Shown here piece after piece: positions 1 to 64,000 of a DNA stretch of 64,000 nt. Below the pieces are notes generated by a model. The model was given only the letters and a program-made list of their open reading frames with translations. It was not told where the DNA came from and searched no databases. This DNA comes from Rhynchopus sp. YZ270_cl-10 (lineage: Eukaryota). Where the stretch lies: assembly GCA_964035575.1 (NCBI GenBank), contig OZ037837.1:1426001-1490000 (forward strand), written 5' to 3'. Position numbers and translations under genes: made by a program. Positions within the stretch are counted from its first letter, which is position 1. Every line of letters starts with the position of its first letter.

Positions 1-170
1 TACTCTTTTTTTCGGACAGTGTTACTGTATTTCTTAGAGGTGGTTGTCGGGTGGAACAAAAACCACAACAGATTTGCGGAGCGAACGAAGCCTTCGTTTT
101 TCTTTTGATGATATTTCTTGAGGTGAGGAAGCGGCTCAATGGTTTTCAATATCTCCCCCATTTTTTTTTT

Positions 171-566
171 CGGTGACATGACACTTGTGACATATCGTAG
201 GAAATCTTTTAGTATGCGCGAAGACGATTCTTGTGCTCCTCATTCTCCCCCACACTATGTCAATACAACAGGTTAGACCGTTTGGTCTGGGAGGGTTTGG
301 GGTTTCTTCTTTCTCTCAGTTCAATCTTGAACAATTTCGAGAGGAGTTTTATTTATTTTTCAAAAAAAAAAAAAAAAAAAAAAGTTTAGAAGGGAGTAGG
401 TTTCATCGTCAGAAGAACCCACCCTATTCAAACCCAAACCTTTGTATTGTAGTGTGATCTGGGGTGAGGAAGCGTTCCAACTTTTCAACCTCTTCCCCAA
501 TTTACCTTTCACGCCTTTTTTACCCTCCCCCGTTTTAGAATCAACAGAGAGTGTACGTTAAGATTT
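171..566 (+). repeat. Composite dispersed repeat: module A (~115 bp, 171-286) plus module B (~115 bp, 452-566)
   Basis: Module A (cggtgacatgacacttgtgacatat...) recurs at 16557-16673, inverted at 61861-61964 and partially at 38610-38634. Module B (gtgtgatctggggtgaggaagcg...cgttaagattt) recurs at 23164-23278, 29564-29671 and 38634-38747, with a diverged inverted copy near 61765-61817. Confidence 0.8.
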
Positions 567-1214
567 TCCCCCTATCTTTTGAGATTTTTCATCCCCCTCT
601 CCCTCTCCCGTTTTTCAGAATCAACAACGTGTGTCCGTTACTCCCCCCACAAAAGGCTCTGGACAAAGACATAGAGCCTTTATCAGAGGGGTGAGCAATT
701 TGCGGAATAAGTGACAAGATTTTGTCTTTCGTATTCACTTACCAACGTATGAAGTTACGTTCTATTTTTGTTTTGTTATTTTTTTTGTTTTGCGCTGAAG
801 CCACCGGTCCAACCACGGACCACCCTCTATCCCATGAATGCTTCGTGCGTGAACCACTTTCCCTACTATTTTCAGTTGGCATTCTAGTTTCACCCTTTGT
901 GCATATGCCGCTTTTGTACGAATATGCAATACACCAGGACATACCATTACGCGATTCTTCGGACGTTGTGCGTCTTACCCTTTCCCCTTTTCCTCTTTTC
1001 CTCCCCCGTGTTTCACCTCTCCACGGTGCTCTTTGGGAATTGAGTTTTCGGGAATTTTTCGGGTCTTTTGTGATTTGAAAAGTGATGTGACGTAGACACA
1101 ATCTTGTCTGAGGATGCTGGCTACATAGAGAATAAGAAGAGAAAAACAAATTTAAACGCGTTCTTGGAGCTTTCGGATAGCTTTCTTTGGAACTCGGTCA
1201 ACGACTGTCAATAT

Positions 1215-2267
1215 GGGAGCGTCCGCGAAAGACCCCCCCCCCCCCCCTAAAGCTAACATCCATGCTTATTGGTATTTCACTAATTAAAATTTTGGTATTT
1301 TATAAGATTTTTTTTTACAATGAACTCAGAGTTAAGTTTCTGAGTTCATTAAAAAAAAATCGGTGAAAAATTCCGAGTAGGTATTAATTTAGATAGGAAA
1401 AGCTATGTCAGCAGCTATGTGTCCCCTTATTTTACCTGTAAATACTAAGGATATAGGAAGGAATTCACTAATATCTGTCTCTAAACCCATTATCAAAAAG
1501 GGGGGGAGGAAAGGGGGGTGGAGGCTTGTCGCCCCCTCCGAACACTCTAAATAGAGCGCGAAAGAGCTTCACGCTCCGGGTCGTCTGCGGCGATGTCGAC
1601 TTTCTCGCAGAAAACCCCCTTTTTTGAGTGACCCTATTGACCTCCGTGATGAGTCTCTCCAAGAGTTGCAGACAATTGTCCGCCTGTTCCTCCTCTTCCT
1701 CCTCCGTCTCGCTGTCACTGTCCTGAGGGTGTCGCTGATGCAACTACAGGAGTAGTAAACGGCGGACACCCCTTTTCTCCTGGTGGTTGTCTTCTGCATA
1801 TGGAGGGACATATGCTTCGAGCTACACACCTCGCGCATCCAGCTCCTCGCGCCCCACCCTTTGCCCCCCTGCCAGTGGACCCCTGCATACACCTGCAGCT
1901 CGGCGAAGTTTTTTAGGCCTCGGAAAGGCCGGGTTTTCAGCTCCTGAGCGAATGCTTTGGCTGGTGATTACATTTCCCCCTGTTGTGTTGTTCTATGGGT
2001 GGTTATATGGGTGTTTGTGAGGATTTCCTTGTATATCCTTAGTATTTACAGGTAAAATAAGGGGACACATAGCTGTTGACATAGCTTTTCCTATCTAAAT
2101 TAATACCTACTCGGAATTTTTCACCGTTTTTTTTTTTAATGAACTCAGAAACTTAACTCTGAGTTCATTTAAAAAAAAAATCTTATAAAATACCAAAATT
2201 TTAATGAGTGAAATACCAATAAGCATGGATGTTAGCTTTAGGGGGGGGGTCTTTCGCGGACGCTGCC
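1215..2267. mobile_element. Non-autonomous TIR DNA transposon with ~250-bp terminal inverted repeats
   Basis: ~1215-1463 is the near-perfect reverse complement of ~2025-2267 (gggagcgtccgcgaaagac... / ...gtctttcgcggacgctgcc). Flanked by ATAT on both sides (candidate AT or ATAT TSD). No transposase ORF recognised inside. Confidence 0.85.
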
Positions 2268-2797
2268 ATATTGAATCCCCCCCCACCGGAGCACCAGTTA
2301 TTAGTAAATAGTGAGTGTGGCAGTGTTAAAAACTTTTCATAAAACCCCGCTTTTCAAATGAACCCCCTTCGTGGTTTCGCCTCTCATTCCCCCCCTTCCT
2401 TACCCTTACCCCATACGCCCTTCCCTGCAGGATCTACTACCCTTCTCCCCAGCTGGTCAAGGGGAAGACCGCCGAAACTAAAAATTAACTTTTTTTACCC
2501 CACCCTTTTTTCTTGTTTCTACAAAAGGAGCGTTAATCAAAAGACCGAAGATAGTAAGTCTATAAAAACTCAAGCAGAGTTTAAAGCGATCTTTCTTATC
2601 CCTTATCTTTTGCAGTTAACACCAAAACTAAAAATGCCTTTTTATTTTCAGCAAAAAAATGAAATAAAACAAAGCGATCCAGAGAACCAACCAATTTTTT
2701 GTTATTTTGCCACCTTTTTTAACCCCCCGCTCCCAACCCCTCACCCCTTACCCCCCTCCTCCAGGATCCTACCCCTCTTCGCACCCCTCCTCTTCCC

Positions 2798-5488
2798 ATG
2801 CCCAACCCGATGGCGGGGCTGTCAGCAATACTGCTTATATCACTCTTTGTTTCTTCCAATGCTGCAACAGGATGGGGTGAGCGGGACCCTTCTGAGCGCG
2901 GCACCGTACGTGGTGCGGACATCGGCCTTCGTGCCCTGCGCGCTGTAGGGCGTGGTGGTGCGGGAGCGGAGCCCACTGCTCAGGTCCGTGCACAGGATAT
3001 CCTCAACTCATTCCTTCAAGGCATCGAGGCTGGTGCATATGAAGCTCCGCATGACGAATGGGAGGAGGTGTCGACGGCGACGCAGATTGCCCCGATCTTT
3101 ACAGAGCAGCTTGCGAAGGACATCATAGTCTCTCTTCTTGCGATGATTGCGACCATCAGCGCGTCTGCTAGCGGGATTGGCGGAGGTGGCCTGTTGGTGC
3201 CGATCTACCTCATAGTGATGGGCTGGAGCGTTAAGAACGCGGTGCCTCTGTCGAACGCAACCATCTTTGGCAACGCTGTCACGAATATCATCATCAACTT
3301 CCCGTTGAGGCATCCCACTGCGGACCGACCATTGGTGGACTTCGATCTGGCCTTGGTGCTTATCCCAATGGAGTTGACCGGAAGTCTGGTTGGAGTTCTG
3401 CTGAACATCCTTTTCCCTCAATGGTTGACATTGGTTTGTTTGTTTGTATTACTCATTTCGACTACCTACAGAACTTATCACAAAGGCAAAGCAACGTGGA
3501 TGAAAGAAAACAAGGAGAGAATGCAGATCGAACGCCGTGCTGCAGCAGACAAAGCGATGCCAGGGGACACCAAGGTAGTAATCATTGATGGCACAACAGA
3601 CGAATTCGAAGTCGTAAAAGGCGAGGCCCCAACGGTGACTGCAACGCGTCTGCGCTCCCTATGCAACGGTGGTGCCACCCAGCATGCTGTCGTGCACGAT
3701 GCAGAAGGAGGACAGCTCTCAGAGCTCTCCTATGCCTTAGTCGACGCAAACGCAACCTACACACTAACCTGGGTCGACGCCGTCTCAGAGCACACAGAAG
3801 GCAGTGTCGACTACTCCTTCCGTACCCGCAACACAGAACCCCTCACAGAAGGCAGCGCGCTCATCGTTCTTGACGTTCCCAGGGAGACGCGGCACCTCGG
3901 AAAAGGACAGCCGATAGACACCTGGTCGACGGAGATGGTTCTGTCGTGGGTGCAGACGTTCACAGACGCCTCCGACGCGTTGTGTGGGCGTATTGAAGAA
4001 CGCATGGTGAGTGGAACTGATCTGCTTGTCTGGGCGTCTAACGAAGATGTGGCACATGGCGACCTGAAGGGGCTGGGCGTAGAGGTGGAGAGTGATAGGG
4101 AGCTGCTGATATCGCATGTGACGCAGTTGAACAACGAGGACTACATGCTTCTGGTGCACAGTGCGCAGGACCTTCCATGGGGGAGCTGGAACCGTTCAGC
4201 GGAGTGGGTCGATGGTGATGAGCAGGAAGGTGGTCGTGATACTGATGGGTGGCTCAATGACGACCCAAACCATCCTAAGGTATGTCAAGAAATCTGGGGA
4301 GCAGCAATTGGTTTCAGAAATATGCTCTGTTGCAGCTTAGTTATTTGCTTTTTTGCTGTCGGTTGAAGCAAATTGATTCAATATTACCCTCATTTTGTTT
4401 TTTTCATTTTGTCGTATATTTTGCGTGGGTAGCGTACCAACTAACCACCAACCTGATTTTTACACACAACACAACAGTGCCGCCCTGCCACGTATCTGTC
4501 GAGCCAGGCCTACGTCAACGTACACGAATGGGACACTGCCGAGGTGCAGCGCTTCATCAGCAAGGTGACGGACTTCAACTTCGCTCTGAAGGAGGCGGTC
4601 CGCAAGCACGACGTCGGTGGGAGCGCGCTCATGGCACTCACGAGCGAGGACCTCAAGGGGCTGGGCGTGCCGCAGCTCGGCCCACGTCTTGCCCTTCTGG
4701 GTCGCATAGCCGAGCTGGACGCACTGCAGACGGCACACAGCAAGATCGTGGACTCCGAGCGCAACATCCCGTTCTCCACGAACCTTCTCGTTCTCTTCCT
4801 TTCGTGGCTGATGCTGCTTGTGTTGTCGCTGCTCAAGGGTGGTGGCAAGAGTGGCGGGCAGTCCCCCGTTGCAAACTGGCAGGGCAAGGAGCAGGAGGAG
4901 TTTTGCGGGTCACCCACCTTCTGGGTGCTCTGGTGGATCGGGGTGCCGGTGCTGGTGGTGGTGACGTATCTTGCAGGGAACTACCTCCTCAGCAAGCACA
5001 AGATGAAGGTCAGAACACACTTCGCGTTTCACGAAGGGGACATCAAATGGACGGAGCTCCGTGTGCGCATCTATCCTGCCGTTGTCATCATTGCAGGCGT
5101 GCTTGCGGGACTCCTTGGTGTCGGTGGTGCCATGGTGACTGGACCACTTATGCTTGAGATGGGCATGATCCCACGTGTGTCCACTGCCACGTCGTCGTTC
5201 CTGATTATCTTCACAACGGGTGTGGCTGCCATTGCGTATGTCTCGCTTGGACAGCTGAGAATCGACTACGCCATCTGGTTCGCGTTGATGGGTGCCGTAG
5301 GTGCAGCGCTCGGGTTGAACATCATCGGGATGTTGCTGAAGAAGTACAACAGACAGTCTCTCGTGATCTGGTCGTTGACCCTCGTCTTTGTCCTCGCAGC
5401 CATCATGAGTGTCGTGATCTTTGCGCTGGTCTTCACAAAGGACATCACCGAAGGGAACGATATGGGCATGAGAAGCGTCTGTGGATGA
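2798..5488 (+). CDS. TauE/SafE-family (sulfite exporter-like) membrane transporter with two inserted SAM domains; exons 2798-4279 and 4478-5488 (~830 aa)
   Basis: TauE-type motifs ASASGIGGGGLLVP and GVLAGLLGVGGAMVTGP with many hydrophobic helices. Phase-0 intron 4280-4477 (AAG|gtatgt...ctaac...acaacag|TGC) joins the two ORFs in frame. SAM-like segments IDTWSTEMVLSWV...DLKGLGV and VHEWDTAEVQRFI...GSALMALTSEDLKGLGVPQLGPRLALL. Confidence 0.85.
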
Positions 5489-8055
5489 AAAAGGGAAATG
5501 GTGGAGCCCTTGGGGTTTCCAAGATTACATATTTTCCAAGAAAATAAAAATGTTAGAAGCAGTGCCAGGGTGGGGTTGTTTCTTTTTGCAAACCACAATG
5601 ATGATCCTTTGTGGAAATCAATTTTAACTGCCTCCCGTTTTTCCGTTTTTCCGTTTTGATTCATTTTACGACTCCCCAGCCATTTCCCCTTTCTTTTATT
5701 TTTAGAAATCAACAAAAAACAAATTATCTTACCCCTGCTTACCCTTGAATACTGTCTTGCTGCGTGCACACAACGTGGCAGATGTCAGGGTTATTGCAGG
5801 GAGGTGTCTTTTACTCTTCAGATGTGTATGCACAATGAGGCATATTTTGATCTCTCAAACTTTCTATTTTACCTTCTATTCAGTAGAATAGTTAGTATAT
5901 GAAACAAACTTTCTGTTTTGTTTTCCATCCTCTCTTCTCAGGTGACGAATCAACACTCATGATCGTTGGACATCTTTTAGCTAGGGTGGTCAAAGCACAA
6001 GAAGCGTACGTTTATTTGAACAAAAATCTCTCTTTTTTTCATTTCATTTTAGATTCCTATAGATGTGTGTGCACGACACATTTCATCTTGACCCCCTTTT
6101 TGGTTCTCACGCTATTCTTTTACCCCCTCCTCTCGACAAAAGGCAAAATGGTGTATTGACGTTGTGCTGTGAAAGCTGACATCATCTCCTCATGCCTTCT
6201 ACGGTAGCATAGTGTCTGTTGCGTCACTAAAGCACATTGAGGTTTTGGTGCAATGCGATAGAAAAGCTAATTTTTATCCAGACCAAAAAAACAGCACCAC
6301 ACAGCTGTATCCCCACACAGTGGACCAGCAGGAGAAACCACTAGTGGACCCGATAGGTGAAATGACGTCAGGTGGAACCCTGTCGACCCCCACCTGTCTT
6401 CGTACCTCCTGCTCCACTGTGCCATTACCTCTGTACACCGCACCCCCGTTTTTATCGTAAAATCTCAATCGCCCGCCACCTCGCCCCAAGAGTCTCACCA
6501 CGCAGTGCTGCCCTCTACCTGTGTCACCTCTCAGAGCTAAGCAAGAGGAGAGGTCAGCAGTGACCTGGATTTATGTGTTTTGTGTTGTGCGGTACCTTCG
6601 CGTGTATCACAAACCCACCTCCGCCCTCCCCCCCACTTTCGCGGGAAATGTTTGTTTGTTTTGCGGATTTTGTGTTTATTTATGTTTACAGTTGAACGTC
6701 CTTGTGCTTTCTCTTCTGATTTGGAAAGTGTATGAAATGAATTGTTGACAGAAAACACAACTACCCAAAGCAAAGGAACACCCACACCACTATCATAATC
6801 AGTAAAAAGGCAAAAAAAAAACGAAAAGGTCATTTTTGTTGGAATGTTTTTGGCACCACCCTGCAAAAAAGAAGTCACACCCAACCCCTTCCAGACACCC
6901 CTGCACCCTCCCACCTCTTCGAAACACACAACATACAACATGGTGTCTGACACGCAGCCCACCGCACCACAGATGCCGAGCTGTGAGAACTGTGGCGTGC
7001 CTGCACAACTGCAGTGCGGGATCTGCACGGAGATGTTCTTCTGCGACACACCTGCGTGCTATGACGCTTGCCATGCAAGGCCACGTGACCGTGAGGCACA
7101 TCGCGCTTCTGTGACTCCTTACGGGACGTCGTCGAAGTGTGCACAGCACCCAGGCCAAGAGCTGTGCGTCGTCTGTGAAGACCCTGCGTGTGGGGACGCG
7201 TTGATCTGCTTGCGTTGTGCGTTCGTCGGACATACGGGACACAAGACAGCTGACATCACGGACTACATGAAACGCCAGCGTGACACCCTCTGCTCACACG
7301 TGGCAGACCTGACAGCACAGCGGACTGCTGCAGAGGAGAAGTGCCGTGTGCTTGAAGCACTCCCACCCACGGAGGACAGGTACAAAGACCTTCTCCTGCA
7401 GACACACGTCGGGCACCTCGTGATGCGTGAGGATGTGTCGCGCAGCGAAGTCGTGTGTGAGGAGGAGGTGGCACGGAGCTTCCTCACACAGGCACTCAGT
7501 CGTGAAGGGGAGGTGTGTGCGTTGAAGACGTTTGTTGCGAAGGCAGGACACATGATTGCTGAGTGTGAGGCGGTGTGCCAGCTTGGGGACGACCAGGTGC
7601 TGCGTGCGGTCACAGAGTCGCAGGCCGTTGTGCGGAGCATCAACAGCATGGCAGCGAGTGGAGACCGCCACCGCCTTGTGGGTGCTGCACACCCACACAC
7701 AACGTTTTCCCTGAAGCTGCCTGTTTCGAACGTGCACGACGCCCTTGCCCAGATGTCTGCGATTTTTGTGCCTGTCCTTGTGCAGGGGTTGGATGGAGTG
7801 GAACACGAGATTGAGGTGAGTGTGGATGACACGGGCAGGGACTTGCTTCGGAAGGTGGCGTCTGCAGTGGGGTTGCCTGAAGGCTGCTTCGACATGACTT
7901 TCAGAGATGAAGTGATTGCAGAAGGAGAGGACGTGGTGCAGCTGAGGGGTCACAGGGTTGTTCTAACACTCAAGACAGAGAGGACGAAGCAGTATGCCAT
8001 TGCAGCACTTCGTGCGTTGGGTGAGACAACACTTACATCAGAAAGGTTGGAGCAG

Positions 8056-8146
8056 CCCGACGGCGGACCGCCCCCCATAGCACATTTTTGCGGTGCACGG
8101 GCGTACGGGATTAGTATCTTTTTTTCGAGAGAACCCAAGAGCGGCC
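8056..8146 (+). ncRNA. Putative HDV-like self-cleaving ribozyme at the retroposon 5' end
   Basis: Pairings in HDV order: P1 8056-8062/8102-8109, P2 8065-8071/8141-8146, P3 8072-8074/8099-8101, short P4 ~8117-8130, J4/2 GAACCCAAGA. Confidence 0.5.
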
Positions 8147-8660
8147 AGGTCCTGGACAAGTACGTTGTGCTTTTAGACCTACAAACTGTCTGGGGTGGTG
8201 GGACCTCGGGGCGAAGGGTGCTTCCCGGGACCCCAATATCCTACCACAAGGAGCTCGAGTCGTGCATGGAATGCAGGGTACTCTGAGCCGATTACTTCCA
8301 CAAAACTCCCAGATCCCAAGACCTCCACGGGGGGCAGGCCTCCACGGTAACCCGCGACCGCCGACACCTTAGCTCCGTACTGCCTCTGTCTGTAACCTGC
8401 CGGTCCCCCACCTACCTACGCTTTTTGTGGTGTCTTTTACGACGGTGGACCAAGGGGCTTTGCAGTGCAGTCAACGCCGACGGAGCGAGACTCGATTGTG
8501 ACCGGGTGAAAAGGGAACCTTAGCCAGCGCTAACCAGCGGCAGTTTTGACTCAGGGAGGAGTTTCTCACCGCAGACTGGCGACACACCCCCCACTTTTTC
8601 GGGGTGGCTGCATTCCTCTTCGGAACGGGGTGTTCCATCCTATTTTTAAAAACGTTTATT
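8056..8660 (+). mobile_element. 605-bp short non-LTR retroposon-like insertion with 19-bp TSD
   Basis: atcagaaaggttggagcag is duplicated at 8037-8055 and 8661-8679; paralogs have one copy of the equivalent site. AT-rich 3' end. 5' end resembles the Ingi/RIME/L1Tc signature. Confidence 0.85.
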
Positions 8661-11600
8661 ATCAGAAAGGTTGGAGCAGGTGCGTGATCCGAAGGTGGCT
8701 TGCTTGCTCCTGCAGGCACAAGTTGCGACTGCTATTCCAAACAACTTCTTCTCGAGAACTGCAGTGACGTGGATTGATCTCAGTCATGCGTCTGCTGTGA
8801 CTGTGATTGGGGACGGGTTTCTTTGTGACTGCACAGCTTTGACCAAAGTTGACCTTAGTGGTTTGCAAGCTGTCACCTCGATTGGGCACATGTTCCTCCG
8901 TGGGTGCACATCATTATTGACAGTTGATATGAGTGGATTACAAGCTGTCACCTCCATTGGAGCCTGCTTCCTCTACGAGTGCAAATCATTGTTGACAGTT
9001 GATCTGAGTGGATTTCAAACTTCAACCGCCATCGCGCTGCATTTCCTCAGCGGGTGCTCATCATTGAAGACCTTGCATGGAAAGGACAAGTACAGCAAAG
9101 TTGTACTCAAGAAGCTCCCACAACATCTACGGTAGTGTCATTCACACTCACCTCAATCTCGTGTTCCGCCCCATTCATATCTGCACAAGTACAGTTCACT
9201 TTGCAGCAGTTGTTGTTGTTGTGCATCTTCACCCCTTGCACTGTGTGGTCAGCTGCACGACGGCTGCTCTGCACTGTGCTGAGGTGTGCTTCTTTATTAT
9301 TTTTGGGAGGTGGTGACAGAGTGAGGTGGGGTTTGTTGGGATGAGTCATACGAAACAATTGGGAGGATTTGAGAGGGTTGGCTGGGTGTTGTGAACAACA
9401 GAGCATTTCTTTGGGTTTGGGTGAGGGACGTTGAGGGTGGGGTCCTTCTTAGGATCAGAAGTGTGTCCACTAAATTGGTTTTCATTTTTGAGTTTTGGAT
9501 GTTTGGAACACTGCTGTGGGTTTCAAGCAGGTGTTTTGTATCTCTACGGATTCGTGGAGAACTGACCCTCTTTTCGTTCCCGTCGTGTGATACTGAGTGG
9601 AGTTGAGACTTTGGCCCAGTCTGGTTTGCGCTTCACCCTAGCACAGACGCCTCTATGAGGCTAGGGCTTGGCATCAGTCTTTGTTTTGTTTATAAATGAG
9701 GGTGGCTACTAACGTTTCATTGGTGAGGGGTGCAGAGGGGAGGGTAGGGGAGGGGTGTTTGTGTACGTGTGTAGTACCGGGATTTACAAAGAAATGTGAG
9801 GACAGAGTCTTTCAGCAAAGAACCCACACCCTGGGGAACGTGTGCTGTCTTGGCTGTGCTTTAATGAAAAAGGTACGTGTGACTAAGCAGAGTAGGCTTA
9901 GTTTTGTCTTCTCGTTTTTTTGTATTTTTGTCGCTCTTTTTTTCACCCCATTTTCCGCGATGCGAACTTCGTTGGAGTGTGTCAATGAGCCTCATCGTTG
10001 GGTGCAATGACGCGTGTGTATGATCAATATGCACGCGTTTTCTCAGGTCCGACAAGACCAATATGTTAACTGTAAACAAAAAATGCTATTTTTCCAGGAA
10101 AACAAAAAGGGAGATCATCGTGTTTATGAGGAGTTACTTAATAGCGGTTGGTCAGTGGAGTTCATCCTCGGGTGTCTACACTAATACAACCAAGTTTTCA
10201 AAAAGCACAACACATAAAGCCAGAGCAAAACAAAGCAGAACCAACCAAATTTAATTTTTATCTCCAAAACCCTTCACGTCACCCATACCTGAACTATTTT
10301 CCTGCTTTACTTCTTGCCCCCCTTTGAGCACAGCGTCTATTGTGACTGTGCAGCAGTTGCTGTCTAAGCAATACTGTCGCTGTGTCGTGGCGCGACGATC
10401 AAAACACCTTGAGTGTTTTGGGATGAGGTCCTGGGTTGAGACTTTGCACGTTGGGATGGTATCGCTGATTATTTGGTTTTGGGTGTCGTCAAGCAGGGTA
10501 CGCATACGCATCCGTCAGTTGGGCAACCCTTCGATGCAGTGCAGCAATGATCCTCATCGTTGTTCGTGCAGGTCTGTAAATACGTAAAGGCAACAAGCAA
10601 GAGCGTGCGTTGTGTGGGTTGTGTGTCATTTGGACAACCCCTTCGATGCAGTGCTGTATGTTACTACACACACTAGCTAGGTAGGGGTGCCGCTAGAGTT
10701 GCCTGCATGCTGTACACAGGCTTTCTGCATGACCTTTGGGTTAACACAACTCAAACGGGAAGTAGGTTACGTAAGAGGGGGTGCATGGGCACAGAGGGGT
10801 CAATGGTGTTAAGGGAACGGAGGGGAATCACAGTTCTTAGTGGAGGGTCACTGGGTGCACAAATCCTTTGTTGACAGGTAGTGGGGGAGGGTTTGCGTCC
10901 TGTGTGGCAGAGTTGCGAACATACAAGAGGACAACTGTACCGGAACGCAAGGGAGACGACTGCTCTTCTGAACGAAGGTGTTCCTCAAGAAGACGCTAAC
11001 CTTTTCCCGTCCTCCTTATTGTGAGTCTTGCTCGAAATTGCCGAGACTCTCACTCTGGTGCCTCTGAGGGAGACCCCCTGGCCCTCGGGCTTTATTTGGC
11101 ACCAAAACCACCCTCGTGCCTCTGCCTCGTGGCACCGTACCCCTCCAGGCGTAAAGTGTTTATGAGTATCGGGAATACATAGCTATCCAAAGCACCCCTC
11201 CACAAGAACACAGGATACCTGACGGGAGGGGAGATGGGGATGCAGTGTCTCAATGAGGTGACCCACCTCTGTACGCCGCACCCCCGTTTTTATCGTAAAA
11301 TCTCAATCGCCCGCCACCTCGCCCCAAGAGTCTCACCACGCAGTGCTGCCCTCTACCTGTGTCACCTCTCAGAGCTAAGCAAGAGGAGAGGTCAGCAGTG
11401 ACCTGGATTTATGTGTTTTGTGTTGTGCGGTACCTTCGCGTGTATCACAAACCCACCTCCGCCCTCCCCCCACTTTAGCGGGAAATGTTTGTTTGTTTTG
11501 CGGATTTTGTGTTTATTGATGTTTACAGTTGAACGTCCTTGTGCTTTCTCTTCTGATTTGGAAAGTGTATGAAATGAATTGTTGACAGAAAACACAACTA

Positions 11601-11746
11601 ACACCACTATCATAATCAGTAAAAAAGACAATAAAAGCGTGTGACACTTTTGTTGGAAAGTTTTTGTCACCACCCTGCAAAAAAGAAGTCACACCCAACC
11701 CCTTCCAGACACCCCTGCACCCTCCCACCTCTTCGAAACACACAAC

Positions 11747-13396
11747 ATGGTGTCTGACACGCAGCCCACCGCACCACAGATGCCGAGCTGTGAGAACTGT
11801 GGCGTGCCTGCACAGCTGCAGTGCGGGATCTGCAAGGAGCTGTTCTTCTGCGACACACCTGCGTGCTACGATGCTTGCCATCCAAGGAAAGGCGACCGTG
11901 AGGCACATCGCGCTTCTGTGACTGCGTACGGGACGTCGTCGAAGTGTGCACAGCACCCAGGACAAGAGCTGTCCCTCGTCTGTGAAGACCCTGCGTGTGG
12001 AGACGCGTTGATCTGCATACACTGTGCTTACTTCGGACACACGGGACACAAGACAGTTGACATCACGGACTACATGAAACGCCAGCGTGACACCCTCTGC
12101 TCACACGTGGCAGACCTGACAGCACAGCGGACTGCTGCAGAGGAGAAGTGCCGTGTGCTTGAGGCACTCCCACCTACGGAGGACAGGTACAAAGATCTTC
12201 TCCTGCAGACACACGTCGGGCACCTCGTGATGCGTGAGGATGTGTCGCGCAGCGAAGTCGTGTGTGAGGAGGAGGTGGCACGGAGCTTCCTCACACAGGC
12301 ACTCAGTCGTGAAGGGGAGGTGTGTGCGCTGAAGACGTTTGTTGCGAAGGCAGGACACATGATTGCTGAGTGCGAGGCGGTGTGCCAGCTTGGGGACGAC
12401 CAGGTGCTGCGTGCGGTCGCAGAGTCGCAGGCCGTTGTGCGGAGCATCAACAGCATGGCAGCGAGTGGAGACCGCCACCGCCTTGTGGGTGCTGCACACC
12501 CACACGCAACGTTTTCCCTGAAGCTGCCTGTTTCGAACGTGCACGATGCCCTTGCCCAGATGTCTGCGCTTGTTGTGCCTGTCCTTGTGCAGGGGTTGGA
12601 TGGAGTGGAACACGAGATTGAGGTGAGTGTGGATGACACGGGCAGGGACTTGCTTCGGAAGGTGGCGTCTGCAGTGGGGTTGCCTGAAGGCTGCTTCGAC
12701 ATGACTTTCAGAGATGAAGTGATTGCAGAAGGAGAGGACGTGGTGCAGCTGAGGGGTCACAGGATTGTTGTAACGCAGACCAGCACAGAGAGGAGGAAGC
12801 AGGATGCCATTGCAGCACTTCGTGCGTTGGGTGAGACAACACTTACATCACAAAGGTTGAAGCAGGTGGCTGATCCGAAGGTGGCTTGCTTGCTCCTGCA
12901 GGCACAAGTTGTGACTGCGATTCCAGACGACTTCTTCCAGAGAACTGCAGTGACGTGCATTGATCTCAGTCATGCGTCTGCTGTGACTGCGATTGGGCAC
13001 GGATTTCTTCGTAACTGCACAGCTTTGACCGACGTTGATCTGAGTGGATTGCAAGCTGTCACCTCGATTGGTCACACGTTCCTTTGCGGGTGCACATCGT
13101 TGTCGACAGTGGATATGAGTGGATTGCAAGCTGTCACCTCGATTGGGTACTCGTTCCTCGGCGGGTGCACATCATTATCGTCAGTTGATCTGAGTGGATT
13201 CAAAGCTGTCACCACGATTGAGTCCTGCTTCCTCTTCGGGTGTACATCATTGTCAACAGTGGATCTGAGTGCATTTCAAACTGTAACCGCCATCGCGCAG
13301 CATTTCCTCTGCGAGTGCACATCATTGAAGACCTTGCATGGAAAGGACAAATGCAACAATGCTGTACTCAACAATCTCCCACAACGTCTACGGTAG
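11747..13396 (+). CDS. Family A copy 2: RING-less TRIM-like protein (B-box1, B-box2, coiled coil) with UBL domain and BspA/TpLRR-type LRRs, 549 aa
   Basis: CENC..C..C..FC..C..H and CAQH..C..C..LIC..C..GH.GH zinc-ligand patterns; helical segment; VLVQGLDGVEHEIEVSVDDTGRDLLRKVASAVGL beta-grasp pattern; 25-aa repeats LxxVDLSGLQAVTSIGxxFLxxC. Confidence 0.85.
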   Translation: MVSDTQPTAPQMPSCENCGVPAQLQCGICKELFFCDTPACYDACHPRKGDREAHRASVTAYGTSSKCAQHPGQELSLVCEDPACGDALICIHCAYFGHTGHKTVDITDYMKRQRDTLCSHVADLTAQRTAAEEKCRVLEALPPTEDRYKDLLLQTHVGHLVMREDVSRSEVVCEEEVARSFLTQALSREGEVCALKTFVAKAGHMIAECEAVCQLGDDQVLRAVAESQAVVRSINSMAASGDRHRLVGAAHPHATFSLKLPVSNVHDALAQMSALVVPVLVQGLDGVEHEIEVSVDDTGRDLLRKVASAVGLPEGCFDMTFRDEVIAEGEDVVQLRGHRIVVTQTSTERRKQDAIAALRALGETTLTSQRLKQVADPKVACLLLQAQVVTAIPDDFFQRTAVTCIDLSHASAVTAIGHGFLRNCTALTDVDLSGLQAVTSIGHTFLCGCTSLSTVDMSGLQAVTSIGYSFLGGCTSLSSVDLSGFKAVTTIESCFLFGCTSLSTVDLSAFQTVTAIAQHFLCECTSLKTLHGKDKCNNAVLNNLPQRLR

Positions 13397-14399
13397 TGTC
13401 ATTCACTCACCTCAATCTCGTGTTCCGCTCCATTCAACCTCTGCACAAGTACAGTTCACTTTGCAGCAGTTATTGCTGTGCATCTTCACCCTTCGCACTG
13501 TGTGGTCAGCTGCACGACGGCTGCTCTGCACTGTGCTGAGGTGTGCTTCTTTATTATTTTTGGGAGGTGGTGACAGAGTGAGGTGGGGTTTGTTGGGATG
13601 AGTCATACGAAACAATTGGGAGGATTTGAGAGGGTTGGCTGGGTGTTGTGAACAACAGAGCATTTCTTTGGGTTTGGGTGAGGGACGTTGAGGGTGGGGT
13701 CCTTCTTAGGATCAGAAGTGTGTCCACTAAATTGGTTTTCCTTTTTGAGTTTTGGATGTTTGGAACACTGCTGTGGGTTTCAAGCAGGTGTTTTGTATCT
13801 CTACGGATTCGTGGAGAACTGACCCTCTTTTCTTTCCCGTCGTGTGATACTGAGTGGAGTTGAGACTTTGGCCCAGTCTGGTTTGCGCTTCACCCTAGCA
13901 CAGACGCCTCTATGAGGCTAGGGCTTGGCATCAGTCTTTGTTTTCTTTATAAATGAGGGTGGATACTAACGTTTCATTGGTGAGGGGAGCAGAGGGTTGG
14001 GTAAGGGAGGGTAGGGGAGGGGTGTTTGTGTGTGTATGTAGTACCGGGATTTACAAAGAAATGTGAGGACAGAGTCTTTCAGCAAGGAACCCTGTCACAG
14101 CCTGGGGAAGGTGTGCTGTCTGTGCCCCCATGTATGGCTGTGCTTTAATGAAAAAGGTACGTGTGACTAAGCAGAGTAGGCTTAGTTTTGTCTTCTCGTT
14201 TTTTGTATTTTTGTCGCTCTTTTTTTCTGAACAAGATAAAACAAAAAGCTTGCGTTTCTTTTATCGAACAGATTTTATTCTCCGCCCCGTACCCAAAACA
14301 TAAACACCACTGTGCATCAGAACAAATATTTTCCCTTTTCTTTTTTCTTCCACACACGCTTGTTTTTGTGCTTCGTTCATTTTTTATTAAAAAAGCTTT

Positions 14400-14560
14400 G
14401 TTTCGAGTGCGAAACGTTTCTCCATGTATTGCACGGGAAACAACATGACAAACAGGTGCAGGGTGGTTCCGTGCTTACCATAGAACCTGGCACCTTGTGT
14501 GTCTCCCAAAAACCAAAAAAGCGTTGTGTGTGAAGTTTTGAAGGAAGGAAAAATAAAAAC
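14400..14560 (+). repeat. Dispersed ~160-bp repeat
   Basis: gcgaaacgttt...gggtggttccgtgc...ccaaaaaccaaaa...gaaggaaaa recurs at ~26545-26665, ~49260-49385 and ~61325-61480. Confidence 0.8.
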
Positions 14561-16840
14561 CCCATTTTCCGCGATGCGAACTTCGTTGGAGTGTGTCAAT
14601 GAGCCTCATCGTTGGGTGCAATGACGCGTGTGTATGATCAACATGCACGCGTTTTCTCAGGTCCGACAAGACCAATATGTTAACTGTAAACAAAAAATGC
14701 TATTTTTCCAGGAAAACAAAAAGAGAGATCATCGTGTTCATGAGGAGTTACTTATAATAGCGGTTGGTACAGTGGAGTTCATCCTCGGGTGTCTACACTA
14801 ATACAACCAAGTTTTCAAAAAGCACAAAACATAAAGCCAGAGCAAAACAAAGCAGAACCAACCAAATTTAATTTTTCTCTCCAAAAATCTTCGCGTCACT
14901 ACCCATACCCGAACTATTTTCCTGCTTCACTTCTTGCACCCCTTTGTGCACAGCGTCTATTGTGACTGTGCAGCAGTTGTTGTCTAAGCAATACTGTCGC
15001 TGTGTCGTGGCGCGAAGATCCAGACACCTTGAGTGTTTTGGGATGAGGTCCTGGGTTGAGACTTTGCACGTTGGGATGGTATCGCTGATCATTTGGTTTT
15101 GGGTGTCGTCAAGCAGGGTCCGCATACGCATCCGTCAGTTGGGCAACCCTTCGATGCAGTGCAGCAATGATCCTCATCGTTGTTCGTGCAGGTCTGTAAA
15201 TACGTAAAGGCAACAAGCAAGAGCGTGCGTTGTGTGGGTCGTGTGTCATTTGGACAACCCCTTCGATGCAGTGCTGTATGTTACTACACACACTAGCTAG
15301 GTAGGGGTGCCGCTAGAGTTGCCTGCATGCTGTACACAGGCTTTCTGCATGACCTTTGGGTTAACACAACTCAAACGGGAAGTAGGTTACGTAAGAGGGG
15401 GTGCATGGGCACAGAGGGGTCAATGGTGTTAAGGGAACGGAGGGGAATCACAGTTCTTAGTGGAGGGTCACTGGGTGCACAAATCCTTTGTTGACAGGTA
15501 GTGGGGGAGGGTTTGCGTCCTGTGTGGCAGAGTTGCGAACATACAAGAGGACAACTGTACCGGAACGCAAGGGAGACGACTGCTCTTCTGAACGAAGGTG
15601 TTCCTCAAGAAGTCGTTAACCTTTTCCCCTCCTCCTTATTGTGAGTCTTGCTCGAAATTGCCGAGACTCTCACTCTGGTGCCTCTGAGGGAGACCCCCTG
15701 GCCCTCGGGCTTTATTTGGCACCAAAACCACCCTCGTGCCTCTGCCTCGTGGCACCGTACCCCTCCAGGCGTAAAGTGTTTATGAGTATCGGTAATACAT
15801 AGCTATCCAAACCACCCCTCCACAAGAACACAGGATACCTGACGGGAGGGGAGATGGGGATGCAGTGTCTCAATGGCGTGCCTTGGACGGGACACTGAGC
15901 AGGAAAAGGAAGGAGATGCGCACACAGTTCTTCATCGCTTCCTGTGTGGGATGGTGGGATCATGCACTTGCTCTGGTGGTGAATTTTGATTACAGAGAAG
16001 CACACCCATCATCTTAGCAGGAACACTGGTGTGGAAACCACGCCACCTCAGCACTGCACAGCAACGATGCTCTTCAAGGGGCTGAAGCTGTCGCAGGTGA
16101 ACATCGGTGCTGCAACTGGGAAGTGCTAGACGTGTGTGCACGACACATTTCATCTTGACCCCTTTGTGGCTCTCACGCTATTCTTTTACCCCCTCCTGTC
16201 GACAAAAGGCAACATGGTGTATTGATGTTGTGTGTGAAAGCTGACATCATCCCCTCATGCCTTCTACGGTAGCATAGTGTCTGTTGCGTCACTAAAGCAC
16301 ATTGAGGCTTTGGTGCAATGTGACAGAAAAGCTAATTATTATCCAGACCACAAAACAGCACCACACAGCTGTATCCCCACACAGTGGACCAGCAGGCGAA
16401 ACCACTAGTGGACCCGATGGGTGAAATGACGTCAGGTGGAACCCTGTCGACCCACCAGGTGACCCACCTGTCTTGGTACCTCCTGCTCCACTGTGCCATT
16501 ACCTCTGTACACCCCGTGTGAATCAGGACAAGATCCTGCATTTCATTTTGTACCTTCGGGGACATGACACTTGTGACATATCTTAGGAAATCTTTTAGTA
16601 TACGCGAAGACGATTCTCGTGCTCCTCACTTCTCCCCCACACTATGTCAATACAACAGGTTAGACCGTTTGGTGGTTGGTGTGTTTTTTTGTGTTACGCA
16701 TACTTCTGCACAGTTACGTGGTTTTGTAGCGCAAACGTTGTGTGTCTAGATACTATTACTAGCTCAATAAGAAGTATTTCCCACATTACATTTTCATCGT
16801 ATAGACAGATACGATTCGTGGACATTTACTAGTGTACCGT

Positions 16841-17075
16841 AGGCACAAGTTGCGACTGCGATTCCAGACAACTTCTTCTCCAGTACTGCAGTGACGTGCA
16901 TTGATCTCAGTCATGCGTCTACTCTGACTGTGATTGGGCACGAATTTCTTCATGACTGCACAGCTTTGACCACGTTGATCTGAGTGGATTGCAAGCTGTC
17001 ACCTCGATTTTAGACCACTTCTTCTACGGGTGCACATTGAAGACCTTGCACGGAAAGGACAAGTGCAGCAAGGTT
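16841..17075 (+). pseudogene. Orphan, frameshifted family A LRR fragment
   Basis: Matches the AQVATAIPDNFFSSTAV...KTLHGKDKC coding DNA with internal LRRs missing and indels; followed by the 3' flank shared with copy 3. Confidence 0.8.
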
Positions 17076-18116
17076 CCCACTAAACTTACGCCAGTGACAA
17101 GGAAGAAGCGTTCACTTTGCAGCAGTTGTTGTTCTGCACCTTCACCCCTCGCACTGTGTGGCCTGCTGCACCACGGCTGCTCTGCACTGTGCTGAGGTGT
17201 GCCTCAAGAGGCAGAGGGTAGTGGTGCAGAGTTCGACGACGATACTGGCGAGAATGGGTGGGAAGGGACAAAAGAAGGGGTGGGTCACAAAAGGGGTTTT
17301 GGCATTTTGGGGAGGGTTTGGGTGAGAAAAGGTAAGGGTGGTTGGTACTGGGGATGTGAAGATCATGCACTGAATTGGTTTTCATTTGTGCATTGTCTGG
17401 TATGATCTGGTTGGCACATGCCCCCGCAGTGTTATGTGAAGACCTTGCTGTGGAACTTCGTTTGGTTGTCTTTTTCCCTTCACACAAACTGAACTATAGT
17501 CAGCTCGTCAACATGGCAAAAACAGCGTTGGGCTCAGAAGCAGCAGTGCAAGGCACTAGGAAGCAGCATACAACAGACTTCTGACCAACACGCCTACCTC
17601 AGGAGAAGACTGCCGGTGCATGCGCATTTTCTTCTGAGAAGTCAAACGCAGTTGATAGGTGAAATGCTACGGTCGCTGTATCTGTTTTCAGCCTCATTTG
17701 TGCTCCTCCGTTCTCACCCATCACCAGCTGTACTGCAGGACTTTCACTTTATTACCTTGTCTATTTGGCTCCTTATTTGTAAGCGTACAACTAACAAACT
17801 CTCCCCCTGTTTTGTTTCCCGTTTTCCAGCGTGGGTGAAGATAGCTATTGACACCGTAATATTTTCAGGCTTCGTTTATTTCATTAAACACCCCTTTCAG
17901 CTTAGGAGCAACCATACTCGAATTGTTGACAGAAAACACAACCACCCAAAGCAAAGGAACACCCACACCACTATCATAATCAGTAAAAAGGCAAAAAAAT
18001 AAAAGTCCATTTTTGTTTGAAGGTTTTTGTCACCACCCTGCAAAAAAGAAGTCACACCCAACCCCTTCCAGACACCCCTGCACCCTCCCACCTCTCCGAA
18101 ACACACAACATACAAC

Positions 18117-19769
18117 ATGGTGTCCGACACGCAGCCCACCGCACCACAGATGCCGAGCTGTGAGAACTGTGACGAGCCTGCACAACTGCAGTGCGGGAAC
18201 TGCACGGATCTGTTCTTCTGCGACACACCTGCGTGCTATGACGCTTGCCACCCAAGTCCACGTGACCGTGAGGCACATCGCGCTTCTGTGACTCCGTACG
18301 GGATGTCGTCGAAGTGTGCACAGCACCCAGGACAAGAGCTGTGCGTCGTCTGTGAAGACCCTGCGTGTGGAGACGCGTTGATCTGCTTGCGTTGTGCGTA
18401 CGTCGGACATACGGGACACAAGACAGTTGACATCACGGACTACATGAAACGCCAGCGTGACACCCTCTGCTCACACGTGGCAGACCTGACAACACAGCGG
18501 ACTGCTGCAGAGGAGAAGTGCCGTGTGCTTGAGGCACTCCCACCCACAGAGGACAGGTACAAAGACCTTCTCCTGCAGACACGCATCGGGCACCTCGTGA
18601 TGCGTGAGGATGTGTCACGCAGCGAAGTTGTGTGTGAGGAGGAGGTGGCACGGAGCTTCCTCACACAGGCACTCAGTCGTGAAGGGGAGGTGTGTGCGCT
18701 GAAGACGTTTGTTGCGAAGGCAGGACACATGATTGCTGAGTGCGAGGCGGTGTGCCAACTTGGGGACGACCAGGTGCTGCGTGCGGTCACAGAGTCGCAG
18801 GCCGTTGTGCGGAGCATCAACAGCATGGCAGCGAGTGGAGACCGCCACCGCCTTGTGGGTGCTGCAGACCCACACGCAAGGTTTTCCCTGAAGCTGCCTG
18901 TTTCGAACGTGCACGACGCCCTTGCCCAGATGTCTGCGCTTGTTGTGCCTGTCCTTGTGCAGGGGTTGGATGGAGTGGAACACGAGATTGAGGTGAGTGT
19001 GGATGACACGGGCAGGGACTTGCTTCGGAAGGTGGCGTCTGCAGTGGGGTTGCGTGAAGGCTGCTTCGACATGACTTTCAGAGATGAAGTGATTGCAGAA
19101 GGAGAGGACGTGGTGCAGCTGAGGGGTCACAGGGTTGTTGTAACGCTGACCAACACAGAGAGGAGGAAGCAGGATGCCATTGCAGCACTTCGTGCGTTGG
19201 GTGAGACAACACTTACAGAAGAAAGGTTGAAGCAGGTGACTGATCCGAAGGTGGCTTGCTTGCTCCTGCAGGCACAAGTTGTGACTGCGATTCCCGAAAA
19301 CTTCTTCATGAGTACTCGAGTGACGTGCATTGATCTCAGTCATGCGTCTGCTGTGACTGTGATTGGGCACGGATTTCTTCGTGACTGCACAGCTTTGACC
19401 AAAGTTGACCTTAGTGGGTTGCAAGCTGTCACCTCGATTGGGAGCTACTTTCTCTACGGGTGTACAGCGTTGCCGACAGTTGATTTGAGTGGATTGCGAC
19501 GTGTCACCTCGATTGGGAAATGGTTCCTCTCCGGGTGCACATCATTGTCGACAGTTGATCTAAGTGTATTCAACGGTGTAGCGGCGATTGGGGCCTGCTT
19601 CCTCTACGAGTGCACATCAATGTCAACAGTGGATCTGAGTGGATTGCAAACTGTCACTGCCATTGGGAACTACTTCTTCCACGGGTGCACGTCATTGAAG
19701 ACCTTGCATGGAAAGGACAAGTGCAGCACTCTTGTACGCAACAATCTCCCACAACTCTTACGCCGTTGA
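18117..19769 (+). CDS. Family A copy 3 (B-box/B-box/CC/UBL/LRR), 550 aa
   Basis: Intact ORF from the ATG at 18117, paralogous to 11747-13396. Confidence 0.85.
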   Translation: MVSDTQPTAPQMPSCENCDEPAQLQCGNCTDLFFCDTPACYDACHPSPRDREAHRASVTPYGMSSKCAQHPGQELCVVCEDPACGDALICLRCAYVGHTGHKTVDITDYMKRQRDTLCSHVADLTTQRTAAEEKCRVLEALPPTEDRYKDLLLQTRIGHLVMREDVSRSEVVCEEEVARSFLTQALSREGEVCALKTFVAKAGHMIAECEAVCQLGDDQVLRAVTESQAVVRSINSMAASGDRHRLVGAADPHARFSLKLPVSNVHDALAQMSALVVPVLVQGLDGVEHEIEVSVDDTGRDLLRKVASAVGLREGCFDMTFRDEVIAEGEDVVQLRGHRVVVTLTNTERRKQDAIAALRALGETTLTEERLKQVTDPKVACLLLQAQVVTAIPENFFMSTRVTCIDLSHASAVTVIGHGFLRDCTALTKVDLSGLQAVTSIGSYFLYGCTALPTVDLSGLRRVTSIGKWFLSGCTSLSTVDLSVFNGVAAIGACFLYECTSMSTVDLSGLQTVTAIGNYFFHGCTSLKTLHGKDKCSTLVRNNLPQLLRR

Positions 19770-20059
19770 CAACTATGAAGGAGTTCACTTTGCAGCAGTT
19801 GTTGTTGTGCATCTTCACCCCTCGCACTGTGTGGCCTGCTGCACCACGGCTGCTCTGCACTGTGCTGAGGTGTGCCTCAAGAGGCAGAGGGTAGTGGTGC
19901 AGAGTTCGACGACGATACTGGCGAGAATGGGTGGGAAGGGACAAAAGAAGGGGTGGGTCACAAAAGGGGTTTTGGCGTTTTGGGGAGGGTTTGGGTGAAA
20001 AGGTAAGGGTGGTTGTTACTTGGGATGAGCTGTGCCATAAATTTGTTTTCATTGAGACA

Positions 20060-20760
20060 CTGAGACGGCGGTTCAGCTGCCCTCGGCGTAGGAGAGGCGT
20101 ACTCCGTGACTAATGGGATCCTGCAGGGGTGCCCCCTCTCTGTGGTGCTCATCAACGCCTTGATGTCGGTCCTGACGCATTGCCTTACGGAGGTACCTGA
20201 GGCGTTTGTACGGTCGTTTGCTGACGACGCATACCTTCTGTCTCGCCATAGTGAAGCTTCGGTGGGGGCGTGTCTGCTGCGAGTGGAGGACTTCTGCCGC
20301 ATCACAGGCATGCGCCTCAACAAAGAAGACCTTTGCCTTCTCATCGCTGAAGAATCACAAATGCAAGCTGAAGTCTGAGGACAGTCACGTGTTCCAGACA
20401 ACAGAGTCGCTCCGCTCACTCGGCGTGATGATGTGCAGCTCCCTTCGGAGCAAGGGGCGCTACATCGCTACGATATACCAGTCGGCCATGAGGGCGCTCT
20501 CATGTTTGGGTGCGACACAGCTCTCCTTCTCCCAGAAGGTGTCTATCGCTACATCTGCCATCCTCCCTTCAGTGTTGTCCGAGTCCGCCTTCAACATGCC
20601 CCCACAGTCAGTGATGAATGACCTATCGATGGCGGTGGCGATGTGCTGCTGGGACCCACCTACCTTTCCCGTTCAGTGGATGCGTTGCTCACACTCTGCC
20701 TGAAGGCACGTGGCACACCCCTCTCGACTGCAATATGAAGGACGTTCAGAGCTTACGCCA
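20060..20760 (+). pseudogene. Degenerate non-LTR retrotransposon reverse transcriptase fragment
   Basis: NGILQGCPLSVVLIN, RSFADD and GMRLNK motifs typical of non-LTR RTs; reading frame broken downstream. Boundaries approximate. Confidence 0.85.
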
Positions 20761-20873
20761 CGTGTGGAACACAACGACGCCGTGAGCCAGAGGCGCATGA
20801 AAGAAAGTACGCCTTCCACCCCTCATCAATAAGTCACACCCAACCCCTTCCAGACACCCCTGCACCCTCCCAC

Positions 20874-21664
<791 letters not shown>

Positions 21665-21681
21665 CCTCCCACCTCTAAAAA

Positions 21682-23169
21682 ATGAAGCGTTCCTCCGTGA
21701 GTGAGTCCCCCACCACAAAGAAGGCCCGGGTGGACGGCCCTGCACCCTCCCACCTCCCCGAAACACACAACGTGGTGTCTGACACGCAGCCCACCGCACC
21801 ACAGATGCCGAGCTGTGAGAAGTGTGGCGTGCCTGCACAGCTGCAGTGCGGGATGTGCAAGGAGCTGTTCTTCTGCGACACACCTGCGTGCTACGATGCT
21901 TGCCACCCAAGGAAAGGCGACCGTGAGGCACATCGCGCTTCTGTGACTGCGTACGGGACGTCGTCGAAGTGTGTACAGCACCCAGGCCAAGAGCTGTCCC
22001 TCGTCTGTGAAGACCCTGCGTGTGGAGACGCGTTGATCTGCTTGCGTTGTGCGTACGTCGGACACACGGGACACAAGACAGTTGACATCACGGACTACAT
22101 GAAACGCCAGCGTGACACCTTCTGCTCACACGTGGCTGACCTGACAACACAGCGGACTGCTGCAGAGGAGAAGTGCCGTGTGCTTGAGGCACTCCCACCC
22201 ACAGAGGACAGGTACAAAGACCTTCTCCTGCAGACACACGTCGGGCACCTCGTGATGCGTGAGGATGTGTCGCGCAGCGAAGTCGTGTGTGAGGAGGAGG
22301 TGGCACGGAGCTTCCTCACACAGGCACTCAGTCGTGAAGGGGACGTGTGCGCGCTGAAGATGTTTGTTGCGAAGGCAGGACACATGATTGCTGAGTGTGA
22401 GGCGGTGTGCCAGCTTGGGGACGACCAGGTGCTGCGTGCGGTCACAGAGTCGCAGGCCGTTGTGCGGAGCATCAACAGCATGGCAGCGAGTGGAGACCGC
22501 CACCGCCTTGTGGGTGCTGCAGACCCACACACAACGTTTTCCCTGAAGCTGCCTGTTTCGAACGTGCACGACGCCCTTGCCCAGATGTCTGCGATTTTTG
22601 TGCCTGTCCTTGTGCAGGGGTTGGATGGAGTGGAACACGAGATTGAGGTGAGTGTGGATGACACGGGCAGGGACTTGCTTCGGAAGGTGGCGTCTGCAGT
22701 GGGGTTGCGTGAAGGCTGCTTCGACATGACTTTCAGAGATGAAGTGATTGCAGAAGGAGAGGACGTGGTGCAGCTGAGGGGTCACAGGGTTGTTGTAACG
22801 CAGACCAGCACAGAGAGGAGGAAGCAGGATGCCATTGCAGCACTTCATGCGTTGGGTGAGACAACACTTACATCACAAAGGTTGGAGCAGGTGACTGATC
22901 CGAAGGTGGCTTGCTTGCTCCTGCAGGCACAAGTTGTGACTGCGATTCCAAACAATTTCTTCTCGAGTACTGAAGTGATGTGCATTGATCTCAGTCATGC
23001 GTCTGCTGTGACTGCGATTGGGAACGAATTTCTTCGTGACTGCACATCTTTGACCAACGTTGACCTTAGTGGACTGCAAGCTGTCACCTCGATTGGGTAC
23101 TCGTTCCTCCGTGGGTGCAGATCATTGTTGACACTTGATTTGAGTGGATTGCAATCCGTCACCGTGTGA
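21682..23169 (+). CDS. Family A copy 4, with altered N-terminus and C-terminally truncated LRR (possibly a pseudogene)
   Basis: The paralog ATG reads GTG here; an upstream ATG adds MKRSSVSESPTTKKARVDG. The LRR region ends at repeat module B (23164), which supplies the stop. Confidence 0.7.
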   Translation: MKRSSVSESPTTKKARVDGPAPSHLPETHNVVSDTQPTAPQMPSCEKCGVPAQLQCGMCKELFFCDTPACYDACHPRKGDREAHRASVTAYGTSSKCVQHPGQELSLVCEDPACGDALICLRCAYVGHTGHKTVDITDYMKRQRDTFCSHVADLTTQRTAAEEKCRVLEALPPTEDRYKDLLLQTHVGHLVMREDVSRSEVVCEEEVARSFLTQALSREGDVCALKMFVAKAGHMIAECEAVCQLGDDQVLRAVTESQAVVRSINSMAASGDRHRLVGAADPHTTFSLKLPVSNVHDALAQMSAIFVPVLVQGLDGVEHEIEVSVDDTGRDLLRKVASAVGLREGCFDMTFRDEVIAEGEDVVQLRGHRVVVTQTSTERRKQDAIAALHALGETTLTSQRLEQVTDPKVACLLLQAQVVTAIPNNFFSSTEVMCIDLSHASAVTAIGNEFLRDCTSLTNVDLSGLQAVTSIGYSFLRGCRSLLTLDLSGLQSVTV

Positions 23170-23288
23170 TCTGGGGTGAGGAAGCGTTCCAACTTTTCAA
23201 CCTCTTCCCCAATTTACCTTTCACGCCTTTTTTACCCTCCCCCGTTTTAGAATCAACAGAGAGTGTACGTTAAGATTTATTGCATCAA

Positions 23289-24688
23289 GGGATAAGGACA
23301 GTCTGGCCCACTACGTTTGACTTTTGGACAGTATGGGCCCAACATGTTTCGATAAAGACAGTTCAGCCCCAAACGTTTGCAAAAAAGACAGTTCAGACCC
23401 AAAACGTTTGCGAAAAAGACAGTTCAGACCCAGGCAGCGGTAGGGAGTACCCCCCGCTGAATCTGGCACTGGGTGCCCAGGCACCCAGATACGCAGGTAC
23501 ACACGTACACGTACCCCAATTGCCAGAGTCGACGCAACAAAAAAGTCCAAAAGACTTTGTTGGTGGCCTTACTCATTTGGATCACAACAATTTTGGCCCA
23601 GGCACGCTCTTGAAGTATGACAATTTAGTGTGTATGGGGCAGGTGTTGTTTTGTTCTGAATTCTCTTTGGTATAACATCTATCTAGCATCAAAATTGTGG
23701 AAAACTTTGCACCCCAAACCTCAACAACGCCCGCCAAAAGGCGCCCCTTGTTTCTGGGAGTTGGTTCTCATGTTTGATACACTGCACAGCGGGCATTCCT
23801 CTGAGTCCAACGCATGTTGGCCTGTCTGCGGCGTTGTACTTAAGGTGCACGAAGACAGGGTCTGGTGGTAAATTTTGCGTAGTACTGCGACGTGGTACTG
23901 CGTGGGTCTGGGAATATGGGTACCTGGGTACAGGATATTTGTTGTCAAAGACATCTTCCACCATGCATTGAGGAGGGTAAGACAGTGGTCGCAGTTTGTA
24001 CTTGATAGCATTACAACATTTAACTTCTCCACGGGGGTCTTGGGCCGTTCACTCGGTTCTACCTTGACTAGCGGAAGAGGCCTTTTTGGTCTCTAGAATA
24101 TCCGGTCTTCCCGAACGGAGGCACACTTTGTGTGTTACTACGACCTGGCAACTTCTAGCAGTAGGTTAAGTAATCTTTCTTGTAAATTGTTTGATCATTA
24201 TCTCCTCAGTGCATGAATGCCCCACGTGACTGGACACTTTTGTGTTTGTCATGTGGAGCTGTGGTTGCTCTTTCACGACTTTTTTCCTTGTACACCAGTG
24301 TACCGTGTCCCTGGGTACCTGGGTCGCATGGGTACGTACCGGTAAATGTGACCAAATACCTGGTCATGACCAGGTGGTCGGACCAGGTATACCTGGTCAG
24401 ACCTCTGACCAGCGCACGGTGATAGCCGTGCCCAAGGCCCACTCAGGGGTGGCATTTTTGGGCTCAGGTGGGTGCAGCTGCCTGGGTCTGAACTGTCTTT
24501 TTTGCAAACGTTTTGGGTCTGAACTGTCTTTTTTACAAACGTTTTGGGTCTGAACTGTCTTTTTTACAAACGTTTTGGGTCTGAACTGTCTTTTTTGCAA
24601 ACGTTTGGGGCTGAACTGTCTTTATCGAAACATGTTGGGCCCATACTGTCCAAAAGTCAAACGTAGTGGGCCAGACTGTCCTTATCCC
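23289..24688. mobile_element. Non-autonomous MULE-like element (long TIRs with ~31-bp subrepeats, 9-bp TSD)
   Basis: gggataaggacagtctggcccactacg... / ...cgtagtgggccagactgtccttatccc; TSD ttgcatcaa at 23280-23288 and 24689-24697. Confidence 0.9.
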
Positions 24689-24766
24689 TTGCATCAAACA
24701 CCACTCACAAGCAGCGAAACCATACACAACACACAAAGCTTCTACACACCTTACCCACAGCCCCTG

Positions 24767-25864
24767 ATGGACATCACAGGACACTTCGAGTCTGCAAGCT
24801 GTGTGGTAGAAGTGCACGGAGACGACACCCTTGCTGATGTGAAAGGGAAGCTTCTTGCGGAGCTTGGCGTGCCACGTACTCGACGTGTTGGTGTGCGGAT
24901 GAGAGGCGGTGGCGACATCGGCGACGACAAGTTGCGCATCTGCGACACGGAGATGGATGAGGGATGTGCCGTTGAGTTGTACTGCACTGGTGCCAGCATC
25001 GCCCCTGGGGTGATACCACGCTCGGAGGACGTTTACGACCTCAGACTCTCGCCGTGCAATGGGTACCTTGCGGTGTCGTCTGTCCACGACAGTGTCTCGA
25101 TATTCGACACAGAAACGCAAGAAGAGCTGTGTTCGATCTCTGCAGTGGCGACATCGCAAGCGTTCTCACCGTGCAGTGAGTGGATCACGTCGATCAACGG
25201 GAACACACACTGCGTTGAGGTGCATTGCACTGCGACAGGTGTCCTGCAGCATACCTTTGGCGAAGACACGGCAGATGGGAGGGAGACCACCGCATGGTCG
25301 TCCTGTGGAGCAAAGGTGCTGTCGAGCTGCGAAGGCCTGGAGGTGTGGGACATTGCGACAGGCGACGTGCATGAGTACGACCTTGGGGAATGCAAGAAGG
25401 ACGTCGTGATCAACGTTGTGGGCGACAAGGTCGCGGTGTTTGGAAGCGGCTGCGAGCACATTTCCATCTGGGATTACATGACAGGGGAAAAGGTGCTTGT
25501 ACTTACAGCGGTTGCGGACGTTGACTATGTTGCTGTGACACCAGATCAGCGTTTCATTGCAGCATGTGCGGACACCTGTGTGCAGGTCTGGAACATCGAA
25601 ACGGGAGAGTGTGTGTTCAAGGATGTGTCAGAGAACAACTACTGGTCTGACGTTGCTGTGTGCAACGACGCTGTTGCTGCGTGCACTTCAAAGACGTTGA
25701 GGGTGTGGTCGATCGCGTCGTCGGAACTGCTGTGGCAGCGTGCGTTCGACGGGGACAAGAAGTACACCACAAACTACGGGGTTGCGATCAGCAGCTGCGG
25801 GGATGTGGTGATGTACGGAGGGACAGGGGGTGTTCATGTTGCAGACATCTCAGACCTGTTGTGA
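24767..25864 (+). CDS. Family C copy 1: N-terminal UBL plus WD40 beta-propeller
   Basis: MDITGHF...EVHGDDTLADVKGKL beta-grasp pattern; repeated SP...V(W/F)D blades (LEVWDI, ISIWDY, VQVWNI). Confidence 0.8.
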   Translation: MDITGHFESASCVVEVHGDDTLADVKGKLLAELGVPRTRRVGVRMRGGGDIGDDKLRICDTEMDEGCAVELYCTGASIAPGVIPRSEDVYDLRLSPCNGYLAVSSVHDSVSIFDTETQEELCSISAVATSQAFSPCSEWITSINGNTHCVEVHCTATGVLQHTFGEDTADGRETTAWSSCGAKVLSSCEGLEVWDIATGDVHEYDLGECKKDVVINVVGDKVAVFGSGCEHISIWDYMTGEKVLVLTAVADVDYVAVTPDQRFIAACADTCVQVWNIETGECVFKDVSENNYWSDVAVCNDAVAACTSKTLRVWSIASSELLWQRAFDGDKKYTTNYGVAISSCGDVVMYGGTGGVHVADISDLL

Positions 25865-26773
25865 AACCCATTTCAGCAAACCAATGAGAACGCCATAGAA
25901 GGTCGAGGTGGGTGTCCCCTCTGCTCTCTAACCAACTGAGTGGGACAAAGGGCACCTCGACTGTCCTGTCTTTTTTTTGTGAGCAGAAAACCAAAACGGA
26001 AATGAAGCTTGCGAAATGAGAGTGGAGGTTTTTTCGTATTGTTTTATTCTCCCCATTACCACCACTTCGCAGAAAAATCTTTTTTTTCATTCGCGAGTTT
26101 GTTTTGCGTCTTCCACAATTTACAAACATTTTTTTTCACTTGTGATACAGTTTCCATGGATAGACATGAAAAGGGGCAGCGCACAGGTGGTTCCGTGTCT
26201 TGTTTTTCCACAGAACCGACACGTGTGGCGTGTCTCCCAAACAATAAAAAAGAAAATGAACAAAAAAGGTTGAAAGCAAAAAGGAAGAACAAAACAATGT
26301 GGTTTACAAAAGGGGACTATAAATATATACTTGTTGCCGGGCTCTCTCCCATTTTTTCTATGTCACCATTTTCGGAAGAAAATGGTCGGATTGAACGTTT
26401 GGTTGAAAGTAAGTTCCTTTTTTTGTGTTTCCCCACCCCGGCAAACAAAGAAAACAATAAAAATGCTCGAGAGACTCGTTACTCTTTGCTTGTTGCTGAA
26501 AAGGCTGAAAACGAGATATATCAAAAAGCTTTCCTTAGTTTCGACAGCGAAACGTTTCCATGTATTGCAGGGTGGTTCCGTGCATATCATAGAACCCGGC
26601 ACTTTGTGTGTCTTCCAAAAACCAAAAGCGATGTGTGTGAAGTTTTGAAGAAGGAAAATAATAAAACCTACATTCTCGAGCTTTTCTACTGACGTGATTT
26701 TCATTGGACGCATCCCAATGATACATGAAGACCCTGCTTCTCCCACCGCCCCCTCTCAGACAGTGACCACACA

Positions 26774-27970
26774 ATGGAGATATGGTTTGAATGCACAACA
26801 TCTGGACAACGCTGTGCTGCAGAGGTGGGGGAGGGTTGCAGTGCTGCAGATCTGCAGGAGCGTGCTGTTGCGGTGTTGTACCCACAGAGCGTGGTGTCGG
26901 CCGAGGCAGTGGGGCTGTGTGTGGATGGTGCTGATGGTGAGGTGCTGGCACCGGAGGTTCTGATTGCCCACACCGCACTGTGTGCAGGCGGGACTGTCCA
27001 TGTGAGCAGACGGAAGCAGGACAGCAGTGGTGTGTGGGTGCCGCGGCGCTATGCTATGAATGAAGCCAGCGAAGACGTATGCGAGGACACACTCGTAGTG
27101 GCTGGCCTAGACGCCATCAACCTCGTCACCACCAAGGTCACACCTCTCCCCCCCGTACTCGGAATTCAAATTGTCCCAAATGTGTGCAAGATGGTTCTCA
27201 TGCCACACCACATCGTCTACTGTAGTTCACAGAGCAATGCCGTGTGCTTCAAACGACGTGACAGCGGTGCAGAGGTTGTGGTACGTATGGCATGCAGGGT
27301 TGAGAGGCTTGTGGCCATGCGGGTCACCGAGACGGTGCTGATTGGGCGCATTGAGCACATCGTACAGTACTCCTGCGAGGGGGTGAAGATGCGTACCATT
27401 GATCACTCTGAGTATTCCTTGGGGTACCCCTTTGCAGTGTCACCCTGCGAGACCCTGTTGTTGAGCAACGGATACCCGACCGTTGTGGTGTTCCGTCTGG
27501 ACACCCCTGAGCTGAGTGTGGTGCACCGTGTGGAAACAGGGATGGGTGTGTCGTTCTTTTTGCAGCCATCGTTTTCGCCCGACGCAAGCCTCGCAGTGTT
27601 GAGCTGTGGCGACAACCACACCGTCCGCACCATTGACATCGTCTCAGGGCAGGCCCTCTGCACACTTCCCGATGCAGCAGACCCTTTTCATGCTGCCTGT
27701 TTCAGTGCGTGCTCGCGATACCTCTTCACGTTGTTTGGCGAGAGTGTGCAGCAGTGGGACGCACGCAGTGGAGCATACATGGGACGCATCGATGCCCACC
27801 ACGCGCGGTCTGTGCATGCATCGACAGACGGGAGCAGGCTGGTCCTAGTCGGAAGCGCAATCTCGGTGCTCGACATTGCTGCCTTCAACATGCAGGTGTC
27901 AGAGGAGGATGCCTTGCAACATGGTCCCCCAGCCGAGGAGTCACGTCGCAGTAGGTGTGTGTGTTCGTGA
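26774..27970 (+). CDS. Family B copy 1: UBL, beta-propeller, C-terminal CVCS
   Basis: MEIWFECTTSGQRCAAEV...LCAGGTVHV UBL-like; FAVSP/FSPD/FSAC/QQWD blades; ends RRSRCVCS. Confidence 0.8.
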   Translation: MEIWFECTTSGQRCAAEVGEGCSAADLQERAVAVLYPQSVVSAEAVGLCVDGADGEVLAPEVLIAHTALCAGGTVHVSRRKQDSSGVWVPRRYAMNEASEDVCEDTLVVAGLDAINLVTTKVTPLPPVLGIQIVPNVCKMVLMPHHIVYCSSQSNAVCFKRRDSGAEVVVRMACRVERLVAMRVTETVLIGRIEHIVQYSCEGVKMRTIDHSEYSLGYPFAVSPCETLLLSNGYPTVVVFRLDTPELSVVHRVETGMGVSFFLQPSFSPDASLAVLSCGDNHTVRTIDIVSGQALCTLPDAADPFHAACFSACSRYLFTLFGESVQQWDARSGAYMGRIDAHHARSVHASTDGSRLVLVGSAISVLDIAAFNMQVSEEDALQHGPPAEESRRSRCVCS

Positions 27971-28658
27971 AGGGGAGGGTGCGGCGATATTGCTTGTGAA
28001 CAGACGTGGTACGAATGTGTTGCTGTCCCTCTTAAACATGCAAAGCAAAGGCTTCAATGAGGCTGCTTACCCAACCAAAGGATGTTGCAGCCATCCTATC
28101 TTCTCTCATGGGTATTGCAGCAGCACGGTGCCTCTTTGTTTCGGTCGGGTGTGCACAACATGCACACTCATCTTTCATTCACAGTAAGTGACACACCAAG
28201 ATGGGTACTTCTGGTGAATAAGATTGCCAACTCAAGAAGAAAGAATAGAAAACAAAAACAAGATCCCACCCCTAAAACATTTCGACCTGAAACACCCCCT
28301 CCCCATGTTTTCTTGGATCACTGCAGATGGTGTGTAGATGTGTTTCATTTGCAAAGATGTGAGAGTTGTGCATGGGAAACATTCAAAAATGTAACAATCG
28401 TTTTTGTATCAACAGCACTGCGCACGTTAACACCGCACAGCGTAGAAAACTACACAATACCGAGCAGTATCCACCCGCCTGCCAACGCTGCCCATGACAG
28501 TCGTCTAGCGTCTGCAGGTGAGGAGGCTGTCCTCTAAACCCGCAAAGAAGATATGTGTGAAGAAGCGGCAAACGAGAACACCGTTTTTCTGCTTGCCAAT
28601 GTGCTGTTCCTTACCCCACACACAACACCAAGAAAGAGAGACACAATCAAAATATAAA

Positions 28659-29534
28659 ATGGAACTGACGGTTCGTACCTTTGGCAAGAGGCAGTATGCG
28701 ATTGAGGTGGGTGAGGATGACACAACGGAGAAGTTGCGGGAGAAGGTGGCGTCTGCAACGGGGTTGTGCGGAGACGACTTTCATATGATGTTTGGAGGGG
28801 AGGACGTGGAGGACATCACGCAGCTGAGTGCTGGAGACACAGTTGTGCTGACGGAGGCGAAGGCGAAGAAGTACGAAGCCATTGCAGCACTTCACGCATT
28901 GGGTGAGAGAGACATCACAGCACGGAGGTTGCAGGTGGTGACGGATGCGGAGGTGGCCACCTTGCTGCTGCAGGCAGAAGTTACGACTGTGATTCCAGGC
29001 TACTTCTTCGCAAACAGCTCAGTCACGTCCATTGATTTCAGCAACGTATCTGTTGTGGATGCGATTCGTAACAGATTCCTCTGTCACTGCACTTCTTTGA
29101 CCGCAGTTAACCTGAGTGGCTTGTCTGCACTCACCAGAATTGAGGATTATTTCCTAACTTCGTGTCCAACTTTGACGACAGTGAATCTCACTGGCTTGCG
29201 TGCAGTCACGTCAATTGGTGAACGTTTTATGTATGACTGCCCAGCTTTGACAACAGTGGACCTCAGCAGCTTACGGTCAGTCACCACTATTGGGCAGTGG
29301 TGTCTAGCTTACTGCACAGCACTCACGGCAGTTGACCTGAGCGGTTTATCTGCACTCACTAGGATTGAGGATGAATTCCTATCTTGGTGTTCAGATTTGA
29401 CTACAGTGAATCTCACTGGCTTGCCTGCAGTCACCACAATTGGTGCAGGTTTTCTGTATGAGTCGTCCCTGCCTACTGTAGTTCAAAGGCTTCTGCCTTC
29501 ATTGAGTACAGACCTGAACCCTCCCACCTGTTGA
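28659..29534 (+). CDS. UBL plus BspA-type LRR protein (family A relative lacking B-boxes)
   Basis: MELTVRTFGKRQYAIEVGEDDTTEKLREKVA UBL; same AIAALxALGE linker as family A; LxxVNLSGLxAxTxIxxxFLxxC repeats. Confidence 0.85.
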   Translation: MELTVRTFGKRQYAIEVGEDDTTEKLREKVASATGLCGDDFHMMFGGEDVEDITQLSAGDTVVLTEAKAKKYEAIAALHALGERDITARRLQVVTDAEVATLLLQAEVTTVIPGYFFANSSVTSIDFSNVSVVDAIRNRFLCHCTSLTAVNLSGLSALTRIEDYFLTSCPTLTTVNLTGLRAVTSIGERFMYDCPALTTVDLSSLRSVTTIGQWCLAYCTALTAVDLSGLSALTRIEDEFLSWCSDLTTVNLTGLPAVTTIGAGFLYESSLPTVVQRLLPSLSTDLNPPTC

Positions 29535-30599
29535 GGATACTCGGCGTTTGTCACAACTAAATTGTGTGATCTGGGGTGAGGAAGCGTTCCAACTTTTCTA
29601 CCCAATTTACCTTTCGCGCTTTTTTTACCCTCCCCCGTTTTAGAAGCAACAGAGAGTGTACGTTAAGATTTTGGTCGGGCAAGGTGTTGACGGGAAAATT
29701 CCCCATAAATTTAGCGAGTGATCGAGGGCGGACAGGTGGGTTAATTTGCCTTTAGGGCTGCGCATTGCTCCCATGTGGCGAGGTTGGTGTATGTATAAGC
29801 GCATGCGACCACAAAGATCTTTACACGACTGTGTTGTTGACTGTCGGTTTGTTTTATTGCATATTGCTTTCCCTTTTATGAGGTGACCAAGCACAGAGAG
29901 GCTTAGGTTCATCTCAACTCTTCTCTGTGTTACCCTTTCCCCTAAACATGCAAAGCAAAGGCTTCGGTGAGGCTGCTTACCCAACCAAAGGATGTTGCAG
30001 CCATCCTATCTTCTCTCATGGGTCTTGCAGCAGCACGGTGCCTCTTTGTTTCGGTCGGGTGTGCACAACATGCACACATCTTTCATTTACAGTAAGTCAC
30101 CCACCAAGATGGGTACTTCTGGTGAATAAGATTTCCAACACAAGAAATAAAATTGAAACCGTACTCCTACTTTTTCTTTTTATGTTGTTCCCCCACCCCC
30201 GCAAACAATGAAGCAATAAAAACAATAAAGACAAAAGGGAGAGGTTGTGGTGAAACGCACACACCTCGACCTGTCGGTGAAATGTGGCTCTACTCCAACC
30301 CGCCCCGGATTAGAAAAATGGAGAAAGGAATGGGAGTAGGGGTACGGTGTTCAATTTCCTTTTAGCATTGCATGTAATCATAAAAGAAAACAAAAACAAG
30401 AACCCACCCCATAAACCATTTCGACATCACACACCCCCTCCCTATGTGTTCTTGGATCACTGCAGAAGGTGTGTAGCTGGGAGGTGCACATTCATCTTAC
30501 AAAAGCGACCTTTGTTCCATTCACTGAAACATCCCCCATCCACTCAGCACACCGACACCCTGCTTCTCCCACCGCCCCCTCTCAGACAGTGACCACACA

Positions 30600-31847
30600 A
30601 TGGAGATATGGTTTGAATGCACAACATCTGGACAACGCTGTGCTGCAGAGGTGGGGGAGGGTTGCAGTGCTGCAGATCTGCAGGAGCGTGCTGTTGCGGT
30701 GTTGTACCCACAGAGCGTGGTGTCGGCCGAGGCAGTGGGGCTGTGTGTGGATGGTGCTGATGGTGAGGTGCTGGCACCGGAGGTTCTGATTGCCCACACC
30801 GCACTGTGTGCAGGTGGGACTGTCTATATGAGCAGAAGGAAGCAGGACAGCAGTGGTGTGTGGGTGCCGCAGCGCTATACTGTGCGATCCATATCAAGAT
30901 TCGCAGACGTATGTGAGGGCACACTCGTGTTGGGTGGCCTAGACGCCGTCAGCATCAACCTCGTCACCACCAAGGTCACACCTCTGCTTCATATAGAAGC
31001 TTTTGCACAAGAAGGTTTGGGCAAGGTGATCAAGGTGGTTCTCATGCCACACCACATGGTATACTGCAGTTTACAGAGCGATACTGTGTACTTTAGACTG
31101 CGGGACAGCGGTGCAGAGGTTGTGGTACGTATGGCATGCAGGGTTGAGAGGCTTGTGGCCATGCGGGTCACCGAGGCGGTGCTGATTGGGACGAATGGGC
31201 ACATCGTACAGTACTCCTGCGAGGGGGTGAAGATGCGTACCATTGATCACTCTGAGTATTCCTTGGGGTACCCCTTTGCAGTGTCACCCTGCGAGACCCT
31301 GTTGTTGAGCAACGGATACCCGACCGTTATGGTGTTCCGTCTGGACACCCCTGAGCTGAGTGTGGTGCACCGTGTGGACACAGGACAGTCCCAGTCGCTC
31401 TGTTTGCGGCCGTTGTTTTCGCCCGACGCAAGCCTCGCAGTGTTGAGCTGTGGCAACAACCACACCGTGCGCACCATTGACATCGTCTCCGGGCAGGCCC
31501 TCTGCACACTGCCCAGTGAAGACCTTATATGTGGTGCCTGTTTCAGTGCGTGCTCGCGATACCTCTTCACGGCCTCTACCAGGAGTGTGCAGCAGTGGGA
31601 CGCACGCAGTGGAGCTCCCATGGGACGCATCGACGCTGAACACGCGCGGTCTGTGCATGCCTCGACAGACGGGAGCAGGCTGGTCGTTGTCGGAAGAGTC
31701 ATCTCGGTACTTGACATTGCTGCCTTCAACATGCAGGTGTCAGAGGAGGACGCCCTGCAACATGGTCCACCTCGTCCCCTTCCCATTCCCAGTCCCAAAC
31801 GAACTGTTGTGGCAACGGAGTCACGCTGCAGGTGTGTGTGTTCGTGA
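30600..31847 (+). CDS. Family B copy 2
   Basis: Paralog of 26774-27970; ends RCRCVCS. Confidence 0.8.
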   Translation: MEIWFECTTSGQRCAAEVGEGCSAADLQERAVAVLYPQSVVSAEAVGLCVDGADGEVLAPEVLIAHTALCAGGTVYMSRRKQDSSGVWVPQRYTVRSISRFADVCEGTLVLGGLDAVSINLVTTKVTPLLHIEAFAQEGLGKVIKVVLMPHHMVYCSLQSDTVYFRLRDSGAEVVVRMACRVERLVAMRVTEAVLIGTNGHIVQYSCEGVKMRTIDHSEYSLGYPFAVSPCETLLLSNGYPTVMVFRLDTPELSVVHRVDTGQSQSLCLRPLFSPDASLAVLSCGNNHTVRTIDIVSGQALCTLPSEDLICGACFSACSRYLFTASTRSVQQWDARSGAPMGRIDAEHARSVHASTDGSRLVVVGRVISVLDIAAFNMQVSEEDALQHGPPRPLPIPSPKRTVVATESRCRCVCS

Positions 31848-32109
31848 AGGGGAAGGTGTCGGCATTGGTAGAGGGAGCATGGGCTGACTGCGTGACTCAC
31901 TCTGCTGCATACGACGCTCCTCAAGGGGCGAACGAAAAAAGCAGATGGCAGAGGCACAGGTGCGGGCAGAGACGAGACGGAAGGAGGTGGACAACTAACA
32001 CAGGACAGTGGGGAAAACTATATCATCTGAAGATCATACGAAGAAACCGTTTCCCACGACTTGTTTTTCTAAAATGAGGAAAGGTCTACTGTTGAACGAA
32101 TGGAAAGTA

Positions 32110-32502
32110 CCGTGATCGTAAAAATTCTGGGAAGTAAAAATGTCCCAAGTTTCAGATTTTCCCCCAATTGTCCCAGTTTTGTTACGTCCCAGAATTGTTC
32201 GGGCGGTTTTCCGGGTACTTGTCAATTCTTTGGGGGTGTGGGTAGTGGGGTGCGGCTGGTTGGCGGAGGGATCATAACCGGCCCAAGTATGTATATTTTT
32301 TTGTTTGTTGGACATGTTTGGGTTTGCACCGAAGTGCATGGGTGAGGGAGGGGGGAAGGTCACACAGACAACTCTGGGACGTAAATATTCTGGGACGTAA
32401 AAATGTCCCAAGTTTAAAAAAGTCCAAAATGTCCCAGTTTTATTACGTCCCAGAATATTTACGTCCCAAAAATTTTATGTCCCAGAATTTTTACGATTAC
32501 GG
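32110..32502. mobile_element. MITE with TA TSD (Tc1/mariner-pogo-like)
   Basis: ta|ccgtgatcgtaaaaattctggga...tcccagaatttttacgattacgg|ta; paralogous empty sites at ~34620 and ~48935 have a single TA. Confidence 0.9.
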
Positions 32503-33134
32503 TATATGAAATTGAGAATAGCTTTCCTTCAATAGTACTTCTCTCGTCATATCCTGAAGTCAGTTTCTAATATTCTTCTAGAACGTTTTGCACAAGAAAG
32601 CTGTACCCACTGTAGTTCAAAGATCTCCAGTGGAGATAGTCGAGACCTCGAAAAAAATATTTTGGAAATCTCGAAATTACATTTCACATTTTGTCGAGAC
32701 TCGAAAACACCCAAAACCACATCTCGCTCTGCACAAAGATCATCATACCACTGTGTGTATCGGTTTGTGTTGTTGCATCTTGCTTTCCCTTTTATGAGGT
32801 GACGAAGCACAGAGAGGCTTAGGTTCATCTCAACTCTTCTCCGTGTTACCCCTTCTCTTAAACATGCAAAGCAAAGGCTTCGGTGAGGCTGCTTACCCAA
32901 CCAAAGGATGTTGCAGCCATCCTATCTTCTCTCATGAGTCTGAAAAATAAAACAAAAACAAGATCCCACCCCATAAACCATTTCGACATCACACAACCCC
33001 TCCCTATGTAGCTAGGAGGTGCACATTCATCTTCCAAAAGCGACCTTTGTTCCATTCACTCAAACATCCCCCATCCACTCAGCACACCGACACCCTGCTT
33101 CTCCCACCGCCCCCTCTCAGACAGTGACCACACA

Positions 33135-34592
33135 ATGGAGATATGGTTTGAATGCACAACATCTGGACAACGCTGTGCTGCAGAGGTGGGGGAGGGTTGC
33201 AGTGCTGCAGATCTGCAGGAGCGTGCTGTTGCGGTGTTGTACCCACAGAGCGTGGTGTCGGCCGAGGCAGTGGGGCTGTGTGTGGATGGTGCTGATGGTG
33301 AGGTGCTGGCACCGGAGGTTCTGATTGCCCGCACCGCACTGTGTGCAGGCGGGACTGTCTACGTACGCAAGCAGGACAGCAGTGGTGTGTGGGTGCCGCG
33401 GCGCTATGCTATGAATGATATACAATATTCTGTGCAAGTCTCCTTCGGAGACGTATGCGAGGACACACTCGTGTTGGGTGGCGAACACGCCGTCAGCATC
33501 AACCTCGTCACCACCGAGGTCACACCTCTCCCTCCAGTCGGCTCAATTATGTCCAAAGTGGTTCTCATGCCACACCACATCGTCTACAGCAGTGCGCGGA
33601 GCAATGCTGTGTACTTTAGACCACGGGACAGCGGTGCAGAGGTTGTGGTACGTATGGCAGGCACAGTTGAGAGGCTTGTGGCCATGCGGGTCACCGAGAC
33701 GGTGCTGATTGGGACCAGTGAGCACATCGTACAGTACTCCTGTGAGGGGGTGAAGATGCGTACCATTGATCAGTGTGGGTGTTCATTTGCAGTGTCACCC
33801 TGCGAGACCCTGTTGTTGAGCAACCACCCTGCTGTTGTGGTGTACCGTCTGAACACCCCTGAGCTGCGTGAGGTGCACCGTGTGGACACAGGGATGGGTG
33901 TGTCGTTCTTTTTGCAGCCATCGTTTTCGCCCGACTCAAGCCTCGCAGTGTTGAGCTGTGGCGACAACCACACCGTGCGCACCATTGACATCGTCTCAGG
34001 GCGGGCCCTCTGCACACTGCCCACTGGAGAGCACGAGATACGTGGTGCCTGTTTCAGTGCATGCTCGCGATACCTCTTCACGGTTACTCTCAAGAAGGTG
34101 CAGCAGTGGGACGCACGCAGTGGAGCCCCCATGGGTTGCACCCAGGTCAATTTCGCGTGGTCTGTGCATGCCTCGACAGACGGGCGCAGGCTGGTCGTTG
34201 TCGGAAGCGCAATCTCGGTGCTCGACATTGCTGCCATCAACATGCAGGTGTCAGAGCAGGACGCCCTGCAACATGGTCCACCTCGTCCCCTTCTCATTCC
34301 CAGAACCAAACGAAGTGTTGCGTCAAGGGAGTCACGGTGCAGGTGTGTGTTCGTGAAGGGGAAGGTGTCGGCATTGGTAGAGGGAGCATGGGCTGACTGC
34401 AAGGTGACTCACTCTGCTGCATACGACGCTCCTCAAGGGGCGAACGAAAAAAGCAGATGGCAGAGGCACAGGTGCGGGCAGAGACGAGACGGAAGGAGGT
34501 GGACAACTAACACAGGACAGTGGGGAAAGCTATATCATCTTGCAGGCGGAAAACGAAGAAACCGTTTCCCACGACTTGTTTTTCTAAAATGA
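33135..34592 (+). CDS. Family B copy 3, with a 2-bp deletion that removes the CVCS terminus and extends the ORF
   Basis: agg tgt gtg ttc gtg at ~34341, versus agg tgt gtg tgt tcg tga in the other copies. Confidence 0.75.
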   Translation: MEIWFECTTSGQRCAAEVGEGCSAADLQERAVAVLYPQSVVSAEAVGLCVDGADGEVLAPEVLIARTALCAGGTVYVRKQDSSGVWVPRRYAMNDIQYSVQVSFGDVCEDTLVLGGEHAVSINLVTTEVTPLPPVGSIMSKVVLMPHHIVYSSARSNAVYFRPRDSGAEVVVRMAGTVERLVAMRVTETVLIGTSEHIVQYSCEGVKMRTIDQCGCSFAVSPCETLLLSNHPAVVVYRLNTPELREVHRVDTGMGVSFFLQPSFSPDSSLAVLSCGDNHTVRTIDIVSGRALCTLPTGEHEIRGACFSACSRYLFTVTLKKVQQWDARSGAPMGCTQVNFAWSVHASTDGRRLVVVGSAISVLDIAAINMQVSEQDALQHGPPRPLLIPRTKRSVASRESRCRCVFVKGKVSALVEGAWADCKVTHSAAYDAPQGANEKSRWQRHRCGQRRDGRRWTTNTGQWGKLYHLAGGKRRNRFPRLVFLK

Positions 34593-35589
34593 GGAAAGGT
34601 CTACTGTTGAACGAATGGACAGTATATGACATTGAGAATAGTACTTCTCTCGTCATATCCTGAAGTCAGTTTCTAATATTCTTCTCGAACGTTTTGCACA
34701 AGAAAGCTGTACCCACTGTGGTTCAAAGATCTCCAGCGGGGATAGTCGAGACCTCGAAAATAATAAAAACCCCGTTCGTCTTGTTGTTTAGTTGGTACGC
34801 TACCCACGTAATACGCATTTTTCTCTCAAAAACACCCAGAATGGATGTCAAAAAGGAAAAAACCCTTAACCTGAAGTACAGAAATGAGGTGAGTGCACAA
34901 TAGAAAGGGAGGGGAATAAACCAAAAGTCTCAGACGTTTGAATCATTTCCCACCACAAAGTATTTGTCCTAATAAAAAAACATTTTGGAAATCTCGAAAT
35001 TACATTTCACATTTTGTCGAGACTTGAAAACACCCAAAACCACATCTCGCTCTGCACAAAGATCATCATACCACTGTGTGTATCGGTTTGTGTTGTTGCA
35101 TCTTGCTTTCCCTTTTATGAGGTGACGAAGCACAGAGAGGCTTAGGTTCATCCATTCCTTTCTCCATTTTTCTAATCCGGGTCGGGTTGGAGTAGAGCCA
35201 CATTTCACCGACAGGTCGAGGTGTGTGCGTTTCACCACAACCTCTCCCTTTTGTCTTTATTGTTTTTATTGCTTTATCGTTTGCGGGGGTGGGGGAAAAA
35301 AATAAAGTCCTAGTAGAACCTAACTTATATGAGTGTAGCTCTGTTAGCAGCCACGTATAAAACCAATTTCCCGAACAATTTACACAAAAATGCTACTAAA
35401 AACGTAAAAAGGCGCTTTTTTGTGTGATACGCAAAATCCCAAAACCACCGCGACAGTTGATGTGGGAGGGATAAAGAGACGCCAGCCCCTTCCCACCATT
35501 TTGTGCCCCGTCCTTCTTCCCTGCCCCCCACCACGCCATACACACACAGGGGTTGCGTCAAAACACAGACATTACAGTGAGAGGTTGAC

Positions 35590-36681
35590 ATGGACATCAC
35601 AGGACACTTCGAGTCTGCAAGCTGTGTGATAGAAGTGGACGGGAACGACACGCTTGCACAGGTGAAGGGGAAGCTTCTTGCGGAGCTTGGCGTGCCACGT
35701 GCTCGGCATGTTGGTGTGCGGATGAGAGGCGGTGGCGACATTGGGGACGAGGACGTGCGCATCTGCGACACGGCAATCGATGAGGGGTGTGCTGTGGAGC
35801 TGTACTGCAGAAGCAGCATCAGTCCTGGGGTGATCCCACACGTGGAAGGGCCGTTCTCCCTCACACTCTCCCCGTGTGATAGGTACCTTGCAGTGGTATG
35901 CGATGAGGGTGTGTCTGTGTACGACACGGAAACACATGAGAAGTGGTGCACCTTCCGATTGGAAGGCAACATATACACAGCGTTCTCACCGTGCAGTGAG
36001 TGGATCTCCTGCAACAACCGTGGCACGGAGTGCATCGAAGTTCGTCGTGTGAGGACCGGTGCATTGGAGCACTCCGTTGCTTGTGGTGTTGTTCCTGGAT
36101 ACATGCGTGTCACTGCATGGTCTCCCTGTGGGACAATGCTGTTGTCGGGCCCGCAGGTGTGGGACATTGCAACAGGTCGTGTTGTGCATGAGTGGCCTAA
36201 CGTAGGGGACAGCTTCGAGGACTGCTACGGTGCCTTTGGTGTGGCTGGCAACAAGATGGTGACGTTTGGGGGTGGAATGCGAGTCAGGATCTGGGACTAC
36301 ACGACAGGAACGGAGGTGCGTGCTCTTGTGGGTCCGAGTTGTCCGAATAATGTGTCATTGGCGCCGAACCAGCGTTTCGTTGCAGCGTGCTTCAACGACA
36401 GTGTGCGTGTCTGGGATATTGAAACAGGTGAATGTGTATTTGAACACGTGTCAGGTTCTGACACCACATGGGCGGATGTCGCAGTGTCCAATGACGTTGT
36501 TGCTGCTTACCGCTCCTGCAGGAAAACCGTGACTCTGTGGTCCATCTCAACAGCAAAGCAGTTGTGGTCCTCTGCTGAGATTAATTGTGTGTTCGGTCTG
36601 GCACTGAGCAGCTGTGGAGGTGTGCTGATGCACGCAGAGGAGGACGGTGTTCATATCATCGACATCTCACACCTGACGTGA
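35590..36681 (+). CDS. Family C copy 2: UBL plus WD40
   Basis: UBL very similar to 24767-25864; propeller strongly diverged. Confidence 0.8.
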   Translation: MDITGHFESASCVIEVDGNDTLAQVKGKLLAELGVPRARHVGVRMRGGGDIGDEDVRICDTAIDEGCAVELYCRSSISPGVIPHVEGPFSLTLSPCDRYLAVVCDEGVSVYDTETHEKWCTFRLEGNIYTAFSPCSEWISCNNRGTECIEVRRVRTGALEHSVACGVVPGYMRVTAWSPCGTMLLSGPQVWDIATGRVVHEWPNVGDSFEDCYGAFGVAGNKMVTFGGGMRVRIWDYTTGTEVRALVGPSCPNNVSLAPNQRFVAACFNDSVRVWDIETGECVFEHVSGSDTTWADVAVSNDVVAAYRSCRKTVTLWSISTAKQLWSSAEINCVFGLALSSCGGVLMHAEEDGVHIIDISHLT

Positions 36682-37032
36682 AGTGGATTCAGGGTTTTGT
36701 GTGACATACATTATTGCGAAAGGGATAAAGAGAAGCCAGACCCTCCCTTCCCACCATTTTGTGCCCCGTCCTTCTTCCCTGCCCCCCACCACGCCATACA
36801 CACACAAGAGTTGCGTCAAAACACAGACATTACAGTGAGAGGTTGACATGGACGTTTTTTGTGACGCCCCTCCCTATGTGTTCTTGGATCGCTGCAGACC
36901 GTATTGTAGATAGGAGGTGCACATTCATCTTCCAAAAGCAACCTTTGTTCCATTCACTCAAACATCCCCCATCCACTCAGGACACCGACACCCTGCTTCT
37001 CCCACCGCCCCCTCTCAGACAGTGACCACACA

Positions 37033-38253
37033 ATGGAGATATGGTTTGAATGCACAACATCTGGACAACGCTGTGCTGCAGAGGTGGGGGAGGGTTGCAG
37101 TGCTGCAGATCTGCAGGAGCGTGCTGTTGCGGTGTTGTACCCACAGAGCGTGGTGTCGGCCGAGGCAGTGGGGCTGTGTGTGGATGGTGCTGATGGTGAG
37201 GTGCTGGCACCGGAGGTTCTGATTGCCCACACCGCACTGTGTGCAGGCGGGACTGTCTATGTGAGCAGACGCAAGCAGGACAGCAGTGGTGTGTGGGTGC
37301 CGCAGCGCTATACTGTGCGATCCAGATCCATATTCGGGGGGGGAGACGTATGCGAGGACACACTCGTGTTGGCTGACCTAGACTCCGTCAGCATCAACCT
37401 CGTCACCACCAAGGTCACATCTCTCCCTCATATAGAAGCTTTTGCACATGAATATTTGGGCAAGGTTGTCAAGGTGGTTCTCATGCCACACCACATGGTA
37501 TACTACAGTTTACAGAGCAATGCTGTGCACTTTAGACCACGGGACAGCGGTGCAGAGGTTGTGGTACGTATGGCAGGCACAGTTGAGAGGCTTGTGGCCA
37601 TGCGGGTCACGGAGACGGTGCTGATTGGGACCACTTCCCATATCGTACAGTACTCTTGTGAAGGGGTGAAGATGCGTACCATTGATCACTCTGGGTGCTC
37701 TTTGGGGTGGTACCCCTTTGCAGTGTCACCCTGCGAGACCCTGTTGTTGAGCAACGGATACCCGACCGTTGTGGTGTACCGTCTGGACACCCCTGAGCTG
37801 AGTGTGGTGCACCGTGTGGACACAGGACAGTCCCGGTCGTCCTGTTTGCGTCCGTTGTTTTCGCCCGACTCAAGCCTCGCAGTGTTGAGCTGTGGCGACA
37901 AACACACCGTGCGCACCATTGACATCGTCTCCGGGCAGGCCCTCTGCACACTGCCCAGTGAAGACCTTATATGTGGTGCCTGTTTCAGTGCGTGCTCGCG
38001 ATACCTCTTCACGGCCTCTACCAGGAGTGTGCAGCAGTGGGACGCACGCAGTGGAGCTCCCATGGGACGCATCGACGCTGACCACGCGCAGTCTGTCCAT
38101 GCCTCGACAGACGGGAGCAGGCTGGTCGTTGTCGGAAACATCATCTCGGTGCTCGACATTGCTGCCTTCAACATGCGGGTGTCAGAGGAGGACGCCTTGC
38201 AACATGGTCCCCCAGCCGAGGAGTCACGTCGCAGTAGGTGTGTGTGTTCGTGA
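37033..38253 (+). CDS. Family B copy 4
   Basis: Paralog; ends RRSRCVCS. Confidence 0.8.
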   Translation: MEIWFECTTSGQRCAAEVGEGCSAADLQERAVAVLYPQSVVSAEAVGLCVDGADGEVLAPEVLIAHTALCAGGTVYVSRRKQDSSGVWVPQRYTVRSRSIFGGGDVCEDTLVLADLDSVSINLVTTKVTSLPHIEAFAHEYLGKVVKVVLMPHHMVYYSLQSNAVHFRPRDSGAEVVVRMAGTVERLVAMRVTETVLIGTTSHIVQYSCEGVKMRTIDHSGCSLGWYPFAVSPCETLLLSNGYPTVVVYRLDTPELSVVHRVDTGQSRSSCLRPLFSPDSSLAVLSCGDKHTVRTIDIVSGQALCTLPSEDLICGACFSACSRYLFTASTRSVQQWDARSGAPMGRIDADHAQSVHASTDGSRLVVVGNIISVLDIAAFNMRVSEEDALQHGPPAEESRRSRCVCS

Positions 38254-39154
38254 AGGGGAGGGTGTGGCGACATTGCTTGTGAACAGACGTGGTGCGAATG
38301 TGTTGCTGTCCCTGACGTGTCCTGCCGCAGAGCAGCAGGGGTGGTTCGTTGGGTCGTGCTTCTGTGGCATGGGCCTGCGGGTGATTGAAGCTGTTTGTTG
38401 AGCTCAGTGAGATGAGCAAGAAAGGAATGTTAAAGCAATCTTTATCTGCTGTTGACTGGGAAATCGAGATCTCGAAAACGATTTTGGAAGTATCGAAATA
38501 TCATTTCACTTTCAGTCGAGACTCGAAACAAGAAACCCAAAACCACATCTCGCTCGCACAAAGATCTTTACACGACTGTGTTGTTGACTGTCGGTTTGTT
38601 TTATGTTTTCGGTGACATGACACTTGTGACATATGTGATCTGGGGTGAGGAAGCGTTCCAACTTGTCAACCTCTTCCTCAATTTACCTTTCACGCCTTTT
38701 TTACCCTCCCCCGTTTTAGATTCAACAGAGAGTGTACGTTAAGATTTTTATTGTATCTTTTATGAGGTGACCAACACAGAGAGGCTTAGGTTCATCTCAA
38801 CTCTTCTCTGTGTTACCCCTTCTCTTAAACATGCAAAGCAAAGGCTTCGGTGAGGCTGCTCACCCAACCAAAGGATATTGCAGCCATCCTATCTTCTCTC
38901 ATGGGTCTTGCAGCAGCACGGTGCCTCTTTGTTTCAGTCGGGTGTGCACACATGCACACTTTTATCCCTAGTAAACTTGTTTAAGCAGCTCTGCTGTGTC
39001 TTGGGGGTCTCTCGATTATTTTTTGGCCTCGCGTCCTGCATGTTTATTGTCCACTTGCATCTGCAAGGTTGGAAGAGGGTAACAGGGGAAACTCACTAAA
39101 AATCATTCGCTCACTCATCAGGATTTTTTGTGCTTCCCCGGGTTAGGACAAATA

Positions 39155-39593
39155 CCGTCTTTTGAAAAAATATGGACCAGAAATAACATGGACCAGAATA
39201 ATGATGGACCAGAACAATCATGGACCTTTTGGGATTTTTTTTTTTTATGGACCTATTTTTCTGGTCCGACATATGTGTGGGGTTTTTTTGTACTTGTCCA
39301 GAATTTTGACAGGGAGTCGCGCGCGCGAAGCGCGTGCGACGACCGCTTGTGTGGGGAGAAAGCTCGGAATGGGTCTACCGGGCCACATATAAGCCGAGAT
39401 GCCCCGCCAACGTGCGGTACCGAAAGCTCGGAATGGGTCTGAAAATGGACAAGTTCAAAAAAAAAAAGCCTAACACAGATGGACCAGAAATAACATGGAC
39501 CAGAACAATGATGGACCAGAACAATTATGGACTTTTTGGGATTTTTTTTTTTTATGGACCTATTTTTCTGGTCCATAATTTTTCAAAAGACGG
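39155..39593. mobile_element. MITE with TA TSD and internal atggaccagaa repeats
   Basis: ta|ccgtcttttgaaaaa...tttttcaaaagacgg|ta; empty site present in inverted orientation at ~34950-34972 (caccacaaagtatttgtcctaa). Confidence 0.9.
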
Positions 39594-39905
39594 TACTTTG
39601 TGGTGGTAAATAATGAAAACATCTGAGACTTGTAGTTTATTCTCTTGCCCTATTATTGTGCACTTTCTGTACTTCAGGCTGAGAGTTTTTCCCCCTTTTT
39701 ACCTGTGATAGGAGGTTGACATGGACGTTTTTTGTGACGCCCCTCCCTATGTGTTCTTGGATCGCTGCAGACCGTATTGTAGATAGGAGGTGCACATTCA
39801 TCTTCCAAAAGCAACCTTTGTTCCATTCACTCAAACATCCCCCATCCACTCAGGACACCGACACCCTGCTTCTCCCACCGCCCCCTCTCAGACAGTGACC
39901 ACACA

Positions 39906-41123
39906 ATGGAGATATGGTTTGAATGCACAACATCTGGACAACGCTGTCCTGCAGAGGTGGAGGAGGGTTGCAGTGCTGCAGATCTGCAGGAGCGTGCTGT
40001 TGCGGTGTTGTACCCACAGAGCGTGGTGTCGGCCGAGGCAGTGGGGCTGTGTGTGGATGGTGCTGATGGTGAGGTGCTGGCACCGGAGGTTCTGATTGCC
40101 CACACCGCACTGTGTGCAGGCGGGACTGTCTATGTGAGCAGACGGAAGCAGGTTGCGAACAGCAGCAGTGGTGTGTGGGTGCCGAAGCGCTACACTGTGA
40201 GAGCCTGCATCGGAGACGTATGTGAGGACACACTCGTGTTGGGTGGCGACCACTCCGTCAGCATCAACCTCGTCACCACCAAGGTCACACCTCTCCCTCC
40301 TGTAGGCGGATATTTGTGCAAGATGGTTCTCATGCCACACCACATCGTCTACTGTAGTGCGCAGAGCGATACTGTGTACTTTAGATCACGGGACAGCGGT
40401 GCAGAGGTTATGGTACGTATGGCAGGCACAGTTGAGAGGCTTGTGGCCATGCGGGTCACCGAGACGGTGCTGATTGGGCGCATTGAGCACATCGTACAGT
40501 ACTCCTGCGAGGGGGTGAAGATGCGTACCATTGATCACTCTGGGTGCTCCTTTGCAGTGTCACCCTGCGAGACACTGCTCTTGACCAACCACCCTTCCGT
40601 TGTGGTGTACCGTCTGGACACCCCTGAGCTGCGTGTGGTGCACCGTGTGGACACAGGACAGTCCCAGTCGTCCTATTTGCGGCCGTCATTTTCGCCCGAC
40701 GCAAGCCTCGCAGTGTTGAGCTGTGGCAACAACCACACCGTGCGCACCATTGACATCGTCTCCGGGCAGGCCCTCTGCACACTGCCCGCTGGAGAGCGCA
40801 GGATAAATGGTGCCTGTTTCAGTGCGTGCTCGCGATACCTCTTCACGGCCTCCACCTGGGGTGTGCAGCAGTGGGACGCACGCCATGGTGTCCCTACGGG
40901 ATACATCGACGTCTCATCCTACGCATGGTCTGTGCATGCCTCGACAGACGGGCGCAGGCTGGTCGTTGTAGCAGGTGTCATCTCGGTGCTCGACATTGCT
41001 GCCTTCAACATGCAGGCAGCAGAGCAGGACGCCTTGCAACATGGTCTACCTCGTCCGCCTCCCTTGAAAGGGAAACCTGTTGTGGCAACGGAGTCACACT
41101 GCAGTAGGTGTGTGTGTTCGTGA
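39906..41123 (+). CDS. Family B copy 5
   Basis: Paralog; ends CSRCVCS. Confidence 0.8.
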   Translation: MEIWFECTTSGQRCPAEVEEGCSAADLQERAVAVLYPQSVVSAEAVGLCVDGADGEVLAPEVLIAHTALCAGGTVYVSRRKQVANSSSGVWVPKRYTVRACIGDVCEDTLVLGGDHSVSINLVTTKVTPLPPVGGYLCKMVLMPHHIVYCSAQSDTVYFRSRDSGAEVMVRMAGTVERLVAMRVTETVLIGRIEHIVQYSCEGVKMRTIDHSGCSFAVSPCETLLLTNHPSVVVYRLDTPELRVVHRVDTGQSQSSYLRPSFSPDASLAVLSCGNNHTVRTIDIVSGQALCTLPAGERRINGACFSACSRYLFTASTWGVQQWDARHGVPTGYIDVSSYAWSVHASTDGRRLVVVAGVISVLDIAAFNMQAAEQDALQHGLPRPPPLKGKPVVATESHCSRCVCS

Positions 41124-41431
41124 AGGGGAGGGTGTGGCGACATTGCTGGAGGCCCACTGTGGTTCAAAGATCTCCAGCGGGGATAGTCGAGACTTCGAAA
41201 AAATAAAAAGATTTTGTACGAGTATGCAATGCGTCTGGAAATGAAAGACGCGCTCGTCCGTTGTCATGAGTTTTACTGTTTTCCCCTTCCCCCCTTGTGC
41301 TCCACCTCTCCACCGTACTTCAGGACGCGGGTTTTTCGGGGTTTTCGGGACTTTTTGAGTTTGAAAAAAAAGTCCTTGAAGTACGGACGAGGATGGATGC
41401 GATCAACAAACAATAAACAACGAATAAATAA

Positions 41432-44204
41432 GGGAAATATTCATATTGGAACCGAAACTTTGGGGAACCGGTCATTTCGGAACCGGGAACCGGGGAACCG
41501 GGGAACCGGGGAACCGGGAACCGGGAACCATACGGGGGGAACCAGGGAACCGGTTCCCGGGGACCGGTTCCCTGGTTCCCGTGTGGTTCCCCCTGTGGTT
41601 CCCCGTTACTGGGTACTGGGTACTGGGTACTGGGTACTGGGTACTGGGTACTGGGTACTGGGTACTGGGTACTGGGTACTGGGTACTGGGTACTGGGTAC
41701 TGGGTACTGGGTACTGGGTACTGGGTACTGGGTACTGGGTACTGGGTACTGGGTACTGGGTACTGGGTACTGGGTACTGGGTACTGGGTACTGGGTACTG
41801 GGTACTGGGTACTGGGTACTGGGTACTGGGTACTGGGTACTGGGTACTGGGTACTGGGTACTGGGTACTGGGTACTGGGTACTGGGTACTGGGTACTGGG
41901 TACTGGGTACTGGGTACTGGGTACTGGGTACTGGGTACTGGGTACTGGGTACTGGGTACTGGGTACTGGGTACTGGGTACTGGGTACTGGGTACTGGGTA
42001 CTGGGTACTGGGTACTGGGTACTGGGTACTGGGTACTGGGTACTGGGTACTGGGTACTGGGTACTGGGTACTGGGTACTGGGTACTGGGTACTGGGTACT
42101 GGGTACTGGGTACTGGGTACTGGGTACTGGGTACTGGGTACTGGGTACTGGGTACTGGGTACTGGGTACTGGGTACTGGGTACTGGGTACTGGGTACTGG
42201 GTACTGGGTACTGGGTACTGGGTACTGGGTACTGGGTACTGGGTACTGGGTACTGGGTACTGGGTACTGGCCAGAGAAGGCACCTTGACAGCTTACAGGT
42301 TACGGTGAAGATAAGGTATGTAAATGTGTTTAACTTTCAGATGTGTTTTACTTGTGTAGATTCAACAAGACGTCCAGTGGTTTGCGGTATTTTTTTAGTG
42401 TCTGTTTTAGTGTGAGTTTTGAAAAGGTTCTGTAGTACAACGCTTTCGTACGCCGTGTTTCACCACTTTTTTCATTAACCTAACTACTTCTACGTTTGTA
42501 CACCATAACTTAATCACACCCCACATTTATACAGGATCGTGAAATATGACTGTATCTGCGATTGCGATGAAAGAAGCTTCGCCTCGTCCGACATTCAACA
42601 ACTCAAAATTCAACGGGTGTTCACCCGCATCAGTCTATTCTGGTTTGCGGGTGAAATACCTGGGGGTGGAAGGGTGGGGGGAACATTTTGTCAGTCACTG
42701 CTATAGCCATTTAACCCAGGGAGCATAGCTAGTGCAAGAAATTCGACTTTGGAAACCTTCCGGAAAGTCTGTCCTCTGCTTGCGGAGGACTAGACACAAG
42801 AAAATATTGCGTTCCCCCAGAAAACCAGTGCACATTTCACACTCCTTGTGGGTGGTCTTGTTGCCTTTTCGTCATAGTAGTTTTGGCCCAGGCATGCTCT
42901 TGAAGCATGGCAATTTAGTGTGTATGGGGCAGGGTGTTGTTTTGTTCTGAATTCTCTTTGTTATAACATCTAAGTCAATCGCGGGTGGTGGTTTGTGTAG
43001 CGTGAGGCACTCTTTTTAGCAAACTTCCTGCGGCTGCTAAAGTGTTATTTCTTCGGATTTAACAACGTACAGCGTAACATAGTGGTTTAGCCTGGTCGAC
43101 ACAACCTTTGATAGATACGGGATAACCAACCCCCTTCGACCCCTCGTGGGTTCACTGAACAAGCCCTAGTGGTAGTTAAACGCGATTGACATTTACATTC
43201 CTAGAGATGAAAGAACAAGATAACACTTCTGTACCCGCGCATCAAAATTGTGGAAAACTTTGCACCCCAAACACCCTCAACAACGCCCGCCAAAAGGCGC
43301 CCCTTGTTGCTGGGAGTTGTTCTCATGTTTGATACCTGCACAGCGGGCATTCCTCTGAGTCCAACGCATGTTTGGCCTGTCTGCGGCGTTGTACTTCAGG
43401 TGCACGAAGACAGGGTCTGGTGGTAAATTTTGCGTAGTACTGCGACGTGGTACTGCGTGGGTCTGGGAATTTGGGTACCTGGGTACAGGAAATTTGTTGT
43501 GGAAGACATCAACCACCATGCATTGAGGAGGGTAAGACAGTGTTCGCAGTTTCTACCTGATAGCATTACAACATTTAACTTCTCCACGGGGGTCTTGGGC
43601 CGTTCACTCGGTTCTACCTTGACTACCGGAAGATATTCTTGAGGCCTTTTTGGTCTCTAGAATATCCGGTCTTCCCGAACGGAGGCACACTTTGTGTGTT
43701 ACTACGACCTGGCAATTTCCAGCAGTAGGTTAAGTAATCTTTCTTGTAAATTGTTGGATCATTATCTCCTCAGTGCATGAATGCCCCACGTGACTGGACA
43801 CTTTTGTGTTTGTCATGTGGAGCTGTGGTTGCTCTTTCACGACTTTTTTCCTGTTCCTGGGTACCTGTTCTTGGACCTGGGTACCTGGGTACCTGGGTAC
43901 CTGGGGAACCAGGGAACCAGGGAACCGGTTCCCTGGTTCCCTGGTTCCCCCTGTACGGTTCCCGGGAACCACAGGGGGGAACCTTAGGGGAACCAGGGAA
44001 CCGGTTCCCGGGAACCGGTTCCCTGGTTCCCGGGAACCACAGGGGAACCACAGGGGGAACCACACGGGAACCAGGGAACTGGTTCCCGGAACCAGTTCCC
44101 TGGTTCCCCCCGTATGGTTCCCGGGAACCGGTTCCCGGTTCCCCGGTTCCCGGTTCCGAAATGACCGGTTCCCCAAAGTTCTGGTTCCAATATGAATATT
44201 TCCC
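41432..44204. mobile_element. Non-autonomous MULE-like element (9-bp TSD) carrying a (TACTGGG)n satellite, nested in another dispersed repeat
   Basis: TIR gggaaatattcatattggaacc... / ...ggttccaatatgaatatttccc with GGGAACC subrepeats; TSD aataaataa at 41423-41431 and 44205-44213. Empty host repeat inverted at ~51675-51750 and ~58497-58690. Confidence 0.9.
41607..42270 (+). repeat. Perfect satellite (TACTGGG)94 plus a partial unit
   Basis: Read directly. Confidence 0.97.
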
Positions 44205-44732
44205 AATAAATAAAGAATGGGGGTATTTCATTTTGGAAATCTCAAAATTACATTTCACATTTTGTCGAGACTCGAAAACACCCAAAACCATATCTCGCTC
44301 TGCACAAAGATCATCATACCACTGTGTGTATCGGTTTGTGTTGTTGCATCTTGCTTTCCCTTTTATGAGGTGACGAAGCACAGAGAGGCTTAGGTTCATC
44401 TCAACTCTTCTCCGTGTTACCCCTTCTCTTAAACATGCAAAGCAAAGGCTTCGGTGAGGCTGCTTACCCAACCAAAGGATGTTGCAGCCATCCTATCTTC
44501 TCTCATGAGTCTGAAAAATAAAACAAAAACAAGATCCCACCCCATAAACCATTTCGACATCACACAACCCCTCCCTATGTGTTCTTGGATCACTGCAGAA
44601 GGTGTGTAGCTGGGAGGTGCACATTCATCTTACAAAAGCAACCTTTGTTCGATTCACTCAAACATCCCCCATCCACTCAGCACACCGACACCCTGCTTCT
44701 CCCACCGCCCCCTCTCAGACAGTGACCACACA

Positions 44733-45917
44733 ATGGAGATATGGTTTGAATGCACAACATCTGGACAACGCTGTGCTGCAGAGGTGGGGGAGGGTTGCAG
44801 TGCTGCAGATCTGCAGGAGCGTGCTGTTGCGGTGTTGTACCCACAGAGCGTGGTGTCGGCCGAGGCAGTGGGGCTGTGTGTGGATGGTGCTGATGGTGAG
44901 GTGCTGGCACCGGAGGTTCTGATTGCCCACACCGCACTGTGTGCAGGCGGGACTGTCTATGTGAGCAGACGCAAGCAGGACAGCAGTGGTGTGTGGGTGC
45001 CGCGGCGCTATCCTCTGAGTGAAGCCATCGGAGACGTATGCGAGGACACACTCGTAGTGGCTGGCGAATGCGCCATCAACCTCGTCACCACCAAGGTCAC
45101 ACCTCTCCCTCCTGTAGGCGGAATTGTGTGCGAAATAGTTCTCCTGCCACACCACATCGTCTACTGTAGTTCACAGAGCAGCGATGCTGTGTACTTTAGA
45201 CTGCGGGACAGCGGTGCAGAGGTTGTGGTACGTATGGCATGCAGGGTTGAGAGGCTTGTGGCCATGCGGGTCACCGAGACGGTGCTGATTGGGACGAATG
45301 AGCACATCGTACAGTACTCCTGCGAGGGGGTGAAGATGCGTACCATTGATCACTCTGAGTATTCCTTGGGGTACCCCTTTGCAGTGTCACCCTGCGAGAC
45401 CCTGTTGTTGAGCAACGGATACCCGACCGTTTTGGTGTACCGTCTGGACACCCCTGAGCTGAGTGTGGTGCACCGTGTGAACACAGGGATGCGTGTGTCG
45501 TTCTATTTGCGGCCGTCGTTTTCGCCCGACGCAAGCCTCGCAGTGTTGAGCTGTGGCGACAACCACACCGTGCGCACCATTGACATCGTCTCCGGGCAGG
45601 CCCTCTGCACACTTCCCGATGCAGCATACCCTTTTAATAGTGCTTGTTTCAGTGCGTGCTCGCGATACCTCTTCACGTTGTTTGGCGAGAGTGTGCAGCA
45701 GTGGGACGCACGCAGTGGAGCATACATGGGACGCATCGACGCCCACCACGCGCGGTCTGTGCATGCCTCGACAGACGGGAGCAGGCTGGTCCTAGTCGGA
45801 AGCGCAATCTCGGTGCTCGACATTGCTGCCTTCAACATGCGGGTGTCAGAGGAGGACGCCTTGCAACATGGTCCCCCAGCCGAGGAGTCACGTCGCAGTA
45901 GGTGTGTGTGTTCGTGA
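44733..45917 (+). CDS. Family B copy 6
   Basis: Paralog; ends RRSRCVCS. Confidence 0.8.
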   Translation: MEIWFECTTSGQRCAAEVGEGCSAADLQERAVAVLYPQSVVSAEAVGLCVDGADGEVLAPEVLIAHTALCAGGTVYVSRRKQDSSGVWVPRRYPLSEAIGDVCEDTLVVAGECAINLVTTKVTPLPPVGGIVCEIVLLPHHIVYCSSQSSDAVYFRLRDSGAEVVVRMACRVERLVAMRVTETVLIGTNEHIVQYSCEGVKMRTIDHSEYSLGYPFAVSPCETLLLSNGYPTVLVYRLDTPELSVVHRVNTGMRVSFYLRPSFSPDASLAVLSCGDNHTVRTIDIVSGQALCTLPDAAYPFNSACFSACSRYLFTLFGESVQQWDARSGAYMGRIDAHHARSVHASTDGSRLVLVGSAISVLDIAAFNMRVSEEDALQHGPPAEESRRSRCVCS

Positions 45918-47460
45918 AGGGGAGGGTGTGGCGACATTGCTTGTGAACAGACGTGGTGCGAATGTGTGGCTGTCCCTGACGTGTCCTGCCGCAGAGCAGC
46001 AGGGGTGGCTCGTTGGGTCGTGCTTCTACGGCATGGGCCTGCGGGTGGTTGAATCTGTTTGTTGTTGAGCTGAGTGAGATGAGCAAGAAAGGAATGTGTG
46101 GAAATGCGTTCTGGCTGGTTCCTGTGCAGGGTTTTGTGAGGGAAAGGGTTATGTGTGTGTGAACATCAGGTTTTGGATAGTTCCCGCACAGCATTTGCCC
46201 ATGATGAGGCTGTGAGGCGTAGGACTATGTTTTAACCTACAAGTGTGTCAAGAAGGGTTGGCTGGGTGTTGTGAACCACAGAGCATTTCTTAGGGGTTTG
46301 GGTGAGGGAAGGTGAGGGTGGGGTCCTTCTTAGTATTATTAGCATAGGGTTTCATTGTGTGCATTGTCTGGTGATTTGGGTCGTGCAAGCGTGCGACGAT
46401 GCAGCCTCTCCCATTTTTCTATGTCACCACTTTCGCACCAAAGAAAATGGTCGGAACGTTTTGTTGAAAATATATAAAGTCAGAGAAAACAACATCTCTC
46501 ATAGATGTACAACGTACTTGAATGGACTATGATACGAAGAACAACACACTGCGATGAAATAACGCACCCCTTCACTTTCCTCCTCCTTCTTCTTCATCCT
46601 CTTCACACCTCTCACCCTTCGTCGTACCCACCGGATGCACTATCCTAGTCAATATCTGAACACATGCACGTATCGTGACCCTCTGTTCCTCAGCTCCCGG
46701 CGCCTTTACTTCCTCTGCCCCAAAGGGTGTTGCTATTGTGTCTGTTGACTTTGTACAGTTTGCAAAGGCGTAACATCCCCAGACACCTGGCTACTCTTCA
46801 AAGCTTGTTGAGGTTATGTCATGCCACGTGAGTCTGGGTACCTTGGTACAACCTTTGGGGGATTTATTCGTATCCTTGAGCGCACTGTCTCTTGTGAGTC
46901 GGTGTGCCGGGTACTGGAGCATCGCTGTTCTGCTCTCTTAGACTTCTTCTGGTTTTTTGAGTTTACTTCGATTTGTAAAACAATGCCAAGTGTGTTGTCA
47001 CCTGTGATATCCACACAGCCATCAACTTGCCTTGTCTTTCTTCACCTATTCAAAGCCGCTTTATATCTCCGCACTTTGCTGACTCAAAGAACCCCCTGCC
47101 CTGCAACCCTTTACCTCTCTTTACCCTTTCTCTACGCGCTGCAGTGACCTTACCTCTTTCAGAAGTGGTACATGTTGATGCACAGGTTCTAGCGCTAAGA
47201 GTACGTGTTTGCCATTTGGTTGCTGAGTTCTTCTTTATGGCCGGGGAATAAATATCACTCTTCAGACCACCTGGGGTATGGTCACGTACAGGTTCGAGAT
47301 TCAGACGTTGTTACGTATGAGACCGGGGCGCTGAGTGCGGGGTGGTCAATGATTGCCCCACGGCAGTAACCTTTGTTCGATTCACTCAAACATCCCCCAT
47401 CCACTCAGCACACCGACACCCTGCTTCTCCCACCGCCCCCTCTCAGACAGTGACCACACA

Positions 47461-48669
47461 ATGGAGATATGGTTTGAATGCACAACATCTGGACAACGCT
47501 GTGCTGCAGAGGTGGGGGAGGGTTGCAGTGCTGCAGATCTGCAGGAGCGTGCTGTTGCGGTGTTGTACCCACAGAGCGTGGTGTCGGCCGAGGCAGTGGG
47601 GCTGTGTGTGGATGGTGCTGATGGTGAGGTGCTGGCACCGGAGGTTCTGATTGCCCACACCGCACTGTGTGCAGGCGGGACTGTCTATGTGAGCAGAAGG
47701 AAGCAGGACAGCAGTGGTGTGTGGGTGCCGCAGCGCTACACTGTGCGATCCAGATCCAGATTCGCAGACATATGTGAGGGCACACTCGTGTTGGGTGGCC
47801 TGGACGCCGTCAGCATCAACCTCGTCACCACCAAGGTCACACCTCTCCCTCACATAGTAGCTCTTGTACATGAATATTTGGGCGAGGTGGTCAAGGTGGT
47901 TCTCATGCCACACCACATGGTATACTGCAGTTTACAGAGCAATGCTGTGTACTTTAGACTGCGGGACAGCGGTGCAGAGGTTATGGTACGTATGGCATGC
48001 AGGGTTGAGAGGCTTGTGGCCATGCGGGTCACCGAGACGGTGCTGATTGGGACGAATGGGCACATCGTACAGTACTCCTGTGAGGGGGTGAAGATGCGTA
48101 CCATTGATCACTCTGAGTATTCCTTGGGGTACCCCTTTGCAGTGTCACCCTGCGAGACCCTGTTGTTGAGCAACGGATACCCGACCGTTATGGTGTTCCG
48201 TCTGGACACCCCTGAGCTGAGTGTGGTGCACCGTGTGGACACAGGACTCTCTCAGTCGCTCTGTTTGCGTCCGTTGTTTTCGCCCGACGCAAGCCTCGCA
48301 GTGTTGAGCTGTGGCAACAACCACACCGTGCGCACCATTGACATCGTCTCCGGGCAGGCCCTCTGCACACTTCCCAGTGAAGACCTTATATGTGGTGCCT
48401 GTTTCAGTGCATGCTCGCGATACCTCTTCACGGCCTCTACCAGGAGTGTGCAGCAGTGGGACGCACGCAGTGGAGCTCCCATGGGACGCATCGACGCTGA
48501 CCACGCGCGGTATGTGTATGCTTCGACAGACGGGAGCAGGCTGGTTGTTGTTGGAAGCGTCATCTCGGTGCTCGACATTGCTGCCTTCAACATGCAGGTG
48601 TCAGAGCAGGACGCCTTGCAACATGGTCCCCCAGCCGAGGAGTCACGCTGCAGGTGTGTGTGTTCGTGA
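47461..48669 (+). CDS. Family B copy 7
   Basis: ATG at 47461 by homology; ends RCRCVCS. Confidence 0.8.
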   Translation: MEIWFECTTSGQRCAAEVGEGCSAADLQERAVAVLYPQSVVSAEAVGLCVDGADGEVLAPEVLIAHTALCAGGTVYVSRRKQDSSGVWVPQRYTVRSRSRFADICEGTLVLGGLDAVSINLVTTKVTPLPHIVALVHEYLGEVVKVVLMPHHMVYCSLQSNAVYFRLRDSGAEVMVRMACRVERLVAMRVTETVLIGTNGHIVQYSCEGVKMRTIDHSEYSLGYPFAVSPCETLLLSNGYPTVMVFRLDTPELSVVHRVDTGLSQSLCLRPLFSPDASLAVLSCGNNHTVRTIDIVSGQALCTLPSEDLICGACFSACSRYLFTASTRSVQQWDARSGAPMGRIDADHARYVYASTDGSRLVVVGSVISVLDIAAFNMQVSEQDALQHGPPAEESRCRCVCS

Positions 48670-49695
48670 AGGGGAGGGTGTTGCGGCATTGGTAGAGGGA
48701 GCATGGGCTGACTGCACGGTGACTCACTCTGCTGCATACGACGCCTCAAGGGGCGAACGAAAAAAGCAGATGGCAGAGGCACAGGTGCGGGCAGAGACGA
48801 GACGGAAGGAGGTGGACAACTAACACAGGACAGTGGGGAAAACTATATCATCTTGCAGGCGGAAGACGAAGAAACCGTTTCCCACGACTTGTTTTTCTAT
48901 AATGATGAAAGGTCTACTGTTGAACGAATGGAAAGTATATGAAATTGAGAATAGCCTTCCTTCAATAGTACTTCTCTCATCATATCCTGAAGGCAGTTTC
49001 TAATTTTCTTCTCGAACGTTTTGCACAAGAAAGCTGTACCCACTGTGGTTCAAAGAGCTCCAGCGGGGATAGTCGAGACCTCGAAAAAAATATTTTGGAA
49101 ATCTTGAAATTACATTTCACATTTTGTCGAGACTCGAAAACACCCAAAACCGCATCTCGCTCTGCACAAAGATCATCATACCACTGTGTGTATCGGTTTG
49201 TGTTGTTGCATCTTGCTTTCCCTTTTTTGAGGACCAATGACCAATCACAGAGAGGCTTACGGGAAACAATATATATGACAAACAGGTGCATATCCATGCA
49301 TATCATAGAACCTGGCACCTTGCGTGTCTTCCAAAAACCAAAAGCGTTGTGTGTGAAGTTTTGAAGGAAGGAAAAATAAAAACCCCTTCTCTTATACATG
49401 CAAAGCAAAGGCTTCAGTGAGGCTGCTTACCCAACCAAAGGATGTTGCAGCCATCCTATCTTCTCTCATGAGTCTGAAAAATAAAACAAAAACAAGATCC
49501 CACCCCATAAACCATTTCGACATCACACACCCCCTCCCTATGTGTTCTTGGATCACTGCAGAAGGTGTGTAACTAGGAGGTGCACATTCATCTTACAAAA
49601 GCAACCTTTGTTCCATTCACTGAAACATCCCCCATCCACTCAGCACACCGACACCCTGCTTCTCCCACCGCCCCCTCTCAGACAGTGACCACACA

Positions 49696-50916
49696 ATGGA
49701 GATATGGTTTGAATGCACAACATCTGGACAACGCTGTGCTGCAGAGGTGGGGGAGGGTTGCAGTGCTGCAGATCTGCAGGAGCGTGCTGTTGCGGTGTTG
49801 TACCCACAGAGCGTGGTGTCGGCCGAGGCAGTGGGGCTGTGTGTGGATGGTGCTGATGGTGAGGTGCTGGCACCGGAGGTTCTGATTGCCCACACCGCAC
49901 TGTGTGCAGGTGGGACTGTCTATGTGAGCAGACGCAAGCAGGACAGCAGTGGTGTGTGGGTGCCGCAGCGCTACACTGTGCGATCCAGATCCAGATTCGC
50001 AGAAGTATGCGAGGGCACACTCGTGTTGGGTGGCCTAGACGCCGTCAGCATCAACCTCGTCACCACCAAGGTCACACCTCTGCTTCATATAGAAGCTCTT
50101 GCACATGATTATTTGGGCAAGGTGCTCAAGGTGGTTCTCATGCCACACCACATGGTATACTGCAGTTTACAGAGCAATGCTGTGTACTTTAGACTGCGGG
50201 ACAGCGGTGCAGAGGTTGTGGTACGTATGGCATGCAGGGTTGTGAGGCTTGTGGCCATGCGGGTCACCGAGACGGTGCTGATTGGGACGAATGGGCACAT
50301 CGTACAGTACTCCTGCGAGGGGGTGAAGATGCGTACCATTGATCACTCTGAGTATTCCTTGGGGTACCCCTTTGCAGTGTCACCCTGCGAGACCCTGTTG
50401 TTGAGCAACGGATACCCGACCGTTGGGGTGTACCGTCTGGACACCCCTGAGCTGAGTGTGGTGCACCGTGTGGACACAGGACAGTGCCACTCGTCCTATT
50501 TGCGGCCGTTGTTTTCGCCCGACTCAAGCCTCGTAGTGTTGAGATGTGGGAGCAACAAACGCACCGTCCGTACCTTTGACATCGTCTCCGGGCAGGCCCT
50601 CTGCACACTTCCCGATGCGGCAAACCCTTTTCATGCTGCCTGTTTCAGTGCGTGCTCGCGATACCTCTTCACGGCCACTACGTGGAGTGTGTGGCAGTGG
50701 GACGCACGCAGTGGAGCTCCCATGGGACGCATCGACGCTGACAACCCGCGGTCTGTGCATGCCTCGACAGACGGGAGCAGGCTGGTCGTTCTAGAAGAAG
50801 GCGCCATCTCGGTGCTCGACATTGCTGCCTTCAACATGCAGGTGTCAGAGGAGGACGCCTTGCAACATGGTCCCCCAGCCGAGGAGTCACGCTGCAGTAG
50901 GTGTGTGTGTTCGTGA
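49696..50916 (+). CDS. Family B copy 8
   Basis: Paralog; ends CSRCVCS. Confidence 0.8.
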   Translation: MEIWFECTTSGQRCAAEVGEGCSAADLQERAVAVLYPQSVVSAEAVGLCVDGADGEVLAPEVLIAHTALCAGGTVYVSRRKQDSSGVWVPQRYTVRSRSRFAEVCEGTLVLGGLDAVSINLVTTKVTPLLHIEALAHDYLGKVLKVVLMPHHMVYCSLQSNAVYFRLRDSGAEVVVRMACRVVRLVAMRVTETVLIGTNGHIVQYSCEGVKMRTIDHSEYSLGYPFAVSPCETLLLSNGYPTVGVYRLDTPELSVVHRVDTGQCHSSYLRPLFSPDSSLVVLRCGSNKRTVRTFDIVSGQALCTLPDAANPFHAACFSACSRYLFTATTWSVWQWDARSGAPMGRIDADNPRSVHASTDGSRLVVLEEGAISVLDIAAFNMQVSEEDALQHGPPAEESRCSRCVCS

Positions 50917-52345
50917 AGTGGAAGGGTGTGGGGGACAGTGCTGGCGGTAGGCTACTTCATGCAGGTGGCGAAGAGCACTGCAGGATCCACGTCTCCTTCA
51001 GAGTGGACACGTGCAGCTCGGCAGGTGGGTCGACTCTCGGAGACATACTTGTGAACAGACGTGGTGAGAATGTGTTGCTGTCCCTGACGTGTCCTGCCGC
51101 AGAGCAGCAGGGGTGGTTCGTTGGGTCGTGCTTCTACGGCATGGGCCTGCGGGTGGTTGAAGCTGTTTGTTGTTGAGCTGAGTGAGATGAGCAAGAAAGG
51201 AATTGTTTAAGCAATCTTTATCTGCTGTTGACTGGGAAATCGAGATCTCGAAAACGATTTTGGAAATATCGAAATATCATTTCACTTTCAGTCGAGACTC
51301 GAAACAAGAAACCCAAAACCACACCTCGCTCGCACAAAGATCTTTACACGACTGTGTTGTTGACTGTCGGTTTTTTTCATTGCATCTTGCTTTCCCTTTT
51401 ATGAAGTGACCAAGCACAGAGAGGCTTAGGTTCATCTCAACTCTTCTCTGTGTTTCCCTTTCTCTTAAACATGCAAAGCAAAGGCTTCGGTGAGGCTGCT
51501 TACCCAACCAAAGGATGTTGCAGCCATCCTATCTTCTCTCATGGGTCTTGCAGCAGCACGGTGCCTCTTTGTTTCAGTCGGGTGTGCACAACATGCACAC
51601 TCATCTTTGATTCACAGTGAGTCACCCACCAAGATGGGTACTTCTGGTGAATAAGATTTCCAGCACAAGAAGAAATGAAATACCCCCCCCTTCTTTATTT
51701 ATTCGTTGTTTGTTGTTTGTTGATCGCATCCATCCTCGTCCGTACTTCAGGTAAAGCACACAGTGCTTTTGGTAGTTTGAAACACCCTTTGTGAAAACAG
51801 TCCGCACTAAAGTCAGATGTCCGCTCTGTACTTAGAGGATGCGTCCAATGAAAATCACGTCAGTAGAAAAGTTCGAGAATGTAGGTTTTATTATTTTGCA
51901 GACAACAACGCAGTGTAACGCGAGTGTACTTTTGTTATAGGTCAAATGCAGTTGACAGGGGGAAATGCTACGGTAGCTCTAACTGTTTTCACCCTCATTT
52001 GTGCTCCTCCCTTCTCACTCATCACCAGCTGTACTGCAGGACTTTCACTTTCTTCCCTTTTCTATTTGGCTCTGTTTTGTAAAGTGGAAGCGTACAACTA
52101 GCAACCTCTCCCCTGTTTCGTTTCCCGTTTTTCCTGTGTGGGTGAAGATGGTTATTGACACCGTAGTATTTTGTACGTGCTGTCGCGATTTGCCCAAAAA
52201 TGTGTACCATTGACTTTTGCGGTGGCACCTTTCCCTCTTCATGCTCAGTGAGATATCCCCACGCACCATACACGCCACACCACACACCTGAATAGGCAGC
52301 TGATTACACATCCCCACCCTTTCTCTTCTGCGTCTATATCCAAAA

Positions 52346-52415
52346 GAGGTGTCTTGTTATGTTGAAGGGTTTTTCTGTGAGAGGTGTCTTGTTATGTTGA
52401 AGGGTTTTTCTGTGA
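52346..52415 (+). repeat. 35-bp perfect tandem duplication
   Basis: gaggtgtcttgttatgttgaagggtttttctgtga twice. Confidence 0.95.
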
Positions 52416-52469
52416 GATGTTTGCGCAACAGAAAGATGATTCCGTTCGGTCGACGCTGGAACACCACAC

Positions 52470-53636
52470 ATGTGGCGGGTGAAGTGCCGCAAGCAACATC
52501 ATGGACACACCCAGACTGTGCGCAATCTTGCGGGTTTGCCAGAGGTGGACGTGAAGCACGCAGATGAGAACGGGATGACTGCGTTGCACTGGGAAGCAAA
52601 GAGAGGCTATCCTGATGTGCAGGCGCTCGTTGATGCAGGGGCAGACATCGAGGCAAGGAACAGCTTGGGATGTTCGCCTCTGCTTGTGGCTTGCGAGAAC
52701 GGGAATGTGGGAAAGGTGAAGATGTTGGTTGAAGCAGGTGCGGAAGTAAGTGCCACAGACAATAAAGGTGAGACGTGTCTTACCATGGCGGCACAGCATG
52801 GGCACACCGAGACTGTGCGCTATCTTGCGGGCTTGAAGGATGTGGATGTGAACAGCGCAGACGATAAAAACTTATCTGCGTTGCACAAAGCGGTGGACGG
52901 AGGACATGTCGGTACCGTGCAGGTGCTCATTGATGCAGGGGCAGATGTCAAGGGAAAGGATGACAATTGGTGGTCGCCTCTGCACTTTGCTGGCAGGAAG
53001 GGGAATATGACAATTGTGAAGATGTTGGTCGAAGCAGGTGCGGATGTAAGTGCCAGAAACCACTGCGATTGGACGTGTCTTACCACGGCTGCATATAATG
53101 GGCACACCAAGACTGTGCGCTATCTTGTGGGCTTGAAGGATGTGGACGTGATTACCGCAGATAAGTACGACTTCACTGCGCTGCACTGTGCGGTGGTTAA
53201 AGGACATGTCGATGTGGTGCAGGTGCTCATTGATGCAGGGGCAGACGTCGACGCAGAAGACGACAAGGGACGTTCGCCTCTGCACGAGGCTAGCCTGATG
53301 GGGAATAAGGCAATTGTGAAGATGTTGGTCGAAGCAGGTGCAGATGCAAGTGCCACAGACAATAAAGGTGACACGTGTCTTGCCCTTGCAGAAGTTCTTG
53401 GGTACACCAATATCATGCGCTATCTTGAGAACTTGCCGGAAGTGGACGTGAAGCACACTGATAAGTTGGGAAGCACTGCACTGGAAGCAGCGCCGGAGCA
53501 CTGCAATGCGATGAAGGAGGAAATGAAAGCACTGCAGGAAATGATGAAGAGTGTTATGGACCAGCAGAAGGAGATGTTGGAGGCGATCGAAAGTCTGGAC
53601 AAGACACAACGCAAAGATGAAGGCAAAGGACTGTGA
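52470..53636 (+). CDS. Ankyrin-repeat protein with C-terminal coiled coil (5' end uncertain)
   Basis: SPLH/TALH...G...V..L..AGADV repeats in a 300-bp, three-ankyrin period; C-terminal MKEEMKALQEMMKSV heptads. Confidence 0.85.
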   Translation: MWRVKCRKQHHGHTQTVRNLAGLPEVDVKHADENGMTALHWEAKRGYPDVQALVDAGADIEARNSLGCSPLLVACENGNVGKVKMLVEAGAEVSATDNKGETCLTMAAQHGHTETVRYLAGLKDVDVNSADDKNLSALHKAVDGGHVGTVQVLIDAGADVKGKDDNWWSPLHFAGRKGNMTIVKMLVEAGADVSARNHCDWTCLTTAAYNGHTKTVRYLVGLKDVDVITADKYDFTALHCAVVKGHVDVVQVLIDAGADVDAEDDKGRSPLHEASLMGNKAIVKMLVEAGADASATDNKGDTCLALAEVLGYTNIMRYLENLPEVDVKHTDKLGSTALEAAPEHCNAMKEEMKALQEMMKSVMDQQKEMLEAIESLDKTQRKDEGKGL

Positions 53637-56250
53637 GAGCACGGAGGAGGATAAGTGCGTGGACATCAGACCACGACAGGGTCGTATTGTTCACCTCAAA
53701 AACCCTTCATTTCTTTTTTAATTTGCACGAAAGTCAAATGTATACACTTAAAGTGTCATAGTCAGATCTCCTCACACAAAATAGTCAGATCTTTTCAATG
53801 TATATCAGTTGGCTCTCCGAAAATTTCCCCACAATAGCCCTGGCTTCTTCTGATAAGCGCGATAACAGGGTTGTATCCTGGTTAAGGACCAGACAGCTGA
53901 AACCAGAACATTAACATTTTTGCCCCTCCCATTTTCTTCTTCTTTCCACAAAGGAGCGTGGATGCTGAGCAGAGTTTAAAGCAATCTTGCCTGTCCTTGT
54001 CGTTTGCAGCCAACACCAAAGAAAATGCTTTGTTCGGAAAAATAACATGTGGCCAAAGCAGTACAGAGAGAACCAACCATTTTTTAACCAAACTGTTTCA
54101 TTAACCCACCCCACCCCACCCTCGTTGATACTCCCTCTCCACTGCATACATGCTTTACACACACCTTGGGGCCATATTCTGCACAAGAATCACCCCTATT
54201 AATTATCAAACACACACACACACCTCTTAAATGGGCAGCAGTCCTCGGACAGGTGAGTGGCGACACCTCCCTTGCGAGCTATCTAATGCACAAGCAGAAG
54301 TCACACCAAGGCTCTGCGGCTGCTGAGTGTAACATATTTCGCCTCTCCCTTCCTCCTCTCTTCGCCCTCGGGTCTTCTACCTCACAGCTGTCTTTTTGTC
54401 AAACGCTTTGCCGCAACCTTTCTTACAGCCTTTTGGGGCACTGTCAAGAGCCACACTTAGTGGGCCAGACTGTCCTTCTCCCTATTTTTATTTTTGTACA
54501 CAAACATACGAAGCGGTACGCGTCGGTTTGTAAGGAAATTATACAGACTGAAATGATTGGGTTCTTTCGGATCGAATGATTTGAATAGTGTGTGTGTGTG
54601 TGTTCGGAAGTAAATACTGTCTCTTTTCTGTCTTGTTCAATGTTCATTGTTTCCCTTTCATTGTCCTTTGCTTGCTTCCCGACTCCAATTCAATCAATAC
54701 TCACAGAGGGGGCCAACAATACAATTAGTGTTTCTCGTTTAGGGAAGACATAAAGGAACAGGGCGATGTGTGCACTGAAAATCACTTTTGTAGAAAATTT
54801 CGAGAATGTAAGTTTTATTATTGTGAGATGCGAGACAGTCTTGAGGTGACACGTCGGTTATTGTTCATGAAGTCTATCAGAAAGTTGTAAATTGTGAAAT
54901 ATTCTTACCTTTGTGGAGTGCATGGGAAATGGTCGTATCAGTGGTGAAAGAGCAACAACGTCGTTTCTGAATTATGCTGTTTCCATTGATTCTGCAATTG
55001 AGTGCGAAGGTGCAAAGACGTGTGTGAAGAAACCCAAAAGGGAAAGAGCGGTGTGAGGTGAACGGTGTGGCCCAGGAATGGAGTCACATCATCTCCTCCT
55101 CGCCCACGAAGTGTGAACAAAAATATGGAAAATACGATCATGAAATTACTGGGGCACATGGTCACCGTGCGGGCAGTGACTCAACCCCCACCACACCACA
55201 CCCCACACCTTCCCATCCCATCCCCTCCACCGCATGTACATTACACCACACGCACTCATAAGGACAGCTGTCCTCGGACAGGTGAGTAGCGACACCCCCT
55301 AACACACCTGAAGCAGAAGCCTCGTCCTCAGGCTCTGCGACGGGCCAGTGTCATAACCTTTACACATTGTATGTTCAGTTCTCCCTCTCATCTCTTTGCC
55401 TCACAGGGCAGGGCTTTCTGTTGTAATCGTGCAGCCACCTTCACGTCTGAATTGAAAGTAGTGAAACCGTGGTCATGTCTGCCCCACCCTATTTAACCCC
55501 TCAAAAACCCACTTCAACCCTTTTTGTTTTTGTATTATTACACTCCTTTCGCGCTTTCCTCTCCTTTAATGTATCACCACCACACACACACTTGCTCCCC
55601 TATTTTCAACCACTGTGTGTTTTCCTCATCGAGATTGCGATGGACGTTAATAAAAAGACTGTTCTCCCCTTTGTTGTTTTTGTGCTGAATACTTTCATAA
55701 ACACAAACGAAAAAACAGGTATTGTTTAGGACAAAAGGTTTTTACGTTTTTACACCCAACGTCACTCATTTGGCGTAGATCGGGCTACACACAGCGAGAG
55801 GGTGGAGGTGGGCACATCTCACAGCACCTTCTAGCAACGATGGTAGTGCACCCTGCTACACATCTGATGGGGTGGCACGCAGAGGAAGGGTGTACCCTTC
55901 CAGCCCAGGTGTTATGTGTCGAATACCAAGCGTCCTAGCCAGCTCTTTGTGCTTGATAGAAAATGATCCAATGTTCAAGCTGTTGGCAGTCTGTTGCGTG
56001 AAGGATGTTAGGGAAGGTGTGCTTGCCACACAGGTGGGATGTACACTATTCCAGCTATGCACCACTGCAGTGCATGACACCGACAACAGCCGTGCCCTGC
56101 TTGTAGGTGCACAGCACAACGCGGTGTGATACACGTGACACATAGCGGTGCGTCCTTCATGTGCACGTACTCCTTCACTCTGTTTCCATCCCATGCCACC
56201 AACCCCTTCCAGACACCCCTGCACCCTCCCACCTCTTCGAAACACACAAC

Positions 56251-57915
56251 ATGGTGTCTGACACGCAGCCCACCGCACCACAGATGCCGAGCTGTGAGAA
56301 CTGTGGCGTGCCTGCACAGCTCCAGTGCGGGATCTGCACGGAGATGTTCTTCTGCGACACACCTGCATGCTTCGAAGTGTTCCACTCATCCTTGAGGCCA
56401 CGTGACCGTGAGGCACATCGCGCTTCTGTGACTCCGTACGGGACGTCGTCGAAGTGTGCACAGCACCCAGGCCAAGAGCTGTCCCTCGTCTGTGAAGACC
56501 CTGCGTGTGGAGACGCGTTGATCTGCATACACTGTGCTTACTTCAGACACACGGGACACAAGACAGTTGACATCACGGACTAGACAGACCTGACAGCACA
56601 ACGGACTGCTGCAGAGGAGAAGTGCCGTGTGCTTGAGGCACTCCCACTCACGGAGGACAGGTACAAAGACCTTCTCCTGTAGACACACGTCGGGCACCTC
56701 GTGATGCGTGAGGATGTGTCGCGCAGCGAAGTCGTGTGTGAGGAGGAGGTGGCACGGAGCTTCCTCACACAGGCACTCAGTCGTGAAGGGGAGGTGTGTG
56801 CGCTGAAGACGTTTGTTGCGAAGGCAGGACACATGATTGCTGAGTGCGAGGCGGTGTGCCAGCTTGGGGACGACCAGGTGCTGCGTGCGGTCGCAGAGTC
56901 GCAGGCCGTTGTGCGGAGCATCAACAGCATGGCAGCGAGTGGAGACCGCCACCGCCTTGTGGGTGCTGCAGACCCACACACAACGTTTTCCCTGAAGCTG
57001 CCTGTTTCGAACGTGCACGACGCCCTTGCCCAGATGTCTGCGCTTGTTGTGCCTGTCCTTGTGCAGGGGTTGGATGGAGTGGAACACGAGATTGAGGTGG
57101 GTGTGTTTGACACGGGCAGGGACTTGCTTCGGAAGGTGGCGTCTGCAGTGGGGTTGCGTGAAGGCTGCTTCCACCTGAGTTTCGGAGATGAAGTGATTGC
57201 AGAAGGAGAGGACGTGGTGCAGCTGAGGGGTCACAGGGTTGTTGTAACGCATTCCAATACAGAGAAGAGGAAGCAGGATGCCATTGCAGCACTTCGTGCG
57301 TTGGGTGAGACAACACTTACATCACAAAGGTTGAAGCCTAAAATGAAGCAGGTAACCAATCTGGGCACTTTACGGGATATTATGTGGACACTTGATTGGT
57401 CTCGGTGTGGCTTCAGCGACGAAGAGGGCTGCCGAATGCTTGACAAGGTTGCAAAAGAAAGGCCACAGACCATAGCATACCACACTGCATGGACGCTCAA
57501 GTTCGGTGACAACAGGTTCGGGGTGTCCTTTGTGAGGCACCTCATTGAGCACATCCTGTCTGCACAGCCCCGTCTGGTCAAAGTTCTAGAACTGCCCGGG
57601 TGTGACCTAACAGATGACTGCTTGCGCCACATCACGCATTGGTTGAACTCATCCGCTAAAATACCTCTTCATAAACTTATCATTCACCGTAATCGCGCCC
57701 TTACCCGTGAAACTGTAATCAAGTTTGTTCAGTTTGCGGACCAACGTTACAGGGAATGGTGGCCTGCGTTCTGGCTTGACGTGCACACATCACTTTTCAG
57801 GCAACTGCTCCAACCAGGGTCGAGAGAGTACCCCAATCAGATGAGAGGTCTGGACAGTGACACTGACTCAAGGCACGTTGCAGTAGGTTGGTGGCAGAAC
57901 CTCAGGTACAGGTGA
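56251..57915 (+). pseudogene. Family A copy 5: internal stops and a deletion; BspA LRR replaced by an unrelated LRR-like C-terminus
   Basis: TAG at 56581 after a deletion and a second TAG near 56679; homology ends at QRLK (~57336), then an in-frame novel sequence follows. Confidence 0.8.
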
Positions 57916-58945
57916 CGGAGGTGCCGGTAGGGAAGTTGGCTGTACCTGCGTTGGGAGCCACACTGGCGGAGGCCATCAACAAGAAGCTGGCAGACCCCGA
58001 CACGAAGAGCTTTCAGTGTAGGCAGAGGAAAGTAGCGGCAGCGGTTCTTCTGTCTGACCAGCCGACTGGATCGCAAAACGGGCGCACGCTGAAAGAAACG
58101 CGTGCGTAAGCAGACGTGCTGGGTGGCGTGCACGGACGCAGTCCCGGCCATGGAAATCGCGAAGGAGCAGCCTGCATTCTGAACAGAACACAGCCTCTCG
58201 TTGCTTGCATGGCCTCTCATTAACCTCTGTGCACACCTGTTAAAAAAAACCGGTATTTTGCCGCCAGGGACCATTTCAAGGGAGTCGCGGGGACAACCTT
58301 TGCTCTCCCTTCTTCACACCAAAACGGCCACCCCCCTACAGTACGAGAAAGTATCGCCCCTTTTGCCGTACGAGATATTGTCCCCCCCCCCCCCCTCACT
58401 TTTCCCCTAGGGGGGACAATTTCAAGGGGGTCGGAGGGGGGGGACAATTCACGGGGGAGGGTCGGTATTGCTTTATTGTTTGCGGGGTAGGGGGGGAAAT
58501 GAAATACCCCCCCTTCTTTATTTATTCGTTGTTTGTTGTTTGTTGATCGCATCCATCCCGAAATACCCCGAAAACCCACGTCCTGAAGTACGGGGGAGAG
58601 GTGGAGCACAAAAGGGGGGTAAGGGGAAACGGTAACACTCATGGCAACCGAAGAAAGCGTTTTTCATTTCCAGACGTATTGCATACTCGTATAAAATAAA
58701 ATGAACAAGATAAAACAATAAGCTCGCGTTTCTTTTATCGAACAGATTTTATTCTCCGCCCCGTACCCAAAACGTAAACACCACTTTGAATCAGAAAAAA
58801 TATTTTCCTCTCCTTTTTTCTTCCACACGCGCCGGTTTTTGTATTTCGCTAATTTTTATCAAAAAGCTTTCCCTCCCTCCGCTCCCTGCTTTCTTCTTCT
58901 AAAAATAGTGCCTCATTGGCTAACCTGCTTGATCAGCTTGTTCTG

Positions 58946-60740
58946 TTACATGAATACGGATGAGCTAATACTGGGTAACCCTGCTTGAGCAGAGTTCTTG
59001 ATGATCCCGGGTGACTCCAGGGTTAGAGTTCTTGTGGCTTCTCGCATGGGTTGGTTCTGCTTGCGTAGAGATCTTGTTGATCCCGGGTGATAAAGAGACT
59101 GAGTGCCGTATGGGCTCGTCTTTCCAGGGTTAGAGGTCTCGATGCCACTTGTAGGCTTGTTGATCCCGGGTGATAAGAGATGAGCGCCAGTTGGGCTTGT
59201 CTCTCCAGGGGTAGAGCTCTGTGGTCTCATGCATTACTGTTGTATCTATGCTCGGATGTTTTTCGTGTCTGCTTGCACTGTTTTTTCTGTCCTGTTACAA
59301 GAACACTGATGAGTTTATATGGCCCTGCCTGAGCAGAGTTCTTGATGATCCCGGGTGATAAGACTGAGGGCCGGATGGGCTCGTCTTTCATGGGTTAGAG
59401 TTCTTGCTCGGGGGATTTTTCGCTCTCTCTGTGGTGTTTGTGTTCTGTTATGTTACTTGTACACTGTTTTGTTTCTTCCTGTGGCACAAAAGCGGATGAG
59501 CTGATACTGAGTAACCCTGCTTGAGCAGAGCTCTTGATGATCCCGGGTGACTCCAGGGTTAGAGTTCTTGTGGCTTCTCGCATGGGTTGGTTCTGCTTGC
59601 GTAGAGATCTTGTTGATCCCGGGTGATAAAGAGACTGAGTGCCGTATGGGCTCGTCTTTCCAGGGTTAGAGGTCTCGATGCCACTTGTAGGCTTGTTGAT
59701 CCCGGGTGATAGGAGATGTGCGCCAGGTGGGCTTGTCTCTCCAGGGGTAGAGCTCTGTGGTCTCATGAATTACCGTTGTATTTATGCTCGGATGTTTTTT
59801 GTGTCTGTTTGCTCTGTCTTCCTTTCCTGTTACATGAATGCGGATGAGTATACACTTGGTGGTCCTGCTTGAGAAAAGTCCTTGGTTGAGCCCTAGTGTG
59901 AGACTGAGTGCCGAGGGGGCTAGTCTTTCATGGGTGATGAGTTCTTGTGATCTCTTGTGTGGATCGTGTATTTGATGTTCGGATATGTTTCATGGTTTTT
60001 CGTTTCTATGTGCTGTTTGCACTTTGTTTGTTTCTTTTGCGCCGCGAACACTGATGAGTTTTATACTTGGTAACCCTGCGTGAGTACAGTTCTTGGATGA
60101 GCCTGGTGAGAGATTAAGTTCTTGGTTGAGCCAGGTGACGAGTTCTTGTGACGTCTCGTATGGGGGTCCTGCTTGAGTGAAGTTCTTGGTTGAGCTAGGT
60201 GAGAGATTAAGTTCTTGCTGGAGCCTAGTGATGAGTTCTTGGGATCTCTCGTATGGATTGGTCTTGCTTGGGTGAGTTCTTGGTTGAGCTAGGTTAGAGA
60301 TTAAGTTCTTGGTGGAGCCTAGTGATGAGTTCTCGGGATCTCTTGCTTGACTTGAGTATTTTGCTCGATGGTTTCTCGTGGTTTTTCTGTGCCTTTTGCA
60401 CTCTGTTTTGTTTCTTCTGCATCACGTATACTGATGAGTTTTATACTTGGTAACCCTGCGTGAGTACAGTTCTTGGATGAGCCTGGTGAGAGATTAAGTT
60501 CTTGGTTGAGCCAGGTGACGAGTTCTTGTGACGTCTCGTATGGGGGTCCTGCTTGAGTGAGGTTCTTGGTTGAGCTAGGTGAGAGATTAAGTTCTTGCTG
60601 GAGCCTAGTGATGAGTTCTTGTGATCTCTCGTATGGATTGGTCTTGCTTGGGTGAGTTCTTGGTTGAGCTAGGTTAGAGATTAAGTTCTTGGTGGAGCCT
60701 AGTGATGAGTTCTCGGGATCTCTTGCTTGACTTGAGTATT
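58946..60740. repeat. Higher-order degenerate tandem repeat (periods ~536 bp then ~380 bp)
   Basis: 58958-59300 recurs at 59493-59840; 60050-60360 recurs at 60430-60740. Built from gagttctt(g), gatcccgggtga and gatgag submotifs. Confidence 0.85.
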
Positions 60741-62215
60741 AGCTTCTCGGATGTTTTTTTGATGCTCTCTCCCGGTGCTGTTTGCACTCTGTTTTGCCAT
60801 TCTTTTTCGCTGCATGAAAGTCAAATGAGTCTGTACCTGTATTTAAGTTAAGATCCTGGTTGATCTCGTGGATTGGACAGAGCACTTGTGGGCTCGCCTG
60901 TCCGGGGAAGAGAGCTGGGGGTCTCTCGTAGGACAGAGTGCGGGATACTCGGGTGTCCTTCGTGTTTCTTTCTCGGTGCCGTGTGCACCCTTCGCTCCCC
61001 TGGCTCCATGAATGTTAGTGTTGTTTTTTCTCCTACATAGTGCTCTTGTAGTCCTTTAGTGGATTGAGTGCTGGATGCTTGCTAACATCTCTTGTGACTT
61101 TCTTACGATTTTTTCTGTTACGCTCGTCGTAGCGCTTTCTTGTGACGCTTCTCTGTTCCCTCTCTGGAACATGTATACATGTTTCTATTTGCTCTGTCAG
61201 TACACAGCCTAGCGGCGTGTCTGCTCTTACGTATCTCTTGTTCTTTGTCATAAAGCAGAAAAATATGCAAAATGCAGCAAACTTTAAAAAACCCCTGCAC
61301 CTGTGTTGTCATGGTTTCCCTTGTTTCGAGTGCGAAACGTTTCTCCATGTATTGCACGGGAAACAATATGACAAACAGGTGCAGGGTGGTTCCGTGCTTA
61401 TCATAGAACCTGGCACCTTGTGTGTCTCCCAAAAACCAAAAAAGCGTTGTGTGTGTAGTTTTGAAGGAAGGAAAAATAAAATTAGGTTGAAAATAAAGTC
61501 AGAGGAAACAAAACTTCTCATGATGTGCAACGTGGTTGAAGTGAATGTGATACGGAAAACAACATGCCATGGTTATAGAACGCACTCCTTCACTTTACTC
61601 CTCTCCTCCTTCTTCTTCATCCTCCGCACACCCCCTCTAAAATTCTGAGGTAGCTGCACTGCCTGACATCCTCATCCTGTTCCTTCTACACCACTTAGCC
61701 AAAATCTTAACGTACTCTATTGATTCTAAAATTCTAAAATGGGGTGGGGAAAAAATTGTGAATAGAAAAATGGGGGAGATATTGAAAAGTGGGAATGCTT
61801 CCTCACCAGATCACACAAATACACAGAAATTCACAGAAATAGTTCAAGATTACGGACTACCCTGTTGTATTGAAACAGTGTGGGAGAAGAGTGAGGAGCA
61901 CAAGAATCGTCTTCGCGTATACTAAAAGATTTCCTAAGATATGCCACAAGTGTTATGTCACCGAAAACAACAATACGATCATATCATCAAGTATACTTTG
62001 ACCACAATTGGTAAGAGAATCAACCCTCGACAACCCCAAGAAAGAATCATTACACACCATGATGTTTGGCAAACCACAATCCTGTGTGTTTGCAGGGTAT
62101 TTTCAAATTGCCTTGCTTTGTCAGAGTTTGTTGAAACACATATTTAACCCACCAATCTTATTTGTTGTTGCGAAGTGACACCACCAACATCAAACACAAC
62201 AGACCCCTTAACAAT

Positions 62216-63301
62216 ATGATGGATGTGACCTTTGTGCTGGAAGAGTCAGGCGTGACTGCGACAGTGGAGGTGCCGTGCGAAGCGGACGCTGCAGCGGCAA
62301 AGGAGGTTGCGTGCACGGCGCTTGCTGTCTCGCCTGCGTCTGTCGAGATGCGCATCGGCACGCAGGTGGTGGAGGGGACGTGCCGTCTGCGGGACACTGC
62401 ATTTGATGCAGGGGTGCAGGTTGTGCTTGCTCGCCCTCGCTTGGCCGACATCAAGTGTCCTGCTGAACACGTTTTAGAGGGGTGCGCGACGTCGTTGACG
62501 CTGTCGCGTTGTGGAACGCTCTGCATCTATAGTCATGGGAGAGGGCATGTTGGCGGCTTCGACACAGAAACCTTCGAAACTTCCTTCGAATTCACAATTG
62601 GTCGTTCTGTGTTCGGTGCGCCTGCCATCTCGCAGTGCAAGACACGCTGTTACCTGCCATGTAGGAACTGCCTTCTCGAGCTTGCACTTCCGGGAGGGGA
62701 GGTGGTCCGCAAAGTCGACGGCTACTCCAAATCTATGCTCGCGTGTGGCGGTGTTGTTGTCTCGAAGGGCAATGACAGCGTCTCTGTGTACGACGAAGAC
62801 CTGACGTTGCTCCGCTCTCTCTCGCGCGAGGGGTGTTGGGACGTGGCAGTGTCGGACTGTGGTGGGTGGGTGATCACCTCCTCCCACCTTCAGAAGAAGG
62901 CGCGTCTGTGGGATGTGAACACAGGTGTTGCTGTGGCATGTGTGCCTGTGGACGGGTGGTATGTGGCGCTTTCACGATCTGCCTCTGTCTTTGCTGTGGG
63001 ACAGAGAAACAGCGCTCACCTCTATGATTGGAGTGGTGCGGCACTTCGCAGTGTTGATGTGGATGGGTTTGTCGGGCGCATGCAGTTCACCCCGTGTGGG
63101 AAGTACCTTGTGGTGAAGGTAGATGATGCGGAATCTCGTGATACCCACCTGCGGCAGTATGATGTGGCGACCATGTCCTGTGTGCGTGTGATACCGCAGT
63201 GCGGTGCATTTGCGATATCGCCGTGTTCACGTGTCGTTGTGGCATTGGAAGAAAGTACCAACATTGTGACAAGACATCTGTACCCACACAACAATGAGTG
63301 A
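62216..63301 (+). CDS. Family D copy 1: UBL plus WD40-like propeller
   Basis: MMDVTFVLEESGVTATVEV...LRDTAFDAGVQVVL UBL-like; ARLWDV, AHLYDW and FTPCG blades. Confidence 0.8.
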   Translation: MMDVTFVLEESGVTATVEVPCEADAAAAKEVACTALAVSPASVEMRIGTQVVEGTCRLRDTAFDAGVQVVLARPRLADIKCPAEHVLEGCATSLTLSRCGTLCIYSHGRGHVGGFDTETFETSFEFTIGRSVFGAPAISQCKTRCYLPCRNCLLELALPGGEVVRKVDGYSKSMLACGGVVVSKGNDSVSVYDEDLTLLRSLSREGCWDVAVSDCGGWVITSSHLQKKARLWDVNTGVAVACVPVDGWYVALSRSASVFAVGQRNSAHLYDWSGAALRSVDVDGFVGRMQFTPCGKYLVVKVDDAESRDTHLRQYDVATMSCVRVIPQCGAFAISPCSRVVVALEESTNIVTRHLYPHNNE

Positions 63302-63482
63302 TGTGTGAAGGGGAGGGGAGGGAGAGGAGTGATCAATCTAACCCAGGGTACCAGCAAAAAAAAACCCAACACCCCCAAGAAACCCCTTTTGGCCTGTTGC
63401 AGGAACATATGCTCATCCTCCTTATTAGTCGTTGCGAAGTGACACCACCATCCACATCAAACACAACAGACCCCTTAACAAT

Positions 63483-64000
63483 ATGATGGATGTGACCTTT
63501 GTGCTGGAAGAGTCAGGCTTGACTGCGACAGTGGAGGTGCCGTGCGAGGCGAACGTTGCAGCGGCAAAGGAGGTTGCGTGCACGGCGCTTGCTGTCTCGC
63601 CTGCGTCTGTCGAGATGCGCATCGGCACGCAGGTGCTGGAGGGGACGTGCCGTTTGCAGGACACTGCGTTTGATGCAGGGGTGCAGGTTGTGCTTGCCCG
63701 CTGCTTTGCCGACATCAAGTGTCCTGCTGAGTGCAGTCTAGAGGCGCGACCAAGAACGCAGAAGAGAGAACGGGGGCACGTATCGCTGTCGCCTTGTGGA
63801 GCACTCTGCCTCTTTACACACGAGGATGGCTATGTCACCGGCCTCGATACAGAAACCTTCAACACTGCTTTCAAGTTCAAACTAGATATTAATGTGTTAA
63901 GTGCGCCTGCCATCACACGATGCAAGACACGCTGCTACGTGGCGTGTCTGGAAGAAGGTCTGCACAAGATTGCGCTTCCGGGAGGGGAGGTGCTCCGCAA
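63483..64000 (+). CDS. Family D copy 2 (runs off the window end)
   Basis: Open frame from the ATG at 63483; UBL nearly identical to copy 1, propeller diverged. Confidence 0.8.
   Translation, partial: MMDVTFVLEESGLTATVEVPCEANVAAAKEVACTALAVSPASVEMRIGTQVLEGTCRLQDTAFDAGVQVVLARCFADIKCPAECSLEARPRTQKRERGHVSLSPCGALCLFTHEDGYVTGLDTETFNTAFKFKLDINVLSAPAITRCKTRCYVACLEEGLHKIALPGGEVLR

Follow-up and report, generated by a model that had tools for sequence, protein, structure and literature searches.

In the genome of a diplonemid, a single 64,000-nt window (the whole stretch of DNA analysed here) carries 18 genes that each join a nearly constant ubiquitin-like (UBL) domain to repeats that vary. The variation of the largest family falls on one predicted binding face, which makes it likely that the genes belong to an intracellular repertoire detecting foreign proteins. 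Our best reading is that the array is part of a large diplonemid family, a lineage-restricted recognition repertoire. The fuller proposal, to which we give about an even chance, is that the 18 genes encode intracellular receptors whose variable face meets foreign proteins and whose UBL engages a host partner common to the set, which most probably belongs to the ubiquitin–proteasome system.

A six-frame search of the window with four family UBL profiles recovered 18 UBL domains between positions 7771 and 63701, all on the plus strand; one borderline minus-strand match (E 0.001) was set aside. The original prediction, of about 18 co-oriented genes in five architectures pairing a UBL with repeats, is thus upheld to the exact count. 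There are five A genes (B-box/B-box/helical/UBL/LRR), one U gene (UBL-LRR), and 12 UBL-propeller genes (eight B, two C, and two D), in the order A1 A2 A3 A4 C1 B1 U1 B2 B3 C2 B4 B5 B6 B7 B8 A5 D1 D2, with an ankyrin gene devoid of a UBL between B8 and A5. In Pfam searches, BspA-type LRRs (LRR_5) form the repeat domain of A2, A3, A4, and U1, and WD40/propeller families were matched in every B, C, and D copy. The array genes are intronless, the ankyrin gene sits in the same block, and mobile elements are interspersed among them. As foreseen, several copies are disrupted: four of the 18 (A1, A4, A5, and B3) are broken, and D2 is cut by the window edge. A1 is split by a 605-bp insertion (8056-8660), flanked by a 19-bp target-site duplication (8037-8055 and 8661-8679), that parts its LRRs from the UBL side; A5 carries an unrelated tail without a Pfam match in place of BspA LRRs; and the lesion in B3 could be an assembly slip.

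Table 1. UBL-repeat genes of the array and a related fragment, in window coordinates.
Feature	Position	Strand	Description
A1	6940..9135	+	B-box1, B-box2, helical region, UBL 7771-7977, LRRs 8680-9135; broken
A2	11747..13396	+	Intact B-box/B-box/helical/UBL (12578-12787)/BspA-type LRR; 549 aa
LRR-only A-gene fragment	~16843-17040	+	Frameshifted, without UBL
A3	18117..19769	+	Intact A gene; UBL 18948-19157; 550 aa
A4	21682..23169	+	Basic NLS-like N-terminal extension; UBL 22603-22812; truncated inside LRRs
C1	24767..25864	+	UBL and WD40 propeller; 365 aa
B1	26774..27970	+	UBL, 7-blade propeller, terminal CaaX (CVCS); 398 aa
U1	28659..29534	+	N-terminal UBL, helical cap, BspA-type LRR; 291 aa; C-terminus may be shortened
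B2	30600..31847	+	UBL-propeller-CaaX; 415 aa
B3	33135..34592	+	UBL-propeller; 2-nt loss near 34345, CaaX end gone, frame extended
C2	35590..36681	+	UBL and WD40 propeller; 363 aa
B4	37033..38253	+	UBL-propeller-CaaX; 406 aa
B5	39906..41123	+	UBL-propeller-CaaX; 405 aa
B6	44733..45917	+	UBL aa 1-80, propeller aa 93-363, helix and tail, CaaX; 394 aa
B7	47461..48669	+	UBL-propeller-CaaX; 402 aa
B8	49696..50916	+	UBL-propeller-CaaX; 406 aa
A5	56251..57915	+	Broken: deletion, two stops; UBL 57052-57261
D1	62216..63301	+	UBL and propeller; 361 aa
D2	63483..64000	+	UBL and propeller start; runs off window

All UBLs had been predicted to adopt the beta-grasp fold, and the evidence is graded by class. 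U1 matches Pfam ubiquitin above cut-off (E 6.5e-6) and ubiquitin in the PDB, and profile comparison against ubiquitin domains gave 97% for A/U, 94% for C, 4.5% for B, and 2.5% for D, with column-shuffled B, C, and D profiles as controls reaching at most 3.7%. At the level of sequence, a ubiquitin fold is supported for A/U and C. For B it is suggested at modest confidence by a model (reference copy B6, pLDDT 57, from an alignment of B, C, and D only) with strand-strand-helix-strand-helix-strand order, for which the top Foldseek rows are all ubiquitin-family (TM ~0.7, probability 1.0, best E 1.5e-3). In the full-length B model the UBL was not folded; the propeller has seven blades and matches G-beta. 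The B UBL also has a short insertion behind the main helix. D, the weakest of the classes, is placed indirectly, through a profile match to family C (58%, E 1e-4) and invariant columns common to D, B, and C.

The division into a constant UBL and a divergent repeat domain, another element of the original prediction, is visible in mean amino acid identities (UBL/repeat) of 0.98/0.79 for B (eight window copies), 0.96/0.75 for A (three copies), 0.88/0.54 for C (six proteins), and 0.87/0.53 for D (11 proteins). Constancy is not specific to the UBL in A, where the whole B-box/helical/UBL part is nearly constant; among 35 A-type proteins, entropy is 0.65 bits in the helical region, 1.07 in the UBL, and 1.42 in the LRRs. 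That variation would be unevenly spread across domains proved correct most clearly in B, in which it is confined to the top-face loops of the propeller, the predicted ligand-binding face. Across 42 B proteins, entropy is 0.09 bits in the UBL and 1.68 and 1.79 bits in the top D-A and B-C loops, versus 0.25 and 0.24 bits in the bottom loops, and every one of the 14 top loops exceeds every one of the 13 bottom loops (p 6e-6). Aromatic residues make up 13% of the hypervariable B positions, which is not a clear enrichment. LRR variation is restricted to one stripe: over 238 repeats, four positions reach 2.9-3.8 bits and are 18% aromatic, versus 2-3% at other exposed positions. The stripe lies off the canonical concave face, two positions of which do not vary at all.

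Fungal NWD/HNWD receptors such as HET-D and HET-E offer a close parallel, with hypervariable d-a and b-c top loops and exchange among paralogues; for these non-self WD40 receptors, selected sites in the same loops and exchange between members are described (PMC1805685). Sequence exchange was likewise detected between array copies. Unlike the fungal receptors, the array has no NACHT or NB-ARC NTPase by Pfam, nor a cell-death domain; the blades of a single gene are not near-copies of each other, and exchange occurs at equivalent positions of paralogues.

Whether selection drives the variable face was addressed by codon tests on the eight window B copies, in our own implementation. Purifying selection acts on the propeller framework (omega 0.47, p 0.0009), and overall omega for the top face is 1.16, not different from 1. 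M2a is favored over M1a (LRT 75.9; omega 4.7 at 18% of sites), 20 of 22 flagged sites lie on the top face against 45% expected, and neutral simulations with blade-level mosaicism only gave LRT values of at most 14.8 (n=41). A null in which some codons simply evolve faster nevertheless fits better than M2a, and omega freed in addition to this null comes to 1.54 (p 0.07), such that positive selection on the substrate-binding domain is significant under M2a and not under the rate-variation null. The per-domain dN/dS proposed earlier therefore finds constraint on the framework and no secure excess above 1 on the top face. Divergence at four-fold sites in B is 0.162 for the top face, 0.069 for the framework, and 0.020 for the UBL. 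The reading of UBL constancy as protein-level constraint alone is not supported, since silent sites of the UBL are nearly invariant too and gene conversion explains part of it; the raised silent divergence of the top face, an omega near 1, and the better-fitting null leave room for local hypermutation or a relaxation of constraint in the exposed loops. In our proposed mechanism, gene conversion would hold handle and scaffold uniform, with the variable loops escaping it.

These same data can be cited for a mostly neutral expansion, in which copies multiplied by duplication and conversion where repeats abound, exposed loops drift, and the array plays no part in recognition: homogenized silent sites in the UBL and a top-face omega near 1 suit it, as do the broken copies and interleaved mobile elements. 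We consider it improbable, because the bottom-face loops are as exposed as the top ones yet invariant, the framework is constrained, C and D paralogues at ~53% propeller identity retain full frames, and the N-terminal motif and the CaaX end are retained together in 53 of 58 B proteins. The recognition reading also has precedent in the F-box and MATH-BTB expansions of nematodes and plants, which similarly combine a constant adaptor with a variable substrate binder, in large families that lie in clusters and undergo birth-and-death evolution. Thomas 2006 is reportedly the original study of variation in their substrate-recognition domains. A later account likewise maps variants of these families to those domains (PMC8120010). 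The array differs in that its constant module is a UBL, a cullin link is not known for it, and a dN/dS above 1 is not securely established.

How might such a module connect with the cell? As predicted, no UBL ends in a di-Gly (0 of 18 in the window). Net charge is -6.5 to -7.3 in all four UBL classes, compared with 0 for ubiquitin. The Ile44 equivalent in 75 A/U domains is mostly S, G, T, or C (Ile in 4%), is C in B, R in D, and V or R in C, where the register is uncertain; the Val70 equivalent is T, S, Y, or A. The Leu8-Ile44-Val70 hydrophobic patch of shuttle factors is accordingly not kept. Pfam searches found no F-box, BTB, SOCS-box, or RING domain in the array genes, nor a UBA domain in the 18 at E 0.1. 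With the Ile44 and Val70 equivalents replaced and none of these domains present, it is the fold alone that points to the ubiquitin system. We propose that the UBL would serve as a non-conjugated docking handle and would bind through a surface outside the Ile44 patch.

The earlier suggestion of docking on proteasome receptors in the manner of shuttle factors loses its footing here. Direct shuttling, whereby the hydrophobic patch of the UBL binds Rpn1, Rpn10, or Rpn13 and targets are delivered without ubiquitination, has in its favor an integral, ubiquitin-family domain without di-Gly, as in Rad23, Dsk2, and Ddi1, and faint PDB matches, to the UBLs of parkin and SHARPIN, for the B/C/D profile (E 0.18-0.9, not significant). 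We rate it a minor prospect, given the replaced Ile44/Val70 equivalents and missing UBA; unlike those proteins, the array also has no protease domain and consists of large, diversified families. Among them, the atypical UBL of yeast Ddi1 is described as binding ubiquitin itself, with a Kd of 45 uM (PMC4962041).

A somewhat stronger contender, although still an unlikely one, retains variable receptors and makes the handle non-degradative: the partner bound by the UBL would belong to signalling, such as a small GTPase, a kinase, or other UBLs in the manner of PB1/DIX-type domains, and the ligands could be prey, symbiont, or self cues. Many beta-grasp domains are unconnected with degradation, the Ile44 patch is absent, CaaX anchoring at membranes fits signalling, and A-type UBLs show a weak match, at or below cut-off, to the N-terminal beta-grasp of FERM (E ~1e-4). 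The best sequence and structure matches, however, are ubiquitin, ISG15, NEDD8, and the BAG6 UBL rather than RA, PB1, or FERM domains, and GTPase-binding UBLs are usually basic whereas those of the array are acidic. Ytm1/WDR12 and Rsa4/NLE1, ribosome assembly factors, share with the propeller families an N-terminal UBL on a WD40 propeller, and the Atlas look-alikes of D1 below threshold include an NLE-WD40 cluster (score 0.84). They are single-copy and conserved, where the array is multi-copy and hypervariable; no Pfam NLE domain (PF08154) was matched in the array genes, and the ubiquitin Glu64 position, which we take to be that of the Glu binding the Rea1 MIDAS in NLE domains, is Gly in a representative of each of the four UBL classes.

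A near-invariant terminal CaaX in family B had been overlooked by the original prediction. It is present in 55 of 58 B proteins, with tails of 25 to 68 residues, and lies ~300 residues from the UBL. MUB/UBL3 proteins also pair a non-conjugated UBL with a prenylation end, and MUBs are described as binding E2 enzymes and regulating them at the plasma membrane (PMC4996978); those are small, stand-alone proteins, while in B an entire variable propeller separates the UBL from the CaaX, and the copies number dozens. End tags may send members to different compartments: prenylation and a nearby Cys would take B to membranes, some A/U members have basic NLS-like tails, and C and D have neither. Family A recalls TRIM/RBCC proteins in its two B-boxes and long helical region, followed by a variable binding domain at the C-terminus, and differs in having no RING and in placing a UBL between the helical region and the BspA-type LRR. 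Its zf-B_box matches (E 6e-5 to 0.07) and an ANCHR-like B-box fall just under Pfam cut-offs; the Cys/His ligands of the second B-box are invariant in 35 proteins, and the best PDB sequence match is a TRIM5/CypA B-box2-coiled coil (E 0.11, not significant). By analogy with TRIM proteins, A may dimerize through its B-box/helical part. The same LRR class is expanded in Trichomonas and Entamoeba, with 911 BspA-like proteins in T. vaginalis and some Entamoeba members ending in CAAX; the accessible text of that paper contains no occurrence of "ubiquitin" (PMC2843621). In the array, by contrast, the LRR has a UBL and B-boxes joined to it, and CaaX dominates in the propeller family.

A constant N-terminal Ubl header before variable C-termini, in large families, is also the layout of Crinkler/CR proteins (PMC5289972), and some diplonemids are described as predatory or parasitic (10.64898/2026.01.29.702485). 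Array proteins might by this token be effectors delivered into prey or host cells, their repeats binding targets there. We find this quite improbable: Pfam detected neither a Crinkler header nor an enzymatic toxin domain, the C-termini are binding repeats and not enzymes, the UBL of A is internal, and CaaX is a modification signal of the cytosol. In agreement with the intracellular system originally proposed, crude hydropathy showed no secretion or membrane-spanning signal in the array proteins.

The birth-and-death evolution originally invoked is in keeping with the many paralogues found: 58 clusters of B on 15 contigs, and 132 A/U matches, of which the 120 listed fall on at least 35 contigs. 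Such dispersal over dozens of long contigs speaks against an integrated giant-virus region, for which a block of repeat-protein genes without introns, ankyrin gene included, might be taken, ANK, LRR, and WD40 genes being common in giant viruses. With B and A both lacking relatives in a viral contig collection, A lacking them in metagenome contigs as well, and the scanned window proteins free of viral core genes, that origin is already largely refuted.

We therefore return to an intracellular recognition repertoire. Diplonemids are abundant plankton, and bacteria rich in secretion systems and effectors are described as living in their cytoplasm (10.1101/719211). The variable face would bind ligands that are themselves changing, for example viral proteins or the effectors of bacteria in the cytoplasm. 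More tentatively, one may picture an immune repertoire free of ligases and NTPases, with hundreds of receptors directed at bacteria and viruses, in which an acidic, conversion-fixed UBL handle replaces F-box or BTB and is combined with compartment tags and with swappable LRR or propeller heads, the source of specificity, whose binding face diversifies.

Cytoplasmic defence in free-living protists is poorly known, and the array provides a concrete candidate repertoire. The top-face propeller diversification of fungal non-self receptors recurs here in a distant lineage. Four divergent, equally acidic UBLs should share one partner, and that partner would reveal either a new, Ile44-independent route into the ubiquitin–proteasome system or a new role for the ubiquitin fold, as the adaptor of a receptor.

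The array as observed is real. Searches with four family profiles located 18 ubiquitin-like (UBL) domains in the window, all on the + strand, bearing out the original prediction of about 18 UBL-carrying genes. The five family A genes encode, in order, B-box1, B-box2, a helical region, the UBL, a helical cap and BspA-type leucine-rich repeats (LRRs); U1 encodes UBL, cap and LRR, and the remaining genes join a UBL to a propeller (eight in family B, two each in C and D). The UBL was also said to lack a terminal di-Gly, to be nearly invariant beside a divergent repeat domain and to occur in several disrupted copies, and each point holds: none of the 18 domains ends in di-Gly, which rules out a conjugatable UBL; in each family compared (A, B, C and D) the copies are more alike in the UBL than in the repeat domain; and A1, A4, A5 and B3 (4 of 18) are broken, leaving 13 intact-looking frames (U1 is possibly shortened) and D2, cut by the window edge. 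For instance, a 605-bp insertion interrupts A1. Its precise splicing-out is conceivable, given the AG-GT within the target-site duplication, and the resulting read-through tail recurs in two proteins recovered by database search, P0104 and P0107; the interrupted copy has therefore been duplicated in turn. The positions at which a short dispersed repeat begins, at the A4 truncation and just past the U1 stop, suggest truncation through insertion. By eye, the tail of A5 resembles an LRR of a different class.

The window is eukaryotic, its host is assigned to the diplonemids, and the array shares it with several other features (see table). The transporter's closest named relatives are from Rhynchopus (62-67% identity) and from Diplonema and Lacrimia (50-52%); it has diplonemid orthologues, plus paralogues on other long ENA contigs. 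The ankyrin-repeat gene ends in a short C-terminal helical tail and carries no UBL. Among the inverted-repeat elements, the second and third have an internal 660-bp segment in common. The reverse-transcriptase fragment is a degraded LINE-like relic. The window contains no tRNA or Rfam match.

Features of the window other than the intact array genes
Feature	Position	Details
Non-coding elements (three), long terminal inverted repeats	1208-2274, 23286-24691, 41432-44204	MITE or foldback-like
Short dispersed repeat	455-540, 23165-23280, 29565-29670	Begins exactly at A4 truncation and just past U1 stop
TauE-family transporter with internal SAM domains	2798-5488	One GT-AG intron, 198 nt, 4280-4477, read from sequence
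A1 insertion, retroposon-like, 605 bp	8037-8679	19-bp target-site duplication containing AG-GT
Reverse-transcriptase fragment between A3 and A4	20064-20375	Pfam RVT_1, E 4e-8
Long G-rich simple repeat	21047-21648	~96 units of 6-7 bp
Simple repeat	41607-42270	95 perfect copies of a 7-mer
Intronless ankyrin-repeat gene inside array	52470-53636	~9 repeats, 300-bp internal period
A5 tail, 187 residues	57352-57915	No Pfam or NCBIfam match
Complex tandem repeats between A5 and D1	58957-60796	Periods ~93, 380 and 540 bp; strong T and G skew

The proposed beta-grasp fold of the UBLs stands by profile for A, U1 and C and by a model of modest confidence for B, and is suggested for D by its likeness to C. 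U1 scores above the cut-off for Pfam ubiquitin and matches solved ubiquitin structures, and an iterated A/U profile places the A domain in the same family; families B, C and D lie outside the range of that profile, with a best E of 0.33. Compared with 501 fetched ubiquitin-family domains, with shuffled profiles as controls, the A/U and C profiles reached 97% and 94%, and B and D 4.5% and 2.5%, both near the shuffled controls. A model of the B UBL built from an alignment of B, C and D rows only shows the beta-grasp order with a pLDDT of 57 and in Foldseek matches ubiquitin, ISG15, NEDD8 and BAG6 (TM ~0.7, none below E 0.001); in the full-length B model the UBL is unfolded, with pLDDT < 50 over residues 1-97. 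Two Atlas look-alike searches returned only matches below 0.9, with beta-grasp families in two of five rows for the B UBL, and an NCBIfam scan gave nothing useful beyond Pfam. The D UBL, with 58% profile likeness to C and invariant columns in common, may by this indirect route also be a beta-grasp. For the B repeat region, the model gives a propeller of seven blades that most resembles G-beta.

Variation in the heads is concentrated on particular surfaces. In 42 of the 58 B proteins, with strands taken from the model and assigned A-D in order, the UBL has an entropy of 0.09 bits, the D-A and B-C loops of the top face reach 1.68 and 1.79, and the A-B and C-D loops of the bottom have 0.25 and 0.24. 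Every one of the 14 top loops exceeds each of the 13 bottom loops in variability (p 6e-6). WD40 proteins usually bind their partners on the top face. Fungal HET-D/HET-E offer a likeness, since their selected sites occupy the same D-A and B-C loops (PMC1805685). Among LRRs (238 repeats, 90 proteins), variability peaks at positions 14, 17, 18, 21 and 22 (2.9-3.8 bits), two positions of the concave face do not vary, and aromatic residues make up 18% of positions 17, 18, 21 and 22 vs 2-3% elsewhere.

How this contrast arose is a matter of both conversion and, probably, selection. Between a point ~30 bases before the start and codon 70, the eight window B genes are near-identical in DNA; their dS rises from 0.027 in the UBL to 0.088 in the framework and 0.253 on the top face (dN from 0.009 to 0.043 and 0.244), and the drop in UBL dS recurs in A, C and D. 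Together with nearest neighbors that shift from blade to blade and unusually long identical runs in 11 of 28 window B pairs, these low silent rates indicate that gene conversion or unequal exchange homogenizes handle and scaffold. Protein constraint by itself is therefore not a safe reading of UBL constancy. Our custom-written codon models favor a site class with omega 4.7, and 20 of the 22 flagged sites lie on the top face. Blade-level mosaicism is rejected as the source of this signal (maximum 14.8 in 41 simulations vs 75.9 in the data), which also persists inside the top partition. Local hypermutation with relaxed constraint would give the same divergence picture, and a null with faster whole-codon rates fits better than M2a; omega freed on that null is 1.54 (p 0.07). 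The predicted non-uniformity of variation is upheld, with its non-neutrality a likely rather than a secure reading. Top face and framework do not differ clearly in GC content (p 0.08), a comparison that gives no mutational signature. Across the whole gene, the farther a site lies from hypervariable codons, the lower its silent diversity (rho -0.30, p 3e-4); restricted to the propeller, the trend is not significant (p 0.08). Diversifying selection that shields the loops from conversion is the likely reading of these patterns, and we regard neutral expansion of the array as improbable.

The original prediction overlooked the CaaX end of B, the basic motifs of A/U and the acidity of the UBLs. CaaX endings occur in 55 of 58 B proteins (seven of the eight window copies), with a further Cys just upstream in 51 and a preceding tail of 25 to 68 residues. 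From this motif class, prenylation and membrane anchoring are predicted for B, provided that a diplonemid enzyme accepts a terminal Ser. No 19-residue window of the array proteins exceeds a hydropathy of 1.9, a crude sign that they may lack a membrane span. Basic motifs, presumably nuclear signals, a reading dependent on gene calls, are N-terminal in 12 and C-terminal in 22 of 120 A/U proteins, five of which have a CaaX-like end.

Docking on proteasome receptors in the manner of shuttle factors, as first proposed, is disfavored by the UBL surface. Such docking uses Ile44-patch residues, and Ytm1/Rsa4 contact is through a MIDAS. The Ile44 equivalent is S, G, T or C in most A/U, C in B, R in D and V/R in C; that of Val70 is T, S, Y or A; and that of Glu64 is Gly in all four class representatives. 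These replacements argue against both contacts, leaving a canonical proteasome shuttle quite unlikely and NLE/Ytm1 membership rejected. All four UBL classes are acidic (net charge -6.5 to -7.3). The original Ddi1 work reportedly found a UBL surface charge opposite to positive. PMC4962041 calls that yeast surface positive, and in view of these conflicting accounts we infer nothing from charge. Atypical UBLs can still act in the ubiquitin system, by analogy with the Ddi1 UBL, which binds ubiquitin (PMC4962041), and prenylated MUBs, which bind E2s (PMC4996978). A role for the UBL as a signaling handle is possible, if unlikely.

Beyond the window, protein searches that scored ~8000 candidates each for A and B recovered 132 A matches, the 120 listed lying on contigs of 35 lengths (six also with B), and 59 B matches, of which 58 form family clusters, on contigs of 15 distinct lengths. 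The B-box pattern is present in 65 and absent from 55 of the listed A/U matches. A broad UBL-profile search, dominated by polyubiquitin and multi-UBL proteins, added C and D members among 150 listed of 1250 matches, and other diplonemids may well have related families beyond those listed. The matches outside the window likely derive from one assembly. Diplonemid transcriptome proteins, returned by the transporter search, were absent from the A and B matches among the candidates scored, which suggests that these families are lineage-restricted or fast-diverging. Heads are swapped between members: A5, P0129 and P0126 carry other tails on an A-type front end, the latter two with a small unclassified beta-rich domain replacing the LRRs after B-box, helical region and UBL. 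In P0128, an A front end is fused to a complete D gene, perhaps a read-through gene call. In the A-type P0088, two family UBLs flank a more canonical ubiquitin unit ending in Gly-Gly.

We give roughly even odds to a mechanism in which the variable face of each protein would bind a changing ligand, and the non-conjugated acidic UBL would present it to a common host factor, probably of the ubiquitin-proteasome system; the evidence favors the recognition role more strongly than a link to degradation. A plausible ligand source, by analogy, is the cytoplasmic bacteria rich in secretion systems that have been described in diplonemids (10.1101/719211). An outward-acting effector role seems very unlikely. 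A viral origin is scarcely credible, with no A or B relative in the viral contig collection and no A relative in metagenome contigs. A full-text literature search, covering papers outside subscription and judged by listed entries and the openings of abstracts, found no description of UBL-repeat expansions in diplonemids or protists; ubiquitin, leucine-rich and WD40 do not occur in the main text of the D. papillatum genome paper (PMC10161547), nor in that of a 2026 diplonemid preprint (10.64898/2026.01.29.702485). The logic of a constant module with a variable part was known before from F-box/BTB families, fungal NWD receptors and Crinkler headers, but the array belongs to none of these; what is new is a repertoire of UBL-plus-binding-repeat proteins with end tags.
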